From contig CAZJMK010000011.1 in NCBI GenBank assembly GCA_964547135.1, positions 2,881-66,880 of the forward strand: 64,000 nucleotides of DNA. Reading direction: 5' to 3'. Source of the stretch: an uncultured Phycisphaeraceae bacterium (lineage in GTDB: Bacteria; Planctomycetota; Phycisphaerae; Phycisphaerales; Phycisphaeraceae). This document shows, piece after piece, positions 1-64,000 of the stretch. The notes beneath the pieces are model-generated. The model saw only the letters and a program-made list of their open reading frames with translations. It was not told the DNA's origin and did no database searches. How positions within the stretch are numbered: the stretch's first letter is position 1; every line of letters begins with the position of its first letter. A program made the translations under genes and the position numbers.

Positions 1-534
1 CCGACAAGCGGTGAATCAACTGGTTCATGGTTTTGCGATAGGCAGTCAGCTTGCTTGCACGTTGATCGGAAGGCAACCGATGAATCACCGGCGGAGTCAT
101 GGTTTTTGCTAGTAACGACAAGCGTTGAAACAGCACAATGCGTTCCAGGGAATCAGTCTGATACTCGGCCTGGGCGACCTGTTTTTTCAATGCTTTGTAA
201 TGGTCTTCCATTTCGTGCATCAGGTCTTCGAGGTCCGGGCCTGCGGGTCGCGCCGAGGCCTGCTCGGTTTTCACCGGCGATGTCGCGGCAACCGGAGCAG
301 GTTTGCTGGTGACAGGGGCGGGGGTAGCCGCGGGTGCAGCGTTGGTATTTGCAGCCGAGGGCGCAGCAACCGGGGGCGTGGCTGGGGCGGAGGGAACCGG
401 TTTCATCGGCTCGGCAGCGGGGGCCGGGGCCGGGGCCGGGGGCTTGCTTGCATGCGCATCGGCCCATACCACTGCCTGCCAACCCATCACGATCAGACCG
501 ATGCAAACCAGCGACATTGATACGCGATGCAACA
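1..534 (-). CDS. secreted protein with N-terminal signal peptide and Pro/Ala-rich linker; partial, continues past window start
   Basis: Hand translation of the minus strand from the ATG at 534 gives MLHRVSMSLVCIGLIVMGWQAVVWA, then a PAPAPA-rich low-complexity stretch and a helical C-terminal region. The frame stays open to nt 1. It is absent from the ORF track because it is incomplete. Confidence 0.5.
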
Positions 535-715
535 TCGTGAACTCCTTGAAAAATAAGTAGATTGAAACAAACGCGTTATGCTACGAAGAACCGAATCTCA
601 CCGCAGAGAACGCAGAGATCGCAGAGAATCATTTTTTCAAACAAACCAAGACGCAAAGAAAACCGTTTAACGGGAATTGGCTACGAAGACCCGATGGACA
701 CGAAAAAGATTTATG

Positions 716-804
716 TAGCTAGGGGCTAGTCGCTTGGAGCTAGGTAAAACAACCATTGCCAATGATTCTGCCCAGCCCCTAGCTACTAGCACCCAGCTAC
801 TAGG
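716..804. repeat. gene-less MITE-like element of the GGGGCTAGGGGCTGGG inverted-repeat family
   Basis: gtagctaggggctagtcgcttggagctagg ... ctgcccagcccctagctactagcacccagctactagg. Confidence 0.7.
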
Positions 805-850
805 CAATTCGGCATTCACTGTGGTGAATTTTTCTGCGCTCATCCACCCA

Positions 851-1765
851 TCACGGATTCTTCTTTTCTTCACTGCTTCCGCCGAACAAATTACCGATAC
901 CCTTGCCCAAATCTTCGACGCCCTTGGTCACGTCCTTGGTGGCCCCTTTCACGGCTTCGCCCGCGCCCTTGGCGACATCGCCCACTGCCTGCACCGCACC
1001 TTCACCCATTTGGCCGATCTTTCCGCCCAGGTCGCCCACCACATTCACCCCCAGCGATGCCAGTGATGACAACCCCTCCAGCCCTTTGCCCAGTTCGCCC
1101 AGCACGTCGGACGGCAGAATGCCCTTGCCCGCTTCAAACACGCTCGCCAACGTCGCCTGCGTGATGATCTGTGTCAGTTGCCCCATCGTCACGCCCGATC
1201 CATCCGACCCCACATTTTGCAAATGAATCTCCGGCACCTTCACCACCAACGGCCCACCCACCGGCAACACATCCGCACGCACCGTCACGTCCCGAATCAA
1301 CACATCCTTCACCACAAACTTTTTGCCCTCTTTGCCGGGCGTCGGCGGCGGAGCCTTCTGCGACTGGTCCGAGGTTTTCAGGTTGTCCAATATCGCCTGG
1401 TAGTTGGCCTTGCCGCCCTTTTTTTCCAGGTACAAATCAATGCCCGTCAGTTGCAGCGAAGGTATTTCCACCACCGGCTGAGTCAGCGAACCCAGACTCA
1501 CCGCCACGGAACCATCGCCCAGCGTCATGAAATGCGGGCCGTTGAACCCCGTCGGATTGGCGATGTTCAACTCCTTCAAACTCGCCTGCCCCGAAGTGAT
1601 GCCGATGTTCACCCCCCCCAGCGTCGTGTTCACGCCCAGCGTTTGCGTGGCTCCGACCTCAATGCCCTTGCGTGCCAGCACGTCGATGTAAATCACCAGC
1701 GCCACGATCGCCACCACCAGCAACAACACCAACACGCCGACGATAATGCCCAGTTTCTTCAACAT
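851..1765 (-). CDS. membrane-anchored hypothetical protein (N-terminal TM helix, Gly-rich C-terminal half)
   Basis: 304-aa ORF with a strongly hydrophobic N-terminus (LGIIVGVLVLLLVVAIVALVIYI). Repeated GxG/VG motifs follow. No recognisable catalytic motif. Confidence 0.45.
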   Translation of the reverse strand: MLKKLGIIVGVLVLLLVVAIVALVIYIDVLARKGIEVGATQTLGVNTTLGGVNIGITSGQASLKELNIANPTGFNGPHFMTLGDGSVAVSLGSLTQPVVEIPSLQLTGIDLYLEKKGGKANYQAILDNLKTSDQSQKAPPPTPGKEGKKFVVKDVLIRDVTVRADVLPVGGPLVVKVPEIHLQNVGSDGSGVTMGQLTQIITQATLASVFEAGKGILPSDVLGELGKGLEGLSSLASLGVNVVGDLGGKIGQMGEGAVQAVGDVAKGAGEAVKGATKDVTKGVEDLGKGIGNLFGGSSEEKKNP

Positions 1766-2013
1766 GATGGAACTCCTTTTTTAACTAGAACCCCATGAAA
1801 CCCCACTCGGCCACTGCTTTTAATACCCAAGTCCACACCGCTACAGCAATTCACCCTTGGCTTGTTGTTGTCGATTCGACGGCTTCAACAGCAAGGCTTC
1901 CCGCTAAATCCGAAATTCGAAATCTTCCCTGCACCGGGCCACTTCCGCTTCTGGTTGATGTTACTCTAGGCGGATACCTTACCCAATTCTCACGGGCTTG
2001 AGGCGGCCTTGCT

Positions 2014-3204
2014 ATGTCACTCGCAAACACGCCAACTCGTTTCATGCAACGCGCCCTGCAACTGGCAGCACGGGGACGCGGCTACGTTCAGCCCAACCCC
2101 ATGGTCGGCTGCGTATTGGTGCGTGACAACCGCATCGTCGCTGAAGGCTTTCACCAGCGTTATGGCCAGGCTCATGCGGAAGTCATGGCCCTGCGCGATG
2201 CACAAACCAAAGGCATCGACACCACGGGGCTTCATGCCTACGTCACGCTTGAACCCTGTTGCCACTTTGGCAAAACCCCGCCCTGTGTGCAGGCTTTGAT
2301 TGCTGCCAAAGTGGGTCATGTCTCGGCTGCGATGGTCGATCCGTTCCCAGCCGTGAGCGGTAAAGGGTTGCAACAACTCAAGCAGGCGGGCATCCGCACA
2401 TCGGTGGGTTTGTGTGAAGCCGAGGCTCGCCAACTCAATGCTGCGTTCATCAAACGTTGTGAACAGGGGTTGCCCTGGGTGATGCTCAAATGGGCGCAGA
2501 CACTCGATGGGTACATTGCCACCCGCAACGGGCACAGTCAATGGGTCAGCGGCCCGCAGGCGCGTCGCTGGGTACATCAGCAGCGCAGCTGGGTCGATGT
2601 CATCATGACCGGCATCGGCACGGTACTGGCTGACGACCCGCAATTGACCGCCCGAGGCGTGAAGCTGCGTCGCGTCGCACGTCGAGTCGTGATTGATCCG
2701 TCACTCAAACTGCCCTTGCACAGTCGGCTGGTGCAATCACTGCGTGAAAGCGAATCGGCAGCAGCGTTGACGGTGGCGGTGCACGAGCAGGGGCTGCGTG
2801 AACCCGTGGGCGAATGGTCGGACAAACTCAATACCCTGCGCAAACTGGGAGTTGAAGTGATTGGGTTGCCGGTTTGGGCAACGGGTGAATCGACCCGTAC
2901 CGCGGCAGCATCGTTGCTTGATTTGCGACCATTGATGAAACACTTGTTAGAAGCACACCGAGCCGGCAACGTTTGGGTCGAAGGCGGGGCACGGTTGAAC
3001 GGGGCACTGCTGGCACAGGGCTTGGCGGATCAGGTGCTTGCCATCGTTGCCCCGAAGTGGTTGGGTGACCCGCAGGCCTTGCATGCAATGGTGTTACCTG
3101 CCGGGTCTGCGAACGCCATGGAAAACATGGATCACGCACATCGACTGACCCTGCAACAGTTGCGTCGCCTGGGCGATGATGTGTTGTTGGATTACCGGGT
3201 GTAA
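2014..3204 (+). CDS. ribD: bifunctional riboflavin biosynthesis protein RibD (pyrimidine deaminase / reductase)
   Basis: CMP/dCMP-type deaminase zinc motifs (HAEVMAL and PCCHFGKTPPC) at the N-terminus. A RibG-type reductase domain follows (LPWVMLKWAQTLDGYIA). Confidence 0.9.
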   Translation: MSLANTPTRFMQRALQLAARGRGYVQPNPMVGCVLVRDNRIVAEGFHQRYGQAHAEVMALRDAQTKGIDTTGLHAYVTLEPCCHFGKTPPCVQALIAAKVGHVSAAMVDPFPAVSGKGLQQLKQAGIRTSVGLCEAEARQLNAAFIKRCEQGLPWVMLKWAQTLDGYIATRNGHSQWVSGPQARRWVHQQRSWVDVIMTGIGTVLADDPQLTARGVKLRRVARRVVIDPSLKLPLHSRLVQSLRESESAAALTVAVHEQGLREPVGEWSDKLNTLRKLGVEVIGLPVWATGESTRTAAASLLDLRPLMKHLLEAHRAGNVWVEGGARLNGALLAQGLADQVLAIVAPKWLGDPQALHAMVLPAGSANAMENMDHAHRLTLQQLRRLGDDVLLDYRV

Positions 3205-3592
3205 AGCCGACGCGACAAGTCGCAGCGTTCACCAGCAATGTGGCACCGCCGCCCTCGGCGGTGTGAACGTCGATGGTGATTCACCCAGCCGGGGGCGGCT
3301 GGGCTACCACCGGCAGCTCGCTTTTCACGCCAAGTCGCCAAGGTGCCAAGCCGCCAAGAAAACCAGACATCGGAAATAGACCACGATGACACGAAGTAAG
3401 AAGCGGCCGAGTGCCAGAACCAAGCCAAGAACGAGGCTGGCAAGCCGAGGGCTTGGGTATGGTTTCGTGACTCGGACATAAATTGTATTTGTCTTCACTT
3501 GGCCACTTGACCACTCGACCACTTCATATGACGCGATAAATTGCGGCGTTGACCAGCAATGTGGCACCTCTGCCTGATATGATGCAGCGACT

Positions 3593-4198
3593 ATGTCGGC
3601 TACCGACCCACCCCGCGAGCACGCATCTTCCGCCGCCAAGCCGGTCATTTTCCAGCAACTTGATCGCTGTCAATCGTATCCTTACCCGTTGAGTTTTTAC
3701 CTTCGCCGAGCTTTGTGGGAATGGGTGCAGCGCTTGTTCATCCGACTCAGCCCGCGACGTGCTCACGGTTGGCGACGATTCTGGCTCCGCCTTTTTGGGG
3801 CCGACATCACCGGGCGCAGCGGGTTTTCCTCGCGCGTCTGCATCATGCACCCCTGGCTGCTAAAAGTCGGTCAATATTCCATGCTCGGCGACCATGTCCA
3901 CGTGTACAACCTTGGCCCGATCACCATCGGCGACCACACCGTCATTTCACAAGACGTTTACCTCTGTGCCGGGACGCATGATTACACACAGCCCGACCTG
4001 CCGCTCGTTCGCCCTTCCATCACCATCGGCAGCGGCGTTTGGATTTGTGCCGGTGCGTTCATCGGCCCGGGTGTCACCATCGGCGACAACGCCATCGTCG
4101 GCGCAAGGGCGGTGGTCACCAAAGATGTGCCCCCCGGCATGATCGTTGCCGGCAACCCGGCCAGGGTGATCAAAGTTCGTCCGATGGCGTGTCGATGA
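3593..4198 (+). CDS. WcaF-like hexapeptide-repeat O-acetyltransferase
   Basis: Left-handed beta-helix hexapeptide repeats (IGDHTVISQDVYLCAGTHD, IGSGVWICAGAFIGPGVTIGDNAIVGARAVV). The N-terminal membrane-proximal region is typical of colanic-acid WcaF-type acetyltransferases. Confidence 0.8.
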   Translation: MSATDPPREHASSAAKPVIFQQLDRCQSYPYPLSFYLRRALWEWVQRLFIRLSPRRAHGWRRFWLRLFGADITGRSGFSSRVCIMHPWLLKVGQYSMLGDHVHVYNLGPITIGDHTVISQDVYLCAGTHDYTQPDLPLVRPSITIGSGVWICAGAFIGPGVTIGDNAIVGARAVVTKDVPPGMIVAGNPARVIKVRPMACR

Positions 4199-5283
4199 TC
4201 GCAAGGATGGATGAACGGTGTTTGACCAGAGCCAAACAACTTACCGCGATAAATGAGACCCGTATGCCAACCAAAGCAACTTCAACTTCCGTATCGCCCG
4301 TGCCGCCGGACCCACGGGTTCATGAATGGGTCGCGCAACTGCAACCCCAGCGTCAGCCTTCCGGCCATTGGCCGGCTCTGCACTCGGTTCCCGTTTCGGT
4401 GTTGGTCCCCGTGAAAAACGAAGCCAACAACATTGTGGAATGTCTGAGGCACCTGAGTTGGGCCGACCAACTGGTCGTGGTGGACAGCCAATCCATGGAT
4501 CAGACCGTGCCCATGGCTCAGGCGATGGGTGCGGATGTGTATCAGTTTTACATGTCGCCGGAAGGTTGGCCCAAAAAGCGCAACTGGGCGATCGAAACCG
4601 TTCAGTGGCGAAACCCCTGGTTGCTGGTGATGGACGCTGACGAACACATGACCCCGGAACTGACGCAGGAGGTGGTTCAGGTGGTCACCGGAAAACATCA
4701 ACCCAAAGATGCGCGCTCTGCTGGTTGCGGCGATGGTTACTGGGTCAATCGTCGCTTCATGTTCATGGGCCAATGGATCAAACACTGCGGCTATTACCCC
4801 AGCTACAACGTTCGCCTCTTCAAGCATGCCATCGGGCGGTACGAACGCATGGCCAGGGTCGGCAACACCAACTCCGGCGACAACGAAGTCCACGAACACG
4901 TCATCCTCTCCACCGGCCAACCCGGTTATCTTCAGCACGACTTTCTGCACTACGCTTACCCGGACCTTTACGCCTGGGTCGAAAAACACAATCGCTATTC
5001 CAACTGGGAAGCCCATGTCATGACTGCCGGCAACCAGGGCCAGCTCAAAAGTAATTTGTTCGGCAACGCCCTGGAACGTCGCCGCTGGATCAAGCGCTTT
5101 GCTTCGCACCTGCCCATGCGGCCCACCCTGCGCTTTATTTACAACTACCTCTTCCGCGCCGGGTTTCTCGACGGCTACCCGGGTTATGTCATGTGTCGTC
5201 TCTTGGGGTGGTACGAGTTTGTCTCGCTGGCCAAATACCACGAATTAAAACGCGGTTCCCCGCACACCCAGCAGCGCAAGTAA
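4195..5283 (+). CDS. family-2 glycosyltransferase
   Basis: GT2 signature (VSVLVPVKNEANNIVECL..VVVDSQSMDQT..VMDADEHM). The ATG at 4195 overlaps the upstream stop as ATGA, suggesting translational coupling. The track's longer start at 4039 is an Arg/His-rich out-of-context extension. Confidence 0.75.
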   Translation: MIARMDERCLTRAKQLTAINETRMPTKATSTSVSPVPPDPRVHEWVAQLQPQRQPSGHWPALHSVPVSVLVPVKNEANNIVECLRHLSWADQLVVVDSQSMDQTVPMAQAMGADVYQFYMSPEGWPKKRNWAIETVQWRNPWLLVMDADEHMTPELTQEVVQVVTGKHQPKDARSAGCGDGYWVNRRFMFMGQWIKHCGYYPSYNVRLFKHAIGRYERMARVGNTNSGDNEVHEHVILSTGQPGYLQHDFLHYAYPDLYAWVEKHNRYSNWEAHVMTAGNQGQLKSNLFGNALERRRWIKRFASHLPMRPTLRFIYNYLFRAGFLDGYPGYVMCRLLGWYEFVSLAKYHELKRGSPHTQQRK

Positions 5284-5366
5284 ATGCACAACGCCTCAGT
5301 CGGGGCTGCGGATGCTTTTACCCAGTCAAGGGTACATCACGCGGCAGTTGCCTGCGTTGTCTGTGC

Positions 5367-5975
5367 TCAAGCAGGAGTACTTTGCGGAAGGTGGTGCGGC
5401 GTTCGATCCCGCTGGCGGATCACACGGCAAGGGTTCCCCGCAGCATATGTCCATTCCGGGATGTCCTTGGTCACCACCGACCCCGCACCAATCACCGTAC
5501 CGGCCCCGATCACCACCCCCGGCAGAATCAACGCCTTGGCACCGACAAACACATCCGCGCCGATTTCAATGTCGCCCACCATCAGTTCCATCGTCGGCGA
5601 ATTGAAATCATGCGTCCCGCCACACACATACACATGCTGCGCGATGACCGCTTTGCTGCGCACAATCACATGACCAAGGTTGTAGATTTCCGCATGAGGC
5701 CCGATACACGCTCGATCCTCTATTTCCAACTGCCAGGGATACTTGACGATCATGGATGGTGCGACAAACGGCCGACCGGTGATCCTGCATCCGAAACAAC
5801 GCAGCAATAACAGTCGCCAGGTAACGAAAAAGGAGGGAACCTTGGGCGTTGGACGAAATAAACAAAACCATACCACGTGCCAGAGTACGGCGTAAATCAA
5901 CTGGCTTTTGGACCAGGGCGAAGCATAACGCCCCGCCTGGGTTTTGGTCCGCAATCGCTCCGAGGGTTTGGTCAT
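5367..5975 (-). CDS. WcaF-like hexapeptide-repeat O-acetyltransferase (paralog of 3593-4198)
   Basis: Same N-terminal architecture and hexapeptide repeats (IGADVFVGAKALILPGVVIGAGTVIGAGSVV). Convergent with the first copy. Confidence 0.8.
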   Translation of the reverse strand: MTKPSERLRTKTQAGRYASPWSKSQLIYAVLWHVVWFCLFRPTPKVPSFFVTWRLLLLRCFGCRITGRPFVAPSMIVKYPWQLEIEDRACIGPHAEIYNLGHVIVRSKAVIAQHVYVCGGTHDFNSPTMELMVGDIEIGADVFVGAKALILPGVVIGAGTVIGAGSVVTKDIPEWTYAAGNPCRVIRQRDRTPHHLPQSTPA

Positions 5976-7120
5976 CGTGGTTGACCCAATAGTCGGGTGA
6001 ATTCTTTCAGATACAGGTCGGCCACGGCTTCGTTACTGAACGCCAGACTGCGTGCCGCCCCCTGTTTGGATATACGCTCATACAGCTCTTGGTCGTTTAA
6101 AAGTCGATTGAGCTGTTCAGCCAAGGCGAGGGCTGGATCATCGCGGCGATGATCAAACACCAGGCCGGTCTGCCCTTCATCGACAAAATCCGCAAAGCAA
6201 TCAAGCTTGGAAACCACCACCGGCAAACCCGTGGCCATCGCTTCCAATGGAGCCACGCCAAAGGTTTCCCCCTTTTCCGCCAGCGATGGATAACAATACA
6301 CATGGGCCTGGTGCATCGCCAGACGCAGGGCGTCACGATCATAAATCGGCGGAACAAATTCCACCGGCAGACCTTGTGCCAATTCCCGAAGTTCGTTCAG
6401 ATAAGCATCGCCCCCGCCACCTCGCTCGGTTTCATGCGGACCGATGATGCGCAAACGCAGCGATGGCATACGCTGATGCAGATGTGCAAAGGCCTGGATT
6501 AAAACATGGAGTCCCTTTTCAGGATGAACGCGCCCGGTGAACAGTATCGTGGCGGATTCCTTGGCCGGGTGCTGTCGGGGTTGTGACGGAGGGAAAAAAG
6601 CGTGAACGTTGATCGGGTTGGGCACCACCACGGTACGTTCACATAACGCCGGTACCAACGCGCACACCGCCTGACGCGTGGCCTGTGACACCGCCAACAA
6701 CCCATCCAGTTTGCCGTACCAGCGGAAGTGCCGCTTGGGCATGCGCTGCACGTTATAAACCACGCACCGTGCTTTTTGACGCAACCGATCCGCCAGAATC
6801 GGCAGCCAGAAACTGTTGATCATGACGACATCGCAATCGGGTATCCGCCGAGCCACGCGATGGGCGTAGAACAGGTCCTTGATAATATTGATGTAGATCG
6901 AGTCGGTCGCATTCCCTGCCTTGACATAGTCGTAATGGACCCCTTCATAAACACCGGGGGCAGGCAATACCGGGTCGTGCCGACAAATCACCGTCACCTG
7001 ATGATCGCCCAGTGCCATCTGTTTGGCGATATCCACCCAGATACGTTCGACCGCCCCGGCGGGTGCCGGTGGAATCGACAAAAAGGGACCCAAGGCAATC
7101 ACAATTCGCATGACCGGCAT
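5972..7120 (-). CDS. family-4 (GT-B) glycosyltransferase
   Basis: C-terminal GT4 motif EKGETFGVAPLEAMATGLPVVVS. 4-bp overlap with the downstream acetyltransferase. Confidence 0.8.
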   Translation of the reverse strand: MPVMRIVIALGPFLSIPPAPAGAVERIWVDIAKQMALGDHQVTVICRHDPVLPAPGVYEGVHYDYVKAGNATDSIYINIIKDLFYAHRVARRIPDCDVVMINSFWLPILADRLRQKARCVVYNVQRMPKRHFRWYGKLDGLLAVSQATRQAVCALVPALCERTVVVPNPINVHAFFPPSQPRQHPAKESATILFTGRVHPEKGLHVLIQAFAHLHQRMPSLRLRIIGPHETERGGGGDAYLNELRELAQGLPVEFVPPIYDRDALRLAMHQAHVYCYPSLAEKGETFGVAPLEAMATGLPVVVSKLDCFADFVDEGQTGLVFDHRRDDPALALAEQLNRLLNDQELYERISKQGAARSLAFSNEAVADLYLKEFTRLLGQPR

Positions 7121-7260
7121 TGTACGAATATTTCCGCCTTTCCCGCTTTCGGTTGTAAATTTTCTGTTTGCTTGAGCCTTGCGCTCGGAATCATGATAAA
7201 GTCATGATTGTGTCGCAACCTGTGCATTTGGCTTGCACCAATCGTTGACGGAAACATCAA

Positions 7261-8610
7261 GTGGCGGAAAAAACTTTGGGTCAACAAGGTCTTTCGTTGC
7301 CGCAGGTGGTGGCGGGGGGTTATTGTGTCGGCTGTGGTGCCTGTGCTGCCGGACATCCTCAGGTGCAGGTGCGTCTGAATGCTCACGGCAAATACGAACC
7401 CACTCTTTTGGATGACGGACAAAATGCCGCGGAATGTCCGATGTCTTCCGCCGGGATGAACGAAGACGCCCTGGCGTTGCAATGGTTTCCGATGGCCCCC
7501 CATGCTGACCCCAAAGCCGGTCGCTTTGAAGCCTGTTACGCCAGCTGGGTGAGCGATGAATCGGCAAGAATGGCCAGCAGTTCCGGCGGCATGGCCACCT
7601 GGTTGGCGGTGCAAATGTTGCGGCAGGGTTTGATCGATGGCGTGGCGCATGTTCACCCACGCATACCCACCGATAATGACGACCGATTGTTTGCATATCA
7701 CCTTTCTCGCAGTGAAAGCGATATCCGTGCCGGGGCCAAATCCCGTTACTATGCGGTGGAAATGTCCGGGGTTTTACGGCAAATCCGCGAACAACCCGGA
7801 CGATATGCGGTGATCGGTGTGCCCTGCTTCATCAAAGCGGTTCGACTGTTGCAGCAGTCCGAGCCGATTTTCCGGGAGCGGATTGCACATACGATCAGTA
7901 TTCTTTGTGGTCAAATGAAAAGCACCTGGTACGGTCAGGCCCTGGCTTGGCAGACAGGCGTGGCACCCGGAAATATTCGCGCTTTGGATTTCCGTTACAA
8001 GATGAGTGGGAAGCCGGCCTCGTCCTATCACCTGGCCGTGCAACCTCGCGACGGCAGCGATCCGCATATCGTGCCGGTGGGCGAACTGTTCGGCGGCGAT
8101 TGGGGCATGGGCTGTCTGAAATACGAAGCCTGCGATTATTGCGATGACATACTCGGCGAAACCGCGGATGTGGCCTTGGGCGATGCCTGGTTGCCCAAAT
8201 ATGTTCATGATTCACGCGGAACCAATGTCCTTATCGTACGTCAACCTGCGCTGCACGATTTGCTGCGTCGCGGAGCCAACGACCATGCCATCGTATTGGA
8301 ACCGCTGGCGGCGGAGGCTGCCGTGCAGTCGCAGATTGCCGCATTCCGCCATCGGCGAACCGGGCTGGCGTATCGGCTGCACTTGAAGCAGCGTCAAGGC
8401 ATCGCTTACCCGGTCAAACGGGTGACACCCTCAGCCGGGCTGTCGTTGAAAATGCGCTTGAACTTCCGCATTCGGATGCTGATCACGCGTTCGAGTTTTT
8501 ACTGGTATGAAAGAGCGCTGCGGGCTGGGGATATCCGGGTGTACCTGCGCGGGATGAAAAAGTGGGCGTTGATTTATTCGATCTGGAAACGACTGCGTGC
8601 CCGGCGTTAA
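7261..8610 (+). CDS. coenzyme F420 hydrogenase/dehydrogenase beta-subunit-like protein (polysaccharide-locus type)
   Basis: N-terminal CVGCGAC Fe-S motif and SSSGGMATW FrhB-family motif. This family is usually paired with pyruvyl transferases in EPS loci. Confidence 0.7.
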   Translation: MAEKTLGQQGLSLPQVVAGGYCVGCGACAAGHPQVQVRLNAHGKYEPTLLDDGQNAAECPMSSAGMNEDALALQWFPMAPHADPKAGRFEACYASWVSDESARMASSSGGMATWLAVQMLRQGLIDGVAHVHPRIPTDNDDRLFAYHLSRSESDIRAGAKSRYYAVEMSGVLRQIREQPGRYAVIGVPCFIKAVRLLQQSEPIFRERIAHTISILCGQMKSTWYGQALAWQTGVAPGNIRALDFRYKMSGKPASSYHLAVQPRDGSDPHIVPVGELFGGDWGMGCLKYEACDYCDDILGETADVALGDAWLPKYVHDSRGTNVLIVRQPALHDLLRRGANDHAIVLEPLAAEAAVQSQIAAFRHRRTGLAYRLHLKQRQGIAYPVKRVTPSAGLSLKMRLNFRIRMLITRSSFYWYERALRAGDIRVYLRGMKKWALIYSIWKRLRARR

Positions 8611-8652
8611 AAAGCAGCCCGTTCACCCACCATCGAGGCCCGTGAGTATTGC

Positions 8653-9783
8653 ATGAAAGTCGGCATCCTGAATCTTTATTATTCGTTCAACTACGGCGCC
8701 GTGCTGCAGGCTTATGCCTTGCAGGAAGTGTTGCGCAGTTTGGGAACGGAGCCGGAGTACCTGAATTTTCGCCCCCAGGGCGAGGGTATCATCCAGCCCA
8801 AACCCTGGTATCTGCGCATGGATTTATTGCGCAACCGCCCCGTGATGAAACTGATGCATCTGCGCCAGATATCGCAGATGCGTCGGAATTTTGAACTGTT
8901 TCGCAGCAGATACCTGCAGCAATCCCCCGCCTTCGCCGGTGCGGATGATTTTCGCCGGTACGCCTCGCAATACGATGCCCTTGTGGTCGGCAGTGATCAG
9001 GTCTGGAACTGCTCCGAAAGACTGGTGCGGGAATTTTTTCTGGATTTTTCCCTGGACCGTCAGAAACGCATCAGCTATGCCGCCTGTTTCGGTCAACCTC
9101 TGCAACTGCCTCATGTGCCGGGAATCGTCGGACCCTTGCTGCGACGTTTTGATCATCTGAGTGTGCGTAACACAGCTTCGCAGGAACTGGTCCGGCAATA
9201 TGCCGATCGTGAATCGTTGATCACCGCCGACCCAACCCTGTTGCATGATTTTACCGAGTTGCTGATCGGCGAGAATCCGTTGGGCCGGCCTTACGTGATG
9301 GTGTACGCCCTGGACAAGGAGTTGGCTGGTCCGGGCAGCGTGTTGGCTCAAATCGTCGGGAAAAAGTTGGGCTTGCCCGTGGTCAGCGTGGTATCGCGGA
9401 TGCAGGTGGTGCAGGGGTGGACCTTCCTTGGTGCTGACCAACAATTATGGACCGTCAATGTGCCCCAGTGGTTGGCGCTGTTGCGTCATGCGGCCTTTGT
9501 CTGTACCGACTCGTTTCATGGCATGATGTTTGCCGCCAAGTTCAAACGCCCTCTGATTGCCTATCACGATAATGCACATCGTGCCGTGCGACTCATCGAC
9601 GCGGCGCGACGCTACGGATTGGAGCCTCGGCTGCTTCCGGCCAAGACTGAAGCGCAGGTGCCCGGCTTGGTATCTTCCGACATCGATTACCAGCCGATTC
9701 ACGACCAAATGCTCGCCCATGCACGCGAGTCACGCGCTTTCTTACAATCAGCTCTGCATACAACTACAACTGCCCCGCTCTGA
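8653..9783 (+). CDS. polysaccharide pyruvyl transferase (WcaK/CsaB family)
   Basis: N-terminal MKVGILNLYYSFNYGAVLQAYAL pattern and overall PS_pyruv_trans length. Immediately downstream of the FrhB-like gene. Confidence 0.75.
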   Translation: MKVGILNLYYSFNYGAVLQAYALQEVLRSLGTEPEYLNFRPQGEGIIQPKPWYLRMDLLRNRPVMKLMHLRQISQMRRNFELFRSRYLQQSPAFAGADDFRRYASQYDALVVGSDQVWNCSERLVREFFLDFSLDRQKRISYAACFGQPLQLPHVPGIVGPLLRRFDHLSVRNTASQELVRQYADRESLITADPTLLHDFTELLIGENPLGRPYVMVYALDKELAGPGSVLAQIVGKKLGLPVVSVVSRMQVVQGWTFLGADQQLWTVNVPQWLALLRHAAFVCTDSFHGMMFAAKFKRPLIAYHDNAHRAVRLIDAARRYGLEPRLLPAKTEAQVPGLVSSDIDYQPIHDQMLAHARESRAFLQSALHTTTTAPL

Positions 9784-9810
9784 CAAGACAAACCCATGTC
9801 CTGGCTGCCG

Positions 9811-10962
9811 CTACCTCCGGGCTATCAACGATTGGTAATGCAACACCCATTGCTGCGCGATCTGGTTCCAGTCGTAGTGAGTCTTCACATACTCACGGCT
9901 CAAAGCTGCTGCCTGGGTTCGTAACGTCGGTGAATCAAGCCAGCGCACGATTTCCTGCGTCAACGTTTCGACACCCAGTGAAAAAACACCTCCGACCCCC
10001 GCCCCGACAATCTCCCGGTAGATGCCGACCTGATCGGAAATCAGCACCGGAACCCCGGCTGCCAGTGCCTCGATGACAACAATGCCGAAGTTCTCGTGCG
10101 CACTGGGCAGCACAAACAGATCCGCATCCGCCAGCGCTTTGATGCGATCATGTCCATAAAGCGGTCCGGTAAAGACGACACGATCAGACACGCCCAACTG
10201 ATCCGCCAGACCGCGATACATCTTTTCATGTTCGGGTCGAGCAGGACCAACCACCGCCAAGCCGGCCTGATGTTGACGCAACTGGACCATTGCCTGAATC
10301 AGCAGGTCCACGCCCTTGCCGGGGAACACACGTCCCAAAAACATCAGCATTGGCCCACCGGCCAATTCGGGATGCCTTGTGCGTAAAAAACCTCTGGGGG
10401 GAAGCGGTTCAAATTCGTTCAGGTCAATTCCGATGGGCACCACCAACGAGCGCGCATTTTTTGTAAAACTTGAAGCGAGTTCGCGTTCCGCTTCGGCTGT
10501 GAAGTGAAAGGCTGCCGCGTGATTGAGGTGCCGTCGCAAACGCAGCGCCAGATAGATTTTTTTACGGAGCCGGCTTTGCCTCAGACTCCAGGGATCGAGC
10601 ATGCCGTGGGGTGAAATGATGTAGGGTTTGTTGAGCTTGCGGGCCAGACTCGCGGCTTGATGTTGAATGTCTTCCCACAAACCATGGATATGAACGACAT
10701 CGCTTGGGGGCAGTTGCAGGTTGAGGACGCGCTTGATGTCAGGGTGATGACGGAGCTTGCCTTTGCAGGGGCCGATGGAATGGACCCTGGCGCCGGTCTT
10801 GCGAAGTTCCTCCAAGGTGGGCGGTGGCGCCTGACCAACCCAGCAGGTGATGACTTCGAGTTCCATCCCGGCAACTATTTGGGCTTTTGCCAATCCGATC
10901 AGTGCGGCAATAGGACCGCCACTGGTTGGACTGACGCCGGAGATAATGTGCGCAACACGCAT
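9811..10962 (-). CDS. family-4 glycosyltransferase
   Basis: MRVAHIIS..SGGP N-terminus and EX7E-type C-terminal GT4 region (FGIVVIEALAAGVPVLIS). Confidence 0.8.
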   Translation of the reverse strand: MRVAHIISGVSPTSGGPIAALIGLAKAQIVAGMELEVITCWVGQAPPPTLEELRKTGARVHSIGPCKGKLRHHPDIKRVLNLQLPPSDVVHIHGLWEDIQHQAASLARKLNKPYIISPHGMLDPWSLRQSRLRKKIYLALRLRRHLNHAAAFHFTAEAERELASSFTKNARSLVVPIGIDLNEFEPLPPRGFLRTRHPELAGGPMLMFLGRVFPGKGVDLLIQAMVQLRQHQAGLAVVGPARPEHEKMYRGLADQLGVSDRVVFTGPLYGHDRIKALADADLFVLPSAHENFGIVVIEALAAGVPVLISDQVGIYREIVGAGVGGVFSLGVETLTQEIVRWLDSPTLRTQAAALSREYVKTHYDWNQIAQQWVLHYQSLIARR

Positions 10963-10989
10963 CAGGCGGACTCATGGTGCGGGAGTGAT

Positions 10990-11395
10990 CAATCATGATA
11001 GCGAGTTGTAGCGACGCACGAATGATTAGAAATCAACCAAGTTAAACGCATTCTCCTTGTACCGTCGATAGCTGCAACTTCGGAAATGGGCCACGATGAC
11101 ACGAAGCAAGAAGTGGCCGAGTGGTCAAGTGGTCAAGTGGTCGAGTGACAGAACCGTGACCGGGCACATCATGTCAACCGACCCAGCCGAGGGCGGCTGG
11201 GCCACAAAGAAAATGCTCAATCGCCCGGCCACTTCTTCAACCGATTGACCGACTCACCGACCCACCGATTACCCACTCCAACCAGACGCGATAAATCGCG
11301 GCGCTAACTCTCGAATACGATTTCATCACTTGACCACTTGACCACTTCTTCAACCGATTGACCGACTCACCGACCAACTGATTAACCACTTCCAT
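10990..11395. repeat. composite intergenic repeat block
   Basis: Holds (gaagtggccgagtgg/tcaagtgg)n, cccagccgagggcggctggg and caaccgattgaccgactcaccgacc (twice), plus cgcgataaatcgcggcgctaac. The same modules recur in about 25 other spacers. Confidence 0.8.
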
Positions 11396-12243
11396 CAGGC
11401 TGATCGTTTATCCCGTTCGATCAGCGCGTAGGCATTGTGATTGTGAATCGATTCGAAGTTTTCGCTGTTGATCAGGTACCAGGCGATGCGTTCTTCCTTG
11501 TCCAGCGACAGCGCCAGGTCGCGCACGATGTCTTCGACGAACTTGGGGTTTTCGTAAGCGCGTTCGGTCACCCACTTTTCATCGGGGCGTTTGAGCACGG
11601 CAAACACCTGCGTGCTGGCCGACTGCTCGATGATGGCAAAAAGGTCTTCGATCCACAGATGCTTGCCGGGGACAAAGCGGACGCGGGCCTCGATTTCACA
11701 GCGCTGGTTGTGGGCGCCGTATTGCGATATTTCCTTGCTGCAGGGGCATAGGCTCGTGGCCGGGGCACGCACGCCCATGACAAAGTCTTCGCTCTCGCCG
11801 CACGAGGCTTCGAAGCGCACGGTGGCGTCGATCATGCCGGGCGTCCCGGTGACGGGGGCCTTTTTGTGAATGAAGTAGGGGAACTCGAGTTCCAGGTGGG
11901 CTTCGTGAGCCTGCAAACGTTTTTTCATATCCCGGCAAATGTCCATCACCTGATCGGCTCGGATCGCGCCGTGATGTTTGTTGAGCACTTCCAGAAACCG
12001 GCTCATGTGCGTGCCCTTCTGGTAATGAGGCAGGCTGACGTACATGTTGACCCGAGCGACGGTGTGCTGCACGCCGCCGGTGGCGGGACAGAACAGGGCG
12101 ATGGGGTAGGTGATGTGTTTGACGCCGACCTTGTCGATGGGCACGTTGCGATGATCGCTGGCGGACTGCACATCGGGCATGGGTGCCTGCGCGGTATTGC
12201 CGGTCGGGTCGGGGCTGACGGATGTTTCACGGTTACGAGGCAT
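11395..12243 (-). CDS. folE2: GTP cyclohydrolase FolE2/MptA family
   Basis: FolE2 hallmarks are present: SLCPCSK and ESIHNHNA motifs at the expected spacing. The true start may be at the internal M. Confidence 0.75.
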   Translation of the reverse strand: MPRNRETSVSPDPTGNTAQAPMPDVQSASDHRNVPIDKVGVKHITYPIALFCPATGGVQHTVARVNMYVSLPHYQKGTHMSRFLEVLNKHHGAIRADQVMDICRDMKKRLQAHEAHLELEFPYFIHKKAPVTGTPGMIDATVRFEASCGESEDFVMGVRAPATSLCPCSKEISQYGAHNQRCEIEARVRFVPGKHLWIEDLFAIIEQSASTQVFAVLKRPDEKWVTERAYENPKFVEDIVRDLALSLDKEERIAWYLINSENFESIHNHNAYALIERDKRSA

Positions 12244-12425
12244 GGACCTGTCCTTGGGGGGAAACCTGTAATGTTATGAGTTGTCGTGAGGCAAGGCAAA
12301 AAGGTGCAAGGGCGGGTGGGGTAGGGTGTAGGCAATTTCGAATTTCGAATTTCGAATTTTGTGCTAACGATGATAATTGCATCGCCCACGCCTGAACTTC
12401 ACGTCTGCGTGAAGTTCAGGATGGT

Positions 12426-13244
12426 TTGACAAACATCAATCATCATCAAGCACAGGCACTTGGCAAAACGTCGGTCACCCGCGACACTGTGTACGTGATG
12501 ACCCCCTGTAAACACCATGTGCCCGCATTGCCCCGCTTTCTGGTGACCGCAGGCAACACCCGTGAACGCATCGATCAGGTGCGGGATTGGGGCAATATTT
12601 TCACCGGCAACACCGGTTTCGACATCGCCTGCGCCTTGGCGCAGCACGGGCCTGTCGATCTTTTCACCAGCAATCAGCAACACCTGGCGCGCTTACGTGC
12701 CGTACAAACCACCCCGCATCCGATCACCGGTTTTAGCTTCACCACCCACGCCCATTTACGGGCGTTGTTGGAAGCACAAATGCTCGCCGAGCAATATCAC
12801 GCTGTGTTCATGAGTGCTGCGGTGAGCGACTACCAACCCGCAGGGGTGTACGAAGTGATCGACCGTCAGCCCGGCTCAGACGACGGCACCGAAACCTGGC
12901 GGGTGCGCCATGTGCAGGCGGGCAAGGTGAAAAGTTTTTACCAGCGGATTGCGATCATGGGTGAGCCGACGGAAAAACTGGTGGACCTGTTTCGCACGCA
13001 ATGGGGATTTCGCGGCCTATTGTTCAAGTTCAAATTGGAAGTCGGCCTGACGGATGAACAGTTGCTGGAAGTGGCACGAAAAAGTCGCGTGTCCAGCGGG
13101 GCGGATTACCTGATCGCCAACACCTTGGCGATGGTGCAGGGCGATCAGCCCGGTGCTTATATCGTGAGTGAAACGGGAGCAGAGCGCGTGGCACGTCATG
13201 CCCTGGCGGGCAGGTTGGCACAATTGGCGATGGCGGCGGGTTGA
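12426..13244 (+). CDS. phosphopantothenate-cysteine ligase (CoaB / DFP C-terminal domain)-like protein
   Basis: FLVTAGNTRERIDQVRDWGNIFTGNTG resembles the CoaB nucleotide-binding motif (TaGxTxExIDxVRxIxNxSSG). Confidence 0.5.
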   Translation: MTNINHHQAQALGKTSVTRDTVYVMTPCKHHVPALPRFLVTAGNTRERIDQVRDWGNIFTGNTGFDIACALAQHGPVDLFTSNQQHLARLRAVQTTPHPITGFSFTTHAHLRALLEAQMLAEQYHAVFMSAAVSDYQPAGVYEVIDRQPGSDDGTETWRVRHVQAGKVKSFYQRIAIMGEPTEKLVDLFRTQWGFRGLLFKFKLEVGLTDEQLLEVARKSRVSSGADYLIANTLAMVQGDQPGAYIVSETGAERVARHALAGRLAQLAMAAG

Positions 13245-13318
13245 GTATGTTTGGAAATAGGGGTGGGGGCCGGTAACATGCGCAGGCTCGAGCAAACCAC
13301 CGGAGCAAGGAGTTAGAG

Positions 13319-14320
13319 TTGTCCAAGCGCACGCTGATTCGTGACATGCTGCCCAATCAATGGGTGTCGGGCATTTTCGCCATCCAGAATTGTCAACTGG
13401 GCACGACCAAGACGGGCAAGCCCTACATCAAGTGCATCATCGGTGATCGCACGAAAAAAGTGCCGGGGCGGATGTGGAACGCCAGCGAGGAGTTGTTTGC
13501 GAGTCTGCCGACGGACGGTTTTGTGCAGATTGAAGGGCAGACTCAGCCGTACCAGGGCGAAATGCAGATCATCATTCAGCAGATCGAATCCGCCAAGCCG
13601 TCGGGGGAGGATTTGCTGGAGCTTTTGCCGCGCACGGAAAACGACATACCGACGATGCTCGTGGAGGTGGTGCGCATCGTCACCACGGTGCAGGACCCGG
13701 CTTTGCGTGCCCTGGTGCAGGCATATCTGGACGACAACGCCTTGATGGGTCAATTTCGTCAGGCCCCGGCTGCGATGAACCTGCATCATGCCTACATCGG
13801 CGGACTGCTCGAACACACCCTGAGCTTGCTTCGTCTGGGTGAAGCGTATTGCAAGCTCACCCCGGCCTTGAACCGCGATGTGGTGTTGGTCGGGCTGTTC
13901 ATTCACGACCTGGGCAAGTGCAGCGAACTGACCTGGACCACTGGTTTTAATTACAGCGACCGCGGACAACTCATCGGGCACATCGGCGAAGGGTTGCTCT
14001 GGTTGCAACAGAAAGCCCAGCAGTGTGAAAACAAGGGCACGAAAATACCGACGACTTTGCTGACGGTATTGCAGCACATTATTTTGTCGCACCATGGCAA
14101 GCCGGAGTTCGGGGCTTTGAAAATACCGGCCACGCCCGAAGCGATAGCCGTGAGCCTGCTGGATAATTTGGACGCGAAAATGCAGATGGCCATATCAGCA
14201 GCCAATCGCGGCGAAGGCGGCATGAATCAGCCCACGGACCTGCACGGCAACTTCACCGAAAAGGTTTGGGCATTGGACACGCGGGTGTATCGCCCCGACC
14301 CGACGACGGTGGACGATTAA
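13319..14320 (+). CDS. yhaM: 3'-5' exoribonuclease YhaM-like (OB-fold + HD domain)
   Basis: Collinear similarity to B. subtilis YhaM (LFIHDLGK, IGHIGEG, LSHHGKPEFG, DNLDAKM). TTG start with an AGGAG Shine-Dalgarno 8 nt upstream. Confidence 0.75.
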   Translation: MSKRTLIRDMLPNQWVSGIFAIQNCQLGTTKTGKPYIKCIIGDRTKKVPGRMWNASEELFASLPTDGFVQIEGQTQPYQGEMQIIIQQIESAKPSGEDLLELLPRTENDIPTMLVEVVRIVTTVQDPALRALVQAYLDDNALMGQFRQAPAAMNLHHAYIGGLLEHTLSLLRLGEAYCKLTPALNRDVVLVGLFIHDLGKCSELTWTTGFNYSDRGQLIGHIGEGLLWLQQKAQQCENKGTKIPTTLLTVLQHIILSHHGKPEFGALKIPATPEAIAVSLLDNLDAKMQMAISAANRGEGGMNQPTDLHGNFTEKVWALDTRVYRPDPTTVDD

Positions 14321-14550
14321 GGGAAGCGGCCAAGTGAATTGTATTGGGTTAGCGCCGCGATTTATAGCGTCTGACATTGTAGCCCAGCCCCGGGGGCGCC
14401 CTCGGCACAGGGCAGTTGACGCCGTACCCTTCAGGGCCGGATGGTTTGGTTTGTCATGCAGGAAAACCATCCGGGGCTGAAGCCCTCGGCGTCATGGGTT
14501 GATTCAAACCATCATCACAATCACGCAATCAAGCATTCGCAACAACCGCA

Positions 14551-15228
14551 TCAACCCCGGCGACGCCAGGCCATCAAGCCGGCACCGACGGTCAGCAGCG
14601 CCAAGCTGGCCGGTTCGGGAATGGTGACGATCACGTTGTCGAATTTCTGTGGCCCGTTGAAATCGTACAAGCCGACCTTGCCGGAGGCGTAGGTGTTGCT
14701 CACCAGAGTCGTGTTGGTGATGAAGTTGAGGTTGCTTAACTGATACAGGTCCGCACTGTAGGTATTGCCGGTGATTTGCAGAACGATGCGCAGGTCGGTA
14801 CCGGGCGCTACGGGCAACGATTCCTGTGCATACGAAACAAAGTTAGTCCCGCCGACCGTGACATGCCAGTAAACAAAGCCGGAGTTGGGGTTGACCACCA
14901 GCAACACGCCTTCCATGTTGCCGTTGGGGGCCAAACCCTGGCCATGGACGATGATGCCGCCGTCCCTGGCACCCAGCATGTCCACCTGTACGGTGGCCTC
15001 GGTGATGGTCAGGTCTTTGATGGTGGTGATCGCCAACGGGTTGTTGTTGGGGCTGACGGCGTTGTATGCCCCGCCATCGACCACAAAGGCGTATTCGTTG
15101 TTCCAGTCCGGGTCGGGCTGACCTTCCGTGCCATCGAATACATCGCTGAAATCAGCCGCGCCGACCGTGGCCGAAACGCCCAGCACCGCCAACGCACCCG
15201 CCCATCGACTCCACTTGCAAATGCCCAT
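14551..15228 (-). CDS. PEP-CTERM-anchored secreted protein
   Basis: C-terminal PEPASLALLTVGAGLMAWRRRG is a textbook PEP-CTERM sorting signal. Signal peptide starts at MGICKWSRWAGALAVLGVSA. Confidence 0.8.
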   Translation of the reverse strand: MGICKWSRWAGALAVLGVSATVGAADFSDVFDGTEGQPDPDWNNEYAFVVDGGAYNAVSPNNNPLAITTIKDLTITEATVQVDMLGARDGGIIVHGQGLAPNGNMEGVLLVVNPNSGFVYWHVTVGGTNFVSYAQESLPVAPGTDLRIVLQITGNTYSADLYQLSNLNFITNTTLVSNTYASGKVGLYDFNGPQKFDNVIVTIPEPASLALLTVGAGLMAWRRRG

Positions 15229-15592
15229 CGCCTCCGCCTCCCTGTTACACATCACAAAACAACACACTCACCCCTCAGGTGTATGTCACCCAAGGGCACG
15301 ACCAACACACTCCCCCGCCCAGACAATCCAACATACCCGCGTATTTCTGCAAAGTCCATATTAAAAAAGAACAATCAGTATTTTTTGGGAGGGTCATTTT
15401 CGAACCCGTGGTTCAATCCGTTGGCGACACCCAAGTGATTGACGCCGTACCCTTGAGGGCCGGATTATTTGCAGGTGAAATCCGGGGCGAAAGCCCTTGG
15501 CGTCATGGGTTGATTCAAACCAGCCTCACAATTAACCAATCCCCAGATTACCCAATCGCCAGATCACCAAATCACTGATTACAATCCCTTTC

Positions 15593-16660
15593 ATGACCGA
15601 GCGTTTGTCACCCCGTCCCATCCTCATCCTCGGGCCGACAGCCGGGGGTAAAAGCGACTTTGCCGTCCAACTCGCGCAAAGCCTGCAAAAGCTCGGCGAA
15701 CCTTTGCCGCACATTCTCGGTGCCGACTCGATGCAGGTGTATCGCCACATGGAAGCCGGCACCGCCAAGCCTTCACCGGCCCTGCGCGCCCAAGTGCCGC
15801 ACCATTTGATCGACCTTTGCCAACCCACCGACCGCTTCACCGTCCACGATTGGCTGACCCAGGCTGAAAAACAACTCACGCAACTGGCTGAGCAACGCAC
15901 CCGGGCCATCATCGTCGGCGGAACCAACCTTTACATCAAAGCCTTCCTCGAAGGTCTGTTCACCCGTGAAGCTGACAACGATCATGCTGGCTCATCCGCC
16001 TCCGCCGGGTTCGACCCTGCATTGCGTGCCCAGCTTGAACAGCTCGACAACCAGTCGATGCACGACCGACTGGCAGCGGTGGACGCTGAATCCGCCCAAC
16101 GCATTCATCGCAATGATCGCAAACGCATGATTCGCGCCCTGGAGGTTTTCACCCTCACCGGCTCACCCATCAGCAGCCGACAAACCCAGTGGGACCAGCA
16201 TTATCAAGCCTACAAAAACCCGGATGCGATGGTGAACCAGGCAGACGAAAAACCGGGGGTGCGTTATCGGCATGACCCCATCCTCATCGGGCTGCACTGG
16301 CCGACGGAGCTGATCAACCGTCGCATCAACGCACGGGTGAAGGAAATGTTTTACCCCCAGCAGTTCGGGCGCAGTGATGAATCATTGCCTGCGGAAACGA
16401 TGCGCCTCGAACAAGCCGGGGTGCTCGGACCACAGGCACGACTGGCCTTGGGTTACAAACAGGTGCTCGAACATTTGGCGGGACGATGCTCACTCGATGA
16501 TGCGTTTGAGCAAACCAAAATTCAAACCCGCCGATTTGCCCGCCAGCAGCGTACCTGGCTCAAACGGTATCAGGGCGTGCATTGGCTGCCTGCGGGTGAA
16601 ACCGAGTTGAGTCAGTGGGTGGAACGCAGTGTGAAAATCATTGCCAACCACAACAACTGA
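15593..16660 (+). CDS. miaA: tRNA dimethylallyltransferase
   Basis: P-loop ILILGPTAGGKSDFAV and MiaA core (IIVGGTNLYIKAF). Confidence 0.9.
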   Translation: MTERLSPRPILILGPTAGGKSDFAVQLAQSLQKLGEPLPHILGADSMQVYRHMEAGTAKPSPALRAQVPHHLIDLCQPTDRFTVHDWLTQAEKQLTQLAEQRTRAIIVGGTNLYIKAFLEGLFTREADNDHAGSSASAGFDPALRAQLEQLDNQSMHDRLAAVDAESAQRIHRNDRKRMIRALEVFTLTGSPISSRQTQWDQHYQAYKNPDAMVNQADEKPGVRYRHDPILIGLHWPTELINRRINARVKEMFYPQQFGRSDESLPAETMRLEQAGVLGPQARLALGYKQVLEHLAGRCSLDDAFEQTKIQTRRFARQQRTWLKRYQGVHWLPAGETELSQWVERSVKIIANHNN

Positions 16661-16722
16661 CGGAGCGTGCCGCAGGGGCGTGGGCAGCCTGCCATGGGTG
16701 AAAATAAAAGAGGTCAGAAGCA

Positions 16723-16770
16723 CTGTGGCAAGGCTTCTGACCTCGGGGTTTTTTCAACTGGGTTTTGCGA
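16723..16770 (+). terminator. rho-independent terminator after miaA
   Basis: ggtcagaagc..gcttctgacc stem followed by cggggtttttt. Confidence 0.55.
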
Positions 16771-16818
16771 TGATCCGGGGCTAAAGCAATTTGCGTTAAT
16801 TATTGGAATGCTTGAATC

Positions 16819-17057
16819 CCCTCTCCCTCCGGGAGAGGGTGGCCGAGTCCGCGAGGCCGGGTGAGGGCGTGTCTTGGAAATATCTGGCAAACGAAAGTAT
16901 GAGTATCACAGACGCCCTCACCCTAACCCTCTCCCTCCGGGAGAGGGTGGCCGAGTCCGCGAGGCCGGGTGAGGGCGTGTCTTGGAAATATCTGGCAAAC
17001 GAAAGTATGAGTATCACAGACGCCCTCACCCTAACCCTCTCCCGGAGGGAGAGGGGA
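16819..17057. repeat. tandem direct repeat, 2.2 copies of a ~109-bp structured unit
   Basis: Units start at 16819, 16928 and 17036. Each contains the palindrome CCTCTCCCTCCGGGAGAGGG nested in CGCCCTCACCC..GGGTGAGGGCG. A related single unit lies at 32125-32200. Confidence 0.9.
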
Positions 17058-17129
17058 CTGAACAAGGCATGTCGCTCTCCAAGGAATTTCGCGAATTGCT
17101 CTCAAGCCCTCGGCGTCATGACTGATCAC

Positions 17130-19316
17130 TTACTTGATGAACAACATTTCGCTGTACTTGGGCAGCGGCCAAATGTCATCAGCGATGATGTTTTCCAAGG
17201 CATCGGAAGCCTTGCGCACGCTCAGCATCGCGGGCACCACTTCATCACGGAAGTGCTTGGCGTGATGCAGCACATCACCTTCGCTCTTGTGTGCCACCGC
17301 ATGTTCGAGTTTGTCGATGGCTGACTCCAGTGAACCCACCAGGTCGGTGATTTTGTCCAGGCTGGTGGTGTCCACCTTTTTGCCCGCGTTTTTCATGGCC
17401 GAGGCGGTGTGCGCCAATTCACCCTGATACCGATACGCAGCCGGCAGCACATGTTCACGGGCGACTTCCAAGGCCACCAGGCTCTCGGTGTTCACATCCT
17501 TGCAGTAACGTTCCAGGTAGATTTCATAGCGCGAGTGCGTTTCCCTGGGCGACAGCACGTTGTATTTGTCGAAGAGGCTCAGGTGTTCCTTGTTGGGCAG
17601 TTCCGCCAGGGCATCGACGGTGTTACGCAGGTTGGGCAGACCGCGCTTCTCGGCTTCCTTGTGCCAGGCTTCCGAGTACCCATCGCCATTGAAAATGATG
17701 GCCTTGTGTTCCTTGTAGATTTCACCAATGATGTCCTGCGCCGCAGCAGGCAGCTTCTTCAAGTCACCCTTGATGCGTTTTTCAATCTCCGCGGTGACGA
17801 AATCCAGCGACTCCGCCACGATGGTGTTGAGCACCACCAAAGGCCCGGCAATCGATTGGCTCGAACCCACGGCTCGGAACTCGAACTTGTTGCCGGTGAA
17901 GGCAAACGGGCTGGTGCGGTTACGATCGCCATAGTCCTTGGGCAACGGCGGCAGGGTATCCACGCCGACGGTCAGATGGCCCTGACCCTTGGGGCCTTTG
18001 ATTTTGCCCTTGGCGATGGATTCGAAAATATCGGTGAGCATGTCACCAAGGAAGATGCTGATGATGGCCGGGGGCGCTTCATTGGCACCCAGACGATGAT
18101 CGTTACCACTGTGAGCCACGCCGACGCGCAGCAACTTGCTCCACTTATGCACCGCCCGAATCACCGCCACGCAGAAGAGCAGGAACTGCATGTTTTCGTG
18201 GGGGGTTTCGCCGGGTTCCAAAAGGTTGCCGACCTTGGCGCCGCCCAGCGACCAGTTGAGGTGCTTGCCGCTGCCGTTGATCCCGGCAAAGGGTTTTTCG
18301 TGCAGCAGACATTCCATCCCGTATTTCTGAGCGATGCGCTTGAGCGTGGTCATCACCAGTTGCTGATGGTCGGCTGCGAGGTTGGCGTTTTCATAAACCG
18401 GGGCGATCTCGTACTGACTGGGCGCCACTTCATTGTGACGGGTTTTCACCGGCACGCCGAGTTTGTAAAGCTCACGTTCACTTTCGAGCATGAACGCCAG
18501 CACGCGATCAGGGATCACGCCGAAGTACTGGTCTTCAAATTCCTGGCCCTTGGGCGGCTTGGCACCAAAAAGCGTACGACCGGTGAGCAACAGGTCCGGT
18601 CGGCTGTAGTAGAAGTTACGATCAATGAGGAAGTATTCCTGCTCCGGCCCGGCGGTGGCGAAAATAAAACCCGGATTGTCATTGCCCAGGGCATTGAGCA
18701 GGCGCGTGGCTGCCTTGGAAAGCGCCTGCATCGAACGCAGCACCGGGGTTTTTTTGTCGAGGGCTTCACCGGTCCAGGAAACGAAAGCGGTGGGAATGAC
18801 CAGCACCGTACCGTTGGGGTTTTCCAGAATGTAGGCAGGGCTGGTCACGTCCCAGGCGGTGTAGCCGCGCGCTTCGAAGGTGGCGCGGATGCCGCCGGAG
18901 GGGAAGGAGGAGGCATCGGGTTCGCCTTGAATCAACTGCTTGCCGGTGAACTCGGCCAGGGCGCCGCCCTTGTAATCGGGGCTGAGGAAGCTGTCGTGCT
19001 TTTCCGCGGTGATGCCGGTGAGCGGGTAGAAGACGTGTGCGTAGTGCGTGGCCCCTTTTTCAATGGCCCAGTCACGCATGGCTGTGGCCACGGCATCGGC
19101 GACCGAAGCGTCCAGCTTGGCGCCTTCGTCGATGGTTTTCTTCAGGGCTTTGTACACAGCCTTGGGCAGACGCTCCTGCATGACCGATTCGCTGAAGACG
19201 TTGGCGCCGAAGATGTCCTTGGCGGGCGTCTGCGCGAAGTTCAAGCGGGATTCCAGCGGCTTGTACGAATTGATGGCAGCGATGGCGGCGTAACGAGCAT
19301 TCTGATTGGCGGCCAT
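17130..19316 (-). CDS. glnN: type III glutamine synthetase
   Basis: 728 aa. The N-terminal block is collinear with GSIII ([46 protein letters not shown]). Confidence 0.85.
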
Positions 19317-19843
19317 GAGAACTTAACTCCTTCCAGTGAGACGGTGTTGAGGGTGTAAAAAATTGAGGCGCACGGATGGACGATGCACACTTTGCAAGGT
19401 CCGTGCCCAAGTGATGCGATTGTTTTGGAGCCCCTTGTAAACCCGGTGATTCGCAGATTGTAGGTGCTGCAACGCCTGCGTCCAGTAACAATTTAATAGG
19501 ACCCCCAAATGCCTATTTAATGCGCGCCGACAAAAGACCCAGGCTTGGTTTGCCTAGTTGTTGATCGGTGGGTGTAACAAGCCCATCGGCTGTGAATGGT
19601 GTGACGGGTCGGAATGGGTCTAACTTCAGGGGTAGGGATGCAAATATCAGGCCGAGGGCGTGGCGGTGATAGAAGTGGCCGAGTGACGGAACCGTATGCG
19701 AATGTTAGCGCCGCGATTTATCGCGTCGATGGTTGCCAGGCAAGCGCGGTGATGACAAATCGGTATCGGGTCGGTTATGATACTTTCGCATCAACATCAC
19801 CCATCATCAGGTACTCACCACCAACTTCACGAAGGAGATCGTC

Positions 19844-20557
19844 ATGCATCGCAAAGCCCTGACCCTGCTCACAGGACTGACTTTGGCATGGTTGCCCTGC
19901 ACTTTCACTTTCGCTGAAGAAGCTCCGGTCAAAGAAGCCCCCACGCTTAAGCAAAAGGAATCCGTCGAGAGCAAAGCGCCCAAAGCCGAAAAGACCCCCG
20001 CAGGCGTCCCTGTTTACTACGCAACGATTCTCAAAGAGCTTGGCCTGGAAGGCGAACAACGCGAAAAGTTCATCGCCAAGGTGCGTGAGCGCCAACAGGC
20101 GGTCAACGCCTGGAAAAAGGAAAATGACGCCAAGGTCAAGGAACTGAATCAGCAGGCCACGGATGCCAAGACCAAGGGCGATGTCGCCGGCGAATCGCAG
20201 GCGAAAAAAGAAGTCAAAACCCTCAACGATGAACTGGCGAAACTCGAAGAGGAACACACCGCACAGATTCATTCCGTGCTCACCGATGAACAACGCGCCA
20301 AGTTGACAGCTTACAACGCCTACACCGGCTTACTACGCAGCTTCGCCCGCGCTTCGATCAGCGACGATCAGAAAGCACAGATCAAACAGATCGTGTACGC
20401 CCACGCCAAGGAGTTTGGGCAATTGGCTGAAAACGATCGCAAAGGCCGACAGACGCTGCGCGAAAAAATCATCGATGAGGTGCGCCAAAACGTGCTCACC
20501 CCCGAGCAACAGGCAGCCTTGCCCTCCGCGAAGAAGCCTGCGGAAGGCAAAGAGTGA
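19844..20557 (+). CDS. secreted Spy/CpxP-like periplasmic protein (LTxxQ-repeat family)
   Basis: Signal peptide, coiled-coil, Lys/Glu-rich, repeated LTDEQRAKL / LTPEQQAAL motifs. Confidence 0.45.
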   Translation: MHRKALTLLTGLTLAWLPCTFTFAEEAPVKEAPTLKQKESVESKAPKAEKTPAGVPVYYATILKELGLEGEQREKFIAKVRERQQAVNAWKKENDAKVKELNQQATDAKTKGDVAGESQAKKEVKTLNDELAKLEEEHTAQIHSVLTDEQRAKLTAYNAYTGLLRSFARASISDDQKAQIKQIVYAHAKEFGQLAENDRKGRQTLREKIIDEVRQNVLTPEQQAALPSAKKPAEGKE

Positions 20558-20961
20558 TTGGGTGAATTGACGATGCGGTGATTTTTCAGGACGGTTTCGA
20601 ATCATACATGACGCCGAGGGCTTTAGCCCCGGATTGTTTGCATGATGAAAAGACAAACATCCGGCCCTAAAGGGCACGGCGTCAAAATCAAGCGCGAAAA
20701 AAACAGAAATCACCCAATCACCCAAGGGTTCAATGAAGAATACCCGGACCCTCGTCATTCGCTGCGCTCATGCCTCGTTCCCGGCTTGGATTCAACACCA
20801 CAACAAATCAAAATCGACTCGCCATTTTTTGTCGAATCATCAAACCCTAACCGTTTTCCAATCTTTTACCGATGCCCGGCATTGGTTGATGGACTATGGT
20901 AAAGCGTGCGGCGAGTTGGGGTGTTTTTTTGTCATCCGGGCTGATGGGAAGCGAGGGTTCC

Positions 20962-21843
20962 ATGATGAGCCGAGCGTCGGGTGTTGCTGTTGTTTCACGT
21001 CAGAATCGCTCTGCGTTCACACTGATTGAGCTGTTGGTGGTGATTTCCATCATTGCGCTATTGATTGGCATTTTGCTGCCGGTGCTGGGCAGGGCACGTG
21101 AGTCAGCTCGCACTACGCAGTGTCTGAGCAACCTCAAACAGTGGGGCATCGCGCTCAACAGCTACATCATTGACAACAATCAGACATTGCCGGGGGAGGG
21201 AGCATCTTTTGGACCTTCATCCCCAGTTCGTACATGGAATCCTGGTCGACCAAATAACGCTTGGAACAATATGTCTGAAAGTGCTTGGTACAATGCGTTA
21301 CCACGTTATGTAGATGCAGACCGATATGGGGATATTTACAACGGAACCGATGCTGTGGGCTTTTCGGGGGGCTATCGATCGAATTGGATTATGTATTGTC
21401 CTTCGAGAGTTGTACAACAAAAAAATTCCAATAGCGCACAGAATGGATGCCACTATGCTATGAACGCAACATTTAATGGATCCGGTACATCTGGCACTAC
21501 ATTGATTGAATTTACATCAATTCCGACGCTCAGTGAGTTCCGCCATTACCTACGCCTGAACCGCGTCTCTCGTCCGGAGGCCACTGTTTTTCTTGCGGAA
21601 GGTGGCAATGTACCCAATGTGAGTCCTCGCACCAATAGCATGTTGCGGGATCGTCATGGAGATGGTGCCAATGGCGGACAAGGCGGCTCCGGATACAACC
21701 TGCTGTTCATGGATGGTAACGCCCGGTTTATTCGCAACGTGGATGCCCCCGCACCAGCATCTGGAAATATTCTGATTGGACCCAACGATCCGCCTTTCCA
21801 ATACACCACGCCCCAACTGATCATCTGGGGACCGTTCTTCTAA
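20962..21843 (+). CDS. DUF1559 prepilin-type N-terminal cleavage/methylation protein (planctomycete H-X9-DG family)
   Basis: [23 protein letters not shown] class-III signal at the N-terminus. C-terminal [11 protein letters not shown] motif. The central segment (~21230-21540) is conspicuously AT-rich. Confidence 0.85.
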
Positions 21844-21854
21844 AAACATTTAGC

Positions 21855-21885
21855 CCCCGGTCAATGACCGGGGGTTTGTTTTTTG
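21855..21885 (+). terminator. rho-independent terminator after the DUF1559 gene
   Basis: gcccccggtca atgaccgggggc stem followed by a T-run (tttgtttttt). Confidence 0.6.
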
Positions 21886-22171
21886 GGTCGTGGGTATAGG
21901 AGGCTGTGTGCTGATGACGCCGAGGGCTTTAGCCCCGGATGGTTTGCACATTGTCCATTATCCAATGATATTCATGGTGGGTCCGCTCGCAGACGCGCTT
22001 GACCCACCCTGCACAGCTTGGTTGCCGAGTGCCACTGGCAGCTTGTCTGCCAGTGCATTCCCACTGCAGCGCGTCATGGCAATACCATCAACGATCACAG
22101 ACGCGATCCATCGCGGCGCTCACCAAAGCGCCGACGCAAAGCGTCCGAGCCAAACAAATCCGAAATTTACG

Positions 22172-23179
22172 TCACCGGTTGGGTTTGGCGGGCAGGGTGA
22201 GGGTCAGGCCGGTGGGCAGGTTGTGCGGATTGGGGATTTTGCTTTGATTAGCGCGGTAGATGAGGTCCCACAATTCACCGTTGCCGTATTCACGTCGGGC
22301 GATGGCGTACAACGTGTCACCGGATTTCACCGTCACCGACTTGCGCGTTGCCGTTGAGGTGTTGGCACTGCCGGTGGAAACCGCCGTATTGGAACGGTGG
22401 CTGTTCCCGGCTGAGGCGCTGCCGGTGCTGTTGGAGTCATCGGGCAGACGGATGGTCATGCCGGTGCGTAAACGTTCGGGCGTCAGGCCGGGGTTGGCAG
22501 CGACGATGCGTTTCCAATGAGCACCGTTGCCCAGGTGAGCTTGCGCGATTTTCCAAAGCGTATCGCTTTCCTTGACGGTGTAACGCTTGCTGCTGGTGCG
22601 TGTGGCAGCGGCCCCCGTACTGGTCGATGCGGTGGTCGCACTGCTGGTGGAACCGGGGCGGGTGGCGGTGGTGGTTGAACTGGTCGTGGTGGTGGGGGCG
22701 GGCGGGTCCATCAAAGTGCGTTGCGGGTTGTCCCACGGATTGGCGATGCTGGTCGTGGCACTGCCGGGCAAAGCACCGGGGGTTGTACCCGAATTGAAAC
22801 CGGGGTTACCGGGGGCGGGGGCGGGCCAGTTGTTGGCGGTGATGGGTTGGGGCTGTTCGTTCACCAGGCCGGAACCGGGCAGGGTGCTGGTCAGGCCGGT
22901 GGTGGAAGTGGAACCGATGCCGGTGGTGGCGGAACCGGCTGCGGAGGGGTCGCGCAGGTAATCATCACCGGTGGCCAGGTCGTTTTCGACGGGGCCTTTT
23001 TTAATGCCGGCGATGATGCCGAAGACGGCGACCATGATCAGGGCGAGTATGCCCAGCCCGGCCACGAGAATGACCTTGGGGTTACGGGTCGAGGCGGCCT
23101 GCATCGGCGGGATGGTGACAGCCGTGGCTGAACCGCTGGTGGACGAGGAAGGGTTGATCGGCGTGGGGTTATTGGATTG
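22172..23179 (-). CDS. LysM-domain membrane protein with Ser/Thr/Pro-rich linker
   Basis: Two C-terminal LysM repeats (YTVKESDTLWKIAQ..., VTVKSGDTLYAIAR...). One TM helix (ILVAGLGILALIMVAVFGII). The track's longer start runs into intergenic repeats. Confidence 0.7.
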   Translation of the reverse strand, partial: QSNNPTPINPSSSTSGSATAVTIPPMQAASTRNPKVILVAGLGILALIMVAVFGIIAGIKKGPVENDLATGDDYLRDPSAAGSATTGIGSTSTTGLTSTLPGSGLVNEQPQPITANNWPAPAPGNPGFNSGTTPGALPGSATTSIANPWDNPQRTLMDPPAPTTTTSSTTTATRPGSTSSATTASTSTGAAATRTSSKRYTVKESDTLWKIAQAHLGNGAHWKRIVAANPGLTPERLRTGMTIRLPDDSNSTGSASAGNSHRSNTAVSTGSANTSTATRKSVTVKSGDTLYAIARREYGNGELWDLIYRANQSKIPNPHNLPTGLTLTLPAKPNR

Positions 23180-23748
23180 CATGGGTGCGACTCCCGGACC
23201 CAAAGCGGAGGTGCACACGACGCGCTTGTGGGGGGATGGTGCGAGAACTCGGCGCGGAATTGGCGCCGTTGATTCATAGATTATCGGCACAACGGCGGTT
23301 CCGGTCACAAAGATTGTGGGAAGGGGAAGAAGTGGCCCAGTGGTCGAGGGATTGTACATTTTGTGGTGTATTGATCGCATGAGTGTCTTTGTGGCCCAGC
23401 CGCCCCCGGCTGGGCGAACAACCCTTGTCAGCCCCACCGCCGAGGGCGCCCCCGGGGGCGGTGCCACATTCACAGACGTGACCAATCGCGGCGCTATGTC
23501 CATTGACGCCGAGGGCTTTAGCCCCGGTTTTCAACCGCAAACATCCGGCCCTGAAGGGCACGGCGTCATGCGCCGACGCAAAGCGTCCGCGCTAAACATT
23601 TGATACCACTCGACCACTTGACCACTTCTTCAACGCACTTGCTGGCGCTATGATTGCCTCCTAAACTTCCAACGCCGTAAAATGCCGATGAGTGTCGTAC
23701 CGTGGCTGTTTGCCCCCGATACGCCCCCTACCTTGCAGGTGCGGATGC

Positions 23749-24852
23749 ATGACCACCATGACCAGCCCCAATACTGATGTACGCCCCAGTGATTCCCTCG
23801 ACGCCCCCGCGCTGCTGGAAATCCTTCGGCAAATGATCCTCATCCGTCGCTTTGAAGAACGCACGGCCCAGAGCTACCAACAAGCCAAAATCGGCGGATT
23901 CTGTCACCTCTACATCGGACAGGAAGCTGTGGCGGTGGGGTCGATCGCTGCGCTCAAACCCGATGACCCGATCATCACCGCTTACCGGGACCACGGCCAC
24001 GCACTGGCTCGCGGAATGCACCCCAACTATTGCATGGCGGAGATGTACGGCAAACTCACCGGCTGCGCCAAGGGCAAGGGTGGGTCGATGCACATGTTCG
24101 ACGCCCCGCATCACATGTACGGCGGACACGCCATCGTCGGCGGACAAGCACCCTTGGGCGTCGGCCTGGCATTCGCCACCACGTACCTGGCCAAAGACAA
24201 CGTCACCGTCTGCTACTTCGGCGATGGGGCTTTGAATCAGGGTGCGGTGCATGAAGCGATGAACCTGGCGGCGATCTGGCGGCTGCCGATCATTTTTGTG
24301 GTGGAAAATAATCAGTACTCAATGGGCACGCACATCGCCCGCGGCACCAGCATGGCCGACGACCTGTCCGTCAAGGCAGCGGCTTACGGGATGAAGTTCG
24401 CCCGGGTGGACGGCATGGACGCCCTGGCTGTTTACGACACGTTCAAAACCCTGGCGGACGGCATGCGCGGCAGCAAAAGCAAGGCATTGGGGGCTGATGA
24501 AGACTACAGCGGCCCGGCTTTCGTCGATGCTCAGACCTATCGCTTCAAGGGCCACTCGATGAGCGACCCGCAAAAGTATCGCAGCAAAGACGAGGTCGGC
24601 CAGTATGAGGAACAGGACCCGATCAATCGTTTGGTGAACGTGCTGATCGAACGCAACATGGCGACGCAGGAACAGATTGATCAGATGGATGCGACGATCA
24701 AGAAGGAAGTGTTGGATTCGGTGCAGTTCGCGGTGGACAGCCCGGAGACGCCGATGGAGGAGTTGTACACGGATGTTTATGTGAACCCGTATCCGCCGTT
24801 TGTGAAGGGTGATGTGCCGATGATGGTGAAGGAGGCGAGGAAGGGGGGCTAG
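23749..24852 (+). CDS. pdhA: pyruvate dehydrogenase E1 alpha subunit (TPP-dependent)
   Basis: E1-alpha motifs (YRDHGHALARG, GDGALNQGAVHEAMNLAAIW). The stop codon lies inside the left inverted repeat of the downstream element. Confidence 0.9.
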   Translation: MTTMTSPNTDVRPSDSLDAPALLEILRQMILIRRFEERTAQSYQQAKIGGFCHLYIGQEAVAVGSIAALKPDDPIITAYRDHGHALARGMHPNYCMAEMYGKLTGCAKGKGGSMHMFDAPHHMYGGHAIVGGQAPLGVGLAFATTYLAKDNVTVCYFGDGALNQGAVHEAMNLAAIWRLPIIFVVENNQYSMGTHIARGTSMADDLSVKAAAYGMKFARVDGMDALAVYDTFKTLADGMRGSKSKALGADEDYSGPAFVDAQTYRFKGHSMSDPQKYRSKDEVGQYEEQDPINRLVNVLIERNMATQEQIDQMDATIKKEVLDSVQFAVDSPETPMEELYTDVYVNPYPPFVKGDVPMMVKEARKGG

Positions 24853-25352
24853 GGGCTGGGAGTTGGGAACTAGGGGCTGGGCAGATTGTGATAATGGCGT
24901 CGGCAATCGGTTGAGGAGTTACAACCGTGAACAAACGGGCATACCGGGGGCTGGAGGCTTGGCAAAAGGGCGTGGATTTGGTGGAGGAGGTTTACCGGAT
25001 CACGCAATCATTGCCCAAAGATGAGCAGTTCGGTTTATGCGGTCAGATGCGTCGCTCGGTTGTGTCGATACCCGCAAATATTGCGGAGGGTTATGGAAGA
25101 ATTCACTCAGGCGATTATTTACGATATTTGTCCATCGCCCGTGGTTCGCTGATGGAACTGGAAACCCATCTGATCATCGCGGTGCGATTGAAATTAGTGC
25201 CGCGGGACGGTGCAAAGGAACTTTGGAAACACACCCAGGATGTCGGCAAGTTATTATCGGGATTGATACGTTCCACCAAACAGGATATTTCGAATCAAGC
25301 ATAATCGACCCATAACCCCCCCCAGCCCCTAGCTCCAAGCCCCTAGCCCCCC
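24844..25352. mobile_element. MITE-like element bounded by ~38-bp inverted repeats and carrying a four-helix-bundle gene
   Basis: Left IR GGGGGGCTAGGGGCTGGGAGTTGGGAACTAGGGGCTGGG (24844-24882). Right IR is its reverse complement, CCCAGCCCCTAGCTCCAAGCCCCTAGCCCCCCAG (25316-25352). The same IR family forms gene-less elements at 716-804, 41328-41449 and 57130-57220. Confidence 0.7.
24927..25304 (+). CDS. four-helix-bundle protein (TIGR02436 / 23S rRNA intervening-sequence protein family)
   Basis: 125 aa with the characteristic conserved helices (EAWQKGVDLV, SIPANIAEGYGR, YLSIARGSLMELETHL). Confidence 0.8.
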   Translation: MNKRAYRGLEAWQKGVDLVEEVYRITQSLPKDEQFGLCGQMRRSVVSIPANIAEGYGRIHSGDYLRYLSIARGSLMELETHLIIAVRLKLVPRDGAKELWKHTQDVGKLLSGLIRSTKQDISNQA

Positions 25353-25362
25353 AGTTACCAAC

Positions 25363-26400
25363 ATGCGAAACATTCAGTTTAGAGAAGCGTTGAACGAAGC
25401 GATGGTCGAGGAAATGCTCCGCGATGAGCGGGTGTTTCTGATGGGCGAGGAAGTCGCCTATTACAACGGGGCGTACAAGGTGTCGCAGGGCATGCTTGAA
25501 CGTTTCGGACCCCGCCGCGTGGTCGATACCCCGATCAGTGAAACCGGGTTTGCCGGGCTGGGCATCGGGGCCGCCATGTACGGCCTGCGACCGATCATCG
25601 AATTCATGAGCTGGTCGTTCTGCCTCGTGGCTGCCGATCAAATCATCAACAATGCCCCCAAAATGTTGTATATGTCCGGCGGGCAATTCAAAGTGCCCAT
25701 CGTCTTCCGTGGCAACAACGGGGCGGGCGGGCAGCTTGGTTCGACGCATTCATGGTGTGTCGAGGCACTGTTTTCGAATGTGCCGGGGTTGAAGATGGCG
25801 ATACCCTCAACGCCGCGTGATGCCAAGGGGTTGCTCAAGTCAGCCATCCGCGAGGACGACCCGGTTTTCTTTTTGGAATCGGAACGCATGCTGGGCATGG
25901 GGGCACGCGGCGACAAGGATTTTTCCAAGTATTTGCATGGCGATAAATGGGCACCACCGACGCTGGAGGAGGATTCCGATTTCACGCTGCCTTTCGGACA
26001 GGCGGAAATCAAAAAAGAGGGCAGCGATTGCACCATCGTGGCGTTTGGTCGTGCGGTTCACTTTGCCATGGAAGCGGCGGAAAAATTGGAAGCCGAGGGT
26101 ATCGATGTTGAAATCGTGGACCCGCGCACGATTCGCCCGTTGGATATGGACACGATCGTGCAGAGCATTCGCAAGACCAACTATTGCGTGATTGTCGATC
26201 AAAGCTGGCCGTTCGCCTCGGTCGCCAGTGAGGTGGCCTGTCAGGTGTACGAAAAGGCGATGGACGATTTGGACAATCAGGTGATTCGCGTCAATGCGGA
26301 TGATATTGCAGCACCGTATGCACGCAATTTGGAACAGGCGATGCTGCCCCATGCGGGGAAGATTGTCGCCGCGGTGAAAAAGGCGACGTATAACGAGTGA
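25363..26400 (+). CDS. pdhB: pyruvate dehydrogenase E1 beta subunit
   Basis: Transketolase-like pyrimidine-binding and C-terminal domains (VVDTPISETGFAGLGIGAAMYGLRPIIEFM). Confidence 0.9.
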   Translation: MRNIQFREALNEAMVEEMLRDERVFLMGEEVAYYNGAYKVSQGMLERFGPRRVVDTPISETGFAGLGIGAAMYGLRPIIEFMSWSFCLVAADQIINNAPKMLYMSGGQFKVPIVFRGNNGAGGQLGSTHSWCVEALFSNVPGLKMAIPSTPRDAKGLLKSAIREDDPVFFLESERMLGMGARGDKDFSKYLHGDKWAPPTLEEDSDFTLPFGQAEIKKEGSDCTIVAFGRAVHFAMEAAEKLEAEGIDVEIVDPRTIRPLDMDTIVQSIRKTNYCVIVDQSWPFASVASEVACQVYEKAMDDLDNQVIRVNADDIAAPYARNLEQAMLPHAGKIVAAVKKATYNE

Positions 26401-26604
26401 AGAAGTGGCCGGGTGGTCAAGTGACGGAATCGTGTACGGTAGTTAGCGCCGCGATTGATCGCGTCTGATCGAAGTGGTGAATCGGTTAATCGGTGAGTCG
26501 GTTAATCGGCAAAATTATTTCTATTTCTGACCGATTAACCAATTATCCGTTTCACCGATAAACCACTACTTGACCATTTCCCCATTTGCCCGCAAACTTC
26601 CCCC

Positions 26605-27360
26605 ATGGCCACCGCCATCATCAGTGACATTCACGGCAACCTCGAAGCCCTGACCACCGTGCTGGCCGACATCGACCGACGCGGCATCAGTGAAATCATC
26701 TGCCTAGGCGACATTCTCGGCTACGGCCCCAACCCCTGCGAATGCCTGGACATCGTCATCCAGCGGGCAAGCTGGTCACTCATGGGCAACCACGACTTTG
26801 CCGTGCTGTATGAGCCGACCAGCTTCAACGCCAGTGCCGAGACCAGCGCCTACTGGACCCGCTGGCAACTCGACAACGAAAAAGACCCGGCCAGGCTGCG
26901 TCAGCGCTATGAATTTCTGGGCAACCTGAAAGTGCGTGTGCGTCAGCGCGGGGCCTTGTGGGTTCATGCCTCGCCGCGTCGTCCGATCAACGAGTACATC
27001 TTCCCCGATGATGTGGTCACCGCTCCGACCAAAATGCAGCAGATTTTTGATCGCTTTGAAAAGGTCTGTTTCGTCGGTCATACGCATATTGCCGGGGTGT
27101 TCACCGATGAACCCGACTTTTATCCTCCGCAGGACTTGGGCGGCAGCTACAGCTTCAACGACCGTGAAAAATGCGTCATCAACCCCGGTTCCGTCGGTCA
27201 GCCACGCGATCGTGACCCCCGCGCTGCCTACGGCATACTCACCGATGACAAGTTCGAGTTCGTCCGCCTGGAATATGATGTGCAGGCCGTCATCGACAAA
27301 GTGAAAAACATTTCCGAATTGTCCGACTTTTTGGGGTTGCGCTTGATCGAAGGACGGTGA
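26605..27360 (+). CDS. calcineurin-like metallophosphoesterase
   Basis: IISDIHGN, GDILGYGP, GNHD motifs. Confidence 0.8.
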   Translation: MATAIISDIHGNLEALTTVLADIDRRGISEIICLGDILGYGPNPCECLDIVIQRASWSLMGNHDFAVLYEPTSFNASAETSAYWTRWQLDNEKDPARLRQRYEFLGNLKVRVRQRGALWVHASPRRPINEYIFPDDVVTAPTKMQQIFDRFEKVCFVGHTHIAGVFTDEPDFYPPQDLGGSYSFNDREKCVINPGSVGQPRDRDPRAAYGILTDDKFEFVRLEYDVQAVIDKVKNISELSDFLGLRLIEGR

Positions 27361-27637
27361 AAAATTTCGAATTGCGGATTTCGAATTTCGAATTTACCAA
27401 GCCAAGAACGAGGCTGGCAGGCCGAGGGCTTGGGTATTTGGGGAAGTGGTTCTGGTTAGCGCCGCGATTGATCGCGTCGGATGCCACTGGCAGGCAAGCT
27501 GCCCATGGCACACGCACCTATGACGCCGTGCCCTTCAGGGCCGGATGGTTTGATTCATCATCCAATGAAAACGATCCGGGGCTAAAGCCCTCGGCGTCGA
27601 ACGTGGGGTTGTCCTCGGCGGCTTATCACTCCAGCCA

Positions 27638-28972
27638 TCACGCCGGCTGCAACTGTCCCTCGTCCGTCGGCACCTGTTCCAGTTCCAGCGGCGGGTTCAA
27701 CTCCACCTGCGTTTCCACCACACGAATGCGTTCCACGTGGCAACAGGTACACGTGCCCAACAGTGCGATGATGTAACCGGCTTCGATTGATTCCATGCCG
27801 ATGAAAATACTGCACACCATCATGCCGCCCAGGGCGATGCAGCAACCCGTGCCGTAAAACCTCGGCCAAACCATCCGCCTGGCAATCGGGTCCAGCGCCA
27901 ACCAAAAACATTTCCAGATCGTCACCAGATAAAAGAAAAGCAACCCACCTGCGCCGAGTAAACCATAATCCGCGCCGGTCTGCAAAAACAAATTATGCAC
28001 GCTCTTGTTGGGGGCCAATCCGTACTGATGACTGATGAGGTTGAAGCCGCGCGGTCCGACACCCAGCGGGTGATCCTTCATGCAGGCCCAGGCTGCTTTC
28101 CAAGTATCGAACCGACTCGCAGCCGAGGCATCGCGCTCGCTCTTGTCTAAAAAAATCGTCGAAAAACGCTCACGCACTTCCTCGCCCGCCAGTTGCAATG
28201 CCACGATCAAAAATACCGCCGCCAACAGCAACGTGATGCCTTTACGAGGCAGGGTGAACAGGGCGGTGAAAAAGATCGCCGCCCCGACAATGCACAACCC
28301 CAGTTGCGAACCCCGCGAAAACGACATCAGCACCACGTGAATCTGCATCAGCACCCCGGCCATGCACAACAGTTTCACCCACAAACGCTTTTCCTGAATC
28401 GCCAGAAAAAAGGTCACGGGTACGGCCATGACAAAAATCATCGCTCCGCCGTTGTTGTCGCCTCCGCCGAAGCCCTTGAGCCAGATGCGGTTGAACCCGT
28501 CAAAGTAATACTGACTGTTGAGCACCCAGGCGGCGTAACTCAGACAGGCAATGATCATCCACGCAAAGTAGCGCAATTGCGTGGCGGAGCGCACCAGCCC
28601 CAAACCGAAGGTGAACATCAGCACGATGGTGAACTGCGTGTAAAGCCATTGCAGGCTCCATTGCGTGTTGATGGCAGTGACGAACGTGGCAAACAGCCCG
28701 GCTCCGATGTACACATACAACCCGAACAAAGCCGGTATCGCCTGCCCGATGCCCCGCCAGACACCGCGACCTGAAACGAAAAAGCCGATCAGCGTCGCCA
28801 GTGCGATCATCAGGCTGTAACGCGGCACACTGCCCGACCATGACCAGAACCAAAGCTCGGCTGGGCGCAGCAGGGCGAAAATGTAATAAACCATCAGCCC
28901 GACAAACGGGTTGAGCCAGCCGTAGCCGATGCCCAACAGCGCCAGCAAATTCGTAAACAGCCAACCGATCAT
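27638..28972 (-). CDS. O-antigen ligase / polymerase-like polytopic membrane protein (Wzy_C family)
   Basis: About 10 TM helices with a large loop before the last helices. Start set at MIGWLF (28972), because the 5' 360 nt of the track ORF are intergenic repeats. Confidence 0.7.
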   Translation of the reverse strand: MIGWLFTNLLALLGIGYGWLNPFVGLMVYYIFALLRPAELWFWSWSGSVPRYSLMIALATLIGFFVSGRGVWRGIGQAIPALFGLYVYIGAGLFATFVTAINTQWSLQWLYTQFTIVLMFTFGLGLVRSATQLRYFAWMIIACLSYAAWVLNSQYYFDGFNRIWLKGFGGGDNNGGAMIFVMAVPVTFFLAIQEKRLWVKLLCMAGVLMQIHVVLMSFSRGSQLGLCIVGAAIFFTALFTLPRKGITLLLAAVFLIVALQLAGEEVRERFSTIFLDKSERDASAASRFDTWKAAWACMKDHPLGVGPRGFNLISHQYGLAPNKSVHNLFLQTGADYGLLGAGGLLFFYLVTIWKCFWLALDPIARRMVWPRFYGTGCCIALGGMMVCSIFIGMESIEAGYIIALLGTCTCCHVERIRVVETQVELNPPLELEQVPTDEGQLQPA

Positions 28973-28974
28973 GA

Positions 28975-29335
28975 GCGTTGATTCCAGAAGGTGAAACCGG
29001 ACATTGCCTGGCGGTTGTGGCCCAGCCAGCCGGGCGCCCCGGGTTGGGGTCTTGCATATCAGTTGTGGCCCAGCCGCCCCCGGCTGGGTTCGGCAGGTCG
29101 TTGTCGCCCGGCTGCTTCTCTGAAACACCGCCGAGGGCGCCCCCGGAGGTGGTGCCACGATGAATAAGGACGGCGGATACCATTCGCCGCTTTGTTGATT
29201 CACCGCAGAGAACGCCCCCGGAGGTGGTGCCATATACCCAAGTCCTCGGCTTGCCAGCCTCGTCCTTGGCTTGGTTCGGCAAATCCGAAATTCGAAATTC
29301 GAAATTCGTAAATCCCAATCACTTGGCCACTTCCT
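28975..29335. repeat. composite intergenic repeat block
   Basis: Holds two cccagccgcccccggctggg hairpins, two caccgccgagggcgcccccggaggtggtgcc hairpins, the ccaagccaaggacgagg/cctcgtccttggcttgg hairpin and an (aaattcg)n tract. Confidence 0.8.
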
Positions 29336-30555
29336 CAATTCCCCATCATGTTATCGGCCAGTTGGCGTATCTTCTCCACCACCCTCGGCCAATCAAACCC
29401 TTGCGCATGTTGTCGCCCTGCCTCGCCCATTTGTCGTCGCAACGCCGCATCACTGAGCAATTGCTGCAGCGCTTCGGTCACGGCTGCGATGTCCGTGCCA
29501 TCGACGACGTAACCGGTTTCCCCATGGCGAACCGCTTCCGATTGTCCGCCGGTGTTCCCCGCGATGCAGGGTTTGCCGCAGGCTGCCGCTTCCAGAAACA
29601 CCATGCCGAAACCTTCGACATCGGTTCCATCCCGCACCGCAGGCATGGCAAACACATCACACGCCCCGTACAACGCCGTCTTCAAAGCCCCGTCCACCGC
29701 CCCCAAAAATAGCACATGATCATTCAAACCATGTGAACGCACTTTTTCCTCCAATCGTGCCCGATTGCGTCCCTCGCCCGCAATCACATACAGCAGGTTC
29801 GGGTGCTGCATGGCCAGCTTCGCCACGGCCTCGATCACCGTTGCCTGGTTTTTCCGTGGGTCCAATCGACCCACCGTCAGCACCAATAAACGATCATGCC
29901 AACCGTGCTCGCTTCGTAACAACCGCCCCGCTTCTTCCGCTCCCGTAAATTCACTCAACTGCACCCCCGGGTTCACCACTTCAATCGGCGTGCCCTGTGC
30001 AAACGGTTCAACCACCCCTCGGCTGTAACCGCTGTTGGCCACCAGCACATCCGCCACGCGATGCGCCTGTTTCATCAGCAGCGTCAACTGCCGACTGGAC
30101 CGACACGCTGTCACTTCCTCCCCATGCACGTAACAGAGCACCCGCAGTTTCCGCCCGTACAACCGTTTGAGCGGCAGCAGGCTCACCACCTCCGGCACGG
30201 CATGAATCGCATGCACCCGCACCACCCCGCCTCGCTGATTCGCCAATCGTTGTCGTACCGCATGGGTCATCCGTAAATAACGCAGCAGCCGACCGGGGCT
30301 TTCAATCCCCCAATCACGCATGAAAATGTCCCGCCGATCCATGCGCAGCATCGCATCCGTCACATGATCGCCCTCCGCCGGCCGAGCGGGCTTGTGCGGA
30401 AATTCCGGCGTACCAGGCGGGTGGTTGTAGTAATCATGCGTCACCACATCCACCGCCGTCGGCCAGCGGCGATACACCTCGTACATCCAGCGAATCGACC
30501 CGCCCTGTTCCGGCAAAAATCGCTGGCAAAGCAAAATGTCGTGTGTGGTGGTCAT
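29335..30555 (-). CDS. family-4 glycosyltransferase
   Basis: GT-B fold, C-terminal EGFGMVFLEAAACGKPCIAG motif. Confidence 0.8.
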   Translation of the reverse strand: MTTTHDILLCQRFLPEQGGSIRWMYEVYRRWPTAVDVVTHDYYNHPPGTPEFPHKPARPAEGDHVTDAMLRMDRRDIFMRDWGIESPGRLLRYLRMTHAVRQRLANQRGGVVRVHAIHAVPEVVSLLPLKRLYGRKLRVLCYVHGEEVTACRSSRQLTLLMKQAHRVADVLVANSGYSRGVVEPFAQGTPIEVVNPGVQLSEFTGAEEAGRLLRSEHGWHDRLLVLTVGRLDPRKNQATVIEAVAKLAMQHPNLLYVIAGEGRNRARLEEKVRSHGLNDHVLFLGAVDGALKTALYGACDVFAMPAVRDGTDVEGFGMVFLEAAACGKPCIAGNTGGQSEAVRHGETGYVVDGTDIAAVTEALQQLLSDAALRRQMGEAGRQHAQGFDWPRVVEKIRQLADNMMGN

Positions 30556-30766
30556 GGGTTACTTGCCGGCATCAATTCATGGGTTAATTGGTTGGTCGGT
30601 GAGTCGGTTCATCGGCCATAGCAATGACAATTCTGTCCGAGTAACCGATCAACTGACTCGCCGATTAACCACTCCGATCAGACGCGATAAATCGCGGCGC
30701 TAACTTCCGAATACGATTCCGTCACTCGACCACTCGACCACTCGACCACTTGGCCACTTGGCCACT

Positions 30767-31870
30767 TCAATCGCCCCCATCGTACACCTTCATCAACCCC
30801 GCCTGATACACCGCCGGGGCAAAATGTTGTCGCGTGTGGTGCCAGGCATTTTGCCCACGCCGCTGCACTTCAACATCATCATGCAACATCGCCAATGCCT
30901 GTGCCCATGCGCTGACATTTTCCATCGGCAGCAGCCAACCGGTTTGCCCATCGATAATCGTTTCACGAAACCCGCCCGTGTCGTGTGCCAACGTTGGCAA
31001 GCCAAACCTTGCCGCCTCCAATGGCACCAGCCCCAACGGTTCCACCCGTGACGGACACACCATCGCCTGCACCTGCTCATACAAGTCGCTGACCTTGGGC
31101 AAAAACCCCAGCCAGTGTATGTTCGCACGCACGCCCAGTTTTTCCGCCTGTTGTTGCAACTGGGCCTGGTACCGTCCGCCTGTCTGGGTGTCCGCCCCAG
31201 CCACGAGCAATTGCGGTCGCTTGTCAGCTGGTACTTGCGCCAGTGCGGCGATCACCACATCCAACCCTTTATCGTGAATCAGTTGACCCGCAAAGCCGAT
31301 GCGCACCGGTTCGCCTGCACCACGACGATGACGATTGGGTTCACCCCCATTTTCCGCCGGCCAATCCACCGCATCGGGCAACACGGTCGCCTGCGCGTTT
31401 TGAAGTTGCGTCCCTTGACAGTCCCCCAACTGCTCCTTCACCCATCCACTGATACACAAAACCGTATCAACGCCCCCCGGCAACCACCAATTCATGTCGT
31501 TCGCGGTGATCCCCCAACGCACATGCACCACCCTGGGTATTTTCATTTTCGCCCCCAGCACACTCATCGCCTGCGCACTGGGCACATCATTGGCATGCAG
31601 CACAGTCGGCTTGAACTCGCTCGCAATCCGCTGCAACGCACACACGCTGTTTCGCCACCACCACCAGCTTTTCCAGGTCCGCTGCGCCAGCGGGACCACC
31701 CACACCGGCAAGCCCATCGCCTGCACACTTGCCCGCAAAGCGGTGTCATGCCCCAACACCACCCCCGCCTGCACACGGCTGCGATCCAAATGACGCAACA
31801 TCGATTCCAGCGCGCGTTCCGCTCCACTGACAAACGGCGCCCGCGCGATGTAAAGCACTCGATGTTGCAT
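30767..31870 (-). CDS. family-4 glycosyltransferase
   Basis: MQHRVLYIARAPFVSGAER N-terminus. EPLGLVPLEAARFGLPTLAHDTGG C-terminal motif. Confidence 0.8.
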   Translation of the reverse strand: MQHRVLYIARAPFVSGAERALESMLRHLDRSRVQAGVVLGHDTALRASVQAMGLPVWVVPLAQRTWKSWWWWRNSVCALQRIASEFKPTVLHANDVPSAQAMSVLGAKMKIPRVVHVRWGITANDMNWWLPGGVDTVLCISGWVKEQLGDCQGTQLQNAQATVLPDAVDWPAENGGEPNRHRRGAGEPVRIGFAGQLIHDKGLDVVIAALAQVPADKRPQLLVAGADTQTGGRYQAQLQQQAEKLGVRANIHWLGFLPKVSDLYEQVQAMVCPSRVEPLGLVPLEAARFGLPTLAHDTGGFRETIIDGQTGWLLPMENVSAWAQALAMLHDDVEVQRRGQNAWHHTRQHFAPAVYQAGLMKVYDGGD

Positions 31871-32195
31871 ATTCACGTTTCGTTTATACCACCAAGCCGA
31901 GTACGAGGCGTCCGGCTTGGCGGACGACGAGGGATCGGGTATGGCTTGGTTCATCAGGGAGTCGTGACGAACGGGCATTTGTCTTTTCCGGCCGATTCAC
32001 CGACTCACCGATTCACTGACTCACCGATTCACTGACTCACTGATTCACCGTCCCACCGTTGAACCAGTCCGACGCCGACGCAAAGCGTCCGCGCTAAACA
32101 AATCCAATCACTCGGCCAATTGCCTGTCCCCTCTCCCTCCGGGAGAGTTGAAAACCTCGCCGTGGCGGGGGTTAGGGTGAGGGCGTGTCTTTACT

Positions 32196-32238
32196 CGGCC
32201 ACTTGGCCACTTGGCCACTTGGCCACTTGGCCACTTCC
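32196..32238. repeat. (ACTTGGCC)n octamer microsatellite, about 5 units
   Basis: ggccacttggccacttggccacttggccacttggccacttcc directly downstream of the GT2 stop. Shorter runs of the same unit recur in many spacers. Confidence 0.85.
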
Positions 32239-32241
32239 ATC

Positions 32242-33315
32242 TTATTTCCCCCGCCACCGGTCCACCGCATCCTTCACGTGATACATCCACGCCGGCTTCT
32301 GCGCCTTTTCCTTGAGTTCCTTAAACCTGTCATCACTGACACCCAACTCTCCCGCCAGGTCGCACAACTCCCCACACGTGTCCAGTTCCCTTTTCCAAAA
32401 ACACGAGGTCGCCCGGCTGTGTAAAAACGTTGCCACATATTCCCGCGCCTGTTGTTCATTCACACCAATTTCCCCGCCCCAGCGCTTTGCAAAATCCATC
32501 TGCACTTTACAATGAAACCCAAACGCCCTTTTGATGTTCCCTTTGCTCATGGCGATGTTGCCGCTGTGAAACCGATAGCGCAGCAGACTCACCGGCAAGT
32601 ACGCAAATCGGCTGATGCGGGCCATGCGCAGGGCAAAATCATAATCCTGCGAACGCACCCACCTGGGGTCGTACGGCAAACCATGCGGCTCGGCTGCCGC
32701 CGCCTGGGCAATCACTTCCCGCCGGGCCATCACGGTCGATGAAATCACCAGCAATTCCTTCAGCAACACCTGCACACACATACCCACACACGGGTTGTCC
32801 AGGCGTTGCGCTTCACTGGTGAAATTGCCTTCGTGATCGATGTAGCGAAACGAAGTGTGACACAACCCCGTTTGCGGGTCCGCGGCCAGGGCCTGCGTCT
32901 GCAAGGCTAACTTGTCCGGCTCGCAAATGTCATCATCATCCACAAAACAAATCAGGGGCGCACTGCTCTGATACACCCCCGTGTTCCGCGCACAAGCCAA
33001 CCCCTGATTTTCCTGAAACACATACCGAACCACCCGCAACCCATTTTCGTCCGCGTACTTTTTCACATAAGGCTCAACCACACTGCGCGTATGATCCTTC
33101 GACCCATCATCCACCACCACGATTTCCACCTTGCCCTCGTAACGCTGCGCCAATACCGAGTCCAACGTCTGGGGCAGGTAATCCGGCCGATTGCACGTGG
33201 TCACCACCACCGCCACATCGAATCGTGACGGCTCGCCGGGTAATATCCGCCCCGGTTCATTTTGGGTTGAAGTCGCTGGTTCGGTCACGGTTGATATCGC
33301 ACTTGCTGTCATGAA
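32242..33315 (-). CDS. family-2 glycosyltransferase
   Basis: FDVAVVVTTCNRPDYLPQTLDSVLAQ..VVDDGS.. DXD region. Confidence 0.8.
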   Translation of the reverse strand, partial: FMTASAISTVTEPATSTQNEPGRILPGEPSRFDVAVVVTTCNRPDYLPQTLDSVLAQRYEGKVEIVVVDDGSKDHTRSVVEPYVKKYADENGLRVVRYVFQENQGLACARNTGVYQSSAPLICFVDDDDICEPDKLALQTQALAADPQTGLCHTSFRYIDHEGNFTSEAQRLDNPCVGMCVQVLLKELLVISSTVMARREVIAQAAAAEPHGLPYDPRWVRSQDYDFALRMARISRFAYLPVSLLRYRFHSGNIAMSKGNIKRAFGFHCKVQMDFAKRWGGEIGVNEQQAREYVATFLHSRATSCFWKRELDTCGELCDLAGELGVSDDRFKELKEKAQKPAWMYHVKDAVDRWRGK

Positions 33316-34337
33316 CCACGTTTCCGTTGCGTTGCGTGTGCCGGCGAGCTCATCCGGGCATGTCGCAATTTCGAATAGTTGTAGGTCCAGGTCATCTTTC
33401 CCGCAAAGCTCCGCCCCGCATCGCCTGTCAACGTCCCCAACACCATGTCCCCCAATCCTTGAGCACACGCTTTCATCGCGGCCTTGTAGAGCCAGCGTGG
33501 TACCTGTTTATCGGGTGATTCCTGTCTGAGCATGCACACCGACAACCACCCCTGCCGCCTGGCAAACTCGCGGGCATATTGTCTGGTCAATCGCTCCGGC
33601 GGAATCGGGTGATGCACCACCGCATCGGCTGCGTACCACCCCTTGCCTCCCTGCGCTGCGATGGCTTTGACCATCAGACTGTCTTCCATCCCCATGCGCA
33701 ACGCGCCGCGATGACCGACGTTGACATCGAACATGCCTGCCTGACGCACCGCTTCGACCCGCAGCGCCAGGTTGGCGGTGTAAAACGGTGCATCGGTTTG
33801 CGGGTTCCACGGACGCGATTGCAACCCCGGGCGATATTGCACAATCGTGTCCGCCAGCATCGGGCAACGTTTGGGGTCAAACCAATCCGGCGGAAACGTC
33901 ACCGACGGCGGAGCCACCGGTTCCACCCGCCCACCCCAAAAAGCACATTCCAGGTGTTCTTCAATCGCCGCCCCCATCCGCGCCAACCATGCCGCATCAA
34001 ACGTCACATCATCATCGGTGAACAGCACGATCGGATGTCGCGCCCCGTTCACCGCATGATTGCGGGCAAAACTGGTACCGGTTTCCGCTTCCACCTCATA
34101 GCGCAAGCTCGGCAGCACCCCCGCAAAGCCCATCACCATTTCGCGCACCTGCGGGTTCTCCGGCTCCGGCAACGCGCCTGGTATGTCTGCCAACGTCGCC
34201 TTGGCTGCGTTGTCGATCACCAGCACTTCACCGGCAACGCCGGGGGCCTGGTGCAGGGCATAGCCAAGCGATTGCAGCGTGGTGCGCAGCGGTTCCAGCC
34301 GGCGATACGTACAAATGGCAACGGTCAATTGCGGCAT
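33309..34337 (-). CDS. family-2 glycosyltransferase
   Basis: LTVAICTYRRLEPLRTTLQSL N-terminal GT2 motif and DDD region. Confidence 0.75.
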   Translation of the reverse strand: MPQLTVAICTYRRLEPLRTTLQSLGYALHQAPGVAGEVLVIDNAAKATLADIPGALPEPENPQVREMVMGFAGVLPSLRYEVEAETGTSFARNHAVNGARHPIVLFTDDDVTFDAAWLARMGAAIEEHLECAFWGGRVEPVAPPSVTFPPDWFDPKRCPMLADTIVQYRPGLQSRPWNPQTDAPFYTANLALRVEAVRQAGMFDVNVGHRGALRMGMEDSLMVKAIAAQGGKGWYAADAVVHHPIPPERLTRQYAREFARRQGWLSVCMLRQESPDKQVPRWLYKAAMKACAQGLGDMVLGTLTGDAGRSFAGKMTWTYNYSKLRHARMSSPAHATQRKRGS

Positions 34338-34465
34338 GACACATCCTCCATCGACCAGAAACGACTTATGATTTGCGGAGGCAAGGCAATAATTTGCCCG
34401 GATTTGCTTGGATGCCGACGGCTTATTGGCCGATGATACTGGCAACCCACTTGGTTTGCATACTC

Positions 34466-35380
34466 ATGCATTGCAACCTGATCATCGCCACCTGGAACCG
34501 TGCAGCCCTGCTCAGGCAGACCCTTGAGTCGTTGCTGACATTGCAAACCCCCGCCGGCATGAACTGGGACGTTACCGTCGCTGACAATCACAGCACCGAC
34601 ACCACCGCAGCGTTGGTAAAGTCGATGCAACCACATTTTGAAGGTCGCCTGCAATACCTATACGAACCTACGCAGGGTAAAAGCTTTGCGCTCAACCGTG
34701 CCCTGGCGCAGACGCAAGGTGATTGGGTGCTTTTTTTGGATGATGATGTGAAGGCTTCGTCGGGGCTTCTATTGGCTTATCAACAAGGGTTATCACGTCA
34801 CCCGTGGGCGGTGGTCATGGGTGGGCCGATTGAACCCTGGTTCCCCGAAGGTCAACGCTACACCAATAAGCAGCACTGGTTGCTGGCTCACTACCCCGCA
34901 TGTTTCGGCATTCAAGCCTTCGACGATGATTTGCAGATGAACCCCCCGGCTCAGAGTGCCTGGGGTGCGAACATGATGGTGCAACGCAGTGCCTTGCCTG
35001 CGACAGGGTTTGACACCCAGCGCGGCATGGTGGCCGGTCGGCGCATCGCCGGCGAAGACGTTGCCATGGTTCAATACGTATTGCAAACCAGCGGCAGCGA
35101 AGGTTGGTTGATCGCAGGGGCAAGCGTCGCGCATTACACCCCAGCCGACATGGTGCATTGGCGGCGCGTCTGGCAGTGGCAGCGTGCCATCGGTTCCGGC
35201 TGGACCGCCAGCCGAGGTCGCCCCGTTCCCGGTAAACTCGGTGTACCCTGGTGGGCCTACGGCGAATTTTCCCGACGTGCCATCCGCCTGGCCCTGCATT
35301 GGCGACCCTCATCCACCCGTGAATTTGGCGAAGCCTTCGTCGCCGCAGCCCAATGGTGGGGGTATTTGAAGGGGAATTGA
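34466..35380 (+). CDS. family-2 glycosyltransferase
   Basis: NLIIATWNRAALLRQTLESL ... LFLDDDV. Confidence 0.75.
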   Translation: MHCNLIIATWNRAALLRQTLESLLTLQTPAGMNWDVTVADNHSTDTTAALVKSMQPHFEGRLQYLYEPTQGKSFALNRALAQTQGDWVLFLDDDVKASSGLLLAYQQGLSRHPWAVVMGGPIEPWFPEGQRYTNKQHWLLAHYPACFGIQAFDDDLQMNPPAQSAWGANMMVQRSALPATGFDTQRGMVAGRRIAGEDVAMVQYVLQTSGSEGWLIAGASVAHYTPADMVHWRRVWQWQRAIGSGWTASRGRPVPGKLGVPWWAYGEFSRRAIRLALHWRPSSTREFGEAFVAAAQWWGYLKGN

Positions 35381-35384
35381 TTTC

Positions 35385-35577
35385 GAATGTCGAATTTCGG
35401 ATTTCGAATTTGAAAGATGATCAAGGCATGCAAATCATGACCGTTCCAATATCCGATTTTGCAGGTCAAACCAACGTCTTCATGAAGTATCATGCTTCTT
35501 TAATTCCGAAATCCGACGACATTAACAGCGGGGCTTTCCGCTAAATCCGAAATTCGAAATCCGAAATTCGAAATTGC
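35385..35577. repeat. (GAAATTC)n heptamer tracts plus CGACGnnnTnAACAGCGGGGCTTTCCGCT hairpin module
   Basis: gatttcgaatgtcgaatttcggatttcgaattt and taaatccgaaattcgaaatccgaaattcgaaatt. The same module lies at 1876-1925 and 52651-52715. Confidence 0.8.
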
Positions 35578-35581
35578 CATC

Positions 35582-36502
35582 GTGACCACCACTTCCGTCA
35601 TCATCCCCGCATACAACCGAGCGGCGCTCATCGGCGCGACGCTCGATTCGGTGCTGGCGCAGAACCACCCGGTGAGTGAGGTGCTGGTCGTTGACGATGG
35701 CTCAACCGACAACACCCGTGAAGTGGTGCGTGAATACGAAACACGCTCACAGGGCATCATCCGTCTGATCGAACAAAAAAATGCAGGCCCCTCGGTTGCG
35801 CGCAATCACGGGTTGTCGCTGTGCAAGGGTGATTACGTGGCGTTTTTGGATGCTGATGACCTTTGGCTGCCCACCAAAATCCAAAAGCAACTTGCCTTGC
35901 TGCAAAGCGACCCGACGGCCGTCGCTTGTTACACGCGCATGTTCCAGTTTCAAAAAAACCTCGACGACCTGGGCAGACCGCAAACACAGAACGTGATCGA
36001 TGAACCCGATTTTGCCCATGTGTTTCTGACCATGTGCATTCAGTCGTCGATGCCGATGATCCGTGGCCCCATCGCCCGGTCGCTGCGCTTTGAAGAAAAC
36101 ATCCGTGCTGCGGAGGACGCGATCTATTTTGCACAAGTCGCCCAGCATGGTCGCTGGCGGCTGCTGGACGAACCACTGGTGGCTTACCGTGTGCATGGGG
36201 TGCAACTCACCGCCGACCCCAATCACCTGTTGCAACACGTCACCGTCCGCGGGCAATGGCTGCATCAACATGCGGCTCAGTTACCTGCAGGGCAAGCTGG
36301 TGAACTGGAAGAAAAACTATGGGCGAAACTGGTGCAAAACCTGGAAAGCCGATACTGGCGACGTGAAGTGGACGGACTGCGCCGGCTTGTCGAACAAATG
36401 CGTGAGCATCGCCCGCAAGCCCTGACCCACAGTTTTTTGAACACCGCCCGCATTCACCCGCGCTGGGTGTATCGTCTGCGCGATCTGCTCATCAAAGGTT
36501 GA
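35582..36502 (+). CDS. family-2 glycosyltransferase
   Basis: VIIPAYNRAALIGATLDSVLAQ..VVDDGSTDNT..FLDADD. Probable GTG start. Confidence 0.8.
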   Translation: MTTTSVIIPAYNRAALIGATLDSVLAQNHPVSEVLVVDDGSTDNTREVVREYETRSQGIIRLIEQKNAGPSVARNHGLSLCKGDYVAFLDADDLWLPTKIQKQLALLQSDPTAVACYTRMFQFQKNLDDLGRPQTQNVIDEPDFAHVFLTMCIQSSMPMIRGPIARSLRFEENIRAAEDAIYFAQVAQHGRWRLLDEPLVAYRVHGVQLTADPNHLLQHVTVRGQWLHQHAAQLPAGQAGELEEKLWAKLVQNLESRYWRREVDGLRRLVEQMREHRPQALTHSFLNTARIHPRWVYRLRDLLIKG

Positions 36503-36767
36503 TCGAATGAGTGCCAGAACCAAGCCAAGAACGAGGCTAAACAAGCCGAGGGCTTGGGTATTGATCGGGTTCATCGGTGATTCGGTTGATCGGTTACTCG
36601 GTCATAACTGCCTTTGCTCTTGCCGATTAACCGACTCACCGACCAACCGATGAACCACACCAACCAGACGCGATCAATCGCGGCGCTAACAATCATCACG
36701 CCGACGCAAAGCGTCCGCGTTAAACATTTCAAATCACTTGGCCACTTCAGTGTGCTAAACTTCCGCG

Positions 36768-38354
36768 ATGATTCGATCACGCCATCACGCATGGTTCTGC
36801 TTCGCACTCGCACTCGCGCTGCTGGTGATGTTGTCACCGCTGCACGCAGCCGACCTCGAACACGAATTCACCCGCGCCTTGTCGGGCATCAAACTCGGCA
36901 AAACCAAGGTGAGCCTGTGCGTGCTGGATGTCACCACCGGGCGAACGCTCGTCAGCATCGAAGCCGACGAACCGATGATTCCCGCCAGTAACATGAAACT
37001 GGTCACCAGTGCCGCTGCCCTGGGCGTGCTGGGTCCGCAATACACGTTTCGCACCGAGCTGCGTGTGTTGGAACTCGATGCTCAGGGGCGGGCGGTGCTG
37101 CTCGTAAAAGGGGACGGCGACCCGGCCCTGGCCGACTCCAAATTGCTCGAAGCCCACCAAATCGATGTCGATCAGGCGGCTGCAAGCTGGGTCAGTGCCA
37201 TTCAGCAAGGCGGGGTACGCAGCGTGGCGCGCCTGATCATCGACGATCGCGCTTTTGATCGTCAGTTCGTACACCCCACCTGGCCCGCGAATCAGTTGAA
37301 CTCATGGTATTGCGCACAGATTGCGGGCATCAATTTTTACACCAACTGTTTGGATGTGTTCGCCACGCCGCAGGAACCGGGTCAGGTGCCCAGGGTGACG
37401 TTCGTGCCGGAGGTTCCGTGGGTGACGCTGGTCAATCGTTCCATCTCCGGCGGAGCCGACAACTTCATCATCACCCGCAAGCCCGACACCAACGAATTCG
37501 TCAGCTCCGGCAATGTCAAAAACCGCACCCGTAACCCGGTGTGGGTGACCATTCACGATCCGCCGATTTTCTTTGCCCAGTTTTTGGCGCATCGTTTGGG
37601 TTCAGCGGGCATCCCTGTTTCACAGATCGAACGCGTCGGCTGGGAAGATCGACTCCCCGAAGGCAAATCACTGCCCGACCTGCAGCGCACCGCCATCGGC
37701 GCGATTCTGCAACGCTGTAACAAGGACTCGCAGAACATGTTCGCTGAGGCTTTGCTCAAACGCATGGGTCGGCAAATCACCGGGACGCCCGGCAGTTGGG
37801 ACAACGGCGCCGCAGCCGTGCGTCAATTTCTCGCCCAACGACTGGGGCCTAAAGCGGTGTCGATCACCATTGCCGACGGCAGCGGAATGAGCCGTGATAA
37901 CCGCGTCACGGCTGGCGCACTGGTCGATTTACTGGCCGCGATGATGCGTGACCCGCGCTTGGGGGATGTTTATTTTCGCAGCCTGGCGGTGGCGGGGGTC
38001 GATGGCACACTGACCCGCCGATTGAACAAGGACCTGCGCGGCACGGTGCATGGCAAAACCGGCTACATCGCCGGGGTATCGACGATCAGCGGCGTCCTCG
38101 TGCTGCCGCCGTTTGGCACCCCCGGCAATGCCTCCGCCGCTGACCTTGGCACAACCCAAAGTACCAATACCGTCAACAGCACCACCAGCAACAATGCCGC
38201 AACCACCATCGCCGGTCAGGCCCCTGCTTCCACCGCGCGCATGTTCGCCTTTTCACTGCTGTTCAACGACATCGATCAAAGCGTTTCGGTTCATGACATC
38301 CGCAATCTGCAAGACCGACTGATACGTTTGATCGATGAACATGTCGGGCCTTGA
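36768..38354 (+). CDS. dacB: D-alanyl-D-alanine carboxypeptidase/endopeptidase (PBP4, peptidase S13)
   Basis: Signal peptide. Active-site PASNMKLVTSAAAL. KGDGDPAL motif. Confidence 0.8.
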   Translation: MIRSRHHAWFCFALALALLVMLSPLHAADLEHEFTRALSGIKLGKTKVSLCVLDVTTGRTLVSIEADEPMIPASNMKLVTSAAALGVLGPQYTFRTELRVLELDAQGRAVLLVKGDGDPALADSKLLEAHQIDVDQAAASWVSAIQQGGVRSVARLIIDDRAFDRQFVHPTWPANQLNSWYCAQIAGINFYTNCLDVFATPQEPGQVPRVTFVPEVPWVTLVNRSISGGADNFIITRKPDTNEFVSSGNVKNRTRNPVWVTIHDPPIFFAQFLAHRLGSAGIPVSQIERVGWEDRLPEGKSLPDLQRTAIGAILQRCNKDSQNMFAEALLKRMGRQITGTPGSWDNGAAAVRQFLAQRLGPKAVSITIADGSGMSRDNRVTAGALVDLLAAMMRDPRLGDVYFRSLAVAGVDGTLTRRLNKDLRGTVHGKTGYIAGVSTISGVLVLPPFGTPGNASAADLGTTQSTNTVNSTTSNNAATTIAGQAPASTARMFAFSLLFNDIDQSVSVHDIRNLQDRLIRLIDEHVGP

Positions 38355-38380
38355 GTATCGTGCAAGCACCATCATCAGTC

Positions 38381-40411
38381 TTACATCAACCCTTCCTGAG
38401 TCAGGGTTTGTTTGATCGCCAACTCGGCCAGTTGCAACGTCGCGTGGTCCAGTTCGTGCAACGCCTTTTGAAACACATCCGGGTGTGCGGAGGCATCGTC
38501 GGCCAGTTGTTGCACACGGGCGATGTGTTGATCGATGACCAGTCGCTGCTGGGCGGGCAATTGGGCACCGACGCGCTCCAGTTGCCGGGTGATATTGCGA
38601 ATGTCCAACCGTGCCTGATTGCGCAAATCAATACGACGATGGGCGAGCATGTCATCACGGGCATGTTGCAGGCTCGCGGCTTCGATGCGTGCCACTTCGT
38701 CGCGTGAAAGTCCGTGATGGGGCACGACCTGAATGCCCGCAGCCTTGCCGCTGCGCTGTTCGATGGCGGACACATTCAATATCCCGCTGGCATCGACCAA
38801 AAACGTCACCTCGATTTTGGGCAGGCCCGCAGGCATCGGCGGAATGCCGCGCAACTCAAACTGCCCCAGTGATCGACAATCTTTCACCAGCTCGCGTTCG
38901 CCCTGCAGCACGTGAATTTTCACCGTGGTCTGACCATCGACATAGGTGGTGAATTTTTCCGTGGCCCGGGCGGGAATGGTGCTGTTGGCCACGATCACCT
39001 TGGCCACCGCCCCGCCCATGGTTTCAATGCCCAGTGACAGCGGTATCACATCCAGCAGCAGCATGTCACGCTGCACCCCGGCCAATATCGCCCCCTGCAC
39101 CGCTGCCCCCAGTGCGACCACTTCATCAGGGTTGAGTGCGGTGTAAGGTTCGCTGCCGAAGGATGCACGGACCTGTTGGCGTACCAGGGGGATGCGGGTT
39201 GATCCGCCGACCATGATGACTTTTTCGATATCGGTGGTGGCAAGTTTGGCGGCTTGCAAAGCACGGCGACAACACGAAAGCGCCCTTTCCAACCAGGGCT
39301 GCATCATGGTTTCGAGTTCGCTGCGGGTGAGTGTGCGTCGATACACCCGGTCCGCACCCAGTTGAATTTCGATGGTTGCGCTTTCACTGTCGGACAATTT
39401 GATTTTCGTGGCCTCGGCGAAGTTGCGCAGGGCCTGCAACGTGGCGGGCGGAAATTGCAATGATTGGCCGAACTGCTGACGAATTTCGCTTTGCACCAGT
39501 TCGATGATCATGCGATCGACATCATCACCGCCCAAGTGCGTGTCGCCGGCGGTGCCCAGCACCTGATCAACCACGCCTGATTCGGTGGCTTGCAACCGTA
39601 ATATTGAAAAGTCAAAGGTGCCGCCGCCCAGGTCGAACACCGCCACGATCGTGTCGTGGTGAGGCGATGAGTCATTGGTGCTTGCGTCGCGTTGTTGCTC
39701 GGCTGGTGCTGGTGAGCCGGCACCCACCATCGGCAGCAACCCGCCTTTGTGTTCACCGGAAGGGCAACCCGGCATCAATGCGGTTGATGCTGAGGTTGAA
39801 ACGATGCCCTGCTGCCGAGTCGGGCGCAAACCCAAGTTGTACGCCAATGCCGCAGCAGTCGGTTCATTGACCATGCGTACCACTTCCAGCCCGGCAATAC
39901 GACCGGCATCGCGCGTGGCCTGACGCTGGGCGTCGTCAAAATAGGCAGGTACGGTGATCACCGCCTTGCGCACCGGCTGACCAAAATGTGCCTCGGCCCG
40001 ACGGCTCAGTTCCTGCAAAATCATCGCGCTGATTTCAGGGGGCGAAATCAATCGATCACCGATGCGTACCCTTGCCGTGTCGTTTTCGCCGGCCTGGACT
40101 TTGTAAGGCAAATGCGGCAATTCATCGGCTGCATCCGACAAGCCCCGACCCATCAACCGTTTGATCGAATACACCGTGTTGGTCGGGTGTTCGACGGCAT
40201 GTTCGCGCGCTTCAAACCCTAACGCCTGGGGTGAACCATCGACCTGTGACAAGCGCACCACACTGGGTAACAGGTGTCGGCCCTGGTCATCGGCGATGCA
40301 GCGCGGGCCGGTGTGATCGCAGTAAGCCACGAGGCTGTTGGTCGTGCCCAGATCAATACCGATGATGATCGGTTTGGGTGTTGGTTCGCTGGAGCTATCA
40401 TGAGTGGTCAT
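38381..40411 (-). CDS. Hsp70-family chaperone (DnaK/HscA-like paralog) with a ~70-aa low-complexity insertion
   Basis: IGIDLGTTNSLVA, DLGGGTFDFSIL and VIMVGGSTRIP motifs. Insertion around residues 220-290. Confidence 0.8.
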   Translation of the reverse strand: MTTHDSSSEPTPKPIIIGIDLGTTNSLVAYCDHTGPRCIADDQGRHLLPSVVRLSQVDGSPQALGFEAREHAVEHPTNTVYSIKRLMGRGLSDAADELPHLPYKVQAGENDTARVRIGDRLISPPEISAMILQELSRRAEAHFGQPVRKAVITVPAYFDDAQRQATRDAGRIAGLEVVRMVNEPTAAALAYNLGLRPTRQQGIVSTSASTALMPGCPSGEHKGGLLPMVGAGSPAPAEQQRDASTNDSSPHHDTIVAVFDLGGGTFDFSILRLQATESGVVDQVLGTAGDTHLGGDDVDRMIIELVQSEIRQQFGQSLQFPPATLQALRNFAEATKIKLSDSESATIEIQLGADRVYRRTLTRSELETMMQPWLERALSCCRRALQAAKLATTDIEKVIMVGGSTRIPLVRQQVRASFGSEPYTALNPDEVVALGAAVQGAILAGVQRDMLLLDVIPLSLGIETMGGAVAKVIVANSTIPARATEKFTTYVDGQTTVKIHVLQGERELVKDCRSLGQFELRGIPPMPAGLPKIEVTFLVDASGILNVSAIEQRSGKAAGIQVVPHHGLSRDEVARIEAASLQHARDDMLAHRRIDLRNQARLDIRNITRQLERVGAQLPAQQRLVIDQHIARVQQLADDASAHPDVFQKALHELDHATLQLAELAIKQTLTQEGLM

Positions 40412-40534
40412 GCCGTAGTGTAGAACCAAGCTCGCTCCATGTGTACCACCGCAAACGATCAGCCGTTCACGCAAACGTAATGCTCAAAATGAGTCAGGCG
40501 ACCAATGCACCACCACGGTACTGAGAAAATCTTG

Positions 40535-41323
40535 ATGAGTATGAACGCGATGCAACCCGATCAAGGATTGAATGCGCCATCGCCCGCCAATGGCCCGTTG
40601 CTGGAAGCAAGGCATTTGTGGCGCATTTTGGGACAGGGTGAAACCGCAACACCGATTTTGCGCGGCGTGAACCTGCGCATTGAAAAACGCACCTATGTTT
40701 CCATCGTCGGGGCATCGGGTTCGGGGAAAAGCACGTTGTTGTATTTGCTGGGCGGATTGGATCGTCCGAGCATGAATGATGAAGAAGGTCAGCCTTATGA
40801 CCCGGCTTCGAAGGTGCTGATTGACGGGTTGGACACGACGCAATTGTCGGATCGTGAATTAGCGCTGTTGCGTAATCGCAAAATCGGGTTTGTGTTTCAG
40901 TTTCACTATCTGCTCAAGGAATTCACCGCGCAGGAAAACGTGGCGCTGCCGATGTTCAAGCTCGACGAGTTGAGCCGATCGCAGGCTTTGGACCGGGCGG
41001 CGATGTTGCTGGACAAACTGGGTTTGGGGAACAAGGTGCGTCGTCGTGCCAATCGTTTGTCGGGCGGGGAGCAGCAGCGTGTGGCCATTGCCCGGGCGCT
41101 GGCCAATGAGCCGGCGGTGATACTGGCGGATGAACCGACGGGCAACCTCGATCGGCACAACGGCGAACGGGTGGCAGCGATTTTCGATGAACTGGCGGCT
41201 GGGGGGCAAAGCATCGTCATGGTGACGCATGATCAGGCTTTGGCACATCGCGCGGGGCGGATGGTGACGATGGAAGATGGTCGGGTACAGAGCGATCAGT
41301 TGGATCCAAGTGCGCCCAAATAA
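40535..41323 (+). CDS. ABC transporter ATP-binding protein (LolD/MacB-type), no adjacent permease
   Basis: Walker [11 protein letters not shown], signature [15 protein letters not shown], Walker [12 protein letters not shown]. Confidence 0.85.
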
Positions 41324-41327
41324 TGAA

Positions 41328-41449
41328 CCACAGAGGCACAGAGACACAGAGTCAAAAAAAGGGGCTGGGGGCTGGTAGCTGGGTGCTTGGAAATACTGCC
41401 ACCATCGTCGATTCTGCCCAGCACTCAGCCACTAGTACCCAGCCCCCGG
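41328..41449. repeat. gene-less MITE-like element (same family)
   Basis: ggggctgggggctggtagctgggtgcttgg ... ctgcccagcactcagccactagtacccagcccccgg. Confidence 0.7.
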
Positions 41450-41504
41450 ACCTTGATGATGTTGAAGGACTTTCCCGAATGACCTTGAAAAAAGGGACCA
41501 AATC

Positions 41505-42518
41505 ATGAAACGAGCATGGGTGACGGTGTATGTGTTGGGTTGGATGGTGTTGGCGACGGGTTGTGGGCCGACGACGTTTGTGGTGGGGGTTTCGCCGGGG
41601 GACCAGCGCTTGCAGGCGACGCGCGTGGTTGAAGGTTCGGGCTGGTCACCACAGCGCGTGGCGATGATCGATGTCACTGGGCTGCTCGTGAGTGTGAATC
41701 GAACGGGGCTTTTGTCGCAGGGTGACAACCCGCTGAGTGACCTGTCGGAAAAACTCGAAGCTGCTGCCAACGATCGACGGGTGCGTGCGGTGATTTTGCG
41801 GATCAACAGTCCCGGCGGCACGGTCACCGCCAGCGATGCGATGTACCGCGAAGTGATGCGTTTCAAAAAGGAGACGCACAAGCCGGTGGTGGTGCTGATG
41901 ATGGATGTGGCTGCCAGCGGGGGGTATTACGTGGCTTGTGCGGGCGATCACCTGATGGCCTACCCCACCAGCATCACCGGGTCCATCGGTGTGATTGCGC
42001 AAACCGTTTCGTTTAAAGCCGGGCTGGACATGATCGGCATACGCAGTGAATCGTTCACCTCCGGCCCCAACAAGGACGCCGGCTCACCGCTGGCGCAAAT
42101 GTCGGATTCGCATCGTGAAGTTTTTCGCGGCATGATCGATGATTTTTACGGTCGCTTCGTCGGCATCGTGAAACAACATCGCAGCAAACTCACGGAGGAA
42201 CAGTTGACCTGGGCCACGGATGGTCGCATTGTCACGGGGACGCAGGCGCTGGAAGTCGGGTTGATTGACGAACTGGGCGACCTGCGCAGCGCGTTTGCAG
42301 CAGCACAACAACGGGCGGGTATCAACGATGCGGAATTGATTGTTTATCATCGACCGCTGCGATACATGGGTTCCCCTTACGCCACGGCCAAAACCAGCGA
42401 AAATGGGAATCAAATTTCGTCGGGGGTGACGGTGAATCTGGCACAGATCAACCTGCCTGAACTTTTGAGCGGGGGACCGACGGGTTTCTATTACCTGTGG
42501 GACAGCAGTAACCGATAA
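41505..42518 (+). CDS. sppA: signal peptide peptidase SppA (S49, 36K type)
   Basis: INSPGGTVTASD and MDVAASGGYYVA motifs. Confidence 0.8.
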   Translation: MKRAWVTVYVLGWMVLATGCGPTTFVVGVSPGDQRLQATRVVEGSGWSPQRVAMIDVTGLLVSVNRTGLLSQGDNPLSDLSEKLEAAANDRRVRAVILRINSPGGTVTASDAMYREVMRFKKETHKPVVVLMMDVAASGGYYVACAGDHLMAYPTSITGSIGVIAQTVSFKAGLDMIGIRSESFTSGPNKDAGSPLAQMSDSHREVFRGMIDDFYGRFVGIVKQHRSKLTEEQLTWATDGRIVTGTQALEVGLIDELGDLRSAFAAAQQRAGINDAELIVYHRPLRYMGSPYATAKTSENGNQISSGVTVNLAQINLPELLSGGPTGFYYLWDSSNR

Positions 42519-42557
42519 TGTTGATATTCCCGTTACGGCTGTTTAGGGGAGAAGGCA

Positions 42558-43289
42558 TTGCCAAAGAAAAGAAAATATCAAGCTGCTGCCACGTTGCATG
42601 GCATGTCGCTGTCGTCGTTGTTGCAGGACCAGGAAGCGGAGTCGGAAAAACCGGCACTGCCGAAGGTGGAACTGCGCGATAAGGATGAGTTGTTGCCGAC
42701 GCAGGACGAGCCGCGTGGGTTGCTGATGAAGTGTCCGTCGTGCGGCAGGCGGATGGAACTGGACGTCGGCTTTGCGGGCAGTGTGTGTCGCTGCAATCAT
42801 TGCAAGGCTTTGGTGACGGTGCCGGGCGAATTGCCAAGCGGTGGTGAAAAGACGGTGCAACGGAACGATCGACCGGACGCCCCCGCTGCGATGACAGGTA
42901 AAAACCAGACGAGTAAAAGCGATGCGTCAAAAGCATCGCTGTTGGAAAAGTTAAGTGCGTTGGAAAAAGAGAAGGACGATGATGATGAGTTACGTATTCC
43001 GTTGCCGGAATCGATGCAGTCGAGTGAACCGGTGAAGGCGACCAGGCAGGCGGACGACCCGTTCAGTGCATTTCTGACGACACCCACCCCGACCACGACA
43101 CCGACAGTAACAACCTCGGCTGCCCCGACCGCATCAGCCCCCACGATGTCGATGATCAAGCAAGCGGTAAAACTTTCAGACGGTTCGGTGAGCAAACTCA
43201 GCGTCGGTCAACTTTGGTTGATCATGGGCGTGGCGGTGGCGGCGGGATTGTTGTTTGCGCTGGTGGTGGTGGAAGTGTTGTTGGGGTGA
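42558..43289 (+). CDS. zinc-ribbon protein with C-terminal transmembrane anchor
   Basis: CPSCGRR...CRCNHC four-Cys ribbon. Acidic/Thr-Pro linker. C-terminal TM LWLIMGVAVAAGLLFALVVV. Confidence 0.45.
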   Translation: MPKKRKYQAAATLHGMSLSSLLQDQEAESEKPALPKVELRDKDELLPTQDEPRGLLMKCPSCGRRMELDVGFAGSVCRCNHCKALVTVPGELPSGGEKTVQRNDRPDAPAAMTGKNQTSKSDASKASLLEKLSALEKEKDDDDELRIPLPESMQSSEPVKATRQADDPFSAFLTTPTPTTTPTVTTSAAPTASAPTMSMIKQAVKLSDGSVSKLSVGQLWLIMGVAVAAGLLFALVVVEVLLG

Positions 43290-43398
43290 TGAATATACAT
43301 TTCGGATTTCGAATTGAAAACAAGCCAAGGACGAGTGAACCTCGCCGTAGGCGAGTGAACGAGGACTTGGGTATGTTTGGTGATCGATTGAATCGTCA

Positions 43399-43607
43399 GT
43401 TAGCGCCGCGATTGATCGCGTCTGATCGGAGTAGTTACTCGGTGGGTCGGTTATTCGGTTGAAGAAGTGGCCGAGTGATTCTAAATGTTTAGCGCGGACG
43501 CTTTGCGTCGGCGTTCTGAGTTAGCTCCGAGATTGATCGCGTCTGATCGGAGTAGTTACTCGGTGAGTCGGTGGGTCGGTTATTCGGTTGAAGAAGTGGC
43601 CGAGTGA
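43399..43607. repeat. tandem duplication of an ~80-bp composite intergenic repeat
   Basis: gttagcgccgcgattgatcgcgtctgatcggagtagttactcggtgggtcggttattcggttgaagaagtggccgagtga occurs at 43399-43478 and again, slightly diverged, at 43520-43607. The two are separated by the gacgctttgcgtc hairpin. Confidence 0.9.
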
Positions 43608-44102
43608 CCGAGTGCAGTACCAAAAAGCCGTTAAAAAACTGTTTCATAACTGATTTGCGTGGGGCAGGTGTCCTTTGCTTGATTCTGAGCCGCGACCCCC
43701 GGGGGCGGTAGTGAGCGGTCGAAGAACCACGCGCTTCCGCTCGTGGCTCTGAGCAACACCAGTGTCCGCTCGTGGCTCCGAGTCCGGAAGGAGTTATGAA
43801 ACAGTTTCTAATCCCCACCTGTTTTGAACATGATCCATCACTTACAAACATCCGGCCCTGCCCCCGGTGGGCACGGCGTCAAAATCGCCTGTGTGCTTGT
43901 TATTCACCCAGCCGGGGGCGCCCCCGGCGGCTGGGCTACAATCAGGCACGATCAATCGCGGCGCTAATTTTCGAGTACTACTCCGGCACTTGACCACTTG
44001 GCCACTTGGCCACTCGACCACTTCAGCAATACCCCCTTGGCGCAGGCGCACAAGTGACTACGATTCATCAACCATCGCACCAGCCAACAAGGGGACCATG
44101 CG

Positions 44103-45344
44103 TTGAAGACGATTGAGCAGCCAGCCGGGAACAAGCCTGCACCTGAACGTGCGCCGATCTGGGGGACGCAACCGGTGATGAACCCCGCCCAGTGGGTGCC
44201 TGCCGAGGTGCATAAAACCCCGCCCTCGGTCATGAAAATGAGTCTGCCCAAACGCATCCGTGAACTGGTGCGTCGTCACGGCTCACCACTGCTGGTGATC
44301 GACAAAAACAAGCTCATCGAGGAATACAAACAGTTTCGCAGACTGTTGCCGAGGGTGCGCTTGTTTTACGCCATCAAGGCCAACCCGCACCCGGACATCA
44401 TCAAAACCTTCCGCGATCTGGGCGGCTGCTACGACTGCGCCAGCGAAGGCGAAATGCGCCATGTGCTGATGCAGGGCGTCGAACCTTCACGCATCATTTT
44501 CGCCAACACGGTCAAACGCCCCGAAGCCCTCGAATTCGCCCGCAAGTCGAAAATCGAGCTGATGACCTTCGACAACGAACCTGAACTTTACAAAATCGCC
44601 AAGCACGCCCCCGGTTCGAAAGTTTTGGCGCGATTGAAAGTCGCCAACATCGGGTCGCAGGTCGAACTGTCGCTCAAGTTCGGCTCCGATGCCGACCTGA
44701 TCGTGCCCATGCTGGTCAAGGCCAAGCAACTGGGTTTGCGTCCCGAAGGCGTGTCGTTTCACGTCGGCAGCCAGTGCACCAATTACGAAAATTATCATCG
44801 CGCGTTTGAAGTGGTCGCCAACATTGTCGATGAGGCACGCAGCCGGGGGCTTGAACTCAAAATGATCGACATCGGCGGCGGCTTTCCGATCAAACATTTC
44901 AAAACCGACACCATCGACATCGAAGCCTTCGGTCGGCAGATGCGCCGCGAACTCGATCGCCTGTTCCCCAAACCCATCGACCTGATCGCTGAACCGGGAC
45001 GTGCCCTGTGCGGGCCGGCGGGCATGCTCATCTGTCGCGTGGTCGGGCGCAGCATCCGTAACAACAAAAACTACTACTACCTCGACGACGGGGTTTACGG
45101 CGACTTTTCCGGCATCGTGTTCGATCACGCCAAGTACGAATTACGCACCCTGGTGAAAACGCAGAAGTTTTTGTCGATCGTGGCCGGGCCGACGTGTGAT
45201 TCGTTCGACACGATTTCCCTGTCGGAGGAACTGCCCGAACTGGATGTGGGCAGCATTGTGTATGTGCCCAACATCGGGGCCTATTCGTGTGCCTCGGCCC
45301 TGATGTTCAACGGCATCCCCCCGGCCAAGGTGATCGTGGTTTGA
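44103..45344 (+). CDS. PLP-dependent ornithine/lysine/arginine decarboxylase (fold-III, ODC/DapDC family)
   Basis: FYAIKANPHPDII (Schiff-base Lys region) and FHVGSQ motif. The start may be the internal M at about 44229. Confidence 0.8.
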   Translation: MKTIEQPAGNKPAPERAPIWGTQPVMNPAQWVPAEVHKTPPSVMKMSLPKRIRELVRRHGSPLLVIDKNKLIEEYKQFRRLLPRVRLFYAIKANPHPDIIKTFRDLGGCYDCASEGEMRHVLMQGVEPSRIIFANTVKRPEALEFARKSKIELMTFDNEPELYKIAKHAPGSKVLARLKVANIGSQVELSLKFGSDADLIVPMLVKAKQLGLRPEGVSFHVGSQCTNYENYHRAFEVVANIVDEARSRGLELKMIDIGGGFPIKHFKTDTIDIEAFGRQMRRELDRLFPKPIDLIAEPGRALCGPAGMLICRVVGRSIRNNKNYYYLDDGVYGDFSGIVFDHAKYELRTLVKTQKFLSIVAGPTCDSFDTISLSEELPELDVGSIVYVPNIGAYSCASALMFNGIPPAKVIVV

Positions 45345-45412
45345 ACATCATCCATTATCCTTTATCCATCATCCATCGTTCACCCAGCCGGGGGCGGCCG
45401 GGCTACACAGAA

Positions 45413-48187
45413 TCACGCCGCCACCTGATTGATCTGTTGCAACATCCACTCACCGGCACGGGTGGCGGGCATCGGCCTTGCCAGGTGATACCCCTGCACA
45501 CGGTCCGCCCGTAATTCGCGCACACGCTCATATTGCCTTGCGTTTTCGATGCCTTCGACCGTCGCGCGAATGCCCAGGTCGTGTGCCAGCGTGATGATCG
45601 CCCGCATGGTTGACGCATACTCGCTGCGCTCATCCATGTGTTGCACAAACGAGCGATCAATTTTCAATCCGTTGAGCGGAAACCGGTGCAGACACGACAG
45701 CGATGAAAACCCGGTGCCAAAGTCGTCCAACTCCAATTTCACCTGCATGCGTCGCAACTCTTCCAACGTGCCCAGCAGCCCGTGCGTGTTGTCCATCAAA
45801 CTGCTTTCGGTGATTTCCAGGTGCAAAACACGCGGGTCCAGTCCGGTTTGATCCAATACCTGGCGCAGTGTTTGAGGCAACTGGGCCTGCGGGTCGAGTT
45901 GTTTGCGTGACACATTCACATTGATCTGCAATGGCTCGGTGATTTGTGTCTGTTCCCGCCAATGCACCATCTGCTGTGCAGCTTCGCGCAACACCCATGC
46001 TCCGATCGGGCGGATCAACCCCGTTTCTTCCGCGATGGGAATGAACATGTCCGGGCTGATGCGTCCGCGCTGCGGGTGTTGCCAGCGCAACAGCGCTTCA
46101 AACCCCGCCGGCCTGCCGGTGCGCAGGTTGATCAGCGGTTGATATTCCAAATAAAGCTGCTGCCTTTCAATCGCTCTTCGCAGATCATTTTCTATCGACA
46201 GTCGATGACGAGCCTGCTGGTGCATGTTTTGATCAAACAACACACACCCCTGCACCGCGCTGTTGTGTTTGGCGCGATACATGGCCGTGTCCGCATCGCG
46301 GATCACTTCATCCGCCCGACGATAAGCTGAGTGACTGGTGGTGATGCCGATGGACACAGCCGTGTAAACCTCGTGACCGAGTATGAAATAAGGCTGCGCC
46401 AGCACCTCCTGTAAACGCTTGGCAACCCACACCGCTGCCTCGGCATCGCGCACGCCTTCGAGCAACACCAAAAACTCATCGCCCCCATGCCTGGCTGCCA
46501 ATCCCTTGATAAATCGGCCCTGGCCTGCGTCATGATTCAACCCATCCACCAAACGACGCGAAAGAGCAATCAGCAATTGGTCGCCGACGAGGTGACCCAG
46601 ACTGTCGTTGATGAGCTTGAAACGATCCGAGTCCAAAAACATCACCGCAAAATGAAAAGCCGGGTCCGCCTGGTGCCTTTGCAAGGCTGCTTCCACCTGT
46701 TGGCGAAACGCCTCCCGATTGGGTAGGTCGGTCAGTCGATCCGACAAGGCCATGTGACGCAGCGTATCCTCCGCCTGTCGCTTTTGCGTGATGTCGTCAA
46801 AGGTCAGAATCACATAGTGTAATTTGCCATGACGGTCGATCACCGGGTCGGCATTGACCGACAGCCAGACCTTGTCATGTCGTCCCGCCACCTTCACGCC
46901 GATGATCTGATCACGCAGCGAAGTCCCCAAGCGCACCACATGACTGACCGGGTACTCTTCCACCGCCAGTGCTCGGCTTTCACCATCGACCAATCCCCAA
47001 CTCACATCGGTGGCACGCTGACCGATCATCTGATCTTCACGGACATTGAGTATTTCGCAGGCGCGATGATTGCACAAAAACATCGTGCCGTCGGGCGTCG
47101 CTGCCACCACCCCGGCGTTGGTCTGCATCAAAATCGTCCGCAGCCGGGCTTCGCTTTCGCGCAGTGCCTGTGCCTCGCGCTGACGCTCCACCACGACCAC
47201 CGACAGCAACATGCTGGTGAGTGCGACCACGCCTAAAAACACCTGTAAGTTAAGCAATTGTTGATTCAACGGCTGATCGGCAAACGGCCCGATGTCATAA
47301 GCCGTGCTGACAATCGCGCCGGTCGCAATGAACAACGCCGTGAGCACCATCCAGCGTGGCCCAAGGCGCACCGCCACCCAGGCCATGAAGGGAAAAATCA
47401 GAAAATCGATCACCGGCCCGGGGTAGGCCAGCAGCACTGCGCCCAGTGCCCCGCCGACCAGTGACATCACGATCAACCGTCGCGTTGTCTGACCATCATT
47501 GGGCAGGGGCTGGTTCTGCCAGCGTGCAATGATGAACACCGCCGGCGTCACCAGCATCACCCCCACCCAATCCCCCGCCCACCAGGTCCACAAAGCAAAA
47601 ACCAGTTCGTTTTTGATATCCGGGAAAGTCAGCAACAGGGCCGTCATACCGATGCCCGCACTGACCGCACAGCCGACCGCAGCCGTGATCGTCAGCCCCA
47701 GCGCATCGCGCACCCGATGCAGCATCTGATCCGGGTCGAACCACTTGCGATACAGCGCCGCCATCAGCAGCGTGCCGAGGCTCGAACCGCTGGCCGTCAA
47801 CCACGCCGGCCCCCAAGGCAACCCCACCACCAGGTTGCCCAGCGCCGCACCGATCAACAACCCCGGCCAAAGGTGCAGTCCGCCCAACAATAAAAACGCC
47901 ATTGCCACGCCTGCCGGCGCCCACACCGGTGACACACTGCCATTAACCGTCCCCAGCAATAAACAGGGTTGTGCCGTGATGAAATACCCTGCCGCCAGGG
48001 CTGACATCAGCAGCAGACTACGACCGGTGGGTCGGGGTAGTAATGCGTGAAATATCGTCAACAGTGGGCCGTGAAATCGACTCAGCTTGATACGCGGATC
48101 ATGCCATGATGCGGTTGATTCGGTCCGCAGCGATTCCATGGCCGCCGGGGGTGCGGTGTCGGGGGTCGCAGCCGTGTTGTTGGACAT
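45413..48187 (-). CDS. membrane-bound sensory diguanylate cyclase/phosphodiesterase (MASE-like TM domain - PAS - GGDEF - EAL)
   Basis: GGDEF (RHGGDEF) and EAL (EALLRW, DDFGTGFSSL) domains. N-terminal polytopic region. Confidence 0.85.
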   Translation of the reverse strand: MSNNTAATPDTAPPAAMESLRTESTASWHDPRIKLSRFHGPLLTIFHALLPRPTGRSLLLMSALAAGYFITAQPCLLLGTVNGSVSPVWAPAGVAMAFLLLGGLHLWPGLLIGAALGNLVVGLPWGPAWLTASGSSLGTLLMAALYRKWFDPDQMLHRVRDALGLTITAAVGCAVSAGIGMTALLLTFPDIKNELVFALWTWWAGDWVGVMLVTPAVFIIARWQNQPLPNDGQTTRRLIVMSLVGGALGAVLLAYPGPVIDFLIFPFMAWVAVRLGPRWMVLTALFIATGAIVSTAYDIGPFADQPLNQQLLNLQVFLGVVALTSMLLSVVVVERQREAQALRESEARLRTILMQTNAGVVAATPDGTMFLCNHRACEILNVREDQMIGQRATDVSWGLVDGESRALAVEEYPVSHVVRLGTSLRDQIIGVKVAGRHDKVWLSVNADPVIDRHGKLHYVILTFDDITQKRQAEDTLRHMALSDRLTDLPNREAFRQQVEAALQRHQADPAFHFAVMFLDSDRFKLINDSLGHLVGDQLLIALSRRLVDGLNHDAGQGRFIKGLAARHGGDEFLVLLEGVRDAEAAVWVAKRLQEVLAQPYFILGHEVYTAVSIGITTSHSAYRRADEVIRDADTAMYRAKHNSAVQGCVLFDQNMHQQARHRLSIENDLRRAIERQQLYLEYQPLINLRTGRPAGFEALLRWQHPQRGRISPDMFIPIAEETGLIRPIGAWVLREAAQQMVHWREQTQITEPLQINVNVSRKQLDPQAQLPQTLRQVLDQTGLDPRVLHLEITESSLMDNTHGLLGTLEELRRMQVKLELDDFGTGFSSLSCLHRFPLNGLKIDRSFVQHMDERSEYASTMRAIITLAHDLGIRATVEGIENARQYERVRELRADRVQGYHLARPMPATRAGEWMLQQINQVAA

Positions 48188-48564
48188 TGTCGCTGGCAAT
48201 ACACGCCTCACTTCAACATAGCCGTACCCCACACCCTTGAACAACGCTGGTTCCGGGTGTGGTCCCTACAGGTATGGGTCGGTTGCCTAGTTGCGGCAAA
48301 TCACGTGAAAACCGTTACCGCTGGTGCGATGTCAACCTTGCGGGTTGTCGCAGTCGTTGCAATCGGCACAGCAGGTTTATATGGACGCAGATTGGAGGAA
48401 GTGGCCGAGTGATGACGTAGGGTGGGTCAAGCGAGTCCGCGAGCGGACCCACCAATGACGTGATGGATGATGGATAATGGTTAATGGATAATGTTCGAAC
48501 ACAGAGTTGATGGACGTAAACCTGCTCTGAACATAATCCATCATCCTTTATCCATGATCCATCA

Positions 48565-50490
48565 TTACTGCCGTTGCGTCTGCACAGGCACCCGGGGTTG
48601 GGTCGGCGCAGCCGGGGCGGGGGTGAGTTCAACGCCTGTGGGTACGGGGAACGCACGTGCCGGGTCCAGGCCGATCTCTTTGCTCTGTTCTTCAAACGCT
48701 GTCCGCAGACGTTGATACACCCGGCCCTGCAACACCGTCGGCGTGTTCCGCCAGATGCGCGCCTTGAGCAAAATGTCTTCCGCACTGTTGATCGGGGCCA
48801 TCATCAACCCGATGTAGGTTTCCGCCACCACCTGATCAAACGGCAGAAACGCCATGCGCCGCTGATCCAGGTTCGGGTTGGCCACCGCACGCGCCTGATT
48901 TTTTTCATGCGCCAGTTTGGCCATCTGCACCGAATGTTCAAACACCTCCAGCCGATTGTTCGCAAGTCCCTGCGTGAACGCCTGAATCAGCATCGAATCA
49001 ATGAACTGGCGGGCAAAACTCAACTGATCAATATTCTCCGACAATTCACCGAACACCAGTTCCACCAAGGGCTGCGTGTATTTGCCGCTGGCGATACGTT
49101 CAGGCCGACTGCCGTAAAGCTCGCGCACGCGCTGGTAATAACGATTGGCTTCCTCCTGCGATCCGTACAGGTATGACCACACAATGGCCTTGAGCAGAAA
49201 ATTCTCATGACCAGCCTGGTAACTTTCCTTGGGGTTGCCCCGCCATTCACGTGCCATTAAATCACTGATCGCCAATTCCCACGCCTTTTCATAAGCCGGG
49301 ATGAACCGCGGGTCCGGCAGCAGATCCAAACGACCGGTGAACGGATCAAAATTCACCCGTCCCGAATCGGTCAGCGATTGCAGACTGTGCACCACCTGCC
49401 GATAGGTGTTGAGCAGGTCCACCTGCTGACTGCCCTTGATTTCCCCCGCCACGCGCGTGCCCATCGCATTCCAATACAGCGCCTGCGCCGCCGGGTGACG
49501 AAAATCCAGCGGACCAAAACCAAACCCGCCTTCGGCTTCAGGCAGCATCAATTCCAGCATGAACGCCGGGTCCATGAAGTAATCATCACGCAACGCCTGT
49601 TTGCGTAAATACGGCAGCAGCGCGTCCCACGCCGTCGCCAAGGCCGGCCGTTGATACAACTCCACCAGGCGACGATCAAAAATATCAGGGCGCTCGTTGC
49701 TGGAAAGCCCCAGGGCCGTCGCGTCCTCCGACTGTTTGAACATCACCAGCCGACCGACCTGTCGCAGCAGCCGAGTGTCGATGTCAAACCCCAGTCGATT
49801 CAACTCGGCCAGCAACTGTTCGACCTGTGGCGAGGCTTTGCGCAACTCTGAAAGTGTGTCCGGCGCAGCAACAATTTTCCTCCAGGGTTCAACCACTTTT
49901 TGAATGTCATTGGACCCGATCGGCGCACCGAGCAGCTCATGCCACTCTTCCGCGAGTCTGCGCTTGTAGTACCAGTGCATGTCGTCCATGAACCCGCCGA
50001 CTTTATGGAAAAAGATGTAGCCCAGTTCCTTGTAAAGCTGCACATTTCGCGGATTCAGCGGAATGCCCCGGTCACGCAAAAGTCGTATGCCCTTGTTGAC
50101 CCAATCCCACCGTTCCTGCGGCGTGTACGTGGCGACGGAAATGTTGTACGCCATGTTCCAGGCATGAAACACCCACACCGAGGCAAACGACGGTTGCAGC
50201 GTCGTGATCCACTCCGCCAATGAGTTGGCTTCGTAAAACTTACCCTGCTCTTTGAGCTTGTTGGTGCGATACCACAAAATGTCCGCCACGAGTCCGCGAA
50301 ACGCGCCCATCGCCGCCGTGGTCACCGTCGTGAGCGTGGCCTGTCCCTGCACCGCCTTTGCCGGAAGTTCCGAATGAAACTGCTGATCGATCCGTTGCGC
50401 ACGAATCGGCCCACTGAGCATCGCCGCCGCCCCCAGCAGCACCACCATGCCCACCACACACAGAAGTTGAATCCAATGATTGCGCGTCAT
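48565..50490 (-). CDS. N-terminally anchored hypothetical protein (641 aa), last gene of the SPFH/ABC operon
   Basis: Single N-terminal TM. Large Trp/Tyr-rich soluble domain. No recognisable motif. Confidence 0.4.
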   Translation of the reverse strand: MTRNHWIQLLCVVGMVVLLGAAAMLSGPIRAQRIDQQFHSELPAKAVQGQATLTTVTTAAMGAFRGLVADILWYRTNKLKEQGKFYEANSLAEWITTLQPSFASVWVFHAWNMAYNISVATYTPQERWDWVNKGIRLLRDRGIPLNPRNVQLYKELGYIFFHKVGGFMDDMHWYYKRRLAEEWHELLGAPIGSNDIQKVVEPWRKIVAAPDTLSELRKASPQVEQLLAELNRLGFDIDTRLLRQVGRLVMFKQSEDATALGLSSNERPDIFDRRLVELYQRPALATAWDALLPYLRKQALRDDYFMDPAFMLELMLPEAEGGFGFGPLDFRHPAAQALYWNAMGTRVAGEIKGSQQVDLLNTYRQVVHSLQSLTDSGRVNFDPFTGRLDLLPDPRFIPAYEKAWELAISDLMAREWRGNPKESYQAGHENFLLKAIVWSYLYGSQEEANRYYQRVRELYGSRPERIASGKYTQPLVELVFGELSENIDQLSFARQFIDSMLIQAFTQGLANNRLEVFEHSVQMAKLAHEKNQARAVANPNLDQRRMAFLPFDQVVAETYIGLMMAPINSAEDILLKARIWRNTPTVLQGRVYQRLRTAFEEQSKEIGLDPARAFPVPTGVELTPAPAAPTQPRVPVQTQRQ

Positions 50491-50636
50491 GTTCGGGGCG
50501 AATCGGTTAATTGGTTAACAGGTTGGTCAGACGCCGAGCCCTTCAGGGCCGGATGATCGTTGAATGAAACCGGGGCTAAAGCCCTCGGCGTCATTTTTTT
50601 CCATGGTTTATTTCTCTGCACTCGACCACTTTCTAT

Positions 50637-52478
50637 TCACTGCGTTACCGTCGCCAGTTCACGTCGTTTCAATATCCACCAGCCGACCAGCCCGGTCAAT
50701 CCGCAACCCAGCACCCCCAGCGACAAGCTCGCCCTGCCCACCAATTCCCCCGTCACCACCCGGCCGTCGGCCAATAACGTTGACGGACTGAACTTGCTCA
50801 GCGACGGCATCATCCATATCACCAAATTCCCCAGCCCGCCGACCACCATTTTGAACGCCTCATTGAATTTGCCGGCAATCAAGTGCCCGATCAGTGTCGC
50901 GGGCCAGCCGGCGATTTTTTCCCACCAACCCGCTCCCTCCAGCCCGGTGGCCCCGAAGTTGCCCACCGCTTCGCCCAAAAACCCGCTGCCGCTGCCCACC
51001 AGATACACCAACATGCAAAGCAGGCACGCCACCGGGAAACCCAAAAACGTACCCGCTGCCAGACCGAGCATCGCCAGAAACGCTAATTGCCACCAAATCA
51101 GTACGAGCGACCGTACCATGTTGTTTTCAAACCCGCCTACGCGATACAACAATTCCAACCCCTCGCCGGGCGTGAAACTCACGCTGCCGGCCGGGGTCGT
51201 TCGCGGGTCCATCAAATTGACATGGGCAATGGTCAGTTCCAATTGCCCCTGCTCATTGATCAATTCCGCAGGCAACGGTATCACCGAAAACTGATCGTGG
51301 GCCACATCGATCTGCATCGGCAAACCCTCCGCCGACAACGGCCAGGGTCGCCCGTTGATCGCAAACGCCAAATACACCTTGCCGTCCTCCGGCGACTGCG
51401 AAGCCCTCGGTTTCATCCGTAACTGCAACGGCACCCCCGCCTGTTTGGCGCGCTGCAATCCGCCAAACACAAACGTCTGCGTGCCCATCGGCGGAACCGT
51501 GTACCAGCGCGTCAGAATCACACTGCGAATCGCATTGATGTCCGCCTGTGACAATTCCTTGGGCTGCTGATCGGTGCCGAATTTTTCCGGGTTTTCACGA
51601 CGCAACTGCGCCAGTCGTTGCGTGAACAATTCCTGAAAGTTCATCGTCGTCGGCATGGCCGCTTCGACCGACCGCCGGGCGGATAACACTTCATAATCGA
51701 CCGTCGCCCGGTCCACCGCGTCCGCCGCCGGCTGGGTTTGCAACACCTTGGCGAACACGTAAATGCCCCCGCCCGCAGCCGACAACAACCATAAATTGAG
51801 CAGCACAATGCCCAGCCATTTGCCCGCCAGGTATTGCCCGCGACCGATCGGCTTGCTGAAGGTCAGGTAAATCTGCTTCTGACGAATTTCATTGCAAATC
51901 GTGCCCGCTGCCAGAAACACCGTCATCAGCGACAGCAATACCCCCGTGCCCGAAATCGCCCAACTCAAAAAGGTTTTGAGGCGATAGTTGAGCAGCTCCC
52001 GCGGGTCCATCAGCAGCGGCAATATCGGCACCAGCACCGCCACGCCCACAATGAACACCAAGGCCACTTTCATCCGCACCGCTTCATCGACAAGTGTGCG
52101 TGCCACGCCGATGATCGGATGTGAGCCGGACAAAACCACCCGCAGCAAAAGCAAACCCAGCGCGAACATCAAACCCATCGACCACACGCCGCCCAACCCG
52201 ATCGCCCAGCCCTGTGCCCCGCGTGCCCACAACCCCCAAACGACCAGGGCCATGAGGTTGGAACCGATCACCACCCCAGCCGACCACTTCACCCAGCGAC
52301 GATCGCGCCATAACCACATGCCCAGGTACACCCAAAGCAGTGCCGTCAACCCCGCGCCCAGCCCCAACCACTGCGCCAACCCCGCAGCCCCCTGTGCCGC
52401 GATCAATGGCGCAACGACCACCGCCAGCGCCACCAGCGCTGTGAGCACCGCCCACCATGTCCAAACTTTTGCTTTCAT
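50637..52478 (-). CDS. ABC-2 family permease with large extracytoplasmic domain
   Basis: ABC-2 permease motif NEIRQKQIYLTFSKPIGRGQYLAGKW. A ~230-aa soluble insert lies between TM bundles. Confidence 0.65.
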   Translation of the reverse strand: MKAKVWTWWAVLTALVALAVVVAPLIAAQGAAGLAQWLGLGAGLTALLWVYLGMWLWRDRRWVKWSAGVVIGSNLMALVVWGLWARGAQGWAIGLGGVWSMGLMFALGLLLLRVVLSGSHPIIGVARTLVDEAVRMKVALVFIVGVAVLVPILPLLMDPRELLNYRLKTFLSWAISGTGVLLSLMTVFLAAGTICNEIRQKQIYLTFSKPIGRGQYLAGKWLGIVLLNLWLLSAAGGGIYVFAKVLQTQPAADAVDRATVDYEVLSARRSVEAAMPTTMNFQELFTQRLAQLRRENPEKFGTDQQPKELSQADINAIRSVILTRWYTVPPMGTQTFVFGGLQRAKQAGVPLQLRMKPRASQSPEDGKVYLAFAINGRPWPLSAEGLPMQIDVAHDQFSVIPLPAELINEQGQLELTIAHVNLMDPRTTPAGSVSFTPGEGLELLYRVGGFENNMVRSLVLIWWQLAFLAMLGLAAGTFLGFPVACLLCMLVYLVGSGSGFLGEAVGNFGATGLEGAGWWEKIAGWPATLIGHLIAGKFNEAFKMVVGGLGNLVIWMMPSLSKFSPSTLLADGRVVTGELVGRASLSLGVLGCGLTGLVGWWILKRRELATVTQ

Positions 52479-52719
52479 TGCTGAATCACTGTCGGGGTGC
52501 ATGTGGGCAGGCGTTGCTATCAACCCACTGCGGTTTTCGTCTGTGGCACCCAAAGCGTTTCAATACATTGCTTGATACCACTCGTGGCGCTGGCTTATCA
52601 ATGCGAGGTTCGCTGAATCGGAGGGCTTCCACAACCAGCCTTTTTTCTCAATTCGAAATTCGACGGCTTCAACAGCGGGGCTTCCCGCTCAATTCGAAAT
52701 TCGAAATTCGAAATCAGTT

Positions 52720-54267
52720 TTATTTGTCTCCCTTTTTCTCCTGCTCGTCCTCTTCGTAAGCCGGCGTCTGTGTCAGTGCATCCAAAAACGAAGTATCCGG
52801 CTTTTCTTCATCACCCTCACCCGCCACCTGCTTTGCCGATACCTGCGACGTCGGCTGGTTTTTTACCGGGGCCGGGGGCGGGGGCGGGGCCGGGGTGTCG
52901 CTTTCATTTTTCCACTGATTGCCCAGTTGATTGATCGCGGCCAATTCCTCCGCGGTGGGCGGGGCTTCAAACGCATCCGCATTGTGACCGGCAGGTTGAA
53001 TGGGCGATGTCGAAACTTGCGTGCTGCCTGGCGCGGGTGGCGGGGTTTCTTCCGCTTTGCTCCACTGCGAACCCATCAAATCCGCCAGGGCTGATTCATC
53101 GACCTGTTCTTCCACTTTTGGCGATGTCGGCACGGCCGCTCCCGATGCCACGGTCATACCGCCTGCTACAGCCGCTGCGCCGATCCCTGCACCCGCAGCC
53201 GTCGTATTGGCCGAGTTCGTAGTCGTCGCCTTCGCCGGGGGTGTTGTTTGTGTGAGTGATTCGAGCACCCGCTGCGGCTCCACCGATTCGGTTTTCGTCG
53301 CTCCCGAGCGATCCGCCAAAAAGTCCGCAATCGCGCCGGTGTTGCGTGCCCCCGAAGTCTGCGCTCCCTCGGCCTGGGCCTGGGTGACGATATCCAAAAA
53401 AAATGCTTCGAGTGATTGCCGGGGTTGCTGCACCCGGTCCAAATGCTTGCCGCGTTGTTCGAGCAACTGTTCAATCGCGTTGATCGTGTCGCCGTCGAGT
53501 ACCGGGGCTTCGAGGGTGGTTTTATCCTGCCGGGTGAGCAATTCATCGGTCGTGCCCAGTGCTCTGATTTTTCCGCCGAACATGATCGCCACGCGGTCGC
53601 ACACATCCTCCACATCCGACAGCAGGTGCGAGCAAAGAATGATGGTTTTGCCCCGCCGTGATAGTTCGAGAATGAGGTCCTTGATCTGCCTGGTGCCGAT
53701 CGGGTCCATGCCTGTCGTCGGCTCATCGAGGATCAATAAATCCGGGTCGTTGATCAACGCCTGTGCCAAGCCGATGCGCCGCTGCATGCCCTTGGAATAT
53801 TCCCCCACCGCCCGCCGTTGCACGCCCTCCAGCCCGACCATTTCCAGCAGCTTGTCAATGCGCTGCCGGCGTTGCGTCGCATCCAAATGAAACAATCGCC
53901 CGTAGTAATCAAGGGTTTCCCGTGCATTGAGGAACCGGTACAGGTACGAGTCCTCCGGCAAATACCCAATGCGTTTTTTCGTGGCCACGTCCTCCGGCGA
54001 CTTGCCGAACACCACCACCTTGCCAGCCGACGGTCGAAGCAACCCCAGCGTCAGTTTGATCGTCGTCGATTTGCCCGAACCATTAGGCCCAAGCAAACCA
54101 AACACCTCACCCCGGCGAATGTCAAAGTGGATGCCATCAACCGCCTTGGCCTTGGCGCGCAGCCAAAAGTCACGGAACACCTTGGTCAATGCCACCGCAT
54201 GCACCACCACCTCGCCGGGGTCGGTCGTGCGCACGGAAGTCGGTTGGGTAGCGGTGAGTGTGGTCAT
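52720..54267 (-). CDS. ABC transporter ATP-binding protein with ~200-aa acidic low-complexity C-terminal tail
   Basis: Walker A GPNGSGKST, signature YSKGMQRRIGLA, Walker B LLILDEPTTGMD. The tail is Ala/Thr/Pro/Glu-rich with a duplicated QW..E..TPPPAP motif. Confidence 0.85.
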   Translation of the reverse strand: MTTLTATQPTSVRTTDPGEVVVHAVALTKVFRDFWLRAKAKAVDGIHFDIRRGEVFGLLGPNGSGKSTTIKLTLGLLRPSAGKVVVFGKSPEDVATKKRIGYLPEDSYLYRFLNARETLDYYGRLFHLDATQRRQRIDKLLEMVGLEGVQRRAVGEYSKGMQRRIGLAQALINDPDLLILDEPTTGMDPIGTRQIKDLILELSRRGKTIILCSHLLSDVEDVCDRVAIMFGGKIRALGTTDELLTRQDKTTLEAPVLDGDTINAIEQLLEQRGKHLDRVQQPRQSLEAFFLDIVTQAQAEGAQTSGARNTGAIADFLADRSGATKTESVEPQRVLESLTQTTPPAKATTTNSANTTAAGAGIGAAAVAGGMTVASGAAVPTSPKVEEQVDESALADLMGSQWSKAEETPPPAPGSTQVSTSPIQPAGHNADAFEAPPTAEELAAINQLGNQWKNESDTPAPPPPPAPVKNQPTSQVSAKQVAGEGDEEKPDTSFLDALTQTPAYEEDEQEKKGDK

Positions 54268-54269
54268 GG

Positions 54270-54478
54270 TGATGGTGAATCGGTTGGTCGGTGAATCGGT
54301 GAATCAAACGCCGAGCACTTTAGGGCCGGATGATCGTCGGAAGAATCCGGGGCTAAAGCCCTCGGCGTCTCGGCCACTTGGCCACTGCTTTCCGTCAGAT
54401 ACCCAAGTCCTCGTCCGCCTGCGGCGACCTCGTCCTTGGCTTGGCAAATCCGAAATTCGAAATTCCAAATTCGAAATT
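54270..54478. repeat. composite intergenic repeat block
   Basis: ggtgaatcggttggtcggtgaatcggtgaatc and the inverted pair aacgccgagcactttagggccggat / atccggggctaaagccctcggcgtc. The ccaagtcctcgtcc..cctcgtccttggcttgg hairpin and an (aaattcg)n tract are also present. Confidence 0.8.
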
Positions 54479-56004
54479 CATCTCCCCATCCGTGCATCCT
54501 GTTCGGCTTTCAACCTTGCCTGTTCACGTTGACGTTTCAAGTTCTGGTCACGGTTGAGGTCCAAATACGTCTGGCCCGTCGGCACGTAAAACACTTCAAT
54601 ATCACCGGTCATGGTCTGGTCCACCATGTCCTGCCAGCGACGTGACAAAAACACCCCCGGGCTTTGCTGATACTGTTGCAACAAACCCTGTTGCGGGCTG
54701 TCGGGGAAAATCGCTTTGGGGTTAAAGGCCAGTGCCTCCGCCTGCACCTGTGCGACGATCGACGATCGGGCTGCGCGTGCCTCGTTGATCGCCTGTGCCA
54801 CCCGTCCGCCGATGGGCGTCACCACTCGTTCCCGCATCGGCACCTCATGCTTTTCCAGTGCCGCTTCATACGCCCGGTTGGCGGCCACCACCTTCTCCGC
54901 TTCCGCTGCCGCCCGTCGCAACGCTTCGAGTTGCAGGTATGCGTTCCAAACTTCGTCCCCCGCGTCGCCATCCAGCCCCGCCCAGCCGGGCACGTTGAGG
55001 TGTTGAAACACCACATCCAAGCGGGCATCGAGTTTGGTCAATGCCTGCATATCACCCGCACCTCGGGCGCGTTCGTAGCGATCAATCAATCGGCGAATCG
55101 GCTCGTACCCCGCCCCTGCGGTTTCATTCAAACTCGAAAGCGCTTCCTGCCGGGCTTTTTCAATTTTCTGCGCCTTTTCACTGGCGGCTTCGGTCACCGC
55201 TCGGAACGCCGGCTGAACCGCTGCGGGGAACTTGGGCGTGCTCGCAGTCACTTCACTGACCAGTATGCCCGCCCCGAGGGTGTCCAACACCGTCTGCATG
55301 TGACGCTTGATCGCATCGGCACGCAGGTTGCCAAGTATCGCCTCGTCAGCCGTGACGGTTGCCACGGCGTGTACAATCGCTTCCTCAGCGGCGCCCTGCA
55401 CCAGTCGCTGTGCGGCGCCGAGTGCATTGCGCGGGTCCGACGATGGCGTGGTCACATTGCGGATGAAATCCAGCGGGCGATTGATTTCATACTTCACCGA
55501 AAACCGCGCGTGAATGATGTTGCCGTCGCCGGTGAGCAGCGACCCATCCTTTTCCGGGTTCAGCGGCCCAGCCCGACCTTCCGCCTCCGCCTCGGTCGCC
55601 GCCCCAGCCGGTATTTCATGCCAGAACTCTCGATTCAATGGAAGCTGTTGCGAAGCCACCGGAATGAACACCACCTGATCGATGGGGTACGGGAAGGCAA
55701 AGTAAACCCGACCGGGGCGCATGACCGCCTGTTCCGCGGTGTCGCCGACGATCTGCCCGAAGCGCAGCCGAACGCCGACTTCCTGTGCGGGAATGCCCCA
55801 AACAATGCCCGACAAAAGGTACAGCACCGCCAGCACGAGCATGATCAGTTTGAGTACGCCAAAGCTCACGCGCAAGGCGTCGGCCAGCGAGCGCTGAGCC
55901 GGGTCCATCTCCGCGGTGGGCAGCCCATGATCATGGTCGTGGTCATGATCGTGATCGTCATGACCGTGATGATGTTCAAACGGATTGAAGGGTTTTTCAG
56001 CCAT
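54478..56004 (-). CDS. hflK: HflK-like SPFH (band-7) protein with His/Asp-rich N-terminus
   Basis: N-terminal HHHGHDDHDHDHDHDHG, then a TM helix, SPFH domain and coiled-coil. Confidence 0.7.
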   Translation of the reverse strand: MAEKPFNPFEHHHGHDDHDHDHDHDHGLPTAEMDPAQRSLADALRVSFGVLKLIMLVLAVLYLLSGIVWGIPAQEVGVRLRFGQIVGDTAEQAVMRPGRVYFAFPYPIDQVVFIPVASQQLPLNREFWHEIPAGAATEAEAEGRAGPLNPEKDGSLLTGDGNIIHARFSVKYEINRPLDFIRNVTTPSSDPRNALGAAQRLVQGAAEEAIVHAVATVTADEAILGNLRADAIKRHMQTVLDTLGAGILVSEVTASTPKFPAAVQPAFRAVTEAASEKAQKIEKARQEALSSLNETAGAGYEPIRRLIDRYERARGAGDMQALTKLDARLDVVFQHLNVPGWAGLDGDAGDEVWNAYLQLEALRRAAAEAEKVVAANRAYEAALEKHEVPMRERVVTPIGGRVAQAINEARAARSSIVAQVQAEALAFNPKAIFPDSPQQGLLQQYQQSPGVFLSRRWQDMVDQTMTGDIEVFYVPTGQTYLDLNRDQNLKRQREQARLKAEQDARMGR

Positions 56005-56184
56005 GATTGCCTGTTCACAGGGGCGTGATGCCCGAGGTTGATTCTGTCAAAACATTGGGTTTTCGACCTTGGACTTTATCTCCGTCAGGTACCCGGGCCC
56101 TCGGCACGCGCTTCGCTTGTGCCTCGTTCCCGGCTTGGCTCTGAAAATCCGAAATCCGAAATTCGAAATTCATTGCCACTTCCA

Positions 56185-57081
56185 TCATTTCTCCGTCTTC
56201 CCCGGCGTCAGCATGTTTTCCACGCCCAGTTGCTCGGCACTGAGTACGAACGTCGAGTTGTGCGGCAATATTTTTTTGAGCGTGTCGATGCGCCGCAAAA
56301 AAATCGCCAACTGTTCATCTTCCTTGAACGCCTTGTAATACTCGGCTGCCTCCATCAATCCCTGGGTGCGAATGGCCTGCGCCCGGTTCTCGGCAAACGC
56401 CAGTATGATGCGTTGAATGCTCTGGGCTTCGCTCTTGATGGTCAGGGCCTGAAACTCGCCTTCCGACCGCGCGTTCTGCGCCAGGGTTTGCCGGGTCTGC
56501 CGCATGCGTTCGAACACCTTGGTGGTCACCTGTTCGGGCAGCACCATGCGCCGAATGCCAAAGTGCTCCACCTTCATGCCGAAGTTCTGCGCCTCCAGTT
56601 GCGCGTTGATGGCTGCCAAGGCCTGCTCCTCCGCCTGCGCCAGTTTGAGCTTGTTCATATCGGTGTTGACCAATTCATCAAACCGATATTTGCTGATGAT
56701 CTTGCGCAGCTCACGCACCATCGGCAGCACCTTCTTCTGCGCCTCCTCCACCGTCTTCACCCGGTTGTAAAACGACAGCGGATCGGAAATCCGCCAGGCC
56801 AGGTACGTGCGCGGTATCACCGCAAACCCGTCAGCCGTCTGCATCTCTTCCAACTGGTCTTCCAAAATCTGCACCCGTGTCGGAAATTTATACACCCCCT
56901 GCATCGGCGGCGGCAGGCGCAAATAGGGCCAGGGCCGGGGCGTTTTGACCGACCCCTCGTCCGCAGCGCCCAAGGTGGTCAGCACCGCCACCTCGTCGTA
57001 CCGCACCTGAAACATCAGCATGAAGCTGAGCAGGCTCACGCTCAGAATCACCGCCACGAACAGCATCAATCGACTTTTCAT
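56185..57081 (-). CDS. hflC: HflC-like SPFH protein
   Basis: N-terminal TM plus VRYDEVAVLTTLG SPFH start, typical of HflC. Confidence 0.7.
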   Translation of the reverse strand: MKSRLMLFVAVILSVSLLSFMLMFQVRYDEVAVLTTLGAADEGSVKTPRPWPYLRLPPPMQGVYKFPTRVQILEDQLEEMQTADGFAVIPRTYLAWRISDPLSFYNRVKTVEEAQKKVLPMVRELRKIISKYRFDELVNTDMNKLKLAQAEEQALAAINAQLEAQNFGMKVEHFGIRRMVLPEQVTTKVFERMRQTRQTLAQNARSEGEFQALTIKSEAQSIQRIILAFAENRAQAIRTQGLMEAAEYYKAFKEDEQLAIFLRRIDTLKKILPHNSTFVLSAEQLGVENMLTPGKTEK

Positions 57082-57129
57082 ATCAGAAACGACTCCGTTG
57101 AGGGATCATTTTTACCACAGAGACACACT

Positions 57130-57220
57130 GGGGCTTGTAGCTGGGTGCTTGGGGCTGGGCTTTGGTTTGATCGCCATTCACCTGTCTCTGCCCAGCACCT
57201 AGCTCCTAGTCCCCAGCTCC
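57130..57220. repeat. gene-less MITE-like element (same family) inside the SPFH operon
   Basis: ggggcttgtagctgggtgcttggggctgggc ... gcccagcacctagctcctagtccccagctcc. Confidence 0.7.
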
Positions 57221-57227
57221 GTGCAAT

Positions 57228-59429
57228 TCACCGCCCCGGTTGTAAAAATCCTTCCAGCGTCGAGGTGGCATCCTTCAAATCAATCCGATGCACCCCGGGT
57301 ACGCCCGTGTTTTCATGGACGATGTACTTGCGCGGTTTGGCCAACCCTTCCGCCAGGGCGTCCAAATACGCTCGACCCTTGAAATATTGCGGGGCCTGTT
57401 TGTACGCAGCCGCCAGTGCCGGGAAAGCCTGCGCCTTGCTGCGCTCAGCAATGCCCGTCTCCCACCGCTGCGCCCGTGCTTCGTAAATGATCTGACTGGC
57501 CTGCCCCGGTGCCGCCACCAGCAGTGCTTCGATCTGTGCTTCCTGTGCCGCCACCGCTGCGCCCAGTTCGGTCAATCGCGCACCCACTTCACCAGCCGAT
57601 CGCATTTTCAGCGACTCAACCTGTTCCCGCAATTTTTCCAACGCCAATACCGCATCACGAATCTGCAACGCCATTTCTTCCGACCCCGCCACCTGCGCCA
57701 GGGTTTGAATCCGTTCCTGCTTGGCTTTCCAGATGGTGGTTTCCTTTTCCTGAATCGCGCCGACCTGTTCATGGAACGCCGCCGCCACCTGTACGCCTTC
57801 GCCGCCGTCAGCACTTTCGCCGCCGCGGGGCGGGTGAATGCCCACCACGCCCACATAGACCACCTGCACGCCCATGTGCAGGGCATCCGCCTGCTTTTGA
57901 ATCGCCTGCCGCATGAACTGGCCCGCTTCCAATCGGCCTCGACCGATCAGCGTGTCCAAATCCTTGGTGACAAAATATTCGGTGAGTGTACGATCCGCCA
58001 GGGCGGACATCAGTTGTTCAGGTTTCTGTGCCGAGGTGACATATTTCGTCAGGTCCGTGATCTGATAATGCACCAACACTTCCGCCGCCACCAGGGACAC
58101 AGCCGGGGTTGACCCTGCCGCTGCCGAGGGTGCGGTGTTGCCCGCATCGCTGCGTCCCTCTTCCCGGACCGTCGGTGCGGTGATGAGGTATTCCTCTTTG
58201 CCGTCCACGTGTACGTTCGTCCACAAAATGGCCGTATCTTCCTTGAGTTTCTGATACGACCCCACCCGTGCCACCTGAATCCGCCCCACGTCATACCGCT
58301 GCACCCCGCCGATCGGCCAGGGCCATTTCAAATGCAGCCCCGGTCCAACCGGTTCCCCACGCATCGCCCCGAACGTCGTGATCACCGCCTGCTGCTGCGG
58401 TTCCACAATCACGATCGACCCAATCAACAGCAAAATCCCCAAGCCACTGGCCAACAGCGGCGTGATCGACCGCGACATCAACATGTAAAACCAGCTTCGG
58501 CTGATTTCAAAACCAAACTGATAGTTGATCGTCTCGTTGACGATTTTCGCCAACCCCTCCGGCTTGGTCAGCCAACCCAGCAACCGCGAATCAAACGCCG
58601 GCCTTGGTATTTCACCGGGTTTACGTGGCCGATATGCCCCCGACAAAAACGAAAGCACGATTTCCAGCCCCAACAGCGTCATCAGCCCCGGCACCACCAG
58701 CCCGACCCATGCCATGATGCTTTCGTTGCCAAACAGGGCAAACCCCGCCCCCGCCAAAATCAGCAGCGCGACCAGCACCAACCCCATCAAATAACCCGCC
58801 CCGCTGCGCAACAACTGCCACTCTTTCTGCACCGTCATCCCCGCGGCATAGCGCCCCACAATGAACGCCACAAACGCAATCCCCGCCATGAACGCCATCA
58901 ATAAACCAGGGTTGCCATCCGCTCTATCGCCCAACGCTCTGGTCACAAACATCGGCGAACCGAGCGTGCGATACCCCAGCACCAGCAGCGTGATACCCAC
59001 CGCAAGCAGATATACCGCCAAGGCCAGACTGACCCCGTTCAAGCCCCACTGATACAAATTGTCCAGCCGTTTGCGGGCGATGCGCAGTTCATCCGCCTGG
59101 GTTTCAAACAGCGCAGCCGTGGGCGCGTTGCTGCGCGATAGCTGCTCCACCTCCAGCGTTTCAGCGCGTTCAATCTGATGCTGTTTGTAAATCAGCCAGA
59201 GAATCGCCCACAGGGGCAGTCCGCCCAGAAAGTGCCAGGTGGCGGCGTGCAAGGCCGGCGACTGCGCCCACAAGCCCGTCACCGCCATCACGGCTGACAA
59301 CAGCAATTGCACGCACAAACCCAGCAATGCCGCGTTGCCTGCCCGACGATACGACTGTTGATCCTGCACCATGCCTGGTTCCGTATGAAGGGGCCAATCT
59401 CGCAATTCACGCCTCGACAGGTTCTGCAA
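57228..59429 (-). CDS. SPFH/HflK-like protein fused to a ~300-aa polytopic N-terminal membrane domain
   Basis: Six to eight predicted TM helices. SPFH core follows (ITTFGAMRGEPVGPGLHLKWPWPIGGVQ). HflK-like C-terminal coiled-coil. Confidence 0.65.
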   Translation of the reverse strand: MQNLSRRELRDWPLHTEPGMVQDQQSYRRAGNAALLGLCVQLLLSAVMAVTGLWAQSPALHAATWHFLGGLPLWAILWLIYKQHQIERAETLEVEQLSRSNAPTAALFETQADELRIARKRLDNLYQWGLNGVSLALAVYLLAVGITLLVLGYRTLGSPMFVTRALGDRADGNPGLLMAFMAGIAFVAFIVGRYAAGMTVQKEWQLLRSGAGYLMGLVLVALLILAGAGFALFGNESIMAWVGLVVPGLMTLLGLEIVLSFLSGAYRPRKPGEIPRPAFDSRLLGWLTKPEGLAKIVNETINYQFGFEISRSWFYMLMSRSITPLLASGLGILLLIGSIVIVEPQQQAVITTFGAMRGEPVGPGLHLKWPWPIGGVQRYDVGRIQVARVGSYQKLKEDTAILWTNVHVDGKEEYLITAPTVREEGRSDAGNTAPSAAAGSTPAVSLVAAEVLVHYQITDLTKYVTSAQKPEQLMSALADRTLTEYFVTKDLDTLIGRGRLEAGQFMRQAIQKQADALHMGVQVVYVGVVGIHPPRGGESADGGEGVQVAAAFHEQVGAIQEKETTIWKAKQERIQTLAQVAGSEEMALQIRDAVLALEKLREQVESLKMRSAGEVGARLTELGAAVAAQEAQIEALLVAAPGQASQIIYEARAQRWETGIAERSKAQAFPALAAAYKQAPQYFKGRAYLDALAEGLAKPRKYIVHENTGVPGVHRIDLKDATSTLEGFLQPGR

Positions 59430-59565
59430 ACCTCCCGCAAGGGCTATATCTTATGCACGAACCCAACCGGGCAAACAACATTCAAGCTGCTGGCGTATGA
59501 TGAACAATATCGTGTTTCGTCTGTCTCCGTGATCCGTACACCTTTGTCAGCCCGACCGGACCGAC

Positions 59566-60594
59566 ATGCTAGAGCAACTTTTCACCATCAGTCGTAACAC
59601 ATTCCTTGAAAGCATACGTCAGCCGATCTTTGTGGTTCTGCTGATGGTGGGGGCCATGGTACTGATTTTGAACCCAGCCGTGGCCGCCTACACGATGGAT
59701 GATGATAACAAGCTGATGATCGATATGGGGCTGTCCACGCTTTTTGTCATCGGGGTTTTATTGGCCGCCTTCACCGCCACGGGCGTCGTCTCCACTGAAG
59801 TCGAAAATCGCACCGTGCTCACCGTGGTCAGCAAACCCGTGCCCCGTCCCCTGTTTGTGCTGGGCAAATATCTGGGCGTCGGCGTGGCCCTCACCCTTGC
59901 CTTCTGGGTACTGGGCGGTTTGTTTCTGCTTTCAGCTCGTCACGGGGTATTGCAAACCGCCGGTGATGCCTTCGACATGCCCGTCGTCCTTGCCGCCTTC
60001 ATCGCCTGGGCCGGCGCCCTGGCCGTCGGCGCACTGGGTAATTATTTTTACCGCTGGGTGTTCACCTCCAGTTTCGTTTTGTCACTGGCGTTATTGACCA
60101 TTCCAGCCGTGCTGTTGATGCTGCTGGTCGGCAAAGGTTGGCACTTTCAATCCATCAGCACCGAGTTCGGCCTTGAAGGCGCTGCCCGCGGCGGCCGATT
60201 GCTGGTGGTGATGTTGCTGGTGTTGCAGGCCATCTGGGTACTCACCGCTGTCGCCATTGCCGCCTCGACGCGCCTGGGCCAGTTGATGACGCTGATGGTT
60301 TGTGCAGGGGTATTTCTGCTGGGGCTGGTCAGTGAAACCCTGATCCAACCAGCCGTGGCGCGACTGCCCTGGGGCGAGGTCACCAGCCTCGGCTCCCTGA
60401 TCGGCTTTTTACTGGCGCGATTGGCCTCCATCGCTGTGCCCAACCTGCAATTTCTCTGGCTGGTCGATACCCTGCCGCAGGGGTTACCCATTCCCGCCGA
60501 CCACGTCGGTTTGCTGACAATATACGCTTTGCTGCAAATCGGCGCGGTGCTCTGCCTTGCCACCGCCCTCTTCCAAACCCGTGAAGTGGGCTGA
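59566..60594 (+). CDS. ABC-2 family permease (divergent from the operon)
   Basis: VSTEVENRTVLTVVSKPVPRPLFVLGKYLG ABC-2 motif. 6-7 TM helices. Confidence 0.65.
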   Translation: MLEQLFTISRNTFLESIRQPIFVVLLMVGAMVLILNPAVAAYTMDDDNKLMIDMGLSTLFVIGVLLAAFTATGVVSTEVENRTVLTVVSKPVPRPLFVLGKYLGVGVALTLAFWVLGGLFLLSARHGVLQTAGDAFDMPVVLAAFIAWAGALAVGALGNYFYRWVFTSSFVLSLALLTIPAVLLMLLVGKGWHFQSISTEFGLEGAARGGRLLVVMLLVLQAIWVLTAVAIAASTRLGQLMTLMVCAGVFLLGLVSETLIQPAVARLPWGEVTSLGSLIGFLLARLASIAVPNLQFLWLVDTLPQGLPIPADHVGLLTIYALLQIGAVLCLATALFQTREVG

Positions 60595-60809
60595 AACGTA
60601 GTGGTCAAGTGGCCGAGTGCAGAACCCAAGCCAAGGACGAGGAACGTAGTGACGAGGACTTGGGTATGCCCGGTGGTTAAACGGTGAGTCGGTGAGTCGG
60701 TTAATCGGGAAGAAAAAGACAAATAAATACCGACCGAGTAACCGAGTAACCAAACCATACCCACGCGCATCGGCTGGTGATATGATCGTTCTTTTCCAAG
60801 GAACTCATC

Positions 60810-62405
60810 ATGACCATGCCCGTGATCCGCATTGATCGCAGCAAGCTCGAAATTCCGCCCGGGGTCACGGAAATCGTCCCCATTCTCGACTTCGGCTCAC
60901 AATACGTCCAACTCATCGCCCGCCGGGTGCGCGAAGCCGGGGTGCTGGGCGTGCTGGTTCCGCCCAACATCGCCGTCGAAGACCTCAAAGCCTTGAACCC
61001 CAAGGGCATCATTCTTTCCGGCGGCCCGGCCAGTGTCTATGAAAAAAACGCCCCCACCTGCGACAAACGCCTGTTCGAACTGGGCGTGCCCATCCTCGGC
61101 ATCTGCTACGGCATGCAAATCGGCTGCGAACTATTGGGTGCCAAGGTGCAAGGCAACCCGTCACGTGAGTTTGGCCGTACCGCTTTGCAGGTCACCGCCA
61201 ATGACCGCTTGTTTCCCGGTGTACCGGCCCACACCACCGTTTGGATGAGCCATGGGGATCAGGTCACCGAGCTTAATGACGATTTTGTTTCCCTGGCTAC
61301 CACGCCCACCTGCCCGATCGCCGCGGTCAAGCATCACAAGCACCCTTTCTTTGGCGTGCAGTTTCACCCCGAAGTCACCCACACGCCCCACGGCATCGAC
61401 ATTCTGCGCAACTTCCTTTTCGGCATCTGTGCCTGCACCGGCACCTGGCGTATGACCGACTTCCTGCAATCACAAGTACAAGTCATTCGCCAGCGCGTCG
61501 GCAATAACCGTGTGATATGCGGCCTGTCGGGCGGGGTCGATTCCTCCGTCGTCGCTGCCCTGCTTGCCAGGGCCATCGGCAAACAACTCACCTGCATTTT
61601 CGTGGACAACGGCCTGTTGCGCAAAGGTGAACGCGACCTGGTCGAATCAACCTTCCGTGGCCACTTCGACATCGACCTGCGCGTCATTGATGCAAGCCAG
61701 CAGTTTTTGAGTGATTTGCAGGGCATCACCGACCCGCAGGACAAACGCAAACGCATCGGCCACCGGTTCATTGAAGTGTTCAAACAGGCGGCTGCCAACC
61801 TACCCGGCGATGTGAAATTTTTGGCGCAAGGCACGCTTTACCCCGACGTGATCGAATCGGGGCAGGGTTACGCGGGCACGGCTGCCAACATCAAATTGCA
61901 TCACAACGTCGGCGGACTGCCCGAACAACTGGGCTTTGAACTCATCGAACCATTGCGTTCCCTCTTCAAAGATGAAGTACGCATGTTGGGGCAGGTGCTT
62001 GGGCTGCCCGAACAGATGGTCTGGCGACACCCGTTCCCCGGCCCGGGTTTGGCGGTGCGTTGTCTGGGCGAAGTCAGCAAGCCGCAACTAGACCTGTTGC
62101 GTGAAGCCGACGAAATATTGCTGGAGGAAATTGTCGCCAACCATTTGTATCGCAAAACCAGTCAGGTGTTCGCGGTGCTATTGCCGGTGCGGGCGGTGGG
62201 CGTGATGGGTGATGGGCGAACCTATGACCAGGTGATTGCCATCCGTGCAGTGGAAACGCAGGATTTCATGACCGCCGACTGGGCACGCATTCCCTTTGAT
62301 GTGCTGGCGGTGATCAGCAACCGCATCATCAATGAAGTGCGCGGCATCAACCGGGTGGTGTACGACATTTCGAGCAAACCCCCGGCCACGATCGAGTGGG
62401 AATAA
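60810..62405 (+). CDS. guaA: GMP synthase (glutamine-hydrolysing)
   Basis: GATase-1 (GICYGMQ), N-type ATP-PPase ([10 protein letters not shown]) and C-terminal dimerisation domain. Confidence 0.95.
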
Positions 62406-62421
62406 GGATCACGTTGTGTGT

Positions 62422-63519
62422 ATGATAAAGATCAAACAACAACGGATAACTAAAATGCTAACTCAATTACACATTCAGAATTTTCGCGGCATTAATAGCT
62501 TATCCTTGAACGGTTTTGCTCGGTTTAATATTTTTGTCGGTCGAAATGGTTGCGGGAAAACGACTTTGCTTGAGGCCGTTTCTGTGGTCGCCAACCAGTT
62601 AACTCCCGGTTGGCTAAATCAACTCGGAGTATGGAGAGAACTACCGCCTGCCAGTCTAAACAATTACGATTCAATACTTTCCGTCTTTCCTCAATTGGAT
62701 TCTTCTATTCCGATTGTTTTAAAGTACAAAATTAAAGATATATCCGATGACTTACATTTGACAATAAATTCAAAGATAGAGAATATCAGTATCGATACCT
62801 CCGAGCATACAACTGATTTATCGTCTCGCGATCTATCGTTACGCATGAGTGGAGTATCTTACGATCTTAAAAATGCACACAAATCGTTGGCTCATTCAGA
62901 ACTGTTGTTCGTCCCCACTGGATACCAAGAAAAAACAAGCGGCGACCAAAAGAAAAGGCATCTTGGCTGTTTTTACATCCATGCACGAAGAGCGACCAGT
63001 TTGGGTGAAACCGCACGTGCTTTGACTGAGTTATATGCAAAAAAGCAGCAAGCATTATTTATTGAAGCCATGAAACGCGTTGATAGCCGAATACAAAATC
63101 TTGTACCAGGCACGCGTCGAAATACCGCAACCGTTCTTGCCGATATTGGGCTTGCAACCCTTATTCCAATCAATCTGCTTGGGGATGGTTTCTGCCGAAT
63201 ATGTCTCATGGCTACAGGGGCTGTCAATGTGGGTTCAAAGCTTTTAATTGTTGACGAAATCGATTCCGGCTTGCACCATACCGTGATGGCTGATTTCTGG
63301 CGATCATTGGATAACTTGTCGCGATCCTTTGGAACACAAGTCTTTTGCTCAACCCATAACGATGAAATGCTGCGCAGCACGATTGATGCGTTTCAAGGCA
63401 ATCCCGATGATGTAAGAATCATCAGAATAGATCGTAATGTTGACGAAATGGTGACATGCCAATTTTATACGTATGATCTATATCAGAAAGCAGACAATGT
63501 TGGACTTGACGTACGATGA
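62422..63519 (+). CDS. SMC/RecF-like ABC ATPase (AAA_21/AAA_15 type), candidate defence ATPase
   Basis: LHIQNFRGI...FNIFVGRNGCGKTTLLEA N-terminus. Walker B/D-loop LLIVDEIDSGLHH. Lies in an AT-rich island. Confidence 0.75.
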   Translation: MIKIKQQRITKMLTQLHIQNFRGINSLSLNGFARFNIFVGRNGCGKTTLLEAVSVVANQLTPGWLNQLGVWRELPPASLNNYDSILSVFPQLDSSIPIVLKYKIKDISDDLHLTINSKIENISIDTSEHTTDLSSRDLSLRMSGVSYDLKNAHKSLAHSELLFVPTGYQEKTSGDQKKRHLGCFYIHARRATSLGETARALTELYAKKQQALFIEAMKRVDSRIQNLVPGTRRNTATVLADIGLATLIPINLLGDGFCRICLMATGAVNVGSKLLIVDEIDSGLHHTVMADFWRSLDNLSRSFGTQVFCSTHNDEMLRSTIDAFQGNPDDVRIIRIDRNVDEMVTCQFYTYDLYQKADNVGLDVR

Positions 63520-64000
63520 GCATCACCTATAAAGGCAGCAAACAAAAAATTGAACGGCCCGTCGCCATTGCAGTCGAGGGGCTTGAGTATTATTACCTTT
63601 TGTTGTCACAGATTAAGGACAATCCTCAACTACAAAGCGTACAGCTGTGGAATTTTGGAGGTTATCCTCAATTGGGCGAATGGCTTAAGCTTTTCCAATC
63701 TCTTGATCAAACGATTGTAAAGGTACGCGCCATAGGAATTATACGAGATGCTGAAAGCAATGCACAGGCCGCATCGGATCATGTCAAAAATTGCTTGAAG
63801 TCCGCAGGTTATGACGCTCCGAATAATCCAGGCGTATTTTCGACGGGATTTCCCGCTACGGGCTACCTCATTATGCCTATCGGAAGACAGTCAGGATGCT
63901 TGGAAGATGCCTGCCTGGAAGCCACGACGGATACCAAGCTAAAACAGGTCCTTCCGGAATCAGCGTGGGTAAAGGTCCAGTCCGCCACAGTGGAAGTAGA
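63516..64000 (+). CDS. Toprim-like small partner protein (RloB/DUF4276/AriB-like); partial, continues past window end
   Basis: ATGA overlap with the ATPase. N-terminal VAIAVEGLEYYYL resembles the acidic EG..E..Y motif of RloB/DUF4276-type Toprim-like proteins. Confidence 0.5.
   Translation, partial: MSITYKGSKQKIERPVAIAVEGLEYYYLLLSQIKDNPQLQSVQLWNFGGYPQLGEWLKLFQSLDQTIVKVRAIGIIRDAESNAQAASDHVKNCLKSAGYDAPNNPGVFSTGFPATGYLIMPIGRQSGCLEDACLEATTDTKLKQVLPESAWVKVQSATVEV

Follow-up and report, generated by a model that had tools for sequence, protein, structure and literature searches.

Lineage-specific REP-type hairpin repeats and short tandem arrays occupy almost all spacers of a Phycisphaeraceae genome segment

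Repeat content of the intergenic spacers

We analysed a 64,000-nt stretch of DNA (the window) from an uncultured Phycisphaeraceae bacterium (Planctomycetota), whose genes include pdhA and pdhB, folE2, miaA, glycosyltransferase genes (29-37 kb) and an SPFH-ABC cluster (50.5-59.4 kb). Almost all of its spacers are made of lineage-specific REP-type hairpins and tandem arrays of 7-8-base units, arranged as nested palindromes that run from the stop codon of one gene to the start of the next (Table 1). Self-BLAST of the window revealed a repeat cover of 35% in intergenic DNA (3,649 of 10,337 nt) and 0.2% in coding DNA (108 of 51,944 nt); since two of the counted spacers turned out to contain genes, repeats actually make up about 40% of intergenic DNA. 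M1 (TTAGCGCCGCGATTKATCGCGTC), M2 (GACGCCGWGSSCTTYAGSSCCGGAT) and GAAGTGGYCRAGTG had 13, 15 and 34 matches, against 0.00, 0.00 and 0.09 expected from dinucleotide-preserving shuffles. Of 142 module blocks, 132 lay in 31 spacers, and the other 10, in coding sequence, were short, mismatched and at chance level.

Nearly all motifs named in an earlier sequence-only reading were found where it had placed them, in several copies and on both strands, except that an arm given as CCTCGTCCTTGGGTAT had no match, the actual 3' arm being CCGAGGRCTTGGGTAT. Its figure of at least 25 affected spacers was correct or conservative, given the 31 counted here, and both tandem local duplications it had described were recovered, one of 108 nt (16819-17055) and one of 121 nt (43398-43607). 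As it had also noted, modules occur inside operons, namely in the spacers of the co-directional glycosyltransferase and SPFH-ABC clusters, and spurious open reading frames are built from repeats: three (43489-43851, 16803-17324 and 48315-48785) had no Pfam match. Two other open reading frames (22172-23503 and 27638-29338) were over-extended at their 5' ends through repeats.

Table 1. Repeat-bearing spacers, in window coordinates
Span	Strand	Features	Context
602..793	.	(GCAGAGA)n array 602-628; inverted GGGGCTRG-type (S7) pair 715-734 / 774-793	convergent spacer
1804..1925	-	G8 unit 1804-1814; small hairpin CAGCAAGGCTTCCCGCT; H7 array 1904-1925	divergent spacer
3225..3552	.	GT(A/G)G REP doublet R4+ (3240) / R3- (3307); G8+ 3403-3413; M5+ hairpin 3420-3460; G8- 3496-3522; minus-strand M1-like 3530-3552	
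11080..11398	-	cassette C8, G8, M1 (11285-11307), C8, R3 (11194-11205); opposing G8+ array 11113-11147	anchored at folE2 stop (11395, minus strand)
12333..12361	.	heptamer (AATTTCG) array, 3.7 copies	divergent spacer
14323..14521	+	G8, M1 (14349-14371), GTAG REP (14379); M2B+/M2A- doublet 14418-14493, then conserved flank	cassette 2 nt past stop 14320
15439..15573	.	M2B+/M2A- doublet 15441-15504, same conserved flank as at 14323..14521; 16-nt arrays 15531-15573	arrays just upstream of miaA start
16817..17058	.	M9, 108-nt unit, tandem x2.2, 97% matching (duplication 16819-17055); three hairpins per unit: CCCTCTCCC..GGGAGAGGG, GGCC..GGCC, GAGGGCG..CGCCCTC	spacer fold z -11
19672..19727	+	E1 unit (G8 then M1)	divergent spacer; 120 nt upstream of gene 19844
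20607..20789	.	M2A+/M2B- doublet 20610-20683; reverse M5-type hairpin 20741-20789	
21914..22153	.	solo M2A 21916-21940 with degenerate partner; hairpin 21975-22011; M1- 22100-22122 and M8r- 22129-22153	M1-/M8r- anchored at LysM gene stop (22172, minus strand)
23329..23634	-	full cassette: G8 (23607-23625), M8r (23571-23595), M2 doublet (23505-23567), M1 (23475-23497), R4/R3 doublet (23391-23467)	divergent spacer
24845..25350	.	inverted S7 arrays 24845-24878 / 25317-25350	flank 23S_rRNA_IVP/bAvd-like gene (24927-25304) between pdhA and pdhB
26401..26580	+	G8 (26405-26423), M1 (26443-26465), inverted C8 arrays (26476-26565, z -8.4), degenerate reverse G8	cassette 2 nt past pdhB stop
27362..27598	+	H7 (27362-27397), M5 (27397-27438), M1 (27456-27478), M2B+/M2A- doublet 27522-27598	cassette 2 nt past stop 27360
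29017..29333	-	G8, H7 (29279-29314), M5 (29235-29274), R4 (29158, 29233), R3 (29017, 29065)	cassette past glycosyltransferase stop 29335 (minus strand)
30582..30769	-	G8 x5.5 (30723-30766), M1 (30681-30703), inverted C8 (30582-30675)	cassette overlapping stop 30767
31991..32237	-	G8 x5.5 (32193-32236), M9-like (32127-32185), M8r (32073-32097), C8 x8.4 (31992-32058)	cassette 4 nt past stop 32242; ends ~12 nt before next start
35381..35578	+	H7 array 35385-35411 and inverted H7 35541-35576; predicted 22-bp stem over whole spacer	between two GT2 genes
36509..36748	.	M5+ (36520-36560), inverted C8 arrays (36568-36650); reversed E1: M1- (36667-36689), M8r- (36699-36723), G8- (36735-36745)	reversed E1 20 nt before start 36768
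41361..41446	.	(CACAGAG)n array and inverted S7 pair	between ABC ATPase and S49 peptidase genes
43291..43614	+	H7, M5, [M1-C8-G8] x2 with M8r between copies; 121-nt duplication of [M1-C8-G8] at 43398-43607	
43869..44025	-	reversed cassette: G8 (43987-44021), M1 (43945-43967), long-stem GTAG REP (43906-43939), half M2	upstream of start 44103
45346..45406	.	(ATCCATY) P7 array and GTAG REP (45383-45406)	common to two convergent genes
48398..48563	.	G8 unit, hairpin 48418-48456, inverted P7 arrays 48462-48489 / 48536-48563	P7 arrays end 1 nt past stop 48565 (minus strand)
50495..50632	-	G8 (50619-50629), M2 doublet (50530-50592), C8 (50503-50517)	past stop 50637; C8 adjoins next start
52616..52716	-	H7 arrays on both sides of hairpin CAGCGGGGCTTCCCGCT	past stop 52720
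54272..54479	-	H7 (54444-54479), M5 (54400-54444), G8, M2 doublet (54307-54369), C8 (54274-54305)	SPFH/ABC spacer, from stop 54478; C8 touches next start
56090..56184	-	G8 unit, H7 (56145-56171), M5 variant (56090-56138)	past stop 56185
57130..57220	.	inverted S7 pair	between two SPFH genes
60598..60753	+	G8 (60601-60619), M5 (60626-60667), inverted C8 arrays (60681-60753)	past stop 60594

Module families and folding

The R3 and R4 modules are canonical REPs: a 5' GT(A/G)G tag runs straight into a GC-rich stem of 8 bp with a CCCY loop of 4 nt, and the tail is mostly of TGA/TGAA type. Across the window and a related metagenome-assembled genome (MAG), 20 of 22 matches carried this tag and two had variant tags. 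Their two stem types, CCCAGCCG and CACCGCCG, are related by compensatory changes, and six inverted heterodimers with outward-pointing tags have the layout of REPINs. M2 forms CGTC-ended REP doublets of two stem types set apart by a GG/CC swap, in which type A is always partnered with type B. In 6 of 13 M2 variants, two stem pairs have jointly changed from CG to GC, and the M2 stem pairing of 92%, compared with 79% in shuffles, was reached by none of 500 shuffles. The REP-like character proposed in the sequence-only reading is thus borne out by the tag, stem, loop and doublet structure of R3/R4 and the compensatory swaps of M2.

The small hairpins comprise M1, M8, M5 and M9 (the last a 108-nt unit in tandem form); M1 and M8 have a TTAGCGC foot in common, and the M1 stem shows a U-A to C-G change (two variant alignment rows, three copies) as well as U-G variants. 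M3 and M4 are a single family. The tandem arrays are of types G8 (GTGGYCRA), H7 (GAATTTC), C8 (TCGGTKAN), P7 and S7, and form long stems where they occur as inverted pairs.

Most modules and whole spacers folded better than shuffled sequence (z = -5.5 and -5.8 for M2 doublets, -8.4 for inverted C8 arrays, -4.2 for M8; median of about -3 for whole spacers), so the earlier view of the motifs as hairpin-forming holds for most of them. It does not extend to M1 and M4, which are weak on their own (z = -1.1 and -1.6), or to (GAAATTC)n, the octamers and the ATCCAT-type motifs, which are tandem arrays and make stems only as inverted pairs. No module has a T-tail, and hence none is an intrinsic terminator. 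Sense folding was favoured over antisense in 8 of 18 spacers (p = 1), which argues for palindromes at the DNA level, with no RNA-specific signature for the transcript-stability or processing hairpins, plausible in themselves, that the sequence-only reading had suggested.

Distribution in related genomes and phages

M1 was found on at least 10 contigs of the Phycisphaeraceae MAG CAYRTH01, with the other modules alongside, so the motifs are not restricted to the window. Assemblies of the same organism as the window have breaks that fall inside repeats. No modules were found in the relative loci L014, L015, L016, L098 and L099 or in 80 metagenome loci, and an M2-doublet covariance model gave nothing below E = 0.5 in the relative loci (L014-L099, ~0.93 Mb of 1.08 Mb searched). 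The pdhA/pdhB DNA of L014 is 85% identical to the window, yet module-free. G8 and H7 arrays also occur in phage contigs of 63-70% GC, between structural genes and in the same stop-to-start position; REPs were not among the repeats of these contigs, which hints that the arrays may be functional signals or may have arisen independently.

Searches of the window and of 71 kb of MAG loci detected neither a Y1 nor any other transposase, although this sample is too small to be informative on the cognate gene that the sequence-only reading had proposed to look for. Other Phycisphaerales have RayT genes with flanking GT(A/G)G-CACAGGCG REPs, and GTAG REPs have been reported in the PVC group (PMC3733652). 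We observed no insertion polymorphism or empty site. The earlier description of the system as actively proliferating goes beyond what supports it: copies that are nearly identical, the two local duplications and the lack of modules in relatives.

Comparison with known repeat systems

R3/R4 resemble the REP/REPIN elements that accompany RAYT (TnpA_REP) transposases in E. coli and Pseudomonas (Nunvar 2010; Bertels & Rainey 2011; Di Nocera 2013, PMC3733652) in tag, stem, loop and short tail, and likewise are extragenic, multi-copy and arranged as inverted doublets with outward tags, the two stem variants pairing as heterodimers. They differ in that a cognate RayT has yet to be found, that the doublets form only the core of larger, ordered cassettes, and in their host lineage and very high density. 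As in enterobacterial BIMEs, the spacers are filled by mosaics in which REP variants (Y/Z-like) alternate in orientation and are joined by other short conserved motifs, within operons too and mostly downstream of genes; BIMEs, however, have far fewer module families, no 7-8-nt tandem arrays as stem arms and no cassettes of fixed outside-in order anchored at stop codons. M2 is also similar to the CGTC-tagged REPs, reported in the Results of PMC3733652 from five phyla that do not include Planctomycetota: it ends in CGGCGTC, has a 4-nt loop, forms mainly inverted heterodimers and lacks an associated transposase. Its bulged 7-bp stem begins with CC/GG, whereas theirs are 8-9 bp and begin with A-T pairs, and the CGTC of M2 belongs to the outer stem of the doublet.

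Cyanobacterial STRRs are oriented intergenic heptamer arrays. TAACTGA heptamer arrays, proposed as regulator sites, occur in Beggiatoaceae, Cyanobacteria and Bacteroidetes (MacGregor 2015, PMC4679880). The window arrays share with both the tandem 7-nt units in spacers, a few nucleotides from start codons and across distant lineages, but they form stems as inverted pairs, begin at stop codons, and bring several unit types together in combination with REPs. Pneumococcal BOX elements have the structure boxA-(boxB)n-boxC, with variable internal tandem units and complementary ends that fold as a long transcript hairpin. The window elements are similarly modular, with variable tandem units and complementary ends, but the sequences are unrelated, the BOX unit is ~45 nt rather than 7-8 nt, and BOX lacks REP tags.

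Quentin et al. (2018, PMC6006769) place class 3 Y1 transposases mainly in Planctomycetes and describe, mostly from Planctomycetes and Acidobacteria, hairpins on a 5' CnGA foot that lie beside class 3 TnpA_Y1 genes. Read as its reverse complement, CAGA-CGCGATCAATCGCG-GCGCTAA, M1 likewise has a CnGA foot followed by a hairpin, in the same phylum and at high copy number; this is a resemblance only, and we detected no class 3 gene. The M9-like copy at 32127-32184 aligned over 56 of 56 positions of the whalefall-1 RNA motif (Rfam RF01762) as two hairpins followed by AGGGUGAGG, scoring 23.6 bits, below the gathering score of 37; tandem M9 copies scored 15-18 bits, and the MAG loci had no match at E up to 0.1.

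Cassette order and origin of the repeats

Cassettes begin 0-13 nt past the stop codon and follow the order array, M5, array, M1, REP doublets, within which the succession G8/H7, M5, G8, M1 is fixed. Modules are thus combined, as the earlier idea of a combinatorial mosaic had it, but in a clear, stop-anchored order rather than freely. A selfish-element model alone predicts neither the fixed order nor the 0-13 nt anchoring.

We consider the spacers to hold a lineage-specific, multi-family repeat system of REP/BIME type (REPIN-like), with a probability of roughly 0.6. A rather unlikely alternative is that the cassettes, rather than being selfish DNA, work chiefly as cis-acting RNA modules of 3'-UTRs and intercistronic regions, spread by selective recruitment, which would bring stop and next start codons together for translational coupling, supply long double-stranded RNA for RNase III-type processing as at phage T7 intercistronic sites, or bind a protein reading the 7-8-nt periodicity. 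The fixed order speaks for it, as does the orientation of first modules within 25 nt of a stop, which is forward at 12 window ORFs and 18 MAG ORFs, with no reversed case, but this polarity is in part automatic, because a G8-forward ... G8-reverse composite is identical on both strands. Predicted stems begin ~2-10 nt past the stop and end 4-10 nt short of the following start, and the intact C-terminus of pdhB indicates that the element adjoins the native stop codon; the antisense, however, folds as well as the sense transcript. The phage arrays and the proposed regulator sites beside start codons elsewhere (PMC4679880) also fit RNA modules, whereas full cassettes in divergent, promoter-side spacers (1766-2013, 19317-19843 and 23381-23691) and the short, repeat-free spacers that separate the same genes in close relatives do not.

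The composites could instead be MITEs, deletion derivatives of DDE-type insertion sequences moved by cut-and-paste, with octamer/heptamer arrays as terminal inverted repeats. Inverted arrays do bound many spacers, and the composites are non-coding, 100-300 nt long and confined to one lineage. This reading, which the earlier term MITE-like implied, is nevertheless improbable: M2 and R3/R4 doublets lack direct target-site duplications, all examined flanks differing, the supposed terminal repeats differ in the number and type of their units, element length is not constant, the REP tags on the core units are those expected of HUH-type rather than DDE substrates, and the window has no DDE transposase. 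An artefact of low-complexity matches or mis-assembly has a negligible probability and is refuted, despite the 10 coding-sequence blocks obtained when mismatches are allowed in some short patterns, by the near-zero shuffle expectations, by contigs from two independent read sets that are 100% identical to the window as far as the repeat borders, and by an independent MAG with the same modules in unchanged order.

Under the REP/BIME-type reading, a trans-acting HUH/Y1 transposase of RayT type would spread the hairpin units on single-stranded DNA, and new units may prefer the single-stranded loops of existing hairpins as landing sites. Such insertion would give nested palindromes whose outermost layers, next to the genes, are degenerate arrays and whose centres are well-conserved REP doublets, while array length would change through replication slippage. 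Insertions may be tolerated even in operon spacers because each would fold on itself, so that a single stem in the transcript would keep a stop codon and the start codon that follows it together at its base; these RNA stems would probably also be barriers to 3' exonucleases or processing sites.

Intergenic repeat content of the window

We compared the recurring intergenic motifs with dinucleotide-preserving shuffles and found 13 matches to M1 (a small hairpin), 15 to M2 (a palindrome ending in CGTC) and 34 to the octamer motif, with 0.00, 0.00 and 0.09 expected, respectively. The motifs named in the sequence-only reading recur on both strands, save one arm that it had mis-transcribed. Self-similar segments make up 35% of intergenic and 0.2% of coding bases, and since two apparent spacers are genes, the repeat share of true intergenic DNA is about 40%. 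The estimate of at least 25 occupied spacers was sound, with 132 of 142 module blocks falling in 31 spacers; of the true spacers measuring 100 nt or more, all but two carry modules (Table). Both proposed tandem duplications were recovered, and none of the ORFs suspected of being spurious and built from repeats has a Pfam match.

The window has a G+C content of ~57% and encodes DUF1559/N-methyl and PEP-CTERM proteins, which are typical of Planctomycetota; its other genes include ribD, two glycosyltransferase clusters, folE2, miaA, a type III glutamine synthetase, pdhA, a 23S-rRNA-IVP-like gene, pdhB, dnaK, an SPFH (three genes)/ABC cluster and guaA. Of the named relatives of its pdhB, the best are MAGs of Phycisphaeraceae (84–85% amino-acid identity), and no tRNA or tmRNA genes were found in the window. 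Right after guaA, G+C falls to 46.6% in a stretch with no repeat modules and an ORF for an AAA_15/AAA_21 ATPase resembling an abortive-infection or OLD-type protein; this stretch may be a foreign or defence island. The IVP-like gene between pdhA and pdhB is bAvd-like, encodes a four-helix 23S-rRNA-intervening-sequence protein and is bracketed by inverted GGGGCTRG-type arrays, gene-free pairs of which occur elsewhere in the window. A homolog holds the same position in two relatives (L015 and L099), the gene is absent in L016, and L014 has an unrelated 86-aa ORF instead. In an 813-nt spacer, a non-repeated core has a perfect 15-bp inverted repeat as its borders (AAACTGTTTCATAAC / GTTATGAAACAGTTT) and holds GAGCCGCGA...CGAGCGGT-type hairpins, which also lie 3' of M1 in two loci (L003, L008) of CAYRTH01, an uncultured Phycisphaeraceae metagenome-assembled genome (hereafter the MAG); the core may represent a small RNA or some other element.

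Positions of repeat features and associated genes
Feature	Sequence	Position
R3/R4 inverted doublets	window	3240/3307; 23391/23467; 29065/29158
R3/R4 inverted doublets	L004 (MAG)	2285/2351; 3179/3254
R3/R4 inverted doublet	L012 (MAG)	2739/2919
C8 inverted arms	window	26472-26568
Tandem M9 copies	window	16817-17057
M9-like copy aligned to whalefall-1	window	32127-32184
True spacers of at least 100 nt without modules	window	7121-7260; 59430-59565
Cassette overlapping stop codon	window	30767
Start codons preceded by reversed C-rich arrays	window	35582; 52720; 48565
Spacer with predicted 22-bp spanning stem	window	35381-35581
Strong terminator-like site	window	21852-21876
Weak terminator-like sites	window	29171-29189 (hairpin); 26497-26510 (within C8)
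Ordinary terminator	window	near 16740
Arrays bracketing bAvd-like gene	window	24845-25350
bAvd-like homologs	L015; L099	9545-9931; 6279-6608
Gene-free inverted GGGGCTRG-type pairs	window	715-793; 41361-41446; 57130-57220
Non-repeated core (borders)	window	43607-43870 (~43636; ~43793)
Low-G+C stretch	window	62001-64000
AAA_15/AAA_21 ATPase ORF	window	62332-63519
Over-long ORFs	window	22172-23503; 27638-29338; 32242-33468; 4039-5283
Overlapped neighbours	window	33309-34445 (GT2); 3593-4198 (hexapeptide transferase)
Short-read contig L001	window	23573-26466
Short-read contig L002	window	24582-26466
valS-RayT ORF	L092	16703-20383 (RayT part ~18100-18560)
valS-RayT ORFs	L075; L077; L082	10648-13057; 17898-20957; 16270-20217

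Two REP families with small hairpins and tandem arrays

R3 and R4 (M3 and M4 of the sequence-only reading) constitute one family of canonical REPs. T-GT(A/G)G precedes an 8-bp stem, either CCCAGCCG or CACCGCCG, whose loop is CCCY, sometimes with a GGGGGCGCCC palindrome inside; the return stem leads in most copies into a tail of the TGA/TGAA type. The two stem types are related by compensatory changes. Among 22 copies from the window and the MAG, aligned by eye, the REP tag GTAG or GTGG stands directly 5' of the stem in 20, and the other two have the variant tags GTCG and GCAG. The R3 hairpin (8-bp stem, 4-nt loop, −17.6 kcal/mol, z −3.1) is a REP-like imperfect palindrome in the 20–40-nt range. 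Copies are extragenic (10 in 64 kb, with further copies on MAG contigs), and six inverted heterodimers with outward tags in the window and the MAG are arranged as REPINs. The earlier label "REP-like" is thus borne out by the tag, the stem-loop and the inverted doublets of R3/R4.

The second REP type, M2, has the end CGGCGTC. All 15 units end in ...GGCGTC (one with AACG at the foot), and the stem versions GGGC..GCCC and GCCC..GGGC are always paired as inverted doublets; with 10 A/B heterodimers and 2 solo units, M2 shows the head-to-head dimers of CGTC-tagged REPs. Two stem pairs switch together from CG to GC in 6 of 13 variants. Stem pairing stands at 92% versus 79% in shuffles (a level reached by 0 of 500 shuffles), and doublets fold with z of −5.5 and −5.8. 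However, CGTC-tagged REPs have a stem of 8–9 bp starting with A-T pairs, a 4–5-nt loop and a CCA-like tail (Di Nocera 2013, PMC3733652), whereas the M2 stem has 3+4 bp with a bulge and starts with C-G, its 4-nt loop fits and there is no CCA tail. No dedicated transposase is reported for CGTC REPs (PMC3733652).

M1 and M8 have in common a TTAGCGC foot and a short hairpin, which is weak in M1 alone (z −1.1) and stronger in M8 (z −4.2); the M1 stem shows a U-A to C-G change (two variant alignment rows, three copies in another comparison) plus U-G intermediates. M5 is a 43-nt hairpin, and M9 comprises three hairpins in a 108-nt unit. Tandem arrays, found by TRF, include the octamers G8 (GTGGYCRA) and C8 (TCGGTKAN) and those grouped as heptamers, H7 (GAATTTC), P7 (GATGGAT) and S7 (GGGGCTRG). 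Arrays pair with inverted copies, as in C8 arms that form a stem of >30 bp (z −8.4). Like oriented heptamer arrays of the STRR/TAACTGA type, the heptamer arrays are tandem 7-nt repeats, intergenic, at gene ends and strand-biased, a likeness in kind between unrelated repeat units. At distances of up to 45 nt from stop codons, H7 was counted 13 times in sense and three times in antisense, counts in which cross-matching between orientations is possible.

Rfam gave no match in the window at gathering thresholds. In a permissive search, the best sub-threshold match was a full-length alignment of one M9-like copy to whalefall-1 (RF01762; 23.6 bits, gathering threshold 37), an RNA motif of unknown function and host; tandem M9 copies scored 15–18 bits, and no match to whalefall-1 occurred in the MAG loci. 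A known RNA family was rejected as the identity on these grounds.

Ordered cassettes anchored at stop codons

The combinatorial mosaic described earlier stands as a mosaic, but its modules are ordered rather than freely combined. In the sense of the upstream gene, cassettes start 0–13 nt past the stop codon, in one case overlapping it, and run from G8 and/or H7 through M5, G8 and M1 to either REP doublets or inverted C8 arrays. Where the first module comes no more than 25 nt after the stop, its orientation is forward in 12 ORFs of the window and 18 of the MAG loci and reversed in none, in agreement with a separate orientation count of G8 (sense 21, antisense 1). An oriented G8-M1 unit is anchored at 17 stop codons, while about five copies instead face a start codon 20–80 nt off, and reversed C-rich arrays finish a few nt 5' of start codons. 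Part of this polarity is automatic, because a composite of forward and reversed G8 reads alike on both strands, but the orientation of M1 and M5 and the module order are not. The C-terminus of the pdhB protein coincides with that of 30 orthologs; the stop next to the cassette is thus the native one, and a stop codon supplied by the element was rejected for this gene.

Module order and anchoring together indicate that whole spacers are nested palindromes, with arrays outermost, M1/M8 next and REP doublets central. As in BIMEs, alternately oriented REP variants cluster in spacers with other conserved motifs between them. Predicted RNA folds have an outer stem spanning the spacer; in one spacer a predicted 22-bp stem starts 10 nt past the stop codon and closes 10 nt short of the next start codon, and the pdhB spacer has a similar predicted stem. 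The median folding z of repeat spacers is about −3 (lowest −11).

An intrinsic terminator, a GC-rich hairpin followed by a T-run, was rejected for the main modules, which lack a T-tail. Strong terminator-like sites in a scan of 10001-30000 are not repeat modules, a few weak ones lie inside repeat spacers, and an ordinary terminator was read by eye from the sequence. Across 18 co-directional spacers, sense folding was favoured in 8 (Wilcoxon p = 1) and both strands fold equally well. No G-U signature therefore points to selection acting on the transcript, and RNA-specific selection was rejected. Such equal folding fits DNA-level palindromes and weakens a purely RNA-functional reading.

Distribution among genomes and phages

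The sequence-only reading held that motifs restricted to the window would speak against it. An exact-pattern M1 scan of 185,579 species genomes returned, among the matches listed, one MAG, CAYRTH01, with at least 11 stretches, and modules lie on at least 10 of its contigs. The MAG loci and the window have only the repeats in common, at 85–90% identity and in identical order. The pdhB loci of the relatives compared, sought for a second repeat-bearing genome, all lack the modules, which are absent from four spacers of L014 (pdhB 96% protein identity; pdhA/pdhB 85% DNA identity) and from L015, L016, L098 and L099; 80 metagenome loci of pdhB relatives (868 kb) gave one chance-level match. A covariance model of the M2 doublet recovered every copy already known, added one in the MAG and two degenerate ones in the window, and found nothing below E = 0.5 in relative loci L014-L099 (~0.93 Mb of 1.08 Mb searched). 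Spacers of the relatives are short; the one after pdhB, for instance, measures 63–75 nt in relatives versus 204 nt in the window, and the self-repeat density of relatives is mostly much lower.

G8 and H7 arrays are present in IMG/VR phage contigs (63–70% G+C) encoding terminase, portal and capsid proteins, in the layout stop, array, GC hairpin, inverted array, start. M1, M2 and R3 were not found in IMG/VR, and GenBank phages gave no match to the E1 cassette (G8 then M1). In contigs L100-L105 (IMGVR_UViG_3300015607_003705, 3300015608_003109, 3300042504_002810, 3300020577_012112), L108 and L109 (56–70% G+C), (GTGGYCRA)n or (GAATTTC)n form inverted arms round GC hairpins from a stop to the next start. 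Terminase, portal and capsid genes were seen in L101 and L105 (66–70% G+C), the two contigs examined for phage genes, and most genes of L101 are followed by differing 7–8-nt arrays, e.g., GGCAATG, AAGCGAA, GGGGGTGA and GGCACTR. Array motifs present both here and in phage contigs might be examined as a host-linking signal.

Candidate transposases and proposed mode of spread

The RAYT/IS200-like partner gene suggested for these repeats did not appear: tblastn with E. coli RAYT and IS200 TnpA query sequences found nothing in the window or MAG loci. Nor was any other transposase seen in them, an absence that carries little weight because the sample is only ~135 kb. Matches in distant relatives were RayT domains within valS. 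In four distant Phycisphaerae relatives, a RayT domain (PF01797) with HuH (PDHVH) and Y motifs is embedded in frame within the ORF for valyl-tRNA synthetase and is bordered by the REP-encoded peptides GGTGVPPV and RRDACAT; the REP here is GTGG-CACAGGCG-TCCC-GCCTGTG, and stand-alone homologs bear the JGI name RayT. In other Phycisphaerales, RayT genes have GT(A/G)G-CACAGGCG REP doublets on their flanks (REPtrons); these REPs are like R4 in style, and GTAG REPs have been reported in the PVC group (PMC3733652). Class 3 Y1 transposases have been reported mainly from Planctomycetes, with flanking hairpins that are high in copy number and have a CnGA foot (PMC6006769). Reverse-complemented, M1 starts with CAGA and then a hairpin, a resemblance that offers a lead.

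We consider a lineage-specific system of the REP/REPIN/BIME type the best reading (probability about 0.6). An as yet unseen HUH/Y1 transposase would spread the repeat units, and the system would grow by nested insertion and array slippage. Insertions into operons would be tolerated because each folds on itself, and an RNA stem-loop role is likely as a secondary one.

The main rival takes the ordered, stop-anchored cassette for a functional RNA module in its own right. Phage contigs carry G8/H7 arrays in the same stop-to-start layout, but sense and antisense fold alike, and we regard this as rather unlikely. Also unlikely is that the cassette represents a functional unit of an undescribed kind, or else that a single-strand transposase does the anchoring. 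Such a unit would be a self-folding intergenic module (array, M5, array, M1, central REP doublet), whose outer stem of multi-register arrays would hold the stop and the next start together or mark a double-stranded RNA processing site, and phages of this bacterial group would use such array stems between structural genes. Alternatively, the transposase would target the non-template strand exposed just past the stop, where translation and transcription uncouple.

That the composites are MITEs, as the earlier term "MITE-like" implied, is improbable: no direct repeat is shared by the sequences flanking 7 M2 and 6 R3/R4 doublets, so target-site duplications were not found there, and the arms are variable-length arrays rather than fixed terminal repeats in an element of constant length. 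An artefact is scarcely credible. Mis-assembly is excluded by contigs that two independent read sets yielded, which match the window at 100% identity over the L001 span and end inside repeats.

Implications for annotation and repeat biology

These assemblies, built from short reads of the same organism (SRR12977061, SRR12989705), end precisely within M8 and M1. The repeats are thus a cause of breaks in short-read assemblies of this lineage, which may explain the poor representation of the source genome in public collections. Four over-long ORFs extend upstream through repeat modules or overlap neighbours, and the genes in them have their true starts farther downstream. When genomes of this lineage are annotated automatically, genes will come out too long and spurious ORFs will be called in the repeats; masking is advised.

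The literature searched held no description of intergenic palindromic repeats in Phycisphaerae, for which a REP/REPIN-type system is documented here. The REPs are ordinary in type, but their array-armed, gene-end-anchored nesting and their density are not. Together, GT(A/G)G-type and CGTC-type doublets with tandem arrays and ordered nesting give a readable record of BIME-like mosaic growth, and the stop anchoring and spacer-spanning stems make testable both the tolerance of selfish palindromes in operons and their co-option for coupling or RNA processing.

Follow-up and report, generated by a model that had tools for sequence, protein, structure and literature searches.

The region directly downstream of guaA in the 64,000-nt window (the whole stretch of DNA that was analysed) is most likely a compact, horizontally acquired two-gene cassette inserted at that position. 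Its first gene (gene A) encodes an ABC ATPase, and its second (gene B) encodes a partner of the Pfam family DUF3226 with a predicted Toprim fold. By analogy with PARIS and AbiL, we read the cassette as a split OLD-type ATPase-plus-Toprim anti-phage module that would act by a PARIS/AbiL-like mechanism, a reading to which we assign a probability of roughly 60%, and of which the window copy is possibly disrupted. The features are as follows, with the evidence in parentheses.

60810–62405, + strand: guaA, GMP synthase (777.6 bits with NCBIfam NF000848, glutamine-hydrolysing GMP synthase; cut-off 400)
62406–62454, + strand: AT-rich spacer of 49 nt from the guaA stop to the ATPase start (sequence)
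62455–63519, + strand: gene A, a 354-aa head-only ABC ATPase of the SMC/Rad50 class, AAA_15/AAA_21 (Pfam, PADLOC, alignment, AF2)
63516–63519, + strand: ATGA overlap of the gene A stop and gene B start, suggesting translational coupling (sequence)
63516–63935, + strand: gene B residues 1–140, the predicted Toprim-fold core of the DUF3226 protein (Pfam, family profile, invariant columns)
63936–64000, + strand: gene B tail, residues 141–161 of the open frame, candidate breakpoint (hmmsearch, BLASTP, Logan ends, GC)

Base composition and borders of the island

The GC content is 0.575 over positions 1–62405 and 0.431 over 62406–63945, the drop starting at the guaA stop codon. Because the 1540-nt windows in the rest of the 64-kb window average 0.575 ± 0.018 (minimum 0.508), the island stands at z = −8.2, below every one of them. 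GC3 likewise falls, from 0.72 in guaA to 0.39 (ATPase gene) and 0.455 (gene B). By its composition, the island DNA is foreign and was acquired horizontally, as an earlier note on this DNA had suggested from an abrupt fall in GC at 62405. That note had put the background at ~60% GC, which we measure at about 57.5%, and had described the sequence as AT-rich up to the window end; the description holds through 63945 but not for the final 55 nt (63946–64000), where the GC content is 0.564, a value reached by 1.2% of the island's own 55-nt windows.

The left flank, guaA, is typical of the genome, and its stop codon is the left edge of the island; with either start codon, the guaA sequence has no exact match on record. 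An assembly chimera at the guaA–island junction is ruled out by two independent Logan assemblies that are 100% identical to the window over 61437–63975 and 62087–63976. We saw no mobility gene, integrase included, and no att site for the cassette, the right border of the window copy lying beyond 64000. A repeat scan found no flanking repeats around the island above shuffled expectation, and neither tRNA genes nor Rfam families were found in the 64-kb window. In the spacer, the + strand shows neither a sigma-70-like promoter nor a terminator (nothing above shuffled expectation), so the cassette could be transcribed by read-through from guaA or from a non-consensus promoter. The cassette stands alone beside guaA, amid housekeeping genes and outside any defence island.

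The ATPase and its DUF3226 partner

Gene A matches the Pfam families AAA_15 (2.7e-19) and AAA_21 (1.7e-18). It carries a Walker A motif (G29-RNGCG-K35-T36), a signature-like motif (L-G243-D-G245-F), a Walker B/D-loop (D267-E268-I-D270), and an H-loop (T300-H301), and these motif columns are invariant in an alignment of 70 sequences (A4). The AF2 model of the protein (pLDDT 93.8) has a Rad50/SMC/PtuA/AriA-like fold. The ATPase motifs quoted in the earlier note, LHIQNFRGI, GRNGCGKTTLLEA, and LLIVDEIDSGLHH, were all located within the ORF ending at 63519. Of the SMC/RecF-like ABC ATPase of ~365 aa described there, the assignment to the SMC/Rad50 class stands, but the length is most likely 354 aa, with a start at 62455 that is supported by homologues, by the database protein P0066, and by how the gene is called in L001 and L002; an alternative in-frame ATG upstream, at 62422, would give the 365-aa version. 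JGI metagenomes scanned with the ATPase yielded no close relative, and an exact look-up of its sequence returned two short Logan contigs only, ending at 63975 and 63976.

If gene A were instead a housekeeping repair protein of the RecF, SbcC, or RecN type, the low GC of the region would be local compositional noise. The scores of gene A against the NCBIfam equivalogs are 44.5 bits for RecF (cut-off 172), 27.4 for RecN (407.85), and 13.6 for SbcC (478.5), all far under the curated cut-offs, and the matches are confined to the P-loop region at residues about 1–50. Gene A has no coiled coil, its relatives are sporadic and sit in a different genomic context in each host, and the z of −8.2 is lower than that of any other 1540-nt window. 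We consider this explanation, which the earlier note had named as a refutation of its own reading, extremely improbable and reject it.

Gene B overlaps gene A by 4 bp (ATGA, 63516–63519), as had been claimed, and the N-terminal sequence singled out in the earlier note, VAIAVEGLEYYY, is found in the ORF starting at 63516. The resemblance to RloB, DUF4276, or AriB (DUF4435) proposed from that sequence did not survive the comparison with Pfam, which places gene B in DUF3226 (PF11536; 1.9e-11, 44.6 bits versus a gathering cut-off of 27); its relatives score 38.6–104.9 bits against the same model. For gene B and seven full-length relatives, the RloB Pfam model gave no match (E ≤ 1 or E ≤ 5); DUF4435 and AriB models in Pfam and PADLOC gave none either, and AbiLii models matched neither gene B (E ≤ 1) nor any of the seven relatives (E ≤ 0.01). 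Gene B also had no match in PHROGs.

Across 66 sequences, E21-G22 (VEG), D78, and E130 (G127-C-L-E130) of gene B are invariant and E80 (D78-A-E80, IRDAE) is nearly so; all of these residues are present in the window copy. The conserved Glu after strand 1 and the acidic DxD-type motif after strand 3 fit a Toprim/OLD-like nuclease and are putative counterparts of the OLD metal ligands. In a model of the full-length homologue P0024 (53% identical, pLDDT 92.2), we see a Toprim alpha/beta fold that is closest to OLD-family nucleases, with Foldseek matches that are not significant. A PDB sequence search with the DUF3226 profile found nothing. On the strength of this model and the conserved residues, the gene B family is predicted to be a Toprim fold with a putative OLD-nuclease-like acidic metal site, in line with the Toprim-like partner that the earlier note had envisaged.

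Related loci, the gene B tail, and the proposed role

The ATPase gene lies directly upstream of the DUF3226 gene, in the same order, in 20/20 independent related loci examined. They span Planctomycetota, Verrucomicrobiota, Chloroflexota, Bipolaricaulota, Alphaproteobacteria, and Thiotrichales (counted as at least six phyla), and the DUF3226 family as a whole has >5,000 cluster representatives at 50% identity. The ATGA junction is common to 10 of the 13 cassettes compared, and the GC content of the cassette is under that of both flanks at every locus measured (12/12). Neighbouring genes differ from locus to locus. The Planctomycetota loci place the cassette amid housekeeping genes rather than in a defence island, and one relative adjoins NERD-kinase and MAD7 defence-type genes. 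No integrase was found beside the intact cassettes of relatives. The pair is intact in L021 (ATPase gene at 8001–9077, DUF3226 gene at 9074–9712 of that locus) and in L004.

A broader interpretation of these data would make ATPase-plus-DUF3226 pairs a large and mechanistically distinct group within split OLD-type immunity, having a trigger and a substrate of their own. They would spread as bare 1.7-kb two-gene units that lack an integrase, perhaps by recombining, homologously or illegitimately, into housekeeping operons at their 3' ends, and the clade seen in Planctomycetota would be a new subtype missed by current detectors. We put this forward as a speculation and consider it unlikely.

The window copy of gene B departs from its relatives near the window end. 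Family similarity ends at residue about 140 of about 213: the family profile (213 positions) covers residues 6–140 only, with 161.6 bits, and the tail scores −1.8 bits in hmmsearch and shows no detectable similarity to the ~70-residue C-terminal helical part of DUF3226 (domain consensus C..YL.CV...N.NWRAKVKVHALIAA...LWD). The BLASTP alignment with the closest intact partner reaches residue 142 and breaks off just ahead of the conserved Cys-containing helix. Since similarity is lost after codon about 140, where other assemblies break, gene B may be truncated or disrupted in this copy and the system inactive. Positions 63936–64000 are accordingly listed as a candidate breakpoint, caused by an insertion, repeat, or rearrangement, or as a candidate strongly diverged or deleted segment.

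Taken further, the window cassette would be a decaying remnant, its gene B interrupted near position 63940 through an insertion, repeat, or rearrangement, and thus a non-functional relic regardless of what the family does elsewhere. We judge the chances of this to be evenly balanced. Beyond the loss of similarity, it is favoured by the termination of both Logan contigs at 63975/63976, by the GC of the last 55 nt, which is back at the genome level and so rare within the island, and by the protein database, where the ATPase is listed (from an NCBI contig) but a near-identical, full-length product of gene B is not. However, only 55–65 nt lie past the putative breakpoint, the gene B frame is open up to the window end, and, the NCBI contig with the identical ATPase being 66,880 nt long, the window edge at 64000 need not coincide with a contig end. 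A search for a 31-mer of the tail (63956–63986) as a possible repeat gave no exact hit among genome, metagenome, or viral contigs. Weak AW..VKV resemblance to the downstream helix would instead fit an in-frame deletion of about 16–19 codons.

For the family, the best working model is the mechanism of PARIS: sequestration, release, and then cleavage of tRNA. In PARIS, AriA sequesters the Toprim RNase AriB (PMC13064643). By analogy, we infer an anti-phage role for the ATPase+DUF3226 pair, together with its complex formation, trigger, and substrate. The ATPase and the Toprim nuclease would form a complex in which the ATPase keeps the nuclease inactive and senses infection. A phage-derived trigger, or altered ATP binding or hydrolysis, would free or activate the nuclease, which would then cleave a nucleic acid, either tRNA, as PARIS does, or DNA, as OLD and Gabija do, leading to abortive infection.

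The same two genes could instead be mainly a selfish toxin–antitoxin or addiction cassette, with the Toprim nuclease as toxin and the ATPase as antitoxin, that is maintained and disseminated through post-segregational killing, without a role dedicated to phage defence. The minimal two-gene unit with its conserved ATGA overlap would suit such an element, as would a GC content that is low versus every host and a scattering among unrelated housekeeping neighbours without defence genes. There is precedent too: NetFlax, with neutralisation tests, found AAA-type antitoxins that neutralise the TOPRIM_OLD toxins paired with them (PMC10440598), and PARIS itself acts as a type II toxin–antitoxin system (PMC13064643). 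Because PARIS is both, this explanation is compatible with a defence role and does not exclude it. Against it, a 354-aa ATPase with fully conserved catalytic motifs exceeds the needs of a simple antitoxin, one relative adjoins the NERD-kinase and MAD7 genes, and the cassettes of PADLOC candidate PDC-M38 (discussed below) were, like the other candidates of that series, chosen for being embedded in known defence systems (10.1101/2024.01.29.577857). We therefore consider a purely selfish role unlikely and keep the split OLD-type anti-phage module as the preferred reading.

Should the cassette work as a defence module, the ATPase-plus-Toprim family (OLD/PARIS/AbiL) would gain a clade from Planctomycetota. 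To our knowledge, very little experimental phage biology exists for Planctomycetota. Predicted fold, motif, and strict gene pairing also tie two orphans to this family, namely Pfam DUF3226 and PH0156, a structural-genomics protein. The window copy is probably unsuited for testing because its effector gene appears incomplete, and the locus may do nothing if gene B is truncated; the practical yield is a short list of intact relatives that are fit for testing (L021, L004). For genome annotation, the result is a small horizontally acquired cassette adjoining guaA.

Comparison with known systems

The earlier note had recognized a pair architecture of the PARIS, AbiL, RloAB, or OLD type. The parallel in architecture to PARIS and AbiL holds, whereas the partner belongs to a different family (DUF3226). 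In the OLD family (P2 Old, class 2 BpOLD, Gabija GajA, and the retron Eco8/Ec67 effectors), the ATPase and Toprim domains are fused in OLD and GajA, unlike the separate, coupled genes found here, and the helicase (GajB/UvrD) or retron partner of class 2 OLD/Gabija and the retrons was not seen within the window. AbiL of Lactococcus (AbiLi/AbiLii) and RloAB-type systems likewise place a small Toprim/OLD-like nuclease behind an ABC ATPase, and the best-scoring PADLOC model for gene A is AbiLi PDLC02336 (9.3e-46, residues 1–342 on model positions 1–329 of 340). A second AbiLi model, however, gives gene A only 53.5 bits, and gene B is a DUF3226 protein rather than RloB or AbiLii.

AbiL has been grouped with PARIS as ATPase+TOPRIM systems (PMC13064643). 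PARIS (AriA/AriB) likewise splits the ATPase from the Toprim effector. The scores of gene A are 72–78 bits against AriA HMMs versus 143–155 bits against the PDC-M38A and AbiLi models; gene B has no DUF4435/AriB match, and the partner is about 213 aa here versus about 280–300 aa in PARIS. The link between gene B and AriB is indirect and runs through the literature on PH0156 of Pyrococcus horikoshii: the top HHpred match of AriB (DUF4435) is PH0156/2P62, the founding DUF3226 structure (PMC11381338). PH0156 is itself distant, at 16% identity, and was missed by the PDB sequence search. Strictly speaking, we assign the pair to neither AbiL nor PARIS, the partner being neither AbiLii/RloB nor AriB.

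The closest catalogued counterpart is PDC-M38, 1 of 145 predicted PADLOC candidates (Payne et al. 2024, 10.1101/2024.01.29.577857). We found no mention of DUF3226, PF11536, or PDC-M38 in the text of any paper searched, PDC-M38 appearing only in a supplementary table. The two-gene architecture is the same, with genes A and B adjacent on the same strand and overlapping by ATGA. The ATPase matches PDC-M38A over its full length (PDLC04608, 3.3e-42, residues 2–354 on model positions 5–366 of 367; second model PDLC04611, 7e-37), both partners are Pfam DUF3226 proteins, and PDC-M38B is the only PADLOC model that gene B and its clade match. Two differences set the window cassette apart. It is solitary by guaA rather than embedded in another defence system, and its Planctomycetota clade is divergent: the incomplete gene B of the window matches PDC-M38B weakly (E 2.3e-3, 15.6 bits) and full-length clade relatives do so at 8e-8 to 3e-4, except for P0041, which has no match, whereas more typical DUF3226 proteins reach 4e-13. 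The earlier note had supposed that the pair matches no named system cleanly and may be a divergent or unnamed family. Divergent it is, but a name exists; judged from these profile matches, the pair corresponds to PDC-M38 as a divergent member of an already catalogued kind.

Composition of the island and its junction with guaA

The cassette, an ABC ATPase gene (gene A) followed by a DUF3226 partner gene (gene B), lies downstream of guaA in the following setting:

57228-59429, minus strand: 733-aa protein with an HflK/SPFH-like domain (91.8 bits, below cut-off), upstream of guaA
59566-60594, plus strand: 342-aa multi-pass membrane protein, no NCBIfam match, upstream of guaA
60810-62405, plus strand: guaA (NCBIfam GMP synthase model, 777.6 bits, cut-off 400)
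62455-63519, plus strand: gene A
63516 to the window end, plus strand: gene B

The setting upstream of guaA is housekeeping, and no defence genes adjoin the cassette. Directly after the guaA stop, the GC content drops, as an earlier note on this DNA had claimed, from 0.575 over 1-62405 to 0.431 over 62406-63945; the background is thus about 57.5% GC and not the ~60% given there. Relative to all other 1540-nt windows (mean GC 0.575 ± 0.018, none below 0.508), the island has z = -8.2, and third-codon-position GC is 0.72 in guaA, 0.39 in gene A and 0.455 in gene B. The low GC, said to reach the window end, extends to 63945; the last 55 nt (63946-64000) are genome-like again at 0.564. The junction with guaA is real: two independent Logan assemblies span it with 100% identity to the window. 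The composition is a sign of horizontal transfer of the cassette.

Two other features of the window were observed. The intergenic stretch 60661-60763, upstream of guaA, forms a long imperfect hairpin with repeated units (GGTGAGTC GGTGAGTC GGTTAATC ... CCGACCGAGTAACCGAGTAACC; RNA minimum free energy -34.8 kcal/mol, z = -2.7 versus shuffles) that matches no Rfam family. The second-lowest GC region, ~20000-21600 (1540-nt minimum 0.508 from 20011; 0.517 over 20001-22000), may be another small acquired segment and overlaps two open reading frames:

19844-20557, plus strand: open reading frame
20896-21843, plus strand: open reading frame

The ATPase and its DUF3226 partner

The pair combines a competent-looking ABC ATPase with a Toprim-fold partner that has conserved acidic residues. 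All motifs quoted in the earlier note were found in the window, as was the ATGA overlap of the two genes (63516-63519). The ATPase, put there at ~365 aa, is most likely a 354-aa protein starting at 62455, since this start agrees with a database ATPase (P0066) and with every homologue (N-terminus ML..L.I..FRGI); an ATG further upstream, at 62422, gives the 365-aa form. Pfam places the 354-aa product in AAA_15 (2.7e-19) and AAA_21 (1.7e-18). In a 70-sequence alignment, the following residues are invariant or nearly so: G29, N31, G34, K35 and T36 of Walker A; L-G243-D244-G245-F, a signature-like motif; D267, E268, I269 and D270, then G272-L273-H274, of Walker B and the D-loop; and T300-H301 of the H-loop. 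DEIDSGLHH, taken earlier for a Walker B variant, is thus the motif that the family conserves, and gene A seems to encode a catalytically competent protein. The best defence models, AbiLi (PDLC02336, 9.3e-46) and PDC-M38A (PDLC04608, 3.3e-42), both match over the full length; the AriA, GajA, PtuA and Old models fall well short of these scores. A housekeeping identity (RecF, SbcC or RecN), which had been named as a refuting result, was rejected: the RecF, RecN, Rad50 and SbcC models match the P-loop region only, far below curated cut-offs.

The open frame of gene B matches Pfam DUF3226 (1.9e-11, 44.6 bits, cut-off 27) and no other Pfam family. It has no match to the RloB, DUF4276, DUF4435 or Toprim_N models, so the proposed RloB / DUF4276 / AriB-type (DUF4435) assignment did not hold; its sole PADLOC match, PDC-M38B, is weak (2.3e-3). 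Homologues of the gene B product stand alone as proteins of 198-233 aa and are all DUF3226; several are labelled Planctomycetota, and the closest is 53% identical. An exhaustive DUF3226 profile search returned 5,361, 2,980 and 974 representatives of 50%-identity clusters at E <= 1e-3, 1e-10 and 1e-30, respectively; by these counts the family is large. Across 66 sequences (window numbering), E21-G22, D78, G127 and E130 are invariant and E80 nearly so, with E21-G22 falling in the VAIAVEG of the earlier note and D78 and E80 in IRDAE.

Structural likeness figures for the gene A product (AF2 model) and the gene B fold (model of the full-length homologue P0024)
Gene A, Rad50/SMC heads: 18-19
Gene A, PtuA: 17.6
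Gene A, retron Eco7 ATPase: 17.3
Gene A, AriA: 17.1
Gene A, GajA: 14.8
Gene A, RecF: 14.8
Gene A, TsOLD: 14.2
Gene B, PH0156 (2P62), founding structure of DUF3226: 11.4
Gene B, Burkholderia OLD C-terminal Toprim region: 9.9 (147 residues aligned)
Gene B, Thermus OLD: 8.2
Gene B, GajA: 7.8
Gene B, T7 primase: 7.5
Gene B, retron Ec67: 7.1

For the partner fold, Foldseek found nothing significant in the PDB, and a sequence search of the PDB for DUF3226 was empty. The structural likenesses, taken with the E...D-x-E acidic pattern, support a predicted OLD-type Toprim fold. The structural guess of a Toprim-like partner was thus right, and the lack of such a fold, another refuting result named, is not what the homologue model indicates.

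Conservation of the pair and the state of gene B

We collected related loci from three independent neighbourhoods found through protein look-ups, 11 species-representative genomes (Planctomycetaceae, Blastopirellula, Verrucomicrobiia, Chloroflexota, Bipolaricaulota, Alphaproteobacteria and Thiotrichales), L021, which is the closest relative, and distant members. Every locus examined shows one arrangement: the DUF3226 gene is immediately preceded, on its own strand, by the gene of an AAA_15/AAA_21 ATPase of 350-367 aa. Identity is 43-46% for the ATPase and 45-51% for the partner at close loci, and ~25% and ~32% at distant ones; judged from these values, the two diverge in parallel. The genes are strictly co-inherited and translationally coupled, with the ATGA overlap retained in 10 of 13 cassettes, other phyla among them. 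Neighbours differ from host to host and are mostly housekeeping genes, cassette GC is lower than both flanks at 12 of 12 loci, and no integrase adjoins the cassette at the loci examined.

Three relatives merit separate description. In an alphaproteobacterial MAG (L018, 4909-6603 of a 3.1-Mb contig), the low-GC block is exactly the two cassette genes (cassette GC 0.488, or ~0.42-0.47 in a second figure; flanks ~0.70; no adjacent integrase), and within the DUF3226 gene GC climbs in the 3' half (0.655 over 6200-6599). In a distant member (L022, 936-9614 of ENA ERZ23495796 scaffold_1520), the pair is followed by three same-strand genes, whose products are an RNA ligase (PF09414/PF21189), a protein of 1316 aa with NERD and protein-kinase parts and a protein with a MAD7 domain. 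This setting is defence-island-like, and the adjoining ligase would be notable if the DUF3226 nuclease targets tRNA. In a Bipolaricaulota MAG (L017, 5616-6300), the ATPase upstream of the DUF3226 gene can be recognized over its first ~53 residues only, and the DUF3226 match begins at query residue 42; the cassette here may be degraded.

The window cassette itself probably carries an incomplete effector gene. Gene B matches the 213-position family profile over residues 6-140 only (161.6 bits), its remaining 21 residues score -1.8 bits, and its BLASTP alignment with the 212-aa partner of L021, the closest intact one, stops at residue 142, immediately short of the conserved C..YL.CV helix. The ends of the two Logan contigs, 63975 and 63976, coincide with this loss of similarity, and the GC of the final 55 nt is reached by just 1.2% of 55-nt windows inside the island. 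The exact gene A protein, from an NCBI contig, is in a protein database that holds no near-identical gene B product. Together, these observations suggest a breakpoint at about 63940-63946 from a repeat, insertion or rearrangement. However, just ~60 nt lie past this point, the frame remains open, the tail was found nowhere as a repeat, and the NCBI contig has a length of 66,880 nt, which leaves room for it to run on past the window edge. A faint AW..VKV resemblance in the tail would instead fit an in-frame deletion, and the evidence for the breakpoint is not decisive.

Proposed function and relation to known systems

An ABC ATPase paired with a Toprim/OLD nuclease is a well-known class (OLD, Gabija, PARIS, AbiL, RloAB, HEC-01/04), and the earlier note recognized this two-gene architecture correctly. 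Its suggestion of a possibly unnamed family gave way to a catalogued one, PDC-M38 (AAA_15/21 ATPase plus DUF3226). PDC-M38 stands in the supplementary table of Payne et al. among the "phage defence candidates", which were drawn from cassettes embedded in known defence systems and of which, according to the text, 145 are untested (10.1101/2024.01.29.577857). Across the literature searched, no mention of DUF3226, PF11536 or PDC-M38 was found in paper text.

In PARIS, AriA sequesters the Toprim RNase AriB until the phage trigger Ocr frees it to cleave lysine tRNA; AbiLii is a predicted OLD-like protein, and AbiL has been grouped with PARIS (PMC13064643). On the model of PARIS, AbiL and OLD, the ATPase would bind the nuclease and keep it inactive, would detect an infection cue, and would then free or activate the nuclease, whose cutting of tRNA or DNA would abort the infection. 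The main functional rival is a plain toxin-antitoxin role, which is compatible with defence; in NetFlax, AAA-type proteins neutralise TOPRIM_OLD toxins (PMC10440598). In a published table, the top HHpred hit of lactococcal AriB (DUF4435) is PH0156/2P62 (PMC11381338), which links DUF3226 to the AriB lineage.

The overall significance of the locus is modest; its value is that it connects Toprim effectors with DUF3226 and PH0156 and identifies intact relatives of the cassette. As a divergent member from a Planctomycetota clade, the locus falls within the candidate system PDC-M38 and, more widely, the OLD/PARIS/AbiL kind.
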